From assembly GCA_000708835.1 (NCBI GenBank), contig DF236971.1:124001-188000 (forward strand): a stretch of 64,000 nt of DNA. The letters run 5' to 3'. Shown piece after piece: positions 1 through 64,000 of the stretch. Both the position numbers and the translations under genes were made by a program. The notes beneath the pieces were generated by a model. The model was not told the origin of the DNA. It saw only the letters and a list, made by a program, of their open reading frames with translations, and did no database searches. Origin of the DNA: Klebsormidium nitens. Lineage: Eukaryota; Plantae; Klebsormidiophyceae. Numbering within the stretch: position 1 is the first letter of the stretch; the number at the start of each line of letters is the position of its first letter.

Positions 1-88
1 ACATCCCCACAGAAGGTGGATCAACCTAGACCCTCAGAGATGCTAACGCCTCATCATTTCCAGCCTCCTCAAGCTCGGCGTTTCTCAC

Positions 89-2398
89 CTGGAACGGTGA
101 ACCCCCCAACCTCCGGCTCCGCCACGCCAAACGTAATCGGGAGCGCGTTCTCGCGCTTCCCCTGCACCTTATGGTGCGCAAAGTTCACATGGGCGGGGTC
201 CAGCACGTTCTCTACCAGAGTGTCCCAGTTGTAAGGGAGCTCCCGGTAGACCCACTGGTACGTAAAGTCGGGGTCGGAAAGAGTGCTGTCAATGCGCGGG
301 GGAGTGGCCAGGGCCTCCAATGCCGAGCGCTCGTCGGGCCACACCCAGAGGAGGCCCACCTCTTCCTGCCAGACCAAGGTTTATTCAGAGTCGGGCGGGA
401 AATGGTTACACACAAGGAAACCAGAAGGATCCTCACATTTTCGGAGCCCAATTTCAAAGCCCAACAGGGTCGATACCAATCTGAGTCCTTACTAAGCAAT
501 GCTTTGGGGAGCGTCCCGGCCCTTTCCAGGGCAGGAGAGAGAGTCACAACAAGCAGGGCCAAAGAAAGAGGCCTACCTTCAGACGTCAGCGCAAACTGTA
601 GTGTTTGGCCTGTCTACTCAACAGCGTACACTAAGGTTGGAGACTAAAAGCTCTCGGCCATCTTGCCTCAAACGTAGTCAATGCTCGTCCCAGAGGAGGA
701 TTGCAATGAAAGTAGGACCAGGCCTGCCACCGTCTGCTGGGTGGAAGCCTGGATTTCGATGCTGACAGTGGGATCCAAACGGCCCCTGTTCCACCACATT
801 TCTGCTCATTATGCAGCTTGATTAACCGGCTTTTGCGTTTGCGCACAACAGTCCTACAAACCTCGTTCAAGGAGAGTCACTGTCTTTGTCGGAATCCTGA
901 AAGCGGAAGTCTTCGACCACAACTGCTGTGTGCCGCCACGTTACACCATTATCCACCGGCTCGTGAATCTCACCTTGATAGGAAGAGCCACTGCGCATGC
1001 CAGTTTGGAGTCCAGCGCTTTCCGCTCGTCTTCGTCAGCCTGGGGTATCAGAGTGCAGTTTCCCTGGGGGCCAAATACCCAACCGTGATATGAGCACTGC
1101 AGGCCCCCAGATTCGTGAATCCGCCCCTCGGAGAGGGGGGCGAAACGGTGGGGGCAGCGGTCGAGGTGGCAGCGCCAGCTGTGATGGAGGGAAAGAGCAT
1201 TTACAATCTTGAGAAACGGTTGTCCATCATGTTTGTCAACGCAACAGGATGGGGGAAGCAACTCAACGTGCAAAGCACAATGTTGATTCTTCAGAGGTTC
1301 ATTGATCGGCTGTGCGAAGGCAGAGGGGGCCAGCCTTTAGAACAGCACGGACATCTGCCGTCTGAGGGCAGGTGACTGAGAGAAAGAGCTCCCAACATAA
1401 AGTGGGGACAGTTGGATCTCAAAAAGCCTCAAATTCAGCCTTTGACCGACTGATTTGATCGAGGGCCCAAACACAGGATCAGAGGACTTCTATAACCAGC
1501 TAAATAATAATCCTCCTAGTGCGAGAGCTCAGGGTATAGAAGCTGCCAGCTCTTGTCAAACCTAACCTTCTGAGTTTTTCCCTGCTGCCAAAATCGATTG
1601 TATCAATCTTCTAAATCTGTCAGAATCATCAAATTGATGAAAATTCCACAAATGAATGGTTCCAAATACCCGTGATTATCACAATACAACTTAGGATACT
1701 CCGCAATGCTGCCCCCTCCCGCAGCATTGGCTCAATCCCCAACACCTCAAAAACTGGAAAGTTATAAAACCCCAAAAAGTTGGACTATCAAATGGGGCAT
1801 CAATTACTCACTTCTTGTCCTGGTCCCTCCACAACACGAGTCGCTTCCCCAGCACCATGATCCCCTTGGGTTTTTTCGGGTCCAGGTCCTCCACCACTGC
1901 TGCCGGGTACCAAGCCTTCGCCCAATCCATCTGCTTTCTCCCTTCTCTGATCCTTTCCTCCACCTTGTCCACAGGCGCCTCTGTTTGCACGGCCTGCGTC
2001 CTCCACTTCTGTTTCCCGTCTCCTAATCCTGGCTCCTCGCCGAACCCAACATTGTCCTGGTCCTCTCTAACCTGCTGCCGTTTGACTGAGAGAGGACTCT
2101 GCAAAAGTGGGCCTTTGAAACAGCAGGCCAGTCTGCAGGTCCGTCGCCGATGGAACTCACTCTGTGGCGCCTTCTTCCTTGCTCCAGTCACGGTCTTGGC
2201 ATGAACTGACAACCGACAGCATTTGCTTTTGGTCAAGGGTTTCGAGTTTGATGTAGGACAGAGAGGAAAAGGGGCAAGAAAATTGCTGCCTGAGCTGCCG
2301 CTGATAAAATCTGCGACCACGGTGCTGGATTTCGTGGGCTGCAAAAGAGTTGCAAAAGCTGAAGCGGCCGAGTGCATCGTGCCCATGGAAGAGGCCAT
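89..2398 (-). CDS. PAO/ACD1-like (PTC52/TIC55 family) Rieske [2Fe-2S] non-heme iron oxygenase, 3' end outside window; exons 2398-1812, 1178-974, 365-89
   Basis: The spliced translation has a Ser/Ala-rich transit-like N-terminus and WAKAWYPAAVVEDLDPKKP...VLGKRLVLWRD. It also has the Rieske motif DRCPHRFAPLSEG...QCSYHGW, EEVGLLWVWP, and the mononuclear-iron motif ENVLDPAHVNFAHH. GT-AG junctions keep the frame. Confidence 0.9.
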
Positions 2399-5300
2399 GG
2401 TATGCTGTGGGCGTTCCTCCCAAAGCAAACCTATAATTCAATCCTACATGCCTCAGCAACACCGATGCAAGCGCCCTAGCTGCGTCCAAAGTTGCTTGAA
2501 CTGTGAGTCTGAAGCCTGAAGGTCACCAGCTTCCTAGGGACGTCAGCCTGGCCCTTGAACAGCTCCCCGAAACGGATACCGCAAAAGTCCTCGGTTCCTG
2601 TTTCGGTGGGTATCGACAAGAAGTCGTTGCCCTGCTCGTTCAACCGCGGTTGGTACCCCTTTGTACCACGTGATCAAATACACTCCCTTCGATTGGCTAG
2701 CTCAACTTGCATTATGCATATGCACTTTGTCGCTGCCACACCGTAGTTCGGCCACGACTCATGAGGCCCTTGACCACTCTCGTACGTAGATATATTTCTT
2801 CCACAGAAATGGACGTCTAGGAGTCGTGCAGAGTCGTCGCGGAAGCCGAAAAGCTAGGACCGTTTACCAAGATCCCACGCACTTACTTCTGCAAATAAAA
2901 CTGCCCGGTATCCTACGACCGGGGACCGAACCGTCACACTTCTGACTGCAGAAATATAGTGGCAGACTTTTGGGACTGCTTGGTACATGTCTCTGAGCAA
3001 TCGCTAGGTGAGGGCCGCAGGCACTCCGACATTGAAAGAAGGAAGGGCCACTTTCCATTCCCTAGCTGAGCACTTCCCTGAGCATTCCTACATCCTAACT
3101 TATCCTACTGGCGGCGGCTTGAACTTGAAGTGTCTTATAGGATATCGCACTTCATCATGGCCGCCGCAAGGCTGTGGAAGAGAGGGACATGCAGGGCGAC
3201 ACCTGGCGCAATGGCTCCTTGCAGAAGTCAGCTCAAGCCTACAAGAGAAGGGCAAAAGAGCTGCAATGTCCCCACCATCCCTTGTGCTACTGACAAGAAA
3301 TGCTGGAGGCCTGCATGGGTGTTGAATGTAGCTGCAGAAGGCATTGGCTGATTCCCCACAAGTGCCGTACTTGCAATCGTGTGCAATGCCGTAGTGCCTC
3401 AAATCACAAGCTTCAAAATAAAGCTGTTGATAGGTTGGTGGTGCAGCCTTGTGGAGCAGCCACTAGTTAGCTCTGCTTCTCAGGGCTCCTGAACTGCAGC
3501 AGCCAGACCTCTATCTACTGGCTTCCAACGCCGATGGTCAGTAGTTTGTTGGTGCCCTACTTTGCCTGATACATATGTGTGAGCGACAACTAAAGCTTTG
3601 GACATGCGTGTGGGTGGTCGTAAGGACGCAATTGGCAATCAAGCGGATAAACTTAGTCAGATTTCCATCCATTTATTGCTCTCTTGGCACCCCACCGCAC
3701 AGCTTGCAGTGTTCGGCGCCAGCGTACAGCACGCCTGCTGACGCACGCTTGCATCAGCTCAGCATCGGCATCTCTGAGCAGCAATGAGTGCCAGCATGGG
3801 CTTCCAGACGAGTGGCATGGTGTCGCTTTCAAAGAACCAGTGCAGCGTTAGTGTCCATACTGCAATTGGCGTGAGAAGCAGCTGGGCGCCTGGTGTCAAT
3901 CCAATCAAGTTGATTCCAGCACAGGTATGTGTACATTTCTTTATGACTCCTGTGTGACTTATCCTATCAATTCTCGTTTCGGTGCTTCTTGAATCTCGGT
4001 CTCATCGGGATTGGTAAATGTTCAATATGCGGGATCTGTGAATGGACGTTGACTTGGGACGCACCTTCAGTAGAGGAGGCTCAGCGGCAACAAGGTACTC
4101 AGACTTTGCAGGAAAATGTATCTAATCAGGTCCTTGTGACTGCTCATGAAGGGTGTCAACTGCTATGTTGCTGGTTTTCCGCAGCAATGAGGTTAAACCA
4201 AATTACATCCTGGCCCTCTCAGAGCAATCAAATACATCCGGGCCCTCACAACTGGGAGTCTAGCAATGAGGATCGGAGACGGGTCCTTATCTTTGAACAG
4301 AACTCTGTTCTCCTGATCATCCACCACTAATCAACTATTTCTTGGCAGTCTTCTCAGTTTGTTGCCCCCTCTGGCTGCCCAGATTCACTCTCCACCCAGC
4401 ACCCAAAGCCCTCTTCAGGCCCCAAATCTGCAATCCGTTCTCCAATGGAAGGATGCATCCTAAGCTGGACCGCACTTTCCATCTTCCCCCCACAATTTAG
4501 CTGAACTTCCCCACAGTTACCCAAAGTCCCTCGCCTGTCTCAACCCAGAAAGATCAAAGTAAGATCACAGCTGGGACTTATCAGATTGATCTGTCTATGC
4601 AGTTTGGAACACACGCATCAGTCGCCCGTACCGCAGCTGTGTCCAGACGGATAGGGGATCTTTCCTCACGGCGTGGTTTTGGCGTCCAGCACGCCCCCCA
4701 GATTAAGCAGATCAGGTGAAGGAAACCGTTGCAGGCTTGGTTATTGACTACAGAGTTAATCCCTGCTATCCCTTGGGCTCAGAAGTGAGGGTCTGCATGT
4801 TAATTCCCCTGCCTCACGATCGGATTCTTTCAAACACGGTTGGACTTCACCAAGATCTTGCATCAATTGGGTAGATCTTGCAAGTTGCAGGTAGATACCC
4901 AAAGATCAGCTAGTTCTCGCGATGATCACGTCAACATCCACATGCTTCAGCAGTAGAACCGGGCTGAAAGTAACACTTTTCTGCCTTTTCACTTGCTCAA
5001 CCTAGATCTGCAAACACTGCCCAAGCTCGTCAAACCGCTGGTACGCTGTTTGAGTGCTAATTCAGTGCCACACGATCCAGCTCTTGTTTAATGAATCAAG
5101 CTTGCTTCTGTCATCATTTTCCGCACGGTCTTCGCTATCGTGCTTACATATCATGATAACATCAGCAATCGCCGGCCATGCTTACTTGTGCTCACTTGGC
5201 ACTCACGGTAAGAAAACGGATCTTTCTGCCCCAGCCACCCGTGTCTGCATGCAAGGAGACACTGCCACGGGCCTGTCAGGGTCTTAATTGCCAAATCCTG

Positions 5301-7145
5301 CACACAACGAACAATAACAAAACCTGTAACACAGAGAAAAGTACCAAGTGGTCAGGATCCCCACGACTTCCAATTTCGTGAATGACGATTCCCTGGTCAA
5401 GACTTCGTGTAGGCTGTCCTTGTTCCAGGACCTCAGCAGTCATCTTACAAAAGGTTTTTGGATCAGCAATTTTCAAGGTCATGCATCCACCTGTTGTCCC
5501 CCTTTGCGATGGATTCCACATTGAGATCAAGTAGGCCAGGTGTGAGCGAAGTTTCACTATCAAGGATTCCCTGCTTTGTCAGAGCTCGAGCAAACGATTC
5601 TAGCTCCGGGGAGCTAGTTTTGTGAAAGGAGCCGGGGAATGTTTTATTTGGAAAAGCTGACACGTATGAAAGACAGCATGCTCACAAACAGCCTTCTTTT
5701 GCAGGTGTGTGGGGGCAGTACCAAATGTTGGTGCGACCCCTGCAGTGCCTGCGGACACAACCTCTGCAGTTCCCCAGACTGGCGCCCCAGCCGCCGGTAA
5801 GCTTTGCAGACTACTTTCCTGTTACAGGCTTATGATTTGAAAGTTTTGTCAGCATGGGATGATGGCGCGTAGTCTCGTCTTCTGCTGCCGTTCAGCCCAT
5901 CCGCCGCCAGACATTTCACGCAAGCGCTGTTTGAGAAGAACATTCTCCCACCACAGCGGCACAGCGTTTTGAATGTGCTTGATTGTTGGTCTTCGTTTCA
6001 GCCGTCGACGACCAACGTTAAGCGGATGTCTTCTCATAAGATTCTGCGGACGGTTCTACGTTGACAAAGACCAGCAGGCCTATCGGACTTAATAGAGGCC
6101 TGAGTACCTACGCCTTTGGGCTGCTTATCATCGTGTTTCGTCCCTATTCATGTCACTTCATGGTCGCTCAAGCGTGGGCACTTCGTCTTTTCCCGTAGTC
6201 ATTCGAGCTGGGGCTGCTTCCTTCGAAAACCTACAGTAGTGCGTTTCCGATTCTGCTCCGTTGCGAACTGCAGCCTTAGAATCGCAACCGTGTTCTATTC
6301 GTATTCTTCCCTCTCTGCTTTCTTTTCATAACGGAGTTGGAATTGAAAGCACGTCGATTGCTGCGAGCTAGTGCCGCCCTCCTGAAACTTCAAGGAGGTT
6401 GACGACTGTTATCGTTGCGGCGCCTTTCCTTGCTTAAAGGCTTGCTTCGTGAGCTGTTAATCTGTTCGGTCGAGCAGGCTTCGTTGGCTGAGCACCTTAT
6501 CATGCGTCATAAGCTTGCTTCATTAAGGCAAGTTTGACTTGCAAATACAATCCGCTTGTCACGACGTCGTCCAGCGACTCCCTGCCCTGCAATGCCTTTG
6601 GCATGCATAGTAGCACGAGAGAGTCTGCCATTTCTGACCTTTCTGACTTACATGCCCCTCGTTTCTTTCCATGGCGAAGCTGCCTTTTACGAAGTCGCTT
6701 CTGCTCCTTTCAATGCCGTTTGTGCTGACGTCTTGGCTCCTTCCGAAAAAAACACCTTCTTCTTACAATGACTTGCGGAGGCCTTTTGTCGTTTTGTCCT
6801 CCCTTCTGCCAACCATTTTCTGCTTTCGAGTACTGGTGGAGTTTCGCGACGTTCAACGGCGATTCGGAACAGGGCAATAGTCTGCTTCAAAGGTCATTCT
6901 TGATGGCGGAGGACTCCGGCTAAACAATTAGGGGTTTTACTAGTACATAGTCGCTCACTTGAGAAGCCAAGCAAGTGCATGTTCACGCTGCTTGGACTTC
7001 TCTTGCCTGCTTGGACCTTTCCGAGTGTTCCCTCGATTTGTTCACCCTTAGTTGCCCTTAATGCTCGCCGCCTCTGTTTTCGTATCTTCGTAGTGGTCTT
7101 CTGGTTGAGTGCTTCTTGGTGATTGTAATGGGCTGAACGTTGCAG

Positions 7146-10100
7146 GTTCTGCTATCGCTCCGAGTGGCACTACTACTACTACCACAACCACTATTACCAC
7201 TGTAACCAGCACTAGTCCAGGGACCGCAGCCCCTGAGAAAAGCTCCACGGTTGGTGAGGGCAAGCACGCCGTAGACGCCGTAGTGGCTGCGCCGTAGTAG
7301 ACGCCGTAGTGGCTGCGGGCTTTGTAGCCTCCTTAAGTCTCCGATAGCAAATGAGACTTCCTCCAAATTTAGATGTCCACATTTATCAATCAAAGGGAAA
7401 ACGGATACTTGTGCGTGTCGAAGGTTCTCTGGTGCATGTTGCAGGTTCTCCAATGTGCTAGTCTGAGTGAGGGACCATTTTTGTCATGATTTGCAACAGC
7501 AGAGTTACAAGTCATTGTCACTTTACGTCCTTCTCTGGCCTGACTTCTGTTCCGTTCAACCCATTCATATACCCGTCCCTATTATCGGTTGGCTGTCTTT
7601 GGTGGTTTTGTCCCGGCTCGAGTTAGAGGTCCTGTCTTGAGGATGCTTATCACTTTCAAAGAAGAACGTACTCCGATTCAACCTCTGACGCCATGTAGAG
7701 TTGCAGGCACGTGCATTTACGAGTCTGATAGTCGAATAACGTTCCAGACTTGTATTATGAACGTTCCTCCCAAATTCTGCGACAGCGCCGGTGCCCTTTT
7801 GCCTTCCTTTGCACATGCAAAACGGAGTCTTCTCTGGACGATTGGCCAGCTCAAACATGGAAGAGCGCTTGCCCCTGACGTGAGGTGCCGTAGGTCCTCG
7901 ATGCTTCTACATGCTGAGCTGCTCATACCCTTATTACCCATTGAGCCGCACTCTGTTTTGTCACATCACTTCAGGGCCAAAAGTCAATCGTTCAAGTGAC
8001 CTCGTGTACAAGAGCGCTGCTGGTTACAGTTTTCGGAACTCCTAAGGCACATTCACTCGCGACTCTCTCACGTTTGGAGAAAGCAGACGCTTTTGTCACC
8101 TTTTCCCGAGGGTATTCATGCTCCAGAATCTGAACTTTTCGCATTTCAAAGGGACCGATTCTACCGCAGGCACCCCTTCAACCGGCGTTGCAGACGACAA
8201 GCTCGGCGACGGGGGTCTGGTTGGCGTAGTCGACAAGGCACTAAGCGGAGGTGGACAAGGCCAACAAGGAGCGGGCACGGCGACACCCGTAGCAGGTATT
8301 GGAGAACTGCAGACTTCAAGTTGGCTTGCGTAGATAAAGCGATCAGTGCTGAGTTTTCTCGAAGCCAAAGGTTCCAACATGAAAAATCGCTCAAATGTAC
8401 CCGCTCAACTGCTCGGTTGCATTTTAGAGCTGTGGGGGTCTGGAACCTCATCTTATGTATTCTGGAGTTCGTTGAGTTGCAAACCAGTCCGCCACAGGAC
8501 GGCTTTCATTTGGGTGTTGATTTCACACGCAGGCACCCCTGCAACTGGCGTCGCGGATGACAAGCTAGGCAACGGGGGTCTGGTTGGGGTAGTGGACAAG
8601 ACGCTGAGCGGTGGTGGACAGGGCCAGGAAGGAGCGGGCACCCCTGCAGCAGGTACGGGAGAACTGGCTCGCATACTTCGACACAGTCAATGATGCACGA
8701 ACTTGCTCGAAGTCAAAAGGATCCTATGCGAAAATCGGCCTAGCGAACCTTCTCAATATTGCTTGTGCTTGGTTGCAATTCACCGCTAGGGTAGTCGTCG
8801 ACCCTCGTCCCATTTCTTCCTTAGTCTGTTGAGTCGCGAACTCAATTCGCAAAATCAGAATGGCTTTTGTTGAGGTACTGTACTTCACACGCAGGCACCC
8901 CTGCAACCGGCGTCGCGGACGACAAGCTAGGCAACGGGGGTCTGGTTGGAGTAGTGGACAAGACGCTGAGCGGTGGTGGACAGGGCCAGGAAGGAGGGGG
9001 CACCCCTACAGCAGCAGGTACTGGAGAACAGGCTTGCATACTTCGACACAGTCACTGATGCATGTACTCGCTCGAACTCAAACGGATCCCTTGTGGAAAT
9101 TTGCTCTGGTGTACCTTCGGAAGATTCAATCTGCTCGGTAGCATTACACCGCCAAGGGGGTCGTCATTTCTCGTCTCATTCATTCTAAAGTTCTTGAGTT
9201 ACAAAGGTCATCTGCACAGAACGGCTTGCTTTGAGGTATTGATATTACACGCAGGTACCCCTTCGACCGGTCTCGCGGACGACAAGCTTGGCGACGGGGG
9301 TCTGGTTGGGGTAGTTGACAAGGCCCTAAACGGTGGCGGACAAGGCCAGCAAGGAGCGGACACTCCTGCAGCAGGTAGGAGAACATGCTTGCATATCCGA
9401 CACAGTCAATGATAGACTTGCTCGAAGTAAAAGGATGATTTGTGAAAGTCTGATCTCGTGTACCTTCTCAAAACTGCTTGTGCTCGGTGGCAATCACCGC
9501 TAGGAGAGTCGCCGATCTCGTCTCGTTTTTTACGTAGTCTGTTGAGTTGCGGACGTATATTCGCACAACTTGGCTTTCAATGGGGTGCTCGCTCCTTGCT
9601 CCACCTCGTCGAGCTTCGTGTCGACCTGTATCTAGTTCGTCAAGGACCTGACGAGATAATCTGCTTCTATGCGAATCTCAAAGGTTGACTTTGGAATGCA
9701 GGAACCGATTCAAGCGGAGCCGCAGATGAGACGCCCGGCGACCGGGGCCTGGTTGGGGTAGTCGACAAAGCACTAAGCGGTACAAACGCAAGTGGTGGCG
9801 GTGAACAAGGTGAACAAGGAGCGGGCACGACTGCGCCTGCAACAGGTATCAAAGAGGAACCCGCTTGCTGGTTATACCTAGCGCATACAAAAGCTGATTT
9901 CCTTCAATCGGTCAGATCCACTGTGACGGTCCCCTTTGTTGCTTTTCATACAGTGGATCATGTGCTCAATTCAAATATGCTGCTATGGTGGCTGATATTG
10001 CGAGATTCTTGCTTTTCCTTTCAGCAAGTTAAATTGTAACACTCGTTGAGCCGTTCCGTTTTGATCTATTCTAAACTGTGTATCTTTGTGCGTCTGTCCA

Positions 10101-13100
10101 TTGCGGAATACGGGCTTCCATTTATATCTAAAGGAGCAAATTGTATATGCAGGCACCCCTACAAGCGGTGTTGCAGCCGACAAGCCCGGCGACAAGGGTG
10201 TAGTTGGAGTAGTCGACAAGGCTCTCAACGGTCCAGCTTCCACGGGCGGTGGTGAACAAGGTCAAGTATGCAATTCAATGCTCTCATGTCCCGTATGATC
10301 GTCTTAGGTTCTTATATGCTTATCTTCAAATTCGGTCACACGTGAACTATCGAAGCTGATGACCCTTGCGTGCTTCAGAATAGAACACTCACTTCATTTC
10401 TGACCTTCAAGCGGTGCTCCCCAGAAATCTGTCCGTTTCTCTGTGGATATGGTTCTGATCAGTCCGCTTCCATGTACGCATTGGGAATTGAGAAAACATC
10501 AATTGCAGGTACTACTACAGGCGGTACTGCAGATGACAAGCCCGGCGACCGGGGTGTGGTTGGAGTAGTTGACAAGGCATTAAGTGGCACAAACTCCAAG
10601 GGCGGCGGTGGCGAACCTGGTCAAGAGCAAGGAGCGGGCACGACTACGCCAGCAACAGGTGCTCGGGCTCAAGAAGGATTTGCTTGGGCCCTTATTCACG
10701 TGTGATTGATGTTATCAAAGGTCGAAGTTGCCATAACCTAAAGGGATCCATTGTGAGCCTCTACATTAGAACCCCGTGCTGTCGACCTCAAGATCAGATT
10801 GGTTTGAAGAGTTTCGTAGATCTGATGTATTGTATTCCCTAATGTTCTAGAAGCTGTTTGTGTCTCGCTTTTGTGTATAATCACTTACAGTCACAAGAAC
10901 CACAAAATGTGATCAGCGATGAGTGGTTTGGTTTGGAATGGGGGGCTTGTTTCTTTCCGGGTTTCGTGTGCATTCGACCCCCATTCTCTCCAAGGGTATG
11001 TCTGTCTTGTGGATTCGACGTTCATGAATGTCAGTGGGATCTGCTTCGAATCTAGATATTCCAGTCTGAGAATTGAGCAAGTGCTCGTTCTCAAAGTCTC
11101 ATGACTAGATTGGTCAATTCTCCGATTCTGTGACGCTTGCATTTTCAGCTCCTTTGAAATTTATCAGAGATGAAGGTTGGGGTAGATCAGAAATCAGCAT
11201 TGCACAGTTTCCAATTGGGGCACGCACGTCTTACGTAATCGTTTCAAGCAGAGCGTCTCCCCGGTTTGTCCAAGTTTTTATGGTGGTACGGTCGAATAGT
11301 ACGTTTGCCATCTGTGACGCACTTTTTAGTAGGATCAATTTAAAATGCAGGAACTACATCTAGATGGATCCACTTTGGTAATCTGAACTCGTACCCCTTC
11401 TCACAGTCTGAAGATCCGATCGGTTTAAAGCAGCCTGTCGTTCTAGTATTCTGACTTCCAAGAAGCTTCTTGACGGATAAGTTTCAGAGTTGGGCTAGAG
11501 TCGGATCAGCGTTGTATGGCCCTGAGATAGGGCATGCGCTTCTTATTTTATCTTTTCGAGCGATGCATCTTGCCCGTTTTGTATTCTTTTACCTACGGTA
11601 TCATGGTCCGGATGATTGCTGTTGGTGACACAATCCCGATAACACAAATTCTACGTGCAGAGGTTACTCCTGGCGGGGGCACCAATGACAAGCCTGGTGA
11701 CGGGGGTGTGGTCGGAGCAGTCGACAAAGCATTGAACGGACCAGGCTCCAAGGGTGGCGGTGGAGAAGGTGGAGGAGTGGGCACGGGTACGCCCGCATCA
11801 GGTACCAAGTCTTGAACATGAGTTGCTTGTTTATATTCATCTGTCCTGATGAAAGTGAACCCCCTCAGATCCAGACGAATCCAATTTGAGAATCTAGCTT
11901 GTACCCCTTCTCCCAATTCTCAAGTTCCGATTGGTCGTTCGTTCTTGTTTCTTTGGGTCCTCTTTTGGCCGATGAGTTTTCGAGTGGGCTTAGAATCCGG
12001 TCAGTGTTGCATGGTCCTGAGATGGGGCACGCGCTTCTCACTTCATCTCTTCGAGCAAGCATCTTGCCCGGTTGTAGTCTTTTACCGTTGGTATAATTCG
12101 AACGATCTGCCGTTGGTGACGCAATCTTAATGAGACAAAGTTTACTTGCAGGGGTTACTCCCGGCGGCGTCACAAATGACAAACCTGGTGACGGGGGTGT
12201 AATTGGGGCAGTCGACAAAGCATTGAACGGACCAAGCTCCAAGGGTGGCGGTGGAGAAGGTGGAGGAGTGGGCACGGGTACGCCCGCATCAGGTACTAAG
12301 TCTCGAACATGACATGTATCTATGTTAATCAGAAAGTAATTCTCTTCAGGCCCAGATAAATCCACTCTGAGAATCTGAGCTCGTTCTCCTTCTCACAGTC
12401 TCAAGATTCGCTCTGTCTGAACCAGTTGTTCATATTAGTTGTTCATTCTAGTTGTTCTGAGGTTCCAAGAAGCTTCTTGACGGATAAGTTTCAGAGTTGG
12501 GCTAGAATCGGATTAGCGTTGTATGGTCCCGAGATGGGGCGTGCCCTTCTTCTACTATCTTTTCGAGCGATGCTTCTTTAGCCGGGTGTATTCTTTTACC
12601 GATTGTATGGTTTGGACGATCTATTGTGGGTGACACAATCCCGATAAGACAAATTTCACCCGCAGGGGTTACTCCCGGCGGCGTCGCAGACGACAAACCT
12701 GGGGACGCGGGTGTGGTTGGGGCAGTCGACAAAGCATTGAATGGACCAGGCTCCAAGGGTGGCGGTGGAGAAGGTGGAGGAGTGGGCACCGGTACGCCTA
12801 CATCAGGCACTTAGAATTTGATCCTGCTCGAATCCAGATGAACCCACTTTGGGAATGCTCGAATCCAGATGAACCCACTTTGGGAATCTGAGCTCCTACC
12901 CCTTCTCACAATCCTCAATTTTCTCTGCCGTTTGTTCTGGTTACTTTCGGTTCCGCAAAGATTTTGGCCCATGGCTTTCAGAGCTGGCGTTGCATGGTCT
13001 TGAAATGGCACGCGCTTCATATTCTTATCTTTTCGAGCAATGTATCTTGCCCGGTTTTAGTCTTTTACCAGAGTTATGGTTCGGATTATCTAGCGTTGGT

Positions 13101-16100
13101 GATGCAGTTCCAATAAGACAGATTCTACATGCAGGGGTTACTCCCGGTGGCGGCACGAATGGCAAACCCGGTGACGGGGGTGTGGTTGGGGCAGTCGACA
13201 AAACATTGAACGGACCAGGCTCCAAGGGTGGCGGTGGAGAAGAAGGAGGAGTGGGCACGGGTACGCCTGCATCAGCTACTAAGTTTTGAACATGACATGG
13301 ATCTATGTTGCTTAATAGTAATCTATTCTGATCCAAATGAATCCAATCTAAGCACGTACCCCTCTCGTTCCCCTCTCACGGTTTCAAGATCCGATCGGTT
13401 TGAACCAGTCGTTCGTTCTGGTTATTCTGTGTTTCCAAGAAGCCTTGNNNNNNNNNNNNNNNNNNNNNNNNNNNNNNNNNNNNNNNNNNNNNNNNNNNNN
13501 NNNNNNNNNNNNNNNNNNNNNNNNNNNNNNNNNNNNNNNNNNNNNNNNNNNNNNNNNNNNNNNNNNNNNNNNNNNNNNNNNNNNNNNNNNNNNNNNNNNN
13601 NNNNNNNNNNNNNNNNNNNNNNNNNNNNNNNNNNNNNNNNNNNNNNNNNNNNNNNNNNNNNNNNNNNNNNNNNNNNNNNNNNNNNNNNNNNNNNNNNNNN
13701 NNNNNNNNNNNNNNNNNNNNNNNNNNNNNNNNNNNNNNNNNNNNNNNNNNNNNNNNNNNNNNNNNNNNNNNNNNNNNNNNNNNNNNNNNNNNNNNNNNNN
13801 NNNNNNNNNNNNNNNNNNNNNNNNNNNNNNNNNNNNNNNNNNNNNNNNNNNNNNNNNNNNNNNNNNNNNNNNNNNNNNNNNNNNNNNNNNNNNNNNNNNN
13901 NNNNNNNNNNNNNNNNNNNNNNNNNNNNNNNNNNNNNNNNNNNNNNNNNNNNNNNNNNNNNNNNNNNNNNNNNNNNNNNNNNNNNNNNNNNNNNNNNNNN
14001 NNNNNNNNNNNNNNNNNNNNNNNNNNNNNNNNNNNNNNNNNNNNNNNNNNNNNNNNNNNNNNNNNNNNNNNNNNNNNNNNNNNNNNNNNNNNNNGGTTTG
14101 AACCAGTCGTTCGTTCTGGTTATTCTGTGTTTCCAAGAAGCCTGTTGACGGATGAGTTTTAGAGTTCGGGTAGAGCCCGATCAACGTTGGATGGTCCTGA
14201 GATGGGGCATGCGCTTCTAAATTATCTTTTTGAGCGATGCATCTTGCCCGGTTGTGTTCTTTTACCAATTCTTTTACCAATTGTATGGTTCGGATGATCT
14301 GCCGTTGGTGACGCAACGTCAATAAGACAAAACTACATGCAGGGGTTACGCCGGCCGGCGGCACAAACGACAAACCTGGTGACGGGGGTGTGGTTGGGGC
14401 AGTCGACAAAGCATTGAACGGACCAGGCTCCAAGGGTGGCGGTGGAGAAGGTGGAGGAGTGGGCACGGGTACGCCTGCATCAGTTACTAAGTCTCGAACA
14501 TAATACGCTTGTTATATGCATCTGTGTTGATTAGAAAGTGATTCTACTCAAATCCAGATGAATCTAGTTTGAGAATCTGAGCTCGTACCCCTCTCGTACC
14601 CGTCTCACAGTCTCATAAAATCCGATCGGTTCGAATCAGTCGTTCGTTCTAGTTATCTGAGTTCCAAGAAGCCTTTTGACGTATGAGTTTCAGAGTTCGG
14701 TATGGTCATGCGATGGGACATGCGCTTCGTATTTTATCTTTTCGAGCGATGCATCTTGCCCGGTTGTATTGTATTACCAATGGTATGGTTCGGATGATCT
14801 GCTATTGTTGACACGATCCCGATAAGACATTTTTACGTGCAGGGGTTACTCCGAGCGGCGGCACAAATGGCAAACCTGGTGACGGGGGTGTGGTCGGGGC
14901 AGTCGACAAAGCGTTGAACGGACCAGGCTCCAAGGGCGGCGGTGGAGAAGGAGGAGGAGTGGGCACGGGTACGCCCGCAACAGGTACTTAGGGTCAAAGG
15001 AATGCTTACGTCTGTAATCCTATTGACCAAAGAATGAACCTGCTCCCTGATTAGTTGTGGATACAATTCTATGAATCTGAGCTAGTACCCTTTTTCGAAA
15101 TCTCAAGATTGAGTTGGTAACCCTGGGCCCTCATTGTCTGGTTTGGAAAGTTACCGAAGCAATGACTTTTAGAGGTAGGGTAGAACTGAATCAGCGTTGT
15201 ATGGTTCTAGGATGGAGCACGGCTTCTTTCCTTGTATTTTCGAGCGATGCATTTCACATGCTGAGATACATATTTTCGGTCGAGAAACCTTTGGTTGATT
15301 TGAAGTTACGCCTCAGCCGTTTCTCTCGATCTATCAACATCGGCGGCCAGTTGATCACCTTGGATGTTTCCAAACGGCCCGACTCTGGCTTTGCGATTAA
15401 CGACATGCCCTGGTATATTTTGATGTGTAGGTCGGGATGCTGGAGCTACTGAGAATGGAGCCGCTGCCCCTAGAGCCGGCGGAACTGCGACCGGATCCGG
15501 AATCACGACAGGTTCGTGCAAGTCCAGGAGCTGGGAGACTGTTGGTTTTGTCGTGCTTGCTTCGAGCCTAGTCGATACTTTCCAAAGAGCTTTCGGTTTG
15601 GTCCCGACTTCAAACTGTGGGTTTGGACAACAAGCCTAAGGTTGAAAGGATGGGCAAAGAAAGTGCTTGTGTCTGGTTGATCAACGAACCGTGCTGTCAT
15701 AAATTCCGGCCGTGTCTCATTCAAGTAAAGGCCAGCTAGTTGTTTTTGCTGATCAGCTGAAACCCGAAGAGTTTGTGACCTACGTCATCCGACTGACTCT
15801 GATTTACTTGGGTTCTAGGCTACGTTGGTAAATTGTGTGGTAGACCATCTCGAGTCCTACTCGCCGTTTGAGATAACAAGGTTGCTTCGCAATCTGCTTT
15901 CAATAAACTACATCTGAATCCGGGATCGCGTATGCCCAACACGCGGAGTAACTTGACCTTGTGGTCGTCCTTTCACTTTTACAGGCACCAGTAACGTCCC
16001 GGCGCGCAATACCCATACCGGACAGCACGACTCCGGGGGCACTAATGTCCAGCAAAATGTTGACATCAACATCAACTTCAACCCCGATGGCTCCGGTTAC

Positions 16101-19100
16101 TTTGGTCAGCCCGTGCGAACTGCGCCGACGGCGCCTGTGGCCAGCCCCGCTCTTTCAGGTGAATTATCCTCACGCAACCATTGACCGGGCTTGTGGTGGG
16201 GGGGCAGGGGACTTTTGGTTGTTGTACATCTCAACATTTCAGCTTGCTGAATTTCTAGCCACGCTACTCGGTATCCGGAAAGTGACCGCTGGATGTGCCT
16301 TTCATCACCAAGGCCGCTTCTCGTTCTTTTGTCAGCGCACTGTCGGACTTGCCCAGCCTCGTGTAACCTTTTCGGGAATCGAAGCAGAACGGCACCTCAG
16401 ATGCATTCCCAAATCACAATTAATGTCTGCGTCAAGTGTCCTTCTTGGAATGACCGACTGAGTTCGACGGCTCGTTTGATTCTACCTATTGGCTGAACAG
16501 TCGTTGACAGGTTCCTATCTAAAGCGGACAACACTGCACAAAAAAGCGTGTTGCCACTACACTTATCTGGACTGGCACATCTGGACAGCCTATTATCGAA
16601 TGCAAGCCGCTGGCGCTCGTTTGCCAATCCTGGAATTGTGCACCGCAATTACCTTCGGCTCAGGGTTTCCGTCTTTTCACGACAGGTGGCGGCTCATCAA
16701 CGGTGGAAGCTCAGCAACCGATGGAGTCGCAACCGCGCAACCTGCTCACATCAACAACCCTACAGCCGGCCGCGTCAAGAACGTGGAGCCGCAAACTGCC
16801 GACGAAGCGGTGAAGTTCCTCAAGCATACCCAGGGTTTTGGGGAAGGCGTTCTGCAGCGACCAGACGGCACGGGTTTGGCGCCCAACACCCGCTTGGAGC
16901 CGGGGAAGGACTACATCTTCGTTCCAAGTGCTTCTCCCAGTGAGACTCGCCGTACGAAGCTGCCTGCTGCGAAGATGCGTTAATTGAGGTCCAGCCACCG
17001 GTTATTGACGACGACATCCGGGTTTCGTCTGTCGGCCGGTCCGAATCTGCTTCTGTTCTGCCTACGTTTCCTGTAAACAAAGACATTCGTCTATACTGCA
17101 TCGGCAGGTTCTACACCCACACACGAAGCAACCTTGCTGACGGCCCGTCAGATTATTAGACGGACCTGGATTTGAACCTCAGTGTGCGAGTCGACAGGCA
17201 AATAGGTACGGACGAGATTGAGTGATTTGAGATCGTGCTTCGTTATGAACGAAGATAGCCGTTGTAAATTGCATGTAAGCTTTAAATTGAGATTTCAAAA
17301 GTGTTGCACTTTACCTGTAGCACCCACTGATGGCGGCGGGAACGGTCATGCTGGTAACGACAGCAAGCCTTCAGACGCCGCCCGTCCGGCATCGCCAAGC
17401 ACAAATGGAACCGGTAAGAACCAAGGTCAGAGAGCGGAGTATTGCTTCAAGATAAACTCCCGTCTTCCAAAGCGCCAATCATTCTTCAAGTAGCGAGCAG
17501 TCAAGCGACACTCTTTTGCCACCATTCCTTTCTGTGGATCATTTGTAACTAGTGTTCTTGGTTGTAAAAAGTTGAAGGCTTATTCCTTTTCAAGCTCCAG
17601 GAAACGGGTATTGTAATGGTTGGGGGCTTGCTCGATGCATTTGTGCGTTTGCGACTGAGAGCTGCCTCCATATCCTATACTCGCCGATAGGAGGATTTGA
17701 CGAGTTGGATCAGAAGCTGACTTACGGCTAAGCACTCCGTTTTGGTTGACGAACCCTGCCGTTAAGAGCTTGATGCCTCCGACGGTCGAGTCCGTTAACC
17801 CCTCCGCTCGTCTTCCCTTAACCATGCTTTTGTTGCGCCTTTTTGCAGGTGGTTCGGAAGCGGCTTCAGGTGCACAAGCACGGGTGGTGCGCATCAGGAA
17901 TGCTTCAGCCGGCCAGATCTCGGAAGTGGAGCCGCAGACCGCCCGCGACGCACTTCAGTATCTGAAGAACATATCTGGATTCAGCAGCGGCGTCTTGCAG
18001 AACAAGAATGGCACGGGATTGGCGCCGGACACTCGCTTGGACCCGAGTCAAGAATACGTCTTTGTTCCAGGTCCGAACTCGACGTCCTTTTGAAGCAAAC
18101 GTCCAGAATTCGTTCACAGGTAGGATTTGATAGAAATAGAAATAGTAGCTATCCTAAGGACGTTAGCATTTTGGACAGCGGGCTTACCGTCCATGTTTTA
18201 CATGGAGGGTTGTGCTTTTTTGCGTAGGATCAGCCTCGAATATCCGTACTAACAAAAATACGCTAGAAACCAAATTGACGAGGTTTTTTGAGCAAATCAC
18301 AAACCACTTGTCTTTGCGATTGCGAAGTCAATGAGTTGATCTCATTGAACCAGTGCGTCATCCGAGTCGGCCGCAATGGCGAAGGATCCTTCGACATTTC
18401 TCTTTGAGTCGCGATTTGTACTGCCTTTCCGCCAGCCCTACACACGAAACTAAAAGAATCCGGCCTTGTCATAGCTAGCACCCGAGCGAACGGCCGTCAG
18501 TGCTAGCGAAGTAGACCTCGTTCCCATGTAAAACCACGGGACTCCCTTTCTTTCCAGTGGGCTGCATGATTGTTAGCATGATTCTATCTACTTCAGCAAT
18601 GAGACCTCAAGGCATGCAGGGCGCGACGATCGCAGATACCGGTCTTGACTCGTACTTGTTTGTGGCTGCTTGCCGACTGGAGGAAACTGTCCCGGAGGGG
18701 TATGTGCTACTATAGTCCTATTGATCGGTTGCTTCACTTGTCTTACCTCTAAGTCTGCAGGCTCGTGGCAATTTGATCAGCATCCAAGCAGTTTACTTAA
18801 GAGTAACTCGCGACGAAGCAAAGACCTGGTAGCCTGGAGGGAGCCGCATTCCACCTCCTTTCTCTGCAGATTCGGCAACGCGTGGCCACAAGGGCTCCGG
18901 CGGGACTGGCGCAGGCGCCCCCCAAGACGTGTCTGACGGCTCTTCTGGCGGTGCGGCCGGTGGTGACTCTGGTAGTTTGCCGGCGACTTCGAGTTGGCAA
19001 AATACTCAAAGCGCCTAATTGTTGTGTCTGCTCCGTTCTGCCTTTTCCTGGCCGGGTCTTCGATATTCGCTTCTCCTTCCCTTGGCAAACATATGCTGAT

Positions 19101-22100
19101 GGGTGTCAACATACGCTCAGATGACGAACGATGAGAAAGCAGATTACAGGTTTCCGAAAGAGCGATGCGGGTCGGACTCTCCGGATCACAGCCTTTTTGC
19201 GAAGGTTAACCCGCAGCAGGGTTCGGTTCATCCGATGCTGCGTATGCTTTTTAGTGACTGGCAGATACCAGCCCACAGTGTCAAACAAGGATAAGCAGCG
19301 GCGGCCACCCTTAGGACACAGAGCCGAGGCGCCTATGATTGGGTGGTACAAGATGCGCTCCGTTGCTCTTTGTAAGGGATTGTTTTTCGCGGTTCTCCGT
19401 AAGCAATTGGTCTTTCCGTCTTCACACTTTATTTGTTCTGCGTTTAACCAAAGCGAAGGCCTCCTCTAACGTGAAGCCTTCTTTTTGTCCCTAGGTGGTT
19501 CGGGGCCAGGTTCCACTGCGACTGCACAGGTTGTCCGGATCGTCCACTCGTCGACTGGCCGGACGTCCGACGTGGAACCTCAGACCGTCCAAGATGCACA
19601 AGAGTACTTGAGGAACCTGCCGGAATTCGGGCCAGGCGTTTTGCAGCGGAAAGACGGGACGGGCTTGTCTCCCGGTTCTCGGCTGGAACCGGGGCAGGAC
19701 TATGTCTTTGTCCCGAGCCGTAAGTGGATCTGATTCCAGTTGGATCCTTGGGCTGCATGTTCTGTTCCCATGGGCTGTATAATCTGTCGTGTTCGCCTCG
19801 GAGACACGGCATGTTCTGTACAATTTGCCTCGAAGCAATAGGTAGAACTTGTGCAAACGGATTGGGCTTCGCAACTTCCGCTCCTCAAAATTTCAAGCTG
19901 CTCGTTTTCTGGTTGCGCTCGCACGCGCGGAGACGCGCTTGCTTCGACAGAGTGTGCTATGCTGCTGGTTCTAGAAAAGCTTAGTAATAGTCAGCATGCG
20001 TCACAGTTCTGCCTCAAAAGACCGAGAAGAGCTCTCAGAAGCGGATCGGAGCAGACCCATACGTCGTCGTTGATGCTCCCAATATCGTTGCATTTAACAT
20101 TTCTATCTTTTCTGAAGACGCGCTGACTCAATATCTCTAACTCCAACGGAGTACGACGCCCGGCGGCGTTCAGAATTTTCAAGAGGTCTTGGTGACCAAT
20201 AATGAGTCTCACGTTTTATGAATCATGCAGGCGGAGGGTCCAGCGCAAAGCCCGCAGATGACACCAAACCCGACCGAGGCCGGGCTGGCGCTGACGTCCA
20301 GCCCGGTACTGGAGCTACCAGCGACACGGATGCTGGAAGGAAGACAGGCGGCGGGGGTAAGTCGGATCAACGTACCTGTCGAATGTTTTTGTCCGTGCAA
20401 TCTACGTCAGAGTCAGCCGCTTTTTAGTAGGAACCTGAAAATTGGCTTTGACGTGGATCCTTGCGGGAATGCTTACAAGAGCGCCTTTCCACAGGCAGGC
20501 CGGACTTGAGTAAAGGCCAATGTTGTATGCCTTCTTTCCAGATGCTACGGAAATGTGGTCCGGAATCCCTTTGTTTGCCAAGAAAGACAAACGGTGACCG
20601 CAAAAAATCGCTCTTTTGGAACAGGTCAACGCATGCAAATGGGCTGGAAGTTTAAAAATTTGGGTGGGAGTACACGTCAGCACATTAGCTTTCCGACTTT
20701 GCTTCACGCCTGGAAAGGGTCTATTTGGCGTCGAGCATTCTGAAAGGTCTGCTCTGGAGATTTGTGCCCAACCGTTCGGGGCCTTCTACGCTTTGCAGGT
20801 ACTGATGCGGGCCAGACATCCGCACTGATAACGACCGCAAGCGGCGCCAGTCAGCCTGTGGAGCCCCAGACTGTCTCGCAAGCCCTTGACGCGTTGAAGG
20901 GCATTCGAGGATTTGGGGAGGGCGTCCTTACAGCGGAGGACGGGACGCTCTTGGCGCCAGAGACCCGTCTTCAGCCGGGCGGACAGTACACCTTCGTGCC
21001 GGATAGTCCCTCAGGTCCGTTTTGCCTTGCCGTGATTTCGAGTTCCTGGAAGTCTTCCGGTCACACAAAAAATGGCAGCAAAAATTGCTATCGTGGCTCC
21101 GAACGTAACGACTTTCAAGCATACCAGGACTACGATGCGGGGTTGCTTTGTCAGGCCTGATTCCTAGTTGGAAATGTGTTACTTTGTCTTTGATTCTTTG
21201 CTTGCCTCTTCTGTCGGTCCGATATCTGGACATCGGCCAAGTGAGCCAGTGTTGTCTCCGGTTTCATTGTCTCCGGTCTCGAGGCAATTCCATCATCAAG
21301 CTCAGTGTACGGAGAACTTAATGATCACAGCGGACGAGTCTTCCTTTCATACTGTGAATGACAACCCCAACTCAACGAGCAAACGGAGGCATCATTGAAA
21401 CTCTAAGCAGCTTTTGCGAAGCACTGAGTCGTCATATTCTCTCTCCAAAGGTGCAGGCGCGGGAGCCGGCGAGAACGGCGCTAGTATTGTCACTGGAGGC
21501 GGCAATCAGAAGCGAGGCGCTGACAGGCCCGGTCCTGCCGGTGGAGGTGAGATCTCTCTATATATCGGGATTGCGTCTGAATCAAATTGTAAGGTGGGCA
21601 CCGTCTCGGAGGGAGAATGAACACAGCCGTTCACTTCTTACTTTTGCGAAGCTGAGTGACTTACTCGCTCATAAGTGGAGGAATCTGGAACAGCCTGCAG
21701 CCAAAATACAACTGATTACGGTAGATCGACCGGTCTCGATAAGCGTGAATCCTTTTGTTGTCATGTGTCGGATGTGTTGGGCGGAATCAGCACGATCAAG
21801 CCTCCTGGCCGGTGTAGGCTCATGTAAAGATCACGCTTTCGTTCTGACGCTCACGGAGACGGAAGAAGATGTAGTCTTTTTGTTGTCTCGATCTTCGAGC
21901 TTCTCCTCACATATGCTGGTCCGCCGGGATTCCACGGAACCAGTATCCATCATAAGTCGCCCTGTAGATTTAGAAGAAGGCTTTTTGATTGAGAGCACCG
22001 GCGTTGCTATCGAGCTTTGGAGGGAGTTCTGATTCCCTCCCTGGATGTCCCCGGTGTCTCAAGCTTTGATGCGGTTGCATTCGACGGTCTGGAGGTCGCT

Positions 22101-25100
22101 TCAAAGAAAGGCCCTATGCCGGAACCAAAGTGCTTTCCTGCTCTACCTTTCATAACCTGGACAAATCGCAGAAACTCTCTGAGAGCAATTTCATCTGGAC
22201 AGGGCATCAACCACTTCTTACTTGCGTGCAGGCGACCGCCCAGCAGATACAAGCGGGGACCAAGGACCCGCAAGCATTCAGAGCACCGGCGGGGGTTATC
22301 CCCTCAAGGTTCAGCCGCAAACCGTGGCTCAAGCCCTCGCGGCTCTGAAGCGCATGCCCCGGTTTGGAGAAGGCACGCTCAAGGCCAAGAACGGGACGCT
22401 TTTAGCACCAGACACGCGTCTGCAGCCGGGCGGGGAACATGTATTCGTGCCGACTGCTTCACCAGGTAAATCATGCGGGCGCTGCGTTTTGGTACCAGCG
22501 ATACTTTTGATTCAGGCAGCTTGTGTGCTGTTTTCGTCTGCTGTTGGAGCGAAAGTTGGCACGCACAAATTGGTCAAGGCTCCAGAAGTGAGAATTAGTG
22601 TAAACTATACATTTATCTTACGTTGCGCTTCCAGTCGATAGCCCGCTTGTGCATTCTGCAACAGGCACGCGGTCGTCAGGGGTTGAAGCCCCCTCCCCCC
22701 GCTTGTTGCATCCTGATGCAACTTCCGCCATTCACCTAACTACAGCGAAGCTTGTGCGATGTGTCATATAGAAAACTGAATGCGGAGGGGGTGGAATGTG
22801 TTGTGGCGCGCGGCAGCTTATAATGTTTTCCGGGAGACCGGGACAAGTACTTAGGAGGATTAAAAGCGCGGACTTTTGCAAGCCTTTCAAAATACGTGCT
22901 CAAGAGAGCGGTTGCGAACTCATCCAGTCCGCATGTCAATTAAGCGCGTATTCACAATCCATTATCCTTGTTGTGCAGGCACCAGAGATGGCACGGACGG
23001 AGCAAGTCCGGAGACTGACACCAGCAAGCCGGTTGACCCAGGCTACGATAGAAAAGACGGCGGCCCTGACGTAGGAGGTGGAGGTAAGTTGCTGAAGCAC
23101 GAAGCCAAGATATCAAGATAAGAGAAACGTCGTTCGAACCGTGCTTCAAGCTACAGAAGACGTTCTTTCGTTACTCGTTATCTCAGAAATACTTAGTCAA
23201 CGCTCAGTTCCCGGACAGCAGCGAACTTTTGGCTTGGATGACAAGCCTAAATCGATTTGCTTGGCCGGGTTGGTAATCGACGAGCACCTGGTTGTCTTCA
23301 GGGTGCTTGAATGTATTGTTGAAGTTTGTATACATCGTGCCTTGATAAAAGCTAAGCGGGTACGTCTCAGAGGCGCAGGGGCTGACGGGATGACGCGGCG
23401 GTCCTCGAGTGCCTTGTAAAAATCTATCTTTGGAAGCTGACAGGCAGCTCGAAATCCGAAGCCCCTTGCGGCTGATCGAATTATCTGTGGTAAATCACAG
23501 GCGGCAAAGGCAGCGGCGGCAAGGACCCAATCGTCATCCAGCACCCGAGCGGCGGCTCCCCTGCTAAGCTGCAGCCCCAAACGGTGGGGGAAGCGCTGGA
23601 TGCGCTGAAGCGCGTGGACGGCTTCGGGGAGGGCCGCTTGCAGAAGCCCGACGGCACCATTTTGGCTCGCGGCAGCCCGCTGGAACCGGGGGTGGTCTTC
23701 GTACCGAATGTTACTAAAGGTGGGCCGACCAGCAAAATTCCAGCTTTGACCCGCCGATCAATATGGTAACGTTCTACCGTCCATTGCCTCAGGTAGGGTA
23801 GCTCCTGAATACAACTATGGCTCTTCCAAATGGATTCGAAGCTTATTCGAGAAGGCAAGGTAGAGACAGTGGGCACGAAACGTTCCCGCAGTTGTGGCGC
23901 ACAGCGGGGAGCTCAATATTGGCAAGGAAGCTTGGTCTACATGCACCGCCTCTGCTTCTTACCTTGCAGGAAAAGGTGATACAACCAAGAACGACCCCAG
24001 GGGAACCGACCGTTCACCAATCTCAAAAGGCGACGGCCAGATGCCTGACGAGGGCGTCGAAGTGGGCGGTACTAAAGGTGAGCATCTGAATGTTTGCGCT
24101 TTCGACTCAAACCATTTCAGCAGCGTTTGCGTTACCGATTTTCAGAATCCTTCTCTTCCCCCTTTAATCGCGGAGCTCAAGTTTGATTAGCCGCCTGCAA
24201 CGCGTTCGGAGCTTTGGGTCAGAAGGAAGCGGTAACTTGATGATTATGTCAATGAGAAGGGTGCAAGTTTTCGCAGGACAGCTCTCAAGCCTCAGCAGTT
24301 CACCTTTGAGATTCAGGTGCCCTCTGATCGTCACCTCGGTCAAAGTGAAGAAGTGCCTTTTAAACCTCCAAGCCGTTGCGGGCTCCCTCTTCTAGGGCTT
24401 TCATTGCTTTATCTCGTTGATCAATATCTTTAAGTTGGGTATGTTCTAAGAACTATCCTTTTGAACGCTTTGCAGGTGACAAAAGCGGTGCTAACACGGA
24501 CCCGATCGTCATTCCAAACCCGAGCGGTGACTCTTCCGCAAAGTTGCAGCCGCAAACTGTGGGGGAAGCGCTTGATGCGCTGAAGGGCGTGGACGGCTTC
24601 GGGGAGGGCCATTTGCAGAAGCCCGACGGGACCATCTTGGCTCGTGGTAGCCCATTGGATCATGGGGCAGTCTTCGTCTCAAGCGCTGCCACAGGTGGGC
24701 CGATCAGCTTGTCAATATGTGCTCTTCAACGCTTGAAGTATGGAACCCGCTCGTTGATGTGGTCTCATCGGTTTTCCATCGCAGCGAAGTAGCCTAGTGA
24801 AGGCGTGGCGGACACAGTGGGCTCCAAGCATTGCCAAAGAGAGCGTTGGCGAAAGTGAGGAGGAACTTGGACTGGTCGCATAACCCAAGCTACTTAGCAA
24901 AGCGAGCGTGCATCGTTTCACCTTCCGTGGCAGGCAAAGAAGAGCCCAACGAGAAGGACCCCGTTCAGTCACCAAGTGGAAACGACGACGGGGACCAGAA
25001 GCCAAGCGGGAGTGAGAAGGGCACCGGGGGAGGAAAGGGCACCGGAGCAGGCGAACCTTCCGGAGGTAAGGATTGCATGTGACCGCGCTCGTTTGACGAA

Positions 25101-28100
25101 TCGAAGCCTCAGCATCAGAATTTAAGAATATCCCTCAGTAACGGGTGTCAATCTTGTCATAGCTTTGCCTTCAGAAGGAACCATTTGAGAAAAGCTGCAT
25201 TTTGACCTAGGCTTCAACTTTCGATTGTTTCTGTTCACGTGCCATGTGTCCTCTCAGGCTCGATTGAGTTTGAGCTGGTGACTATTCTGTAATTATCAAT
25301 GTGCTCGCTTCACTCTTCCTCAGGGTTGCTTTTTCCGAAGCCGAGCATCAGATTCTAGATTCCTGCTCTTCAGAATCCTTGGGTGCAGCGCTCAAAGTTA
25401 CCCTTGAACTGTTTACAGGTAGCCAAGGTGGTGCCAAAACGGACCCGATCGTCATCGGGAACCCAAGCGGCGGCTCCCCTGCCAAGTTGCAGCCCCAAAC
25501 GGTGGGAGAAGCGCTGGATGCGCTGAAGGGCGTAGGCGGATTTGGAGAGGGCCGCTTGCAGAAGCCTGACGGCACCATCTTGGCTCGCAGCAGCCCGCTG
25601 GAACCGGGGGTAGTATTCGTTCCGAATGTCCCTAAAGGTGGGCCAACCAGCCTGTCAAATCATCGCTCGCTTCAATCCCAGATGTTCTGAAGTTCAGGTT
25701 CGTTTCTCCGAATGTTCTTTGCAAAGCCGTCTTTACGAATTGGTGACTTAAACTACGTGATAATCTTCAGAGTCTTCCTTAGAATGTGGCCTCTTTTTTC
25801 CAATATGCTGCCCTTGAGCTTGTACGCTGTGTCAGAACCCAATGTTACGTTTCTCCCTTTTCTGCAGGAAAAACTGACCCTCCAAAGAAGGACGACTCCA
25901 GCGCTGGCCAGCCAGCAAGCCGTGAGGGCGACGGCCACGCGCCCAACGGGACAGAGAAGGGCGGCACAGCAGCCAGGGATGCTTCTGGAGGTGAGAACAA
26001 CGCACGCATTTTGGTATCCGGGCAACGCAGCCCCAGCGACAAGAATCTAATAATGGCCCCTCTCAAGCAAAGACCTCAACGTAGTTCTCTGCTTGCGATA
26101 CTTTCAAAGCTCTACTTCCGCAGGATCCTTCAATGGCCTGTTTAGAAATTGACATCAGCAACTCCGTACGAGCTAAGCTGCAAATGTATGCAGCGGTTGG
26201 ACGGTCGCATCATGCCTCGTTGGTCTCCCGCATCTTGTTTTGACAACGGTCCAGCTGGACAGCTGGACTTCCGATACAGAATAAGTCGTTGTTGCGCTCG
26301 GCTGCGTCTTCAAACACAATCCGGGACATCCTCCGGGAGCTCTCCTGCCTCCCGTGGGAGCTTTACGGTGCCCTTCGACCAATCGCAGGTGGCAAAAGCG
26401 GCGGCAGCAAGGACCCAATTGTCATCCAAAACCCTCGGAGCGGCGGCTCCCCTGCAAAGTTGCAACCCCAGACCGTTGGGGAAGCGCTCGATGCGCTGAA
26501 GGGCGTGGACGGCTTCGGGGAGGGTCGCTTGCAGAAGCCCGATGGCACAATTTTGGCTCGCGGCAGCCCGTTGGAACCGGGGGCAGTGTTCGTTCCGAAC
26601 GTTGCCGAAGGTGGGCCAACCAGCCTGCTAGAATAACGCTCTTGTTCACCTAAGCAAGGCTTGCATCCACAGGCCTAGTTGGTTTGCATGTCTCCTTTGT
26701 CTTCCCGAATGTCCTTCAAAAAGCCGTCTTTAGGGAGCCTTGAACCAGGTGATGATTTGAAAGTTTCCTGAGCAATGTGGACTCTCTTCAACACGCTGCT
26801 CGTGAGCTCGTGCACAGCAACAGAAGACAATCTTTGCTCCTCTCTTTTTGGGCAGAAAAAGCTGACCCTCCGAAGAAAGACGACTCCAGCGCTGGCCAGC
26901 CAGCAAGCCGCGAGGGCGACGGCCGGGGGCCCAACGGGGCAGAGAAGGGCGCAGGAGCTGGTGACGCTTCTGGAGGTAAGAATTGCGTGGGCAGTGCGGA
27001 TTACCTTTCGTGCAAGGCAGCCCAGTCCGGATTTGGTCCCCCTCAAGCCAAGTCCTCACTGTTGTTTTACCGCTTGCCAACAGTTCTGCAGCTCTTAGAC
27101 TCCTACGATGTTCCCCCAAGACTAACGATCCGAAAGTCGAATGAAAGACAAGAAACCAAAATAATGAAGAAGGCTGTCCTCCCATCAGCATCGGACAGTC
27201 GCACTTTGCTTCTTTTCACATGCCGTGTCCTTTGGCGGTCCGATCGGCCTGAATTGAGTCAGGATTGCCGTGCGCTCACCCTCATCTCAGATTGCATCCT
27301 TGAGAGCAAATCTGGAACCGATATTTTCGAGTCCTCTGGGAGGTTTGAGATGCTCATTCCACCATCTGCAGGTGGCAAAAATAAGGAGCCAATCGTCATT
27401 GAGAACCCGAGCGGCGGTCTTCCTGCCAAGCTGCAGCCCCAAACGGTGGGGGAAGCGCTGGATGCGCTGAAGGGCGTGGACGGCTTTGGGGAGGGCCGCT
27501 TGCAGAAGCCCGACGGCACCATCTTGGCACGCGGCAGCCCACTAGAACCGGGGGCAGTCTTCGTTCCGAACGTCGCAAAAGGTGGGCAACTCAACATACT
27601 GGTATCTGAGTTCTCGCCCTTGGTCGCCTAAGCAGGACTTCGCTTCCAAACTAGCTAGCTCGCACTCCATTGGTCTGAAATTCATGTGCCGACGTGTGCT
27701 TAGACAAGCCGTGACATAGGCAGGAGAGGGCTTGAACCGGGTTGTGATCAAGCGTCGACGACAAGAGACGGAACTGTGTTCATCTATTTTTGGCAGGAGA
27801 AAAAGCTGACCCTCCAAAGAAGGACGACTCCAATACAGGCCAGCCAGCAAGCCGTGAGGGCGACGGCCGTGGGGCCAACGGGGCAGAGAAGGGCGGAGCT
27901 GGGGACGATTCTGGAGGTGAGAATCGCGTGCGCATTGCGGGTCAGCTTCCGTGCGACGCAGCCCAATCAGCAAGATATCTGGATATGGCCCCTCTCAAGC
28001 AAAACCTTCATCAAATTTTATCTGCTTGCAGCAACCTCAAAGGTCTAATTTTGCAGGATTCTTCATAGTTTTGACATTGACAATAAGCAATCCGTACGGA

Positions 28101-31100
28101 ATAGGCTTCAAGTTCACGCAGCAATCGGATATTCGCACCTTGCCCCGGTGTTTCGGGTTCCGTGTTTTCTTTGCGCTCCGATCGGACTTACGAATGTTCA
28201 AGTTCTCATTGCGCTTCGCTCACTTTGGCTTATGCTGCCCTTTTAGAGCAACTATGGAAGCAGATTTTTCCCTACTTCTGTGGGAGTTTGAGGTGCTCGT
28301 TCTCCATTGGCAGGTGGCAAAGGCAGTGCCAACAAGGACCCGATTGTTATTGGGAACCCGAGCGGCGGTGCTCCTGCTAAGTTGCAGCCCCAAACCGTTG
28401 GGGAAGCGCTGGATGCGCTGAAGGGCGTGGACGGCTTCGGGGAGGGCCGCTTGCAAAAGCCCGACGGCACCATCTTGGCCCGCGGCAGCCCGCTGAAACC
28501 GGGAGTAGTTTTCGTCCCGAATGTTGCTGAAGGTGGGCGCATCAGCATGCTAGGATGTTGCAGCACTTGGTCGCTTGAGCAGGGCTCATAGATTAGCGTG
28601 CACTGAGCATCTAGACCAAAGTTCTCTTTCAAGTGCCCAAGTGCTTCATGCGCCGCAGTGGATGGAGCGCAGGGCTTGCATCGGAGGTATACGGAGGCTA
28701 CGAAATACTTTAAGCCAAAACGTTATCCTCCTGCTCTCGGCAGGAAAGGATGACCCACCTGAGAAGGATGATTCCGGCAACGGCCGAGGGTCTGGCGGGG
28801 CGGAGAAGGCACAAATGCTGCTGGAGGTGAGAAGAACGAATGCGCTTTGCTCTCACCTTTTGAGTGACGCATCTCAATTCTCAGCGTCAACACTTTTGAT
28901 CTCGACCCCTTTCGAACGCAAAGGCCTCATTCGAGTTGTGCCGCCCGCAGAGCTTCCACCGCTCGTTATTGCAAGACTGATTGCTGCGTTCCTGCTAGCG
29001 CAACGTGAGTACCGCAACTTGCCTCGTTGCTTCATTGTGCCGTGCAGTTGTTTTGGCCCGATCAAGAGTACTTGTCTTTAAGTCTGATTCAAGTCGGTAT
29101 ATGTTGCCTCTTTTAGGCTAGGGGTCATCTCTAGCTCTCAAGGTACTACGAGGCACTCTTCGACCATTTGCAGGTGCCAACAAGGAGCCGATTGTAATTG
29201 AGAACCCGGGCGGCAGTTCTCCTGCAAAGATGCAACCCGGCCAAACTGTGGGGGAAGCGCTGGATACGCTGAGGGGCATGGACGGCTTCGGGGAGGGCCG
29301 TTTGCAGCGCCCCGACGGGACCATCTTGGCTCGTGGCAGCCCATTAGAACCGGGGGTGGTGTTTGTCCCGAACGTTGCTAAGGGTGAGGTCGATCAACTG
29401 CTAGTTAAGTTTCCTTCGTTAGCTGCCGCCAAACAGACGGCCCGTTTTTGTCCTCGGCCGTTCGGTTCAATGTCCTCCTTTCAACATGCACGGACAGTAT
29501 GAGTCGGAATCAGGGAATCTCTTTTCCTGCGAGTCGGCCGATGAGGAGGCCGTACTTCCAGTCTCCTCTCGAATGGTCACCACAAAAGCCAGGTCTATAG
29601 ATCCTACTTGGTGTTACTTTTGACGGGATACGAAAGTAGGGTGGAGAATAGTGCATAACAAAGGTAATTATCCTAGCCGTCAGCAGGCAAAATCGAAACT
29701 GACACGATGGACCGACCAAAGACGCACTGAAGACCGGCGAGCGTACCTGGGTGTGGAAAAGGACAGCCTCCTTTCCGGATTGGTCGTGTGCAAACAGATT
29801 CATTCATCGGGCGGCTGGGGATTGTGGTCGCTTTCGTCATCTTTGCTCTGAGCAGGCGGGAGAAAGTATTGTCGGATCCGGCAGATACTTGACGACCTCA
29901 CCGGCATCTTGTTGCAGATAAGGGCAAACCGGCAGAGCCAAAGCCGCTGGAGCCAAAGCCGGCGGAACCGAAGCCGGCGGAGCCAAAGCCGGCGGAACCA
30001 AAACCGGCTGAACCAAAGCCGGTGGAGCCGAAGCCGGCCGAGCCAAAGCCCGCGGAGCCAAAGCCGGCGGAACCGAAGCCGGCGGAGCCAACTCCGACGG
30101 AACCGAAGCCGGCCGAGCCAAAGCCCGCAGAACCGAAGCCTGCAGAGCCAGTTCCGACGGAACCGAAGCCGGCCGAGCCAAAGCCGGCGGAACCGAAGCC
30201 GGCAGAGCCAACTCCGACGGAACCAAAGCCGGCAGAGCCAAAGCCGGCGGAACCGACGGATCCAAAGCCAGCGGAACCAAACCCGCCGGCAAAAGAGACA
30301 CCGGCGGCTGACCCCAGCGAGCAGCCGATTCCCCCGAATCAGCCCCCAAGCCTGCTCAGTAAGACACTCTTCGCCGCTTCCTTCGAACGGATACGTAGTT
30401 TCCCAGGCATCATTCAACTCTTGCTGGCCCTGTTCGTATCGACTTTTTCAAATGTTTGCTTCTTCCAGACCTGTTCCACGTGTATTGAGGGGCAACATAT
30501 ACACGTGCGGAGGGTAGGCAGGAATATCAGTAGTGACATAAGTCGACGGGGTATTGGGCGCTTATAGAAGAAGTACATAACAGGCTTCTTTGTGTAAGTC
30601 CAAGTCTCTTGACTTTTCGAGACCGGCACTAGATCTCTCACGCTTTCACGTCGCGCGTCCTGCAGAGAACTGGGACTTCGAGAACGAGAGAGAGGCCTTC
30701 AAGAACTACAAAGGGGACCGCGTGGTGGACATGCGGTCAACCGAGCTGACCGACTGGAGGATCACCAAAGGCAACGTCGAACTCATCGGCAGCGGCTGCT
30801 TCAAAGCACAGAGCGGGGACTACTGCGTGGACCTTACCGGCCGTCAACCGGGCGGCGTCGAGCAGGTAAGGAAGCGGCAGACTACGGAGACCTCCTTTTT
30901 GAATGTGTGTAGTCTTCGGCGGAGGTTTTGAATGGAGTTGCGAGACTGCTCAGATGGCTTTCCAGCCAAGGGTACGGAAGAGGCGTTACGGGCTTCGAGC
31001 CAGTCTAACCAATAAGGCGTGCTTTTTAGAGCTGACGGTCATAGCTTTAATTGAAGACGGCTCGAATTGCTTCCAACCTTCGGTTTCAAATGAAGACTGC

Positions 31101-33607
31101 GCTTCAGGCCCTTTTGTGTAGCAAAGCAAAGCAAGGCTTGAGGCAACCATACAGGCCTTACGCGCATTTTTCGCTGCGCTGGCCGCGCTGTGTCCTTCGA
31201 CCTTTCAAGAATATTTTACCTCTCAGTAGCATGGGAAGAAGTTGCCACTAGCAAACGACCCTCCGACGCCCCCTGTGCAGTCCTTCGACACCGAGAAAGG
31301 GGCGATTTACACCGTCACTTTCGGCCTCGCCGCCAATCCGGAGCATCCGGGGACCGACATCGTGCACGTGTCTGTCGGCGACTTCAAGAAGGCAATCACG
31401 TCTCCCAAGTCGCCCTTCAACAAGAAGGGGGGCAAGCCCTACCCCTCCAAGTGGGCTGACGTCACCTTCGCCTTCAGAGCGACCGAGTCGAGGTCTACGA
31501 TCCGTTTCGAGTCACCATGCGGCAACAAGGGAGTCTACGGGCCTTGCATCGACAATGTCAGGATCGTCAAGGGTGAGTCTGGAACGACGTCTGTGCTTAG
31601 TCTGCAGTCTCAGAACCGGTTTCAAATCCGCACAAGACTGTTTTGACCGGATCCTTGCTGACAAGAGTCAGAGCACCACCCGCCGACTCGCCGACTGGTG
31701 TCAATACCTCCAACATCTGTCAGATCTGGGCAGTGTGTATGACACGCTGATAGGGTCAATCCCAACAGTGCTGCACCTAAGCTTACTTGGGATCCCTTTC
31801 ACGCTCTTTCGGCAAAGCGACAGCTTTGTTTATAATCGGGAGAATTATCAGACGTGGTCGGTAGAGGTACGTCCCTGCAATATGCACATAGCATTCGTTT
31901 TTGCAGCAGGCGTCTGTTTCTCTCTTCTGCTGAAATCCAGTCTTGCATGTCTTTCTGTCTTCTCGCGTACAAAATGTGCCTTTCCGTCTTTCTGCAGGTG
32001 GAAAGCTGCCACAGCCGAGCCCCAATCTGATCAGTAAGGCCTCCACTCAAATCAGAATCTTGCAGCTAACTCCGTAGACTCATCTCCTCATTTGCATCAT
32101 AAACGAAGAGCTTGAACTCTCGCTCAGAGTCCTGACAGCCGTCCGTTTGAAGCGAATCCCGACGAGAGACAAGTAGCACCTCTTGCTTGGATTCGTTGTT
32201 TTTAGTTCGTCTCATTCTGGAACCCACTTTCCTGCCTCACCAAAGTCATTGATGCTTCTTTCTCGCTTTCTACGCTTGATGGGCGGTGCATATCGCTTTT
32301 TGTTAGAGCTTGTGGAAGCTCTTCCCTACATCAAGAGCCATCTCGTACCCGCCTCGCCCTAACCCCCGCGTCTCTTTCTTGCAGAGAACGGTGACTTTGA
32401 GGACAGCCCGCCGGACGTCATCGACCGCGCTAACCCCGACAGGAATGTGAAGGCCGGGTCAAACGAGATCCCGCACTGGACCGTTGGCAAAAGTGACGTG
32501 GACCTCCAGCGGCGCGACCCGGGCACGTGGGGCTTCGCTCAGTCCGGCGACTTCCACATCGACCTCAACGGACGTCACGCCGGGTCCATCCAGCAGGTGC
32601 GCTTCGACGAAGTTTCGGACTGTCAGAACATTTAAATTTTCGGGTTTAGAAATTTCAAGACTTTGCGACATTGGCCCTTACGTCTTCAAAGTGGTTCTTC
32701 TTTGACATACTTGGCGAGTTGTCCGTACCTTATCTGACGGCTCCCGACCCATTTATTGCCCATTAGCCCACTGGACGGAGGCCTGAGACGTCCCCGCTGC
32801 ACAAAGACGGCAGACGACGTCCGTGTTGCCTAATGCTGTCAACAAGTGACGTATCTGCGCACCACGGCTGTCAAAAGTCCTTTAGTCCTCTCTTAAGAGC
32901 TCAGCGTTTGCAATGCCACCTTCAATTCAATCAAAACGTTCGCCATACAGAAGGAGCTTGAGTAGCGGCACACCAATCCATTCTCGCGCATGACGTCATG
33001 CTCGCCTTGCTTTCATTCTACTTGAGAATCGGTTTGATATGCCACTTCTGCACAGGACTTACTCAGGTGCTAAGCAGACATTACCAGACTAGAGTATTCG
33101 ACAAGGTATCCCACAAACAACCGGTATATAACCTTGCTCTAGGGCTGTTATCGCCCAAGTCAACTTATTGGACATAAGACTATTTCCTAACCAGCCCATA
33201 ACCACCCCTGGTCAACGTCCAGAAATATTTGTTTCGATAATCTTGAGCAACGCCCCCTGCAGACGTTCCCCACCACGCCGGGCCAGAAGTACGTCGTCCG
33301 CTTCGCGCTGGCCGGCAGCCCCGCCGGGCACCAGCGCAACAAGACTCTCGACGCAATCGTGACCGTTGCTGACGTCAGGAAGGTCATCCAGTCGCCGCCG
33401 GGCCAAGACGGGAAGTCGACCTTGTGGGAGACCCACACGTTTGAGTTCACCGCCACGGCTGATCAGAGCACTCTTAAATTCGAAGGGGAGGACTCTAACA
33501 ATAGCGCGTATGGCGTGTTGCTTGACAACGTTGCGGTCGTGCCGGCCGGGGCGAAGATACCGGTGACGGAGCCGGATTATGATAAGCATACGGTGGAGTT
33601 TGTTTAG
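7146..33607 (+). CDS. Giant modular repeat protein, probably extracellular/cell wall (at least 45 exons, about 2,500 aa); start codon not resolved
   Basis: A chain of exons bounded by (y)ag|...|gt, phase 1 at both ends: 7146-7253 (Thr-rich), A repeats 8170-14983, 15431-15511, 15985-16158, B/linker array 16686-29383, and KPAEP exon 29918-30358. The final exons are 30666-30865, 31281-31572, 31998-32033, 32385-32596 and 33263-33607 (TAG). No internal stop or new start separates the blocks, but two exons are 1 nt short and three donors are non-canonical, so a single transcript is inferred, not proven. Confidence 0.7.
12826..12887. repeat. Perfect 31-bp tandem duplication in the intron after exon A10
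   Basis: gctcgaatccagatgaacccactttgggaat occurs twice back to back; the paralogous introns carry only one copy. Confidence 0.9.
13448..14094. other. Assembly gap (647 N) inside the type A exon array
   Basis: Run of N; about 48 bp on either side are identical. Confidence 0.99.
16686..29383 (+). repeat. Array of 12 exons encoding a ~60-aa repeat domain (type B, PQTVGEALDALKGVDGFGEGRLQKPDGTILARGSPLEPGxVFVP) alternating with 11 Gly/Asp/Pro/Lys-rich linker exons
   Basis: B exons: 16686-16939, 17849-18070, 19495-19719, 20799-21014, 22232-22465, 23501-23719, 24476-24694, 25419-25637, 26389-26610, 27372-27581, 28314-28532, 29174-29383. Linker exons: 17321-17413, 18870-18971, 20231-20356, 21451-21546, 22979-23083, 23970-24077, 24934-25065, 25868-25990, 26856-26975, 27797-27916, 28744-28826. 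Confidence 0.92.
29918..30358 (+). repeat. Coding 15-bp minisatellite: about 22 tandem KPAEP-type pentapeptides in one 441-nt exon
   Basis: Repeating AAG CCG GCN GAR CCR units; acceptor ttgcag| at 29917 and donor |gtaaga at 30359. Confidence 0.95.
30666..31572 (+). other. DUF642/choice-of-anchor-C-like (galactose-binding-like beta-sandwich) domain 1 of the giant protein
   Basis: Spliced sequence SLLKNWDFE...DWRITKGNVELIG...SGDYCVDLTGRQPGGVEQ|SFDTEKGAIYTVTFGLAANP...WADVTFAFRATESRSTIRFES...YGPCIDNVRIV matches the motif layout of this family, recognised from memory. Confidence 0.8.
32385..33607 (+). other. DUF642/choice-of-anchor-C-like domain 2 (C-terminal) of the giant protein
   Basis: NLIKNGDFE...EIPHWTVGKSDVDL...SGDFHIDLNGRHAGSIQQ|TFPTTPGQKYVVRFALAGSP...WETHTFEFTATADQSTLKFEG...YGVLLDNVAVV. 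Confidence 0.82.
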
Positions 33608-35411
33608 ATGAAAGTTTGTTGAGTTGAGAAGGGGAAGCTCGGCTCACAAGCGTTCCCGTCACCGTCGCCTCGTCCGTGTCGTTTTCGTAGGTTGATAATC
33701 AGATTTTTTTATCAATGCCCTTTTTTCCCGGGGCAATTTTGGCGGCTGTATTTGGACGGTAGAGAGCCAATGAGACAATCATGTCAGGTTAATTGAACAC
33801 CACAGTGACAGACTAACACGTACCCCAGTAATAAACTTGAAATGCACTTTGTGATCCTTGTCAAGCTTTTGCCGTCCTCAAGCACGGTAATCCCAGTCGC
33901 CGTCTAAAGCCATGTAATAATCGTTCTCTGTTTCAGATCGAATCCGATCAGAATCAGTGCATGGTCCGCACGGTTGGGTCCGACCGAGAAACTCCAAAAG
34001 AAATATCGTGCATGCAGTTTACAGACGGTCCTGGCAGATGCAAGTACCTTTTGAAAGGTCGAACGGAGCCGCCATTGAAACAAAGAAGCAATTTTTGCCA
34101 AGCAACTTTGCCAGAATCGCTGCACCCAACCAGAATGTGGCAAAATAGCGACTGCTGAGCATCTAATCATTGAACTTATCATTTTTGGCATGCTATTCAA
34201 GTAATTGATTCGGTTGCCCGCCGGGACTCGGGGTATCAATCAATGGGTGACCAGACCACAAGATTGCGGGGAGATTGCGATCGTATGCAGTGCGTGCCGT
34301 CGTCAAGCTGCCACGTGTCATGTCGAGCATCACCAAGCACTGATGAGCAGCCAGCGGGTATGCAGGCTCAACCCGGCCGGGCGCCGGGTGTTGCGCAGTG
34401 GGCCGGCACCAACTGGCTTCAAATGGTGAATAACCGTCATGTCCCATCCTGACTCAGTGGCTCGGTCTGCTTGTGCATACCGCCAGCCTTTCAATCATGC
34501 AAGCTTCATTAAAATGATCCGACCGGTACATGCGCGCTGCAATAGCGATATATGATATATGAGAAGAGAGCGGACAACGGGACGGAGATAACTGAGTTGA
34601 TCATTCTATGCAATAAAAGATAGCTACCGTTGCACTTTAATCTTATATATGAGGCGGCCGCGCCGGTCGAGCCTGTCCGTGAACACTTCTTGGGTGCGCC
34701 GTGCCGCCGGCATGCGGCCAGTCAGAGATTCATTACTTCTCTGCATGATAACTGCACGGGAACAGTGGCGGCCCGCGCTCGGATTAACATGACGGTGTCG
34801 GCTCACCTACTAGATTTGGCATACGTACAATTACGATATTGTGCCGCCCCGGCACGTGCATGCAAGGCTGGTTTCAACCTATGCTTGGACCCAAAAATTT
34901 GGGCCCGCGCATGGGCGCAGCTAGCCGCTGTTGTCAATCGTCCATATTGCCTTTAAAATCCTGTCAGTGTATGGTCCGCATGCCCACATGCCAATTACAC
35001 CAGAGTCAGGGTTGACGCCACACTCGTTTTATTTGACTTGAATTGTCGAACCACAATCAGCAGGTATCACTAGCTCAATGAAAGCACTCCACCATAGCAA
35101 CCCGGCTTGATCCATGATTTCAGCCCCGGAAACTTCGAATAACATTTGCGCTGACTCAACTCTGCTCGGCGCAGCCTTCCTTCATCAGATTCAATCCAGG
35201 CAGAACATCAAAGAGTCATCCACGTCCTTCATCCTACAAACTTGCTGATTGGGCGACCGCTTAATTTACTTGACCATCATCCCAATGATGGTCAGATACA
35301 AGAAGGTAGAAAATTCAAATCCTCATTTCCTTTTTGCCAAACTAATATCCATTACTATGTTAGCGCGAGCGATGATTGACTGAAAACGTATCTATTATAT
35401 CGTTTGATTGG

Positions 35412-38400
35412 CTATGATGCTGAAGCTGCGTTTGTCCTCTCCCTACTTTGGCTATCAATCCATCCGGCGGGGAGCATATATACACCGCCGTGCTTGCTCC
35501 ACTCATCAGGATAATCTTTTCCTTCGGCCCACTTGGGCCTCAACCAATGGAAGTGAATGCGGTGACTAGCAGCAAAGAAGCGAACGAATAGGTTGAATGC
35601 AGCTTTTGCAATCCAGACCCACAGAAGGTTTTTGAAGTAGAAAGCAGACGCACCTGCAGCCCACGAAGAATAAGATCAACAAAGTAGTTCTTTGACTAAG
35701 CGCATCTCAGCATAAACAATCCCACATCAGGACTCAACAATCGGGCCAAAAAGGAAAAACACGGCCAGAGTCGCCTACATTGATGTCTCATGACAAGAAT
35801 ATCCTAGACAGGAGCCACACAGAAATGGTCAACGTACTTGAAAAGAATCTTAGAACTCAATAAGACCAAGCACAAACGTTTTAGGTCTACCACTTGGGCG
35901 GTACGAGCCCAATCTAGACATATAGACAAAGGGCAAGTACTCGTTGAAAACCACGGAGCTACTGTATGGTGCCCACACGACAAAAAACTTGGTTTACTCA
36001 CCGCAAAAGGGAAGGAAGATGACTATGAAGCCGACGAACATACAGTTCGCCATGTAGTTAAAGGACTGCGACGCATAGATCAGGCCATCGTAGATGAACA
36101 CCTGTACAAGCACTTCATGTCGTGAGTTCCAGTAAGATAGGGAAGTAGCTGTTTGGGATAAAGGATGGAAAATTCTAAAACCTCAGTAGGGGTCACATCG
36201 CCAAAAATGGTGCAAAGATAGATGCTGGATTTTAATCGGTGGTGCTTTTCACACCAAACCTTGAATGCTTCGGAATGTTCACATGCTGTTTGAAGTGTCA
36301 CGTTAGTTCCCAACTTGCTGAGCGGCCTGCCAAGCATGACCAATAGCAGCACCGCGTGAACTGCCGAACAACATGTACGGCCGCTATTTCAACAAACGGA
36401 GGGGATGCAGGTTCAAGAGCACCATTATGTTGTCTTTTGAGTCCAAACGCTAATCTTACTTTTTCACTTTCAAAAAGATTTGAAAAAATGATTGGACTCG
36501 GCCAAAATGATTCATGGTATTAGAATGGCAGACCATCAGATTTTACAAAGTGCCGGAAAGGGAACAACTAGATGACGCTTTCGTCCGCAACCCATTCACG
36601 GCTCTCAACTGCAACACGGCTGTCCGCAGCAACCACAGAGATAACGCTGATAAGGCTTCAAGGCCAGTCAACCACCTTCTATTCGTGCAGCGAATAGAAG
36701 ACATTCGAACCACCGTCTAGACCGTAACAAGGCAAAGTTCCTCAACAGAGCTGAACCAGCGTCGCGCGGTAAGCAAGGTTCAAAAAGCCGTACACACTTT
36801 TTTTACCAAACAAGGTGAAGATCTTCACCAATGCTTAAAACGGAGCGTCTGAAGCAGCCAAAACGACCGCGCCGCCAATGCTGATAAAAGAATCAGAGAA
36901 ACTTAGCCAAATTTTAGTGCAACGGAAAAAGCTTCCTCACCGTGGCATTCAGCGGCTGCACGACCGTCAGCAGCAACCACACCGTCCGCAGCTGCGCCTT
37001 GGTCCCCTCGTCATACGTGAACGCGCTTATGATACGCTCCTGGCCGAAGAAGTACACGATCGCGACCAGGAACCCAACCCCGTTGCCCATGATCAGCAGA
37101 CGGCGCGTCAATTTGCGCAGCTCGAAGAGGATGAAGAGCGCCTGCGGTCCGCGGGAGGCCTCCATGCGGCCGGCGAGATCGGAGCCCACGATGGTACCCG
37201 CGTTTGCGAAACCGTCGACGACGTACACGGTGATGAGCCACAGCTGCATGATGACCTGGCAAAGAAGAGGAGGATTCAGCATTTCAGAATAAGCCAAGGA
37301 GACAGATTTATCACAACAGGCAGAGAAAGGGAAACCCATGACAAATTGAGACATAATGGGGTAAAATTTCGAAAACATTTCATTGACAAAGCCGTTGGCC
37401 ACGGACACCCTGATGTTCCTTCCGAAGGACGAGATGGAGAGAAGGACTCGACTTCTGATGTCTGCGTTGAGGGTGAAACGCAACGAAGGGGTGGTTTGAC
37501 TGAGTGATGAGCAATGCGTAGAAGTACAAGCAACGTCTGCACGCTTTGGACTCAGGTCCTGAGAGCATCAAGAAAGCGTTAAGAAAGCGTTGCGGACGGC
37601 GCTACAGAACTTTTGGCATTTCAACCCGCAACACCGAATCGACGAGCAAAATCGAAAAAAAAATGTAGGCAGCAAAATGCTGCAATCGCTCGGTTTACAA
37701 AAAGGCGGAATATTCAAGAATATTTGAATTAAAGTTCACAAGCCTAGCCCCAGTTCAGGGTCGAAATTTCTGACTTTCAGGAGAGATATGCGCGGAAAAA
37801 GTCGATATTGAGTGCATCACATTTTAGGTCTAAAAATATTAGTAATATATTATGTACCGGGGCCGAGCACGTACCCGCTTGACCGGACTCGATCTACTAG
37901 TACTAGTTCAATGCAAAATGGCAACCTGCCGGCCGCCCTGCCGGCCGCGAGGCACAAGGCCGCAACCTCGGCCGGGCAGGCCCCAGGCACGTGCAGAGGT
38001 TCAGAATTTATGCCCAAAAAAAAGTTTTTCGGGGCATCGAACCTCAAAACCCGTCGAAAACGGGAGTCTGCAGTTTCAGGTTTTGATTCGCTAAAACCAC
38101 CTTTCGACGGGCCGAAGCAGGCTTAATAGAGTGAACCAGTATGCATCGCCACTTCCCCCTTTTTCAAAGCCCCGGGGTCGATTGCGACAGCTCGGTACTG
38201 ACTTTGTCAGTAAACCGAGCTAAAAAAGAGTGGGAAACCCAGATTTCGAGCACCAACTTCGATAGACCCCAGGACTGATTTTCCCAGATATCCGCTATCA
38301 CGGCCTATGTGCCAAGGCGTAATGCACAGACGATCAAGCATGATGTGGCAATCTGGATCAAGGTTTCATGCACGTCGCGGGTGCACAGGAAAAAAAACAG

Positions 38401-41400
38401 ACGCCCCAGTGACCGCACTTCCATAGGTCGTTATTTATCACACAACGGCCTACGACGGAGCAAGTACAATGCGAAGACCAGCAAGGAGACCGAATGCTTC
38501 ACCAAAGGCGCCCTGCCCAGAAGCGGACGCCCAGGGGGAATGCCCAAAATCTTGAGGGAACAAACTGAAAACCTTAATGAAACGACGCCTCACCTGATGG
38601 GCTGCCACAGCATACATCCCGAGCCGCGACGCGCACACCAGCGAGAGGAAGAAGGTGATCTGGATGAGCGCGCTGCGCATGATGGTGCTCAAGCCGTCCC
38701 AGATGAAGTCCCACGTGCCCCCGTGCTCCTCGACCCGGGGCTCCTCGGATGGGGGGCCCTTTTCTTCGTCGAAATGCTGCCCCTCGGGTGCGAGAAGGCG
38801 GGTGGACGGGTCGGGGCTGTCGTCGAAGTCGAAACGAGAGCTGGGGCGGTTTTTGCCTGGTTTTGACAGGAAAAGGAACGAGTTAGGGGCGCTCAAGGTG
38901 ACCACCGGGCTTGGAAGCCTGGTAGAGCATATGGCGTCAGACTATATAACGCTCTCCACAGCGATTGTGTCCGACCAATCGCACGCTGCGGAATTGTGAG
39001 CGGGCTGGTACGGACGCTCAAACTGCACTAGAGTGAGAGTTTTACGCAACACAAGTCCTCTTTTCGAGTTGCACATCTCCCTGCACAGCCCCGCACAAAT
39101 TAACCTGAAATAACAACGGAACTGGATGTCCTCTGCGCTCACAATCTGGGGACACTGTGTGGAGCTGACGCCAGAAGAAAGCCAAACACCCAGGCACCCT
39201 CTTCAAGAAGACACCAATGAGGGCCGCCTGCTTGCTTCACAAGCACAAAACGACTCGAGCTGATGACAAGCACAACGAACTCAGGCCAAAGGCAACAATC
39301 ACCGACTTGAAACAAATAGGGCTTCCTGTTCGCTGACTTTGCAAAGATGAGTTTAACTGCAGTAGTTGTCCTGACACGTTCCGTCAATCAAGCATCTTAC
39401 ACACTGGGTATCCACCCCCTGATGTCCTGAACGTGACAAAAGCAAGAGCCGGATTCTTCCACGGAAGGCTCAAAAAGACTTCGAGTAAGGACTTTACATG
39501 TCTTCTTAGTATCACACCATAAATGAATTAAAAGTTGCACTCTGGTGACCCCCTTACCAGGTGAGCAGCAGTTCTGCCAGCAGCCGCCCCACTCTGGTGG
39601 CAGCAGCGGGATCTGTCCTTTTCCGTCCTGGGGGGGTAGCGTCATAACTAGAATGAGACCGGCTACGAAGGCCATGGTAACGGCTGTGATGTTGGAGACG
39701 CCCACGCCCCACATGCCCCAGTCGAAATAGAAGAGGGAGACGTAACTGCAGGGGACAAAGAACGAATGGAGGGTTGTTCAAGGAGTGTCCATGCTTTCAC
39801 GAGCTCAGCGACTCAACCAAAAAACCAGACGACCTTTGTGCAAAGGTGGGTAATCACTGCTGGTCGTTAGAATCTTCAATACCTTTGTTAGTGTTAAAAA
39901 CGCATGGATCGGGTAGGGAAACTGCTCAAATACCAACTCAGGCAACAAACTTTTCCTGCTAAAAAGCATCCAGTGGAAAACAGCACTCAGTCGCAGTGCT
40001 AGGCAGCGTGCCGTTGTGCCACCCCGTGCTCTCAAGGTCAGAGATCCCTGCGTAGGCCATTGAGGGGCAAGGTGCTAAATGTTACATTGCAGCACCTACA
40101 AAAGCCGATAAGCTGTGGCACAATGCAGCTAGAAGTGCATCCTTGACATCCATCAGCAAAACGCACCAGCAGAACAATCCAAAGAACGCCTTGTTGCAGG
40201 TTAGGTACTGACAGTTTCGATAGCAGATTACAAACGCTTCCAGGTACTCTGCACACTTTCGTTAACAGATTCAAACGCAAACACAGCAATCTGCAGCCAG
40301 CGCGCTTCTTCCGCACCCCGAAAGACCTATTCGCCCCCCTCGCCATAAGATGCTGAACCCTCGTCAGACCCACCTTGCTGCGACTTCAAAGACCAGGCGT
40401 CCGATGTTGATGGTAGCGACAAGGTATACCCGCTTGTAGCCTTGCAGGATTCCGACCACGGCCATCGCCAGAAGCTGCGACGGCAGGCCCAACACGCGAA
40501 GGAAGTAGTACTGCTCCGCAGGTTTCTGCACCGCGGGGTTGGTCTGCAAGAAGATTGGTTAGGATTGGTTTAAGAGCAAGCAATGTGAGGGAGGAGTAGG
40601 GCGCAGAATGAGGCGGGAGGAAGGGAGAACAAGCGAAAGAGTGGTACTCCTCTGCAGGCTCCAAAATAGCAAGCTGGTCTGCACAAGAAGTGCCACAAAC
40701 CTAAAGAGAAGGGCTATGATTTCCTTCTGGTTCTGGAATGCTTCCTCACACTCAACTCCTGCCGCCCTCTCTGAAATGACATGCATGCCCAATAGCAAAG
40801 AGGCAGCAAACACCAATGTGCCGCTGGGCAAGATCCAACATAACGCTTTTTAAAAGGCAGAGATAATATCACATGACCAATAAACTTGGGCAACATAAAC
40901 CTTGCTTCAACATTGCCCCTTCTTCAATGGACAGGGACCCTATGTCCACAACTCCCATGAACTTGCGAATGTATCATCCAAAAAGGGCACTATCCCTTCA
41001 TCTGTGAGATGTTCTGATTAACAAACCCCAGGCACATTTGCCTCAACCCTGAGTTCCCAAGAGACATTTGCAAGTGAAAGAACAACTGGGGACTCCAAAC
41101 CAGCCGTTGAAAAGATTATTGTCTGACAGCCCTCCAATGTTCCAAACCCAACAATCTGACAAACGACGGTACAAGGTTCTGAGGACAGGATTTCGGCAGT
41201 AATTTAAAGGAGAAACCCCTTGGTGGTCCACTCACATCCATAATTGTGAAGATGGGCCGCTTGAGCGCCGCCAAAAGGAAAGCGGCCAGTATGCCGGCGC
41301 ACAGCGCGCTCGCAAGCGCCAGCCGGATGCGCGCTCCCACCTGGCGCCACGCCTTGGCGCCCACGGCCAGGCTCACTTTCGCAGTCACCCCCACGATCAG

Positions 41401-41981
41401 AAAGTTGAAGACGACAACTGCAGAGTTGGTCGTCGCTGCAGAACAGGAAGAGAGACAGTATTTATTTGCTGCTGCTTGCTTTAGGACGCAGGCGTTCGCC
41501 CCCACGATTTTGTGAATGGCAGATAATCTACCGTTGCGTTCTTCTCGTTGGGGCAGGAAAGCAACCAGATCGGTTCGCTGCTTTGAACATTCATCGAGTC
41601 ATTAAGCTTGCGTTTTTGGAGAGAGGCACTGAGCTCGATCAACCCTCAAAAGTCCGCTGCGAGCTGGGGCAGTGTACCATATGAAAGCTGAAGGAGAGGT
41701 CCAGCAGGCAATGAGAAGAAACACAAGCCTTGCTCGTGACAAGTATTTCTTCTGACAGGTGTCAGAAGGCACTACAAAAAATTCTTTGCCGAGCGGCGTC
41801 AAAAATTTGATGAATGCATCAGCGAGAAGAGAATGTGATTGCCAGGGTTGAGGTACCTCTTAATGCTTGGGCAACCATGTTGCAGAACGAAGCCAAAAAT
41901 GATTACCGCAGAGGGGGCCTCTCCAAAGTGGCCTGCACTGCCCTTCCCTTAAACACGGCCCGCTTATTTTTAACAGGATAT

Positions 41982-42012
<31 letters not shown>

Positions 42013-43292
42013 TTCATCAGTTCCCTTTTGCACAGGAGTGGGGCAGACAGGCAGCCAAGAAGGAACAAAAAGGTAAAGAAAGGGTTTGAAAAAGGCCGGC
42101 CCCCAACCCTCTGAGGGACTTTTCTTAATGTAAGCCCTCCAAAAGCCCTGAGAGAAACAGGAGGACACCTTACTGTGCTCAGCAACTGGGATAAATGTGT
42201 GGTGCAAAGCGTATTTTCTACTTTCACGACAAGAATAAGCCCCGTCCTGCAGCACAGTACTCCTGAAGGCCTGTTGTATTCCTACCAAAGGAAGCTATTC
42301 ACATAAAGAAGAGGATGCAGCTCCAGATGACTGATTGACTACATGAATCAGAGCATGCAAACAGATAATGCAATCCGGAACGTTCAAGAAATGCATGTTA
42401 ATGCAATGAGGGCAAGAATTTTTTAAGGAAAGGCCAGCTTAATCAAACTACCATAGACCAGCATAAAAACTGTCAATTAGACAATCTTAAAGGATATGCT
42501 CAACAATGAAGCAACCAGAGCCACACTCATAACTCGCAGAACCAAAGCAGCCAAAGGCACACCTTCTAGGCTCAATGCCCAAGTAGCAACCGCATGCACC
42601 AGCTAGTGTGCCTCGAGCCTTATCCAGGGGCTAGATGATTTGAGGCTCCAGGCTGCTTGAAGTTTGGACTTTCACTCAGGGGCAGAGGAAGAGTATGGGC
42701 CGTGACAAAGCATCTCCTACCAGCATGCTGTACACAGATCTGACCGCGTCTGGCATGCACTCAACGGTCAGTCGGCGAGTGCGGACCCCCTCCTGACATC
42801 TTCTTGCCTGATCATTCTCGTCATTAAGAATAACATGCGCGTAACTGCAGAAGAAGGACCCTCTCACAAGAACAATCCCAGCGAAGGCCAAATGTGCACA
42901 CCTGAGACAACGGCCCACGCAGCCAGAAGTTCTGTTGCTTTCTGCCCCAGCATCGCAGTCTGCACCGTGACTGCCAGAGGTGCAGCCCCCGAGAGCAACA
43001 TCGACGGAATGGCCAAAAGCAGCAACTCCAAGTACGTGGTCTCCGCTCGGATCTCCTCCTTTGGATGAATACTGCCCGCTCTCTCCAGAGCCGGGGGCCG
43101 CCGAGGTAAGCTCCCCGCTGTCCTGATCTGAGGCCCCCCATTGGCGGCCCCGCTCACAGCAGCTGCATGCAACCCTCCCTTCCCCAGGGCCTCCTCCCCA
43201 GGAGGCCCCCCAGATCCTAATGCCGCATCCCTAGGACTGCAACTACCGCTCTCCCCCTCCGCGCCGCCGTCGCAGCGCGCAGTTCCGCCCAT
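35412..43292 (-). CDS. MATE (multidrug and toxic compound extrusion, DinF-like) transporter; exons 43292-42902, 41435-41236, 40543-40374, 39745-39558, 38856-38594, 37255-36941, 36101-36002, 35653-35412
   Basis: The spliced translation has MATE hallmarks: LLLLAIPSMLLSGAAPLAVTVQTAMLG, VFNFLIVGVTAKVS, YYFLRVLGLPSQLLAMAVVGILQG, LGMYAVAAHQ|VIMQLWLITVYVVDGFANAG, QPLNAT|VFIYDGLIYA and WVWIAKA. All seven GT-AG junctions preserve the frame. The ATG at 43292 is tentative. Confidence 0.88.
38011..38221. other. Cluster of nested inverted repeats/hairpins in a MATE intron
   Basis: agctcggt-actgac-ttt-gtcagt-aa-accgagct (38189-38221); cccgtcgaaa (38050-38059) pairing with tttcgacggg (38102-38111), which encloses ggtttt...aaaacc; and tgcccaaaaa...tttttcggggca (38011-38036). 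Confidence 0.6.
41982..42009. repeat. (TTTC)7 microsatellite in MATE intron 1
   Basis: Read directly from the sequence. Confidence 0.9.
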
Positions 43293-44213
43293 AAAACGCT
43301 TGGTCAGGTCGATCTCTCCGGACCCCTGTCTGGCAACCTGTCTCGCCGTTGTACTTGTTAAACAGCCCCTGCGGCCAGATGATGGCGACCGTGAAGATCA
43401 CTAAACCTTTGTGTCCAAAGAAACCTGCCTGCTCTTCCACCTGGTGCCAAGACAATAACGTGTGCCCAAACAAACAACGCTCCCTGCTACCCCTCAGCTG
43501 ATCAGCAGCTCTGCGCAGCAACAACGAAGGTCAGCTTACCCAGGTTAGCCGCCTCCCTAGCTGAACTCAGCTTGAAGTGAACCTTCGAGGTTTCCCGAAT
43601 CCCTGTGAACAGCCTCAGGAGAGAGGAGACCAATTTGAGTTGATGCCTTCCGGGAAAGAAGGGGCGAAAAAAGCGCTCTAGTTGCTGGGCAGCGGCCTGC
43701 CGCCTATCCTAATCCTATCTGGAAGAAGAAAATCAAATTGAAATTGGTCCCTAACCACACCAGTAAACGGAGGGGTCAGGGTCGAAGAGGGGTACTGTTT
43801 GAAGTCGATCAACTCGCGGTTGGGACTCTGACACCTGATGCGGCTCTTGTTTTGATTGACCACTGTACAAACCACCTTTTTTGAATTTTCTTAACCAAGA
43901 CCGCTTAAAGAGGGTACAATGTCGGGACACACAGGGTAGGCATCTGTACGGTCTAAGTGATGACGATCGTCATCTGACGGCGCAGAACGAACCTTTCAGG
44001 TCAGTTCCCCCGCCAGCTGGCTCGTCAGCTGGCACTGGCTGGCACATCATGGCTTTTGGGAGATGTCACGGGACATGCCATTGATGATTGAATTTGAGGC
44101 GGCTGCAAAGGAGGGCCAAAGATGGTGGCTTGTAGTGGCAGCATGACTGAAGATCTCTAGCTCAATCTTCATGATGCTTTTGGCATTGCTAGTTCCTTTG
44201 AGAATCAGCCGTC

Positions 44214-47200
44214 ATGAAGAACAGGGGCCACCTTGTGTCGATTGTCGTGACTCTACTGTTTGCTTTTAGTGGTGCATATGCCATCGACCTCAACAGTGCG
44301 GCGTACCCGGACGCTACGCTCAGCTTGGAACATGGGAATCCAGGCTTTGGTGCATCGGTGCTGGCGGTCAATGCCGAAAGATTGCAGGGTTGGATCGATC
44401 ATCTGGCGACGTTCTCAGATGATGAGACACCGGCCGTCACACGGATCCTCTTTACAGACAATGACATTGCTGCGCGCAGGTAAGTACCTGAATCCATGCC
44501 TCTCAAGCATAGTCTCAGCATTCTAGCGTCTGCTCAGTGTCAGTGGTCATCAGCCTTGTGCTTTGGAGGAAAAAGTCCAATGATTGTCAAGAGGTAATTG
44601 GAATTTGCCGTATGTGTTCTGTCCTGTCTGTTTTATTATGTTTACTCCAACCAAAGGTTTTGACGCTTGAAAGCTCCTGGCAATAGACGGCTTGTGCAAC
44701 TTGCCTACAAGCAGTGTGCGTTGATCATGACATCCGAGGTGGTTGTGTGTCTGCCACCATGATTGCACAAAGGTGACAGCATTGGAGATTACAGTCAATT
44801 TTGCGTCAACTTGCTTTGCGCCGTCTGTCCATTCCGCTTGGCCAGCCTTCACTGCTGTAGGCCAGAAGCAAAGCCCTCATGCAAATAGATGGGAATTCAG
44901 ATTATCTACACGTTGAGCTTGCTTTTGGCCCACATTCGCGTGCTGGTGTAAAGGACTGACTTGGACTACAATTGAGCCACCACCATCTCTTGGATTGGTG
45001 ACTGGAAAGAAGAACAGAGTCCATAAGAAGGAGGACATGGTACAAAAGCACAGCGTTTGCAGACTTTCTCCTTAACCTGGTAGCCACCACCTACATTCTG
45101 TCTTCTTAAGCAAGGGCAGATTTTATGCATTTTCACGTGTCCCAGTGAGATTCTCTACTGTCTTGTATTGTGATTTTGATAGATTGCAAATAGTATAAGA
45201 ATCGCTGCGTGTCTGCAGGTATGTCAAGTCATTGATGAAAGACGCGAATTTGACAATAACGGAAGACGCCGTTGGCAACATTTACGGTCTCTGGGAAGGC
45301 AGCGACACCACCGACGGGATTGTAGGCACTGGGAGCCATGTCGATGCAATCCCGCTTGCCGGAAAGTACGACGGGGTTCTGGGGGTCTTAGGACCGATCG
45401 AAGCAATCAAAGCATTGCAGGCAGCGGGGTTCAAACCATGGCGGCCAATTGAGGTGGTCATGTTTACAAGCGAGGAGCCAACACGTTTTGGGTTTGGGTG
45501 TCTGGGCAGGTGCGGCCCTCAGCACTCTCCACTTCTTGTGCCTGACACGTCGGTCGTTCCCAATTCAGTATTCGGACTGGAAAGATGATCCGCTGAAGTA
45601 TGCATCATGTCTACCTGTCCAATTACTTGTCGTTCGGAATCGGCAATCCGTACTCTGCTTCCGACTTTAGCTTACTGTTCTTATGTGGTGAAGTCAAGGA
45701 CGTCTGGGTGTGAGCCTGAGATGCTTGTGTCCTGGCTGCTTGCGCAGCTTAGATTTGAAGCTTGTGCACTTGAGCTTGTATATTTGAACAGGGATTTGAG
45801 GGCTTCGAATCGACATTACCAAGTTCTGTCTTCTCTGATGCTGGACTGCAATTGGCTCCTACCATCAAGTGGGCTGCAAAACTTCTTGTGTCGGGCTCAA
45901 TGTAGAATAGGGCTCAGGCACAACGGCATAAACCTTAGATGACTGCGTGTTGAGGTTTCCCTCCAAGTAAGACGTGGCAATTCGAGTAGTCCGAACCTGA
46001 ATCTTGCCTATGTCACTCATCAAGTCTAAGTACTAGATTTCCAAGTGCCCTCCAAATTTTCTTGAAGCAACTGGGACTTCTGGAATTCGAATGTTTTTCC
46101 CGACCTTTCAATTCTCTCGACTCTCATGACTCTTACGACTCTTGCGACTCTCTCTATTTGGGATCACTCATCTTTCCTAACTCTCTCAAGCAGTCAGCCG
46201 CTGCGTATCAGGCCTTTCAATAGGCTTCCCCATCTTTCTCACAACTTTCAGAAGCGAGAATTGCGGTAGCACAAGGTATGTGGCCCCCAAGTTTGTTTGG
46301 TAACTTCCTGCAGCCGTGTCATGTCGGGGCATCCCGAGATCCGGCAGAAACTAGAGGCGGCGCACGACGAGAATGGCACGTCATTCGACGAGGCGGCTGC
46401 CGCAGCAGGCTACCCCGACGCGCTGAAGAACCTGGACTCGGCTGTGGTCAAGAACAAGTACTCGGCGTTTGTGGAACTTCACATCGAGCAGGGACCAACT
46501 CTCGAGGAGGAAGGTGAACAGGCCGTGTCTTGCCTGTTTCCTGTGTCATCTAAACCACGTCGGGTTGGGAGCAGAGATCCAACGCATTGAAGGGGCGCGG
46601 TAGACCATTGGGATGTTAGGCACATCATTCGGAGATGGTCATATAAACCCAGGGGGGGAGTTGCCACCTTGTTGTGCGCTTTTAACCCGCTTCTTGTCGA
46701 CTGTTGCGTCATTCGGCAGAAGGCAGTAGTGAGCCCCTTTTGAAACCGTCCAGTCGCTTTTTCGTAGTCTCAGCAAGGGGAAGGTGTGCCAACTTGGAAA
46801 TTGCAGCCGTCCCCTATACGCTTGTTATTGTATTCCTGAATGGTCTTCCTTTCCCGATAAACTCCGTGCACGCATCCCCATCAGATCCCCACAGCGATTG
46901 CTCCCAATCATTGGGACGGGGCTTTGAGAAGAAGCGCTTTACCTCTACATGTTCGGTCAAATTCAACTCCTTTGCCCCCCAACTGTTCTGTGCAGGCGTT
47001 CTATGGGACTCGCCATCACTATTGCACGCCCGGGCCCAATTGCCCCTCAAGTTCTAACAGCCGGGATAAAGATCGAGCGTTTATCCTGTTTGCAGCACTC
47101 TCACCGACCCCCCTCGCGCCTCCGCTCTGCATAGATCCCGTTAATGCTAACACTACGAGTGCGGCCCCCATCCAGCATACCATCAACTTTTCTTGCAAAG

Positions 47201-50200
47201 TATGGCAAATCAAATCTCCATCTGGAACCAATTTCTCCTCGGACTCCCCTCAACACCCCCAATTCGCTTTGCGCAGGCATCCCCATTGGGATCAACAGCG
47301 CCATCGCATCACAGCTCACCTGACCGTCATCTTTTGCGGCAGGTAACGGCACTCGACGTTCTCCTCTGTCCACTTAGCCCTCTCCGCACTGAGCCCGCTT
47401 TACTTTCCCCTTTCTGCGCAGGCATTCCCATTGCAATCGTCACCACCATCGCACCCCGCTTCCAGTATACTGTCACCTTTTTTCGGCAGGAGACGGCCAT
47501 TGACGTCCCTGTCTGTCTATCAATGAAGCGAATTCCTTAATGAACTCCCGTCTTGCCCCCTTATTGTGCGCAGGCATCCCGATCGGGATCGTCACCGCCA
47601 TCGCAGCCCCGGCCCAGCTGACCGTCACCTTTTCTGCAGCGGACCGCATTTGAATTCCCCTGTCTTTCCTGATACTATTCTTGCCTCTGAGACCTGATTT
47701 CAGAACCCCCCTTTTTGGTGCGCAGGCATCCCCATTGGGATCGTCACTGCCATCGCAGCCCCGGCCCAACTGACCGTCACCTTTTCCGGGGGGGGTGGCC
47801 ACGCGGGCGCCACTCTGATGCCGTTCCGGAACGACGCGGGTCTCGCGGCCGCGGAACTGCAGCTCGCTCTGGAGGCGGCGGTGCTCGGGACCGGTTCCAA
47901 TGACACGGTGGGGACGGCGGGGGTGGTGGAGCTGCGACCCGGGGCGGTGAACAGCATCCCTCGGGAGGNNNNNNNNNNNNNNNNNNNNNNNNNNNNNNNN
48001 NNNNNNNNNNNNNNNNNNNNNNNNNNNNNNNNNNNNNNNNNNNNNNNNNNNNNNNNNNNNNNNNNNNNNNNNNNNNNNNNNNNNNNNNNNNNNNNNNNNN
48101 NNNNNNNNNNNNNNNNNNNNNNNNNNNNNNNNNNNNNNNNNNNNNNNNNNNNNNNNNNNNNNNNNNNNNNNNNNNNNNNNNNNNNNNNNNNNNNNNNNNN
48201 NNNNNNNNNNNNNNNNNNNNNNNNNNNNNNNNNNNNNNNNNNNNNNNNNNNNNNNNNNNNNNNNNNNNNNNNNNNNNNNNNNNNNNNNNNNNNNNNNNNN
48301 NNNNNNNNNNNNNNNNNNNNNNNNNNNNNNNNNNNNNNNNNNNNNNNNNNNNNNNNNNNNNNNNNNNNNNNNNNNNNNNNNNNNNNNNNNNNNNNNNNNN
48401 NNNNNNNNNNNNNNNNNNNNNNNNNNNNNNNNNNNNNNNNNNNNNNNNNNNNNNNNNNNNNNNNNNNNNNNNNNNNNNNGGTTTTCCGGATCGAAAATGG
48501 TCGTCGTTGCGTGCTTTTAGGTTAAGCGGAAATCATGATTGGGAAGTTTGATTGTTAGATTCTTTCCGAACCGGGATGGTCGGTCAATGCGCGCGTTTCA
48601 GTTTGATACTCTCTCGCATGGTGAACGGCATCCCTCCCAAGGCGAAGGTCACGATCGGAGACTTCGGTTGGTCTTTTAATTATGGCGTGGGTTTCTGCAA
48701 CTGCACTCGGGGTATGCTTTTGCTTGCCCGGGGCGATGAAAAGCATCCCCCCAGCAGCGGGATTTATCTTCGGTTGTTGCGCTTGGTGGGTAGCTTTTGA
48801 CCCGGAGTGCTGTGATTGGTCTCGGGGGATGCTCTTGAGTGGAGGGGAGAAGTCAGGACAACCCGAGAGGCGAGGATCTGACTTCAGTGTGCGGTTGAGT
48901 TCTAACCCAGTGTTTAGGCGCTGCGGTGTGGCGGTTCTCATCTTTCCAGGAAGCGAACTGTTAAATCAGTACGTTGAGAGTAGGTTCGCCCCGGTTTAGT
49001 AGTAAGCCTCGGATGACTTTGCCACGCTATTCGACAGGCGGTGATTCTTCTTGGTCAGTGCGGCAGGCGGCTGAGTTTGTCCTGAAAGGTGCTGATATGA
49101 CTACACCTGCGCACTTGCCAGGTCTTATGCTGATCGTTGACTTCGACCCGGGAGCAATCAGCCTGTGTTCCTAACTCCAGTAATGGCGAATTGTGATAAC
49201 CAGGGTCTACCGTCTATCTCCTGTTTGTAGCTAGTTTGAAAGTTGAAGTTGTTGTCTGCAGACATCCGTGACGTCGACGGTCCCCGACGGGACAGCGTCG
49301 TGGAGAAGGTCAAGGCCGCAACGGAGGAGATTGCGGAGCGGCGGAAAGTGGGGCACACCTTCACCATCGGAAACCAGGTACCTTTCGCCTCCGCCTCGAC
49401 AGGTTGAGGTCCTCGATTGCTGTCATGCGGGAAAGAGCGCCTCGTCGAGGCCGAACTTCCTGGAAATCTGCCGTTGACGTTTCGGTGTTCGACAAACCAG
49501 GTTTTGTGAACTATTCTCCGCTGCTGCCGAAGATCTTCCCCGAGACCCGGCCTCTGTTTTCTGTTTGGTCACAGCTTTCCTATGTCGTGTGATGCTTCTT
49601 CGTCCAACCGACAGTGTATCGTTTGCCGCAAAACTCTCAGGTTCGATCTGGGTCTGTGACGTCTGGATATCAGAAGTCTTTCTGTGGTTTAGGATTCCGG
49701 CTCTGTCTGGTGAGTTCCCGAGGTCGCCATCCTCCTTTGCTTTGCTTACACCTTTCAATTCGGTTTTCGACTTTCTTCTTACATCCCCGAAGCTCCCTTT
49801 TGCTCCAGGACCCTCCACCACTTCCGCGACCTTTTCTGGCGTTCTAAACACCGCCTTTTGAGTTGCGTCTTCACATCGCCGTAAGCTCGTTCTGATCCTA
49901 AACCCTACAGCTCGTCAACCTTTGATCAGGGCCCCCCCGCCACTTCCGGCGACCTTCTCTGGCGTTGCAAAGGCCTCCTCGTAATTGCGTCTTCTTGCCG
50001 TCAAATCATCTCTGATCCTTACTCCCTAAAACCCTGAATCCCTTTTAATCAGGATCCCCCCGCCACTTCCGGCGACCGCGTGCTCAAGGCGGCGGTCGAG
50101 GCGACGGAGCAGCTGCGGCTGCGCTACAAGATGATGCCTAGCCGCGCGTACCACGACTCGCTCTTCATGGCGCGGGTCGCTCCCACGGCCATGGTCTTTA

Positions 50201-51478
50201 TCCCCTGCTTCAAGGGTGAGTCAAAAACGTTGGGGACTACTGTTGAAAGACTCGCTCTGCTTTCTGTAAAAGGCGGGCTCATATTGCTTACGGCGCGGAT
50301 CGCTCCCACGGCCATGGTCTTCGTCCCCTGCTTTAAGGGTGAGTCAAAAACGTTAGGGACGGTTGTGAAGGACTCGCTTTGGAATCTGTGAAAGGCGGGC
50401 TTGCATCGCACCTTATGACGCGAATTGCGCCCACGGCCGTGGTTTTCGTCCCCTGCTTCAAGGGTGAGAGCGAAAGTCGTGACGAATTGTGGAACACTTT
50501 CGTAGAAGGCGGGCTCGCATTGCTCTTACGTCAGAAGGCGTGCTGGCTGTTCGGCGTCGGTGCTTGCTCTTGGATAATTAAGGCCTGCTTGTTTCTAGAC
50601 AGGAGCTGTTTACTTTCCTTGTGCTGTCGAGGGGGTTTCCGTTTGGGCGGGCAGCTTGTGATAGCGTTCAGACGCAATCGAGAAGAAGGTCCTTCCCAAG
50701 AAGCTGGTGAGGATGGACTCGGCAACTATTTGCTGCGGCCGTGACGTTACTGAGTCCCTCTGGGCCCCACATGAGGAGAGTGCTTATCTCAACCGTACTA
50801 TTAGGTATAACCAGAAACGCTGAACAGAGCCAGTTGATACATGACCGCTGCGATCCGTCTGAGAAGATACTGGTAGCTCCCATTTCACGTAAGAGACATT
50901 TTACTTAAGTTCCGAGCTACCCGGGCAAACAAACTAGAAACCCTAACCGACAAAATCACCCGCTCCGCACCCGAACCCACCCTAACCACCATACAACCCT
51001 ACCCGTCTCCCAGGCGCCTATCCTAAGTGAAATGGCTCTAAAGTGAAATGTGAGTTACCAAAGTTCTGAGAAGGAACACGATGGCTGTGATACTCACAAG
51101 AGCAAGGTACCGCTCGTCATGACGAAGCCTTGGATCCTTGTACAGCATCAGTGGAGTTTGGAGTTTCAGCTACTTTGATTTTCTCGTGCGTCGGGAACGC
51201 TACCCTAGCCAGCTTGGACGACTCTTACACGTCAACATTCCGCTAAGCAGCTCACTAGTCAGACACTCGCGCCTGATATGTTGAAGCATCAGCTTTCATG
51301 TCGAGTATTGTAGCCTCTAATTGGCAATAATCTTCACAATTTAATGCCCCACTCCGCAGGTTACAGCCACCGTCCGGACGAGTTCGCGTCCAAAGCGGAC
51401 ATGGAGAACGGAGTGCGGGTGTTGGCGCTTACGCTTGCAAAGCTGTCGGTCGGCCCAAAGACGGACTGCTGTCACTGA
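44214..51478 (+). CDS. UAH: Ureidoglycolate amidohydrolase (peptidase M20 family) with signal peptide; exons 44214-44479, 45219-45509, 46314-46513, 47726-(gap), 49262-49377, 50053-50215, 51360-51478
   Basis: Colinear with plant UAH: VTRILFTDNDIAARRYVK, EDAVGNIYG, TGSHVDAIPLAGKYDGVLGVLG, FTSEEPTRFG, FVELHIEQGP, GGGHAGATLMPFRNDAGLAAAEL, PGAVNSIP, MPSRAYHDSLFMAR, FIPCFKGYSHRPDEF. The TRILFTD, NDAGLAAAEL and IPCxKGYSH segments favour UAH over allantoate amidohydrolase. Confidence 0.92.
46990..47790 (+). repeat. Tandem ~140-152 bp array copying the acceptor and first ~60 nt of UAH exon 4
   Basis: Copies begin after AG at 46996, 47135, 47277, 47422 and 47574; the functional exon starts at 47726. 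Confidence 0.85.
47969..48479. other. Assembly gap (511 N) covering the end of UAH exon 4
   Basis: Run of N interrupting ...PGAVNSIPRE. Confidence 0.99.
49740..50080 (+). repeat. Tandem ~122 bp array copying the acceptor and first ~24 nt of UAH exon 6
   Basis: cag|gaccctccaccacttccgcgacc (49809), cag|ggcccccccgccacttccggcgacc (49930) and the real cag|gatccccccgccacttccggcgacc (50053); the intervening intron sequences are also similar. Confidence 0.85.
50165..50530 (+). repeat. Tandem ~124 bp array copying the last ~47 nt of UAH exon 6 plus its donor
   Basis: RxAPTAxVFxPCFKG|gtgag ends at 50215 (real), 50338 and 50463. Confidence 0.9.
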
Positions 51479-52878
51479 GGGCGTAACCAAAAAACATGAC
51501 GTCAAGTATCTAATTGTGGGGGCGTTCAGATTGATGCCGGAGAAACACCTGTTGGCCATAGTTGCAATTGCGTGTGTTGATTGCGCTCGTAAGAAACTGG
51601 CAGATACACAGGATTTGGTATTCGTTATCAGCAGCATATATTCGTAAACTGGTCAGTAGGATAGTCTGCCGTACAATCAGAATTGTTGTGTATTAATAGT
51701 TGGAGACCAAACACAGATAGGAGTAGCGCGGCTAGATAGCTCGTATCATAATGTTGATAAAAGCTGATTGTTATACGACCTGCCTTTCAAAACCTGATTG
51801 AAATTGATTACGTGCACTGCATGGCTGTAGGTTCAGTCAGCCCCGAATACCGTACGTACACTAGCAGGACGCGTACTCGGTGCATTTTGCAACGCTTGGC
51901 GCAAGCGTTGTCTCAGTAATCCTACCAACGAGGCCCGTCGCATGAAGTTTGCGATAGTACCTATTGACCCGTCGGTCGGACGGCCTGGCCTGCCGCAGCC
52001 TCGAGCTGGTTTACCAAGATAGATATATTGGCCATGCCTCATGGCCGCGTGTAGTGCATGAGTTAGCGCGGCGATCGGGGCCCTAGTCTGAAGTTTGGCC
52101 TCGATCCAATCTTGAATCTATAAGTTAACTAGGCTCCGACATTCGCGAGCTATTTTTTCCGTTTGATCATGATCACGTACCGTCCGGTCATGAATATATA
52201 TGACCCGGCCATGGCTTTTGATCGACGTTCACCATCACATAGCATGTGCCATGACTGATCACGTGCAAGATCCCGCAAAGCGCGCGCGGCGGCGGCGCCA
52301 ATTTATGTTCAAATTGGCTTGCATGCCTAGCTAAGTTCCCGACTGGAAGTAGGGCGCAACCACACATGATGTATATCCGACGGGCTTCAATATGCCGCTG
52401 TATACGGCGCGCCTGCCGCGGCGCGGGCCCGCTCAAATTGACCTGCGCCGCGTGCGCTCGGGTTGGCTCCGACGGGCGTTAAATGACCTCAGGCTAGCGT
52501 GCGACTCCATGAAAAATGGCATGTTGACGGTGCAAGATTTTGTCACCATGAACGCGCACCGGGCAGCACGCACAAGATGACGACGAACATGAACGTCCGC
52601 TTGTCGTAGTGCAGAAGATGCATTAATCGAAGGCACAGGTCAGCCATAGCGTTTTGAGCTCATGTAAACACTTGTGTGGTCAAACAGGCGCCGCCCACTG
52701 AGGGCCTACCGGCTCCGTGCCCACACAGGGTGCGCGCACATGCAATCTCTAGCGTAGACTATCGCAGTCACTTTCAACGCAACACGATAAAAGTTCAAAA
52801 CCTGAGATTTCCGAAACCCGTATAAACCCCCGGACTGACCGAAACCTGTCGTCGTTCAGTCTCGATCGAAGAATGTAA

Positions 52879-55800
52879 CTAAACAATGCCCGGATCCCGG
52901 TTGTTGTCCTTATAGATAAGGTAACGGCTCCTCGTAGACCCTAGTGCCCCATACCTGCAATTGAAAGACGCAAAAGTTACACACCTTATATGGAGGTTTG
53001 ACTTGATCCCAAAGTCAAACTCAGTCGGCTCTGACTTGAGCAGCTTCACCGAGGCCGTTAACCGCTTACGATCGGAAGCGGCCATAGCCAATGGCTCATA
53101 GGAAATTTAGATTATGCAAACAAAGCCCATCCACATCAGAAGAGTCAACCCAGCAGATGAGGTCTTCATTTCCCATTGTCAAGGTTTTTATGAATCTGAA
53201 AAGGATTTGAAGAGGACCAAGAAGCCTCGAAGGCGAAGTCCGTCCTGTTTATTGGGACGGGTGGAGCGGCACGTCAAAACTAGTTCGGCCGAGCTGCGTG
53301 CTTAGCAGGACCGACGTGATCTCAGGTAGCGTTCTCAAGAATGCGAAGTATAAACTACGACGCATTCAACTCGACCCGAAAGTCAACGTGCACTCCATTC
53401 CACGGCTGCATTGGGGCTGGACTTGAGCAACAATGACTTGTCAAAACGCATTGGTACGAATGAAGCTCGGGTGACGGTGAATGTAAAGCTTACCATTGGG
53501 GCACGAACGGCGCCATCCAGATCGCGTCCCCGGCTTGGACCGGGTACCTGCACGGGCACGGGCTCAGGAGCTTAGAGCGTGAAGAACGTCGAAGCGGAGT
53601 CCTGTTTAGGTACTGGTTAGGTTCGCGCGAAACCTGTTACCATTTCGCTGAACAACTATCTGACCGTCCATCTTATGCAAGGCGACCGGACCGTCGAGCA
53701 GTGAGGTTTGACGCGCAGAGGTAACTGGGGCTGATGACACGTCGAACAAGTCATGCGTTATCAGCATTGGCTGACACGTGGTCGCACGAGGCACGCCGTT
53801 GGCCACGCTGCCACAAGGGTGCTTCACTTTTGTTTGAGACCTTGATTTGACAAAAGAGATCTGCTGGAAACGGGGCCTGACAGGTCGGGATGTACGGACG
53901 CCCGAAAATCCGTGCGGCCCGCCATTTCATTCAGAATTACAGTACTGCAAAAGCAAAATTTGATCCGGACGAGTGGTTGTGTTGCGATCGAAGCTTCATG
54001 CAGTCTCGGATGCATGAGACGAAGCGTCCGCAACAGTATTTGGGAACGGTTGACAGATACGGTCTGTCGAAAACGCTGACGAACATTCAACAGCTCACGG
54101 CTTGTCGAAAAGCGTTGTTTGAAAAGTCAGAGGCTCGTCACTCGTCGACAATCAAGGTCCGGATGAGCACTCCATGTACTTTCAACCACTTACCATTCCG
54201 TGATTCGTAACCGATTCACCAGCTAGGATTTATCAAACGATCGGTCTGCTTAGGTTGATCAGCGAGATTCAATCCAGCATTGAGGACACAACGACAGCCG
54301 TAGATGTGCCCTCTCGAAGCAGCACCTGGAGTCATCGGACGGTCAGAGGCTCACCACTTGTCAGCGAGGCGGTAGATCCCCTGGCCCTCCAGGAGCAGCA
54401 GCCCGTGCTGATTGTAGTGAACCTCCTTCACATTCAGGAACTCGCCCGGCTGGAAGTCCATGACCTGCACACAAATGGACGAATTTGCAATGTTGTGCAG
54501 ATATCAGGAGGGCGCACGCGGGGGGGGCAACAATAGTGGAGCTCCTTCACGTTCAGAAACTCGCCCGGCTGGAAGTCCATGACCTGCACACGAAGGGGGG
54601 GGTTTGGAAGACTGTACACATACTAGGAGGGCGCACGCGGGGGGGCAACAATAGGGCACCTCCTTCACGTTCAGAAACTCGCCCGGCTGGAAGTTCGTGA
54701 CCTGCACACCGAGGGGGGGGATTTGGAGGACTGTACACATACTAGGAGAGCGCACGCGGGGGGGTAAACAATAGTGCACCTATTTTGACCGTTAGGAACT
54801 TGCGCGGCTGGAAGTCCATGACCTGCACACGAACGAAGAGGTCAGCCCGTTTGTACATATATTTGGGGGCCAGGGAGGGACGTAGAGCACTTTCTTCATG
54901 TACAAAAACGGGCCCGGTTGGAAGTCCGAGGCATGGCATGTCTGTACAAGAATTTGGCAACTTAATGATACTGCACAAAAACGGGGGCCCTGTTGGGCCT
55001 CGGAGAAAGTTAGAAAGCGCACTTCAGTCACGACGACAGACTCGGCCTCGGGGGGGGCAATTTCCCGCAATCAGAGGCCACTCCAAAGGGTGGATGAGTG
55101 AAAGGTTTTGCTGACGAGTGTTGGGGCCACAGCGCATTGATAAACTGGGAAAGAGGTTTGATGGGGAGCAATGAAGACAGCTTCGACATCCTTCTATGCG
55201 CTGCTTGCAGGAAGGAATCCGCGAACCCGTTCGTCGGGTAGACTCGGAGTGGCCATTCCCGGTCGCCCTTTCTACTCCGTAGTGGTCCGGAAGATGACGA
55301 AGGTCGCGTCCCGACCAGATTAGATCACATCATCCGGGGTGGGACTGACAACGGCACGACATCAACCTTGAGAAAAAGGGCGACGTCAACAAGAAAAGAG
55401 AAAACGACTCGCACAACGAGTCGCTAAAACATGGTCGCCCGTTTGTGGCACGAGCAAACAGTGAGCCCTTTGAGATCCTCCCGTGTGCAGTATAAGGGTG
55501 TAAATTCACTGCTCCATTGTCCGTATCAGAGGCATTGGAGTCGCCATGAAACAGAGAGAGAGCGCGCGACAAGGGCGACCGAGCTGTCATGCCGCAAGTT
55601 GCGGCCCTCAAAACGCTCAGATCAATAACCAGAGAAGAGGCAAGGAACGGCGGAGCAGGCTCAGAGGACCAAAGCGGATGGGCAAGGACAGCACTTGCTT
55701 TATCCGGGGAGAGTGTACCAGATCCTCCAATGGATGCTCTACCAAAGTACGGAATAATGGGGCTCGGCACAGCGGAGACGGCTAGGAGGACATTCTCCGC

Positions 55801-58424
55801 AACAGGACCCGCAAGCAGTAAAGTGGTTAAAACTCAAAAGATGTCTCATGAGTGTCCAGACTATATACAGTGTGACTCAGAAACACCAGACGATATCGAG
55901 AGATCGAATCATATCAAATAGAGGTGCAGAACAACGAAAGCGGAAGAAGGGCAGAGCTTGGAGTCGGCATCGTCAAAGGACAAAGAAATTGAGGAGAAGA
56001 CAGGCCGAAAGTTGAGGAGGCTTACGTGGATGTTGAAGTCGTACTGGAGCGTCATGGGGATGAGCTTGCGTAGTGCGAACACCTCCCCCGGAACGGGAAG
56101 CACCGGCTGCGCATCGACGACCCCGGCAAAAAACTCCGGCTCCAGCTTGAGCGCGTGCTCCTCCGGGGAGAACGTGTGCCTGCGTTGGTTGAGAAGGAAG
56201 GGTTTGCCCCGGAACCGAAAGTTTGGACACGTGCCCAAAGTTTTGAAGTGTTTGACGAGAAGTTCCGGATTCGATATGCTGATCAACGTGCGTATGCAGC
56301 TTTTAAAAGGACCCCGTGCTCCAACGCTTTTAAGGGGGGGAGACGTGCGCCTGCATCTTGGGGGGGTACATGCAGCCCTCCAGTCCTGTAGAAGGGGGCT
56401 AACACCACGTTGACGTGCATGTTGAGCAGTCTTTGTGAAGTTTTAACACACTCGCAGTATGCGGCTCTTCCAGCTCGGCCAGAACCATCGTCCTTACGAG
56501 AACCAGCACAGATACATAAGAATCAGAGAATCCTCAGGATCGAAGTGCGGGAAAGACAGCGGACTTTAGCGGGAGTGGGCATCTGCCGCTGACCTCTTTT
56601 CGATGATCACCAGGAGGGCCCCTTCCTTCGAGGTGATCTTGCTTTCGAGAAGAGAAGGGGCGTAGAAGAAGCCGCCCTTGGCCACCTTCTTGCTCTTCTT
56701 TCCCTTGATGCCGGTGCTGACCGCCCCCTCGATGACATACCCAAAACGCTGTGCCCCTGTAGTTACGACCAAGCAGCAGAGCTTTGTCCGGGATGCTCGT
56801 TGGAGTTGGCAATGATGGTTTGTTAGCGATCGTGGGGATGATCGAGAAGTCACTATGCAACTCCTGATGAAGAATGCACGGCGCACGTGCACCCGAGCAT
56901 TTGGCAATGATTGGGGGAAATGACCTGAAAATGTCGGCTGCTTGTGGGGAGCGTCGGAGACTGGCAAGCGCCCCCAATTTTCAGCTCAAAATTGCTGGGT
57001 AAGAGAGCCCAAAATGGAGTTCATGGAACCGTTGAAGTATGGATTAGACGCATTCCCCCTAACATTTCACCAAAGCCATTCAAGCGGCCAATCTGGACAT
57101 AGTAAAAGCGCAAGTGGGAGGAACTGACGTCAGATGTCAATGAGCATGGTCAGGGCTGATGGAGGCCTCGCTGGGTCCAAAATAGGCCCAAGACTTATGC
57201 GGAAGGGCGGTGCTATCGGGTGTTGGCGGTGAGAGGGCCAGGTTTGATAAGCGGGGCATCATTTGACATGAGGTCCTTTTGAAGCCAGGAGAAGATCCAG
57301 AAGGCCGATTCTATTGTCTGAATCTCCCTTGTCACTGTATGTGTCATGGCCCTCGCTTCGAATTGTAGATCTCTTCAATCAAAGCAGGATTCTGTAGTAT
57401 TATGCAAGTCTAGTAGTTACATGACAAGCGACATCTCTGACACTCTCTCATAATTATGAACTCACCGGAGGGGGCCGATGGAATAGTAGCATTGGCCTTC
57501 AAGTCCGCAAGCGACATCACAAACTGTGCCCCCATGGCGGGAGTGATGATGATTGCAGCGAGAGCATTCTCCCATCCAGGGGGGGTAAACCACACCCGGC
57601 TCTCAGGGGTGATCAGCGCATGGTCCTTCTCTACGTGGCTGCGAGTGAAACCCGGTAAACCTGCAGGGTTCAAGATTGAGGTTACTGAGTCGTTTTGTCA
57701 CAATATAAGACACAGTTCATTGTGAAAGCATTGTCTTCAAAATGTTATCTGTTAGCAACGAATGATGTCTGCCAAAAAGTCTTTGCACAAGAGCATGGTG
57801 AAACAAAGATGAATTCAATGAGATTCTTGATGAGTCCAGATTGGCAGACCACGAGTCAAGAATAACCGGCCGCAAATGACAAACAGATACTTTTAGACAA
57901 TCTGAAGTGATAGACTGAATTTTTTTCTCGCTAAGAGATCCGCTCCTTTCAGATGGGGCAGAAGACCAGCATTTGCCAGCACTACTGACAACTCAACTCG
58001 TCCATGAAAAAGGCTCATAAGTGAGACAGCTTGGTGACTGCAACCATCCGCACTCTGAGGTTCCTTCAATGTTCCTTCAATGAATTAAAATAGCTCGTCA
58101 GAATCGAGGATTGCCGGAAGGACTGCCACAAACATTTGTTGAGATAGAAAGGTACACATTGATGCCTGTTGTGATGGAAATCACCAGTCTACCGCAAGAC
58201 TTTCCAAAGCCTGACTGGCAAGCTTAGAGACGCAGCAGCACAACCAACTGACCTAGGAGGAAGTCTTCTCCACCAGGCGCTGAGCTGGCCCCGAAGTTCT
58301 TGGTGGGGGGCTGGAATTGCAGGGGCACCGAGCCCCCTGCATCTGCATTGCACGTTTCTGCAGACTGGCTTTTGGACACCGAAGTGATTAGGAGTAGCGC
58401 CACCAATGTGATGGTGACCGCCAT
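52879..58424 (-). CDS. UGLYAH: (S)-ureidoglycine aminohydrolase (bicupin) with signal peptide; exons 58424-58253, 57660-57466, 56756-56594, 56179-56026, 54464-54355, 53547-53494, 52954-52879
   Basis: The spliced translation is colinear with plant UGlyAH: [116 protein letters not shown]. All six junctions are GT-AG and in frame. Confidence 0.95.
54410..54950 (-). repeat. Tandem ~119 bp array copying the acceptor and first ~53 nt of UGlyAH exon 5
   Basis: cag|GTCATGGACTTCCAGCCG-like starts at 54464 (real), 54583, 54701 and 54822, with a degenerate copy at 54941. Confidence 0.92.
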
Positions 58425-58735
58425 TAGTACTTATCACCCCCAGCGAATGCTGCAGAAATAGCTCAAAACAACCAAAATCCCATTGGAAGTCGAGGATATC
58501 AACAGTTTGCCAGTGGAAATTGGAGGATAAAACTTGAAACAGGATGAAGCCGAACGAAACCCTAAAAGTTTACAGTATTATACAGTCCACATTCGTGCAA
58601 TTGAGGAAAGAGCGGGGGGGCCCGGGGGGACGGCAGCGCCCCCCTATTTTGAGTGTAAACTGAAGGGCGGGGAATTACACCGGGCGCTGCAGTCATACTA
58701 CTGTATGATAGCCCTATAGGGATTTAGGGTTCCCC
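58425..58735. promoter_or_regulatory. Candidate bidirectional promoter between UGlyAH and GDP-fucose synthase, with a telo-box-like AAACCCTAA at 58557-58565
   Basis: The genes are divergent and the motif is present. The right boundary depends on the tentative first exon at 58736. Confidence 0.35.
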
Positions 58736-60029
58736 ATGGGGAAGAGGTTGCTCAGAGTCAAAGCCGAACTCTTCGCATTGCAGGCTCACCTGCTGCAGTG
58801 ATTGGTCAGTTGGACGCTCGCTTCTGAATCTAGAGAAGAGCACTAAATTTAATCGGGACGCAGAAGATAGATTGGAAGGTTTCTCAGAATTGGCGGAACC
58901 GGGCTCTGCAAGAAGGATCGTTGACAGCTCTCGTCGTGCTTCAAAGATGACAGGGGTTGACGGAGCGAAGTCTGCACAGTAAGTCTTGCTGTCAGGATCT
59001 CTCCTAAGTTTGAAGGGATTGCATTGTTTATTCTGTTGTAAGTATATCGTTTTATGGTGGTTTCTTCGTATTGTCAATGCCCATATGCTCACACATGGAA
59101 AGATGGTGGACTCTTTGGATTGTCCATTGGCAAGATGCTTTCTCAAGCGACAATTTCCAGGAAGCTTCACTGTGAAGTTTTCCAGAATCTTCACTGTACC
59201 TGATTCTCTTTCCAAATTGCTGCAAGAGGAAAAATCTCTTACTTGCTGTTAACCAATTTCAAGTGTAAGCTTCGCCTTTTATGCAAGCAAGTTGGATAAC
59301 TTCCCATGATGCTCTTTCTGCTTCTGTTTCCCTTCAACGGTATGATCATGGATCTTGCAAATTTTCAGGCAAACTCTAAAATGTCATCCTTTTCACAAAG
59401 CTGCGTTACGGATCAAAGTTCAATAGAAGCATTTGTGCCGTTGCTTTCTGTGGAGCCTTGCGCCTATGCCAGGGCCCTCTATTGATGCTGAGGATCTGTA
59501 ACGATCAATGAGTCAGCTCTCACAGTAATCGTACTTTACAAGTCCAAAACATTGGCTGAAGAGGTTTCTTATGCATTGCAAAGAGCTTGACAGATTCATC
59601 TCAGCCTTCATTTTTACTCCATTATGCACGAGCGCTTGCACCAAAAAGCTCCAGAACAGAATTGGCCTGTTTGAGAAGCAAGCGATCTAGTTGAAAATAA
59701 AAGGGAGCACTGGATCCTTCGGTTTTCTCGGCTGTAGAGGGCCCCTGCGCATCATCATTGCATGAGCTTTAAAGCAGCACCTCATCCTCTACCTTCAAGA
59801 AGCTAGATCACACTGCCTGATGGGAGCAGCTGCAAGTCCAGCTTCTGTCCCCTAAACCTGTCAGATCAGCTTCTTCCACTGCAGCATACGTGTCTGTTCC
59901 TCTATATTCGTCTGAGTCCCTCAGCCATGGAGTCTGCCAATGTGTTGCCAATCCTGTAAGCGCTGTGGAGAGGCTCAGTCTTTGCACTGACCTTGTCTGT
60001 CACACACATCCATTGTGATTTTGATGCAG

Positions 60030-62960
60030 GCCTATCGCCAAGGATGCCAAGATCTATGTCGCTGGCCACCGGGGCCTTGTGGGGGCGGCCATTGTCAGGA
60101 GGCTGCAACAGGAGGGGTACAATAATCTGGTCATGAAGACGCACAAGGAGCTCGACCTGAAGCGGCAGGCGGACGTTGAGGCTTTTTTTGAGGCGGAGAA
60201 GCCGGCTGTGGTTGTGATCGCTGCGGCGAAAGTAGGGGGTAAGCGTGGCTGCGAGCAAGAATCCTCCTGGAATTGGTTTTACAGGGAGTGACTGGAGGAC
60301 ATATTCAGGACTGAAGTGACGGTGGAAATGAGGATTGATCAGCGGAAAAATGGTCAAGTTCCGGAGGGTGGATCCAAGCAACAAGTCTGTCAAGCCAGCT
60401 CAGAATCTGAAGGATGTCAAGCCATGAACTTTTGGCTCCTATCAGTGCGTCAATACTGTGTTACATCAGAGAAGTGTTGTAGTCATATCAACAGGTCTCA
60501 GCTGCAAAAGGCCTTCACTCTCGATGAATATCAATGGAGGCAAGCCCATTGACCAGTCAACTTAGTAACTCCGCTTTCCGCCCTGCAGGGATCCTTGCGA
60601 ACAGCACATACCCTGCTGACTTCATTGCTGACAACATCATGATCCAGACCAACTTGATCGACAGCGCCTACAAGTGAGTCACCGGACGTTTTTCAGCAGG
60701 ATTGATTTGATTGTCCTGGAAGTCGCAGAAGTGGGTTTCAGAGCCCTAGCCCTTGGCGGTGGAGCAATTCTCTGAGATGATCGATTACGAGAATTGTGCT
60801 CCGGGTATCAGAGAACTGAAGATTGATCTTCCTCTGGAGGCCAAGAGAGCTGGAGTAAGAGTCCCACTTAATTACTGAATTTGAACATACGCAATGCCTG
60901 GTGTTTGACAAGGTCTCTCAATCTCAAGACAACCTACACACCAAGGTAGTTGCCGGATCGAGGTTTTGAGCCAGCTGGAAAAGCTGATGCAGCGAACATA
61001 GCAGCACCTACGGAATCAGTGCAGAATCCGGGACTTCTTTCCGCGCACGCCAGATACTGTTCTATCATGTGGCCAACTTTTCTCCAAACGAAACTGGAAG
61101 GGGAATGGCGAGGAGCAGAATATCAACACTATCGACTTTTGTGCTACAGGAGCGGTGTCAAGAAGCTGCTCTTCCTTGGCTCCTCGTGCATCTACCCAAA
61201 GTTCGCCCCCCAGCCAATCAAGGAGGACGCTCTCCTGACCTCCCCCTTAGAGCCAACGAACGAGTGGTATGCGATCGCAAAGATTGCGGGGATCAAGATG
61301 TGCCAGGCATACCGCATCCAGTATGGCTTTGACGCCATCTCAGGTGGGTTGACCAGCCTTTACTAGGTTGTTATGGGACTCTAACCTGGTTTTGTGTCAG
61401 TGTTCACCACATTTTGTCCAAGTGTTACGCCAGTTGTCAGTATGAACACGTCCTGGCACACCAGACAAAGAAAAAGTGCAACCTTCTTGCCGTCGCAATC
61501 AGGCAAACCAGTTCCCGGTACGTTTCGACTGCAGGGCTTACTTGTGACTGCAAAGGTGTTCTGTCGGAAGTAGATAGCACCATCTTTGACAAGTATACCC
61601 GTAGATTCATTAGAAGAGGTTTCTGAGAAAGTTGATGGTGTCATTATACACGGAATGGCAGTGGACTTACGGGGCCTGCGGAGCCACGTTCAAGTCTGTA
61701 GTGCAGTGTAACGTCCAGTCATTCGGTCACACTAGCTTGTTTCAGCGTACCAGCTTGCAAGGTTCTCCACAATTCGTTCCAGCTCGCTCTGTAAGCGGAG
61801 AGCGTTCATGAATCACAAGTCTTAAGTTGCGTTTAGAAGCAAGGCGACTGGATCCTTGTTCCCTCAGAAGCAGGCCTCCGTTTGGCCCTTAAAATGGAGG
61901 TCAAAAGAGATTCTACAAGGGGTCGTTGACGACGAAAAGGCTTCGTCAATCCTGGGTGATCGAACTCATGAAAGAATCTTCATTCGTTGTCAAACCCGTG
62001 GCTCTGCGCTGGCATGCCCACCGACAATCACGTTCCTCTTGACATTCTTTCACGCCAGCAGGTTGGTCCTTCAGGCAAAGCACTGGAGTTGTGCGAAAGC
62101 GCGCCGACCAATCAGGGCGGTCAGCAAGTCCGAAACTCGACTCACTCCCCAACCCTGCGCAGGGATGCCCCCCAACCTGTACGGCCCTAACATCGGGTGT
62201 TTAGCAGATTCAAAACTTACCAAAGTCCGAACCCTGCGCAGGAATGCCCACCAAGCTATACGGCCCCACGAACAACTCTCAGCATGGCAACAGGGTCACT
62301 TAGTTCTTCGAGACAGAGCACGGAAACTCGCCGAAGGCATGGCGGTCAGCCCGAGTAGTCAGCAAACCCGAATCCTGACTTGATATTGTATCCTGCGCAG
62401 GCATGCCCACCAACTTGTACGGCACTCACGACAAATCTTGTCCTCGCAACATGGTCCCTTGACTCTTCGAGATAGAGCACCAAAAATCGCCAAAGGCATG
62501 CCGGTCAGCCCGGGTAGTCAGCGAATCCTGACTCGAAAACCTACCCTGCGCAGGCATGCCCACCAACCTGTACGGTCCCCACGACAACTCTCAATCACGG
62601 CAACATGGTCATTTAGCTAACCTCACCGAAACCCGCCGAAGGCATGGTGGTCAGCCCGGGTAGACAGCAAACCCGAATCCTAACCCAAAATCTGTATCCT
62701 GCACAGGCATGCCCACCAACCTGTACGGCCCCCACGACAACTTCCACCCCACCAACTCCCACGTCCTCCCCGCGCTCATCCGGCGCTTCCACGAGGCCAA
62801 GCGCGACGGGCTCAAGGAGGTCGTCTGCTGGGGGACCGGGTCCCCGCTGCGCGAGTTCCTGCATGTGGATGACCTGGCGGACGCGACGGTGTTCCTGCTC
62901 AACAACTACAGCGACTTGGAGCACGTCAACATGGGCAGCGGCTCCGAAGTTACCATCAAG
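60030..62960 (+). CDS. GER: GDP-L-fucose synthase (GDP-4-keto-6-deoxy-D-mannose 3,5-epimerase/4-reductase), partial; exons 60030-60238, 60589-60673, 61150-61343, 62707-62960; possible 11-nt first exon 58736-58746; 3' exons beyond window
   Basis: [86 protein letters not shown] and [19 protein letters not shown]; in-frame GT-AG junctions. Confidence 0.95.
61990..62745 (+). repeat. Tandem ~153 bp array copying the acceptor and first ~35 nt of the [15 protein letters not shown] exon
   Basis: Copies start at about 62012 (AG lost), 62163, 62242, 62401 and 62554; the functional exon starts at 62707. Confidence 0.9.
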
Positions 62961-64000
62961 GTACGTGTCCGGTTTTGCGTCTTGGCTTCCGGAGTGTGGC
63001 TTTGGTTTGGGGGTCCGGTTCGGGGTGTGGGGTGCAGGGAGCGGTTGGCTGGGATCGGGAGTGGAGATCCGGGGATTTGGAGTCTCAAGAGCGACCGAGG
63101 ATTCAATATGCAATCTGGGCGTGGATCTGGGGTTTGTGCTTCTCGGCGTGTCGACCTTTGGCCCACTTGAGTGTTTCATGCTGACTGGCAGTCCTTGGTT
63201 TCGGTGCTCGAGTATGGGCTTTTCTCAACTCGTGTTGTCGGAAGAAGTCCCACGTGACGCCGTGGTCCAGCTAGGGAAGCGGGAGTTTCAAGCTGGGGTT
63301 TCGCGGGCTTGGTCGGGCCTTTTAGTCCGGGTGCAAGCGAAAATGCTGGATCAATACTTAGTCCGGGCTTCTTTGCGGCTCTCCTTTATTTTGGAGAGTA
63401 CTTGGAGTCCGCTTTCGAGTTTCACTTACCCAACTTTGAGCCTCAAGGTATGAGTATTCCGACGTGCGGATCTGGGATTGCCATGTCATCGGACCTTGTA
63501 TTTAAATCCTGGGTCCGGGGACGGCATTAATTAATGTTCTCAGAGATTGGTCTAAGGTGGCGCTTAATACCATGCGCTTCATCCGTGTTTTGAGACTCGA
63601 AACCGGGAACGGGCTAGTATCCCCATGCATTCCCCTGGTCGCGGGGGCACAAAATTTGAACGAATCATCCCCCGTGAAGCCCTTGCTTGGAAGCTCACAT
63701 CAAGCTCTGGCTCTAGATAAATGGAGACGTTCGAGTCAACCAGCAATCAAGTAATCCTGAGAAACTCTGCTATGAACAATTGAGCGGAAAGGTCGGCACT
63801 GGTGCTATTTTGTCTGCCAGCTGTTTGGATGGCCGATTTTGCTCTGGTTCTCGATTTCAACGTGTATCTGTGTGTGGCAGCCAGTTATCTGCAGTCTTAC
63901 TTTAAACTGTAGGGCTATGGTCGTTATGGGCCATGCTGACGTTTCCGCTTGTCTTTGTGTTGGGATCCCCATTTCCCCTCGTGACTGGCTGCACGGCTGA

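Follow-up and report, generated by a model that had tools for sequence, protein, structure and literature searches.

We identified a 48-exon spliced gene for a giant repeat protein on contig DF236971.1 of Klebsormidium nitens, on the (+) strand of the analysed window, a stretch of 64,000 nucleotides. Its architecture is real and previously undescribed. We read it as a nuclear gene whose product is probably a giant multivalent scaffold imported into the chloroplast, a reading to which we assign a probability of about 0.6.

The layout of the gene and its neighbours is given in Table 1. The original prediction had placed 40 exons between 7146 and 30358 (one Thr-rich exon, 13 A repeats, two unique exons, 12 B domains alternating with 11 linkers and one KPAEP exon) and two DUF642-like domains 3′ of them. 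This module count and order was confirmed, and the two domains were found to be encoded by five exons. The gene start, previously set at 7146, lies farther upstream at an ATG at 3784, three upstream exons having been missed. Phases and splice sites of these exons (3784–5796) match in three species, and the exon at 3784–3924 shows 77–79% identity as well as equal length and an equal donor in two other species. The statement that all 40 exons are symmetric in phase 1 holds for 38 of them, which are open and of a length divisible by three, and fails for B1 (254 nt) and linker L11 (83 nt), each of which is one base short. The size of the intact design, about 2,600 codons, is an arithmetic estimate.

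Table 1. Features of the putative scaffold gene and its surroundings, in positions of the window.
Feature	Position	Strand	Remarks
Coding exon 1, with ATG	3784-3924	+	encodes the first half of the transit-peptide-like leader; 47 codons, phase 0 at the 3′ end
Exon 2	4603-4715	+	phase 0 to 2; leader continues to Ile-Arg; 113 nt in 3 of 3 species
Exon 3	5705-5796	+	phase 2 to 1; contains the end of the IRC cleavage-like motif, followed by an Ala/Pro/Thr stretch
Thr-rich exon	7146-7253	+	108 nt; conserved in loci L010 and L011
A block	8170-14983	+	13 exons, each with one predicted short helix in a Gly-rich spacer
Starts of exons A1-A7	8170, 8533, 8895, 9255, 9702, 10153, 10509	+	
Starts of exons A8-A13	11661, 12152, 12666, 13135, 14343, 14843	+	
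Assembly gap	13448-14094	.	within the A11-A12 intron
U1, low-complexity unique exon	15431-15511	+	RNA joints at both ends
U2, most conserved unique exon	15985-16158	+	RNA joints
B1, first predicted beta-grasp exon	16686-16939	+	base missing near the start, leading to a stop at 16811
B2-B11 alternating with linkers L1-L10	17321-28532	+	RNA joints as far as L3
Starts of exons B2-B11	17849, 19495, 20799, 22232, 23501, 24476, 25419, 26389, 27372, 28314	+	
Starts of linkers L1-L10	17321, 18870, 20231, 21457, 22979, 23970, 24934, 25868, 26856, 27797	+	
Linker exon L11	28744-28826	+	83 nt; second frameshift or assembly error
B12, last predicted beta-grasp exon	29174-29383	+	
KPAEP stalk	29918-30358	+	last codons start the first DUF642-like domain
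First DUF642 / choice-of-anchor C domain	30666-30865, 31281-31572	+	two exons
Second DUF642 / choice-of-anchor C domain	31998-32033, 32385-32596, 33263-33607	+	three exons, with stop codon
MATE-type transporter	36900-43300	-	
M20/M28-type amidohydrolase	45200-47900	+	
NAD-dependent epimerase	60900-63200	+	

The phase-1 introns are copies and not independent events; the gene was assembled through duplication of phase-1 exons. A Gly codon is split at 34 of the 41 phase-1 junctions, so that spare in-phase donors are common in this Gly-rich protein. Exon A10 has a GC donor, while the usual donor is lost in A11 (CT) and A12 (TT), where a GT in phase lies 15 nt farther 5′; RNA contigs revealed that A12 is spliced at this site. 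As both edges of the assembly gap are intronic, the frame is independent of it. The 49 letters 3′ of the gap are identical to the last letters 5′ of it, compared with 15–35 of 49 for neighbouring introns, and with gap and overlap removed the spacing of A11 and A12 is about 510, which is one repeat period (469–514). The gap is thus either empty or holds a very recent, near-identical extra A unit. Such a unit would agree with one joint in the RNA contigs that enters A12 at its start, but contigs are ambiguous here because of the repeats. Even a hidden exon in the gap leaves the frame unaffected, provided that it resembles its neighbours.

The stretch from U2 to linker L4 was found in 18 RNA-like runs, which are presumed to be RNA and lack introns at GT–AG boundaries. 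Over 15900–21800, the exonic share of 31-mers is predicted by the gene model as 0.21, and seven of these runs hold 0.20–0.21. Contigs of four studies on 14100–20090 revealed the joints A12-A13-U1-U2-B1-L1-B2-L2-B3 and on into L3, and in three runs the whole series from A12 to L3 lies within a single contig of about 2.2 kb. Hence both the A block and the B block are part of one transcript. The proposal of a single gene is thereby sustained by RNA for the A, U and first B exons and by the conserved layout for the remainder. The joints between B12, stalk and DUF642 exons lie beyond the stretch covered by RNA contigs, which would leave room for the B block and the DUF642 block to be separate genes; this is extremely improbable, because the stalk exon contains no ATG and because B or linker exons lie directly upstream of the stalk and DUF642 exons in loci L003 and L008 and in the paralogue L012. 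The length and module number of the protein had also been proposed to vary. Copy numbers indeed differ between lineages, but exon skipping was absent at the eight joints tested, a result limited by the loss of rare splice forms from assembled contigs. Two candidate extra exons (17108–17205 and 18762–18850) were absent from spliced contigs. In three of four runs, unspliced contigs of low depth cover the B1-L1 and L2-B3 introns (16910–17350 and 18960–19523).

The RNA contigs of four studies equal the genome in B1, which starts at 16686, without a gap or a differing letter. This rules out an assembly error, suspected in a short G run, as the cause of the B1 shift. A compensating upstream frame was likewise rejected, because the U2 frame leading into B1 contains stops. 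In the gene model of the sequenced strain, the frame ends at 16811 after 847 amino acids, the first third of the design, and the intact protein of about 2,500 amino acids that had been predicted does not hold for this strain. The strain would mainly produce a truncated form consisting of leader, A block, U1 and U2, without the B and sugar-binding parts. The shift explains why the full protein would be missed by a gene model derived from the K. nitens genome. In loci L001, L006, L007 and L008, B1 keeps its frame. One may suppose that the full-length protein is still made via minor splice forms, given that acceptor 16715 in B1 combined with skipping of L11 would yield an open frame of 2,566 amino acids, or that the short form is a regulated product, the transcript being well represented in spite of its early stop. 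We consider both very improbable: acceptor 16686 alone is used in all four studies, a short form is not a conserved design since the orthologues keep B1 in frame, and the lesions of other lineages sit at different places.

The leader comprises 86 residues, is rich in Ser, Thr and Arg, nearly lacks acidic residues and ends in IRC, an end common to the leaders of three orthologues and a paralogue. An intron inside an Arg codon of the leader is also common to orthologues and paralogue. In the leaders of four genes (68–86 amino acids), Ser plus Thr account for 0.19–0.29, and 10–12 Arg/Lys stand against 1–2 Asp/Glu. No hydrophobic core was found in these four leaders, the longest hydrophobic run being 2–3 residues and the highest 11-residue hydropathy 0.8–1.4. 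A Ser/Thr/Arg-rich, acid-poor leader without a hydrophobic core is what one expects of a chloroplast transit peptide and not of a signal peptide; plastid transit peptides typically show a length as found here (68–86 amino acids), an uncharged Ser-rich start and an end in V/I-R-C. From its sequence, we infer that the leader is a putative chloroplast transit peptide. The leader of the neighbouring Rieske oxygenase gene has the same compositional profile. The paralogue leader, modelled from DNA alone, cannot be aligned with that of the gene described here. Both leaders agree in composition, in the IRC end and in the two kinds of position at which introns lie.

Mitochondrial presequences are also Arg-rich and acid-poor, the leader is well conserved (dN/dS 0.17–0.22) and beta-grasp arrays are frequent in cytosolic scaffolds. 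The leader might hence be mitochondrial or have no targeting role, the protein then being a mitochondrial or cytosolic scaffold. This is unlikely in view of the length, start and end of the leaders and of the paralogue leader, in which composition and end motif but not sequence are kept. A secreted scaffold of cell wall, adhesion or mucilage, the role originally predicted, is improbable. The Gly-, Thr- and Pro-rich spacers, the KPAEP stalk and the DUF642 pair would agree with it, as would the fact that DUF642 proteins of seed plants are wall proteins (PMC6651502), but the conserved N-terminus of the four genes is plastid-transit-like without a signal-peptide core. Furthermore, no membrane segment or anchor was found in the protein, and Cys is absent from the A, B, linker and KPAEP stalk blocks and present only in the leader and the first D domain. 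As judged from the sequence, the product is probably not a surface protein, and import into the chloroplast remains the preferred reading.

The head-to-head neighbour of the putative scaffold gene, at 1–2398 of the window on the (−) strand, is the Rieske oxygenase gene with its plastid-type leader, presumably encoding a pheophorbide a oxygenase-like protein; the arrangement is kept in locus L010. Between both genes, an ORF of 58–64 codons (3157–3351, (+) strand) precedes the main ATG by about 430 nt and recurs at about 4788–4964 of L010 and about 936–1112 of L011. Start, stop and two motifs are kept in three species, indels are in frame and no Pfam match was found for it. Such conservation may be that of an upstream ORF or of regulatory DNA. 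Short tandem arrays were observed at 50177, 54415 and 62233.

No credible Pfam or NCBIfam match was obtained for A, B, U2 or the KPAEP stalk. The chain of the A block contains 33% Gly, is acidic (pI 4.35) and is predicted to be disordered, with one predicted helix per repeat (residues 14–27) in a low-confidence model. These helices are 36–50 residues apart and contain no aromatic residue; known Rubisco-binding motifs carry aromatic residues. The helix sequence varies between close relatives, the hydrophobic spacing is roughly kept, and the amphipathy is only borderline when compared with shuffles.

Structure prediction of B revealed a beta-grasp (ubiquitin-type) fold with a pLDDT of 81.5. Its structural matches are ubiquitin-like chains (Z 6–7.5, TM 0.6–0.7); RbcS-like or ferredoxin folds were absent from these matches, and a conserved C-terminal Gly-Gly after the last strand was absent from the B alignments. 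A distant relative resembles the self-associating beta-grasp types KHA, CIDE-N and PB1, with scores below 0.9 that make this a lead only. A likeness of B to SLBB/ThiS was considered and rejected: one of 16 B sequences matches ThiS with an E value of 0.24, and a profile search of the PDB was blank. The matches of a B-domain profile search are single-exon ORFs of related genomes only. Among 1.84 billion representatives no full-length multi-B protein was found, the long matches being unrelated repeats. On its predicted fold, B is a new beta-grasp repeat family that is confined to the gene family described here and to short contigs related to it. More distant single B-like domains were observed on P0019 (a 38-kb ENA contig), P0012 and P0042–P0044 and might represent the domain in other contexts.

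Database searches were performed exon by exon. The first D domain matched TIGR04362 with E values of 7e-10 and 6e-14 and, on its second exon, PF04862 with 6e-09; the second matched TIGR04362 with 2e-11 and 1e-16 and PF04862 with 6e-05 and 7e-08. On TIGR04362, the half-domain exons scored 39+53 and 45+61 bits, and the cut-off of 120 bits applies to a whole domain, so that exon scores are unable to reach it. The nearest non-algal matches are named choice-of-anchor C, in a search that was limited in length and did not include plant DUF642 proteins. In its sequence, the D pair appears to resemble bacterial choice-of-anchor C more closely than seed-plant DUF642/PF04862. D also weakly matches C-terminal modules of the alpha-glucan enzyme 5x7o (E 0.026 for the best stretch), and no starch-binding Pfam family was matched. 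A MARTX match with an E value of 0.011 was discarded as noise. Together, the B and D domains comprise about 1,240 residues.

Relatives were found on contigs from environmental or other sequencing, with three further orthologous loci: L010 and L006 with L003 (one run), L011 with L008, and L007. The order A, U2, B is kept in the orthologous loci, and A-U2-B-DUF642 overall in the relatives. Leader and Thr exons are also present in L010 and L011 and the DUF642 end in L003 and L008, and an open frame runs from the ATG through B2 in L010+L006. Across loci there are about 9–10, 13 and 14 A copies (13 in the sequenced strain) and 5, 12 and at least 14 B copies (12 in the sequenced strain). B classes have expanded per lineage, the B3 type in L007, the B4 type in L008 and the B6 type in the sequenced strain and L007, according to a short, modestly supported alignment. 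The KPAEP pentamer array is missing in the matching exon of L003 and L008. U2 shows 82–97% identity in three relatives with a dN/dS of 0.10; a metagenome scan with U2 was blank, and a genome scan returned one weak bacterial match. A paralogous gene of the same layout lies on L004, L012 and L013, with its own helix motif in Gly/Gln-rich repeats, five divergent domains of the predicted beta-grasp B type and two DUF642 domains.

In every block tested (leader, U2, B, D), dN/dS against orthologues is 0.10–0.26, a sign of purifying selection. In L007 (4500–19400) and L008 (11952–12165 and 16308–16428), B and linker exons are interrupted by separate stops and frameshifts. L001 is intact at the codon where L007 carries a stop, and 9.2 kb of the L008 sequence recur without a single difference in a second sample. 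Low dN/dS together with independent lesions points to long-term selection with recent, repeated decay. Three of the four loci for which long sequence is available carry a disrupted copy, so that the gene can probably be dispensed with or is made redundant by the paralogue.

In the proposed mechanism, the 86-residue leader would be removed upon import. The mature chain would then present 10–14 amphipathic helices on a floppy tether, which may bind a stromal protein or a membrane weakly and repeatedly, and the beta-grasp string may serve self-association or partner binding. The obvious plastid glucan for two D domains of the carbohydrate-binding type would be starch. Such a scaffold could act as a cross-linker between a protein phase and the surfaces of starch or thylakoids, for which the pyrenoid would be the most plausible site. 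One can speculate further, by analogy, that the two-gene family evolved independently in streptophyte algae as a tether of the pyrenoid matrix to the starch sheath, in which A would bind Rubisco or another matrix partner, the beta-grasp string would self-associate and a redirected bacterial-type surface sugar-binding domain would bind starch. This more specific proposal is doubtful, as the aromatic-free helices, the acidic A block, the fast change of the helices and the repeated gene loss count against it.

The Klebsormidium pyrenoid is ringed by starch, and its molecular parts were described as uncharacterised in 2017 (PMC5633629). Streptophyte algae go unmentioned in a 2026 review of pyrenoid linkers, and no linker of theirs is named there (PMC13655443); a literature search for Klebsormidium together with DUF642 found no paper. 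Streptophyte algae are the closest pyrenoid-bearing algal relatives of crops, and their pyrenoid components were not found in the literature searched. A conserved multivalent protein with a plastid-type leader and ends of the sugar-binding type is a concrete pyrenoid candidate, and the sequenced strain offers a natural truncation mutant for comparison with intact relatives. Even without a link to the pyrenoid, there remain an undescribed domain layout, a new family of predicted beta-grasp repeats and the lineage-specific expansion and decay of an exon array.

Comparison with known proteins revealed partial likeness to several systems. With seed-plant DUF642 proteins, the protein has two tandem PF04862 domains in common, as found exon by exon. 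In contrast to that family (PMC6651502), it carries no signal peptide, as seen from the leaders of the four genes. Of the seed-plant signatures, NGXFEXXP is present in domain 2 only and CGPVXD in neither domain, YGPCID and YGVLLD standing in its place. Furthermore, there are more than 2,200 extra residues, and the domains score better on TIGR04362, the choice-of-anchor C model, which gives the top score for each of the four large D exons. Unlike bacterial choice-of-anchor C, the domains described here are eukaryotic, split by introns and not accompanied by a bacterial sorting signal. For B, predicted topology and structural matches agree on the ubiquitin-like/beta-grasp group (ubiquitin, ThiS, KHA, CIDE-N and PB1 types), from which it differs in having no sequence family, no conserved C-terminal di-glycine and no Fe-S cysteines.

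The pyrenoid linkers EPYC1 and CsLinker consist of a transit peptide followed by short helices 20–120 residues apart in a disordered chain (PMC11570498). In a low-confidence model, the A block shows the helix-spacing layout that was used for finding CsLinker (PMC11570498). Common to these linkers and the protein described here are a transit-peptide-like leader, spaced short helices and a lineage-restricted sequence. The differences are the absence of any observed sequence likeness, the acidic A block, helices without an aromatic residue, 10–14 helix copies instead of about five and a large folded C-terminal part. Disorder over the whole protein, a trait of linkers, is found only in the truncated form; further traits of linkers are binding and condensation of Rubisco and induction at low CO2. 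SAGA1 and SAGA2 of Chlamydomonas are large plastid proteins with repeated binding motifs and a carbohydrate-binding domain, for which a tie between matrix and starch was proposed (PMC10473226). They combine a starch-binding domain with W-containing Rubisco motifs, whereas the protein described here combines a DUF642-type pair with a predicted beta-grasp array. Repeats together with a domain of the carbohydrate-binding type, and the occurrence as a gene pair, are the likeness between both systems, which we regard as an analogy only.
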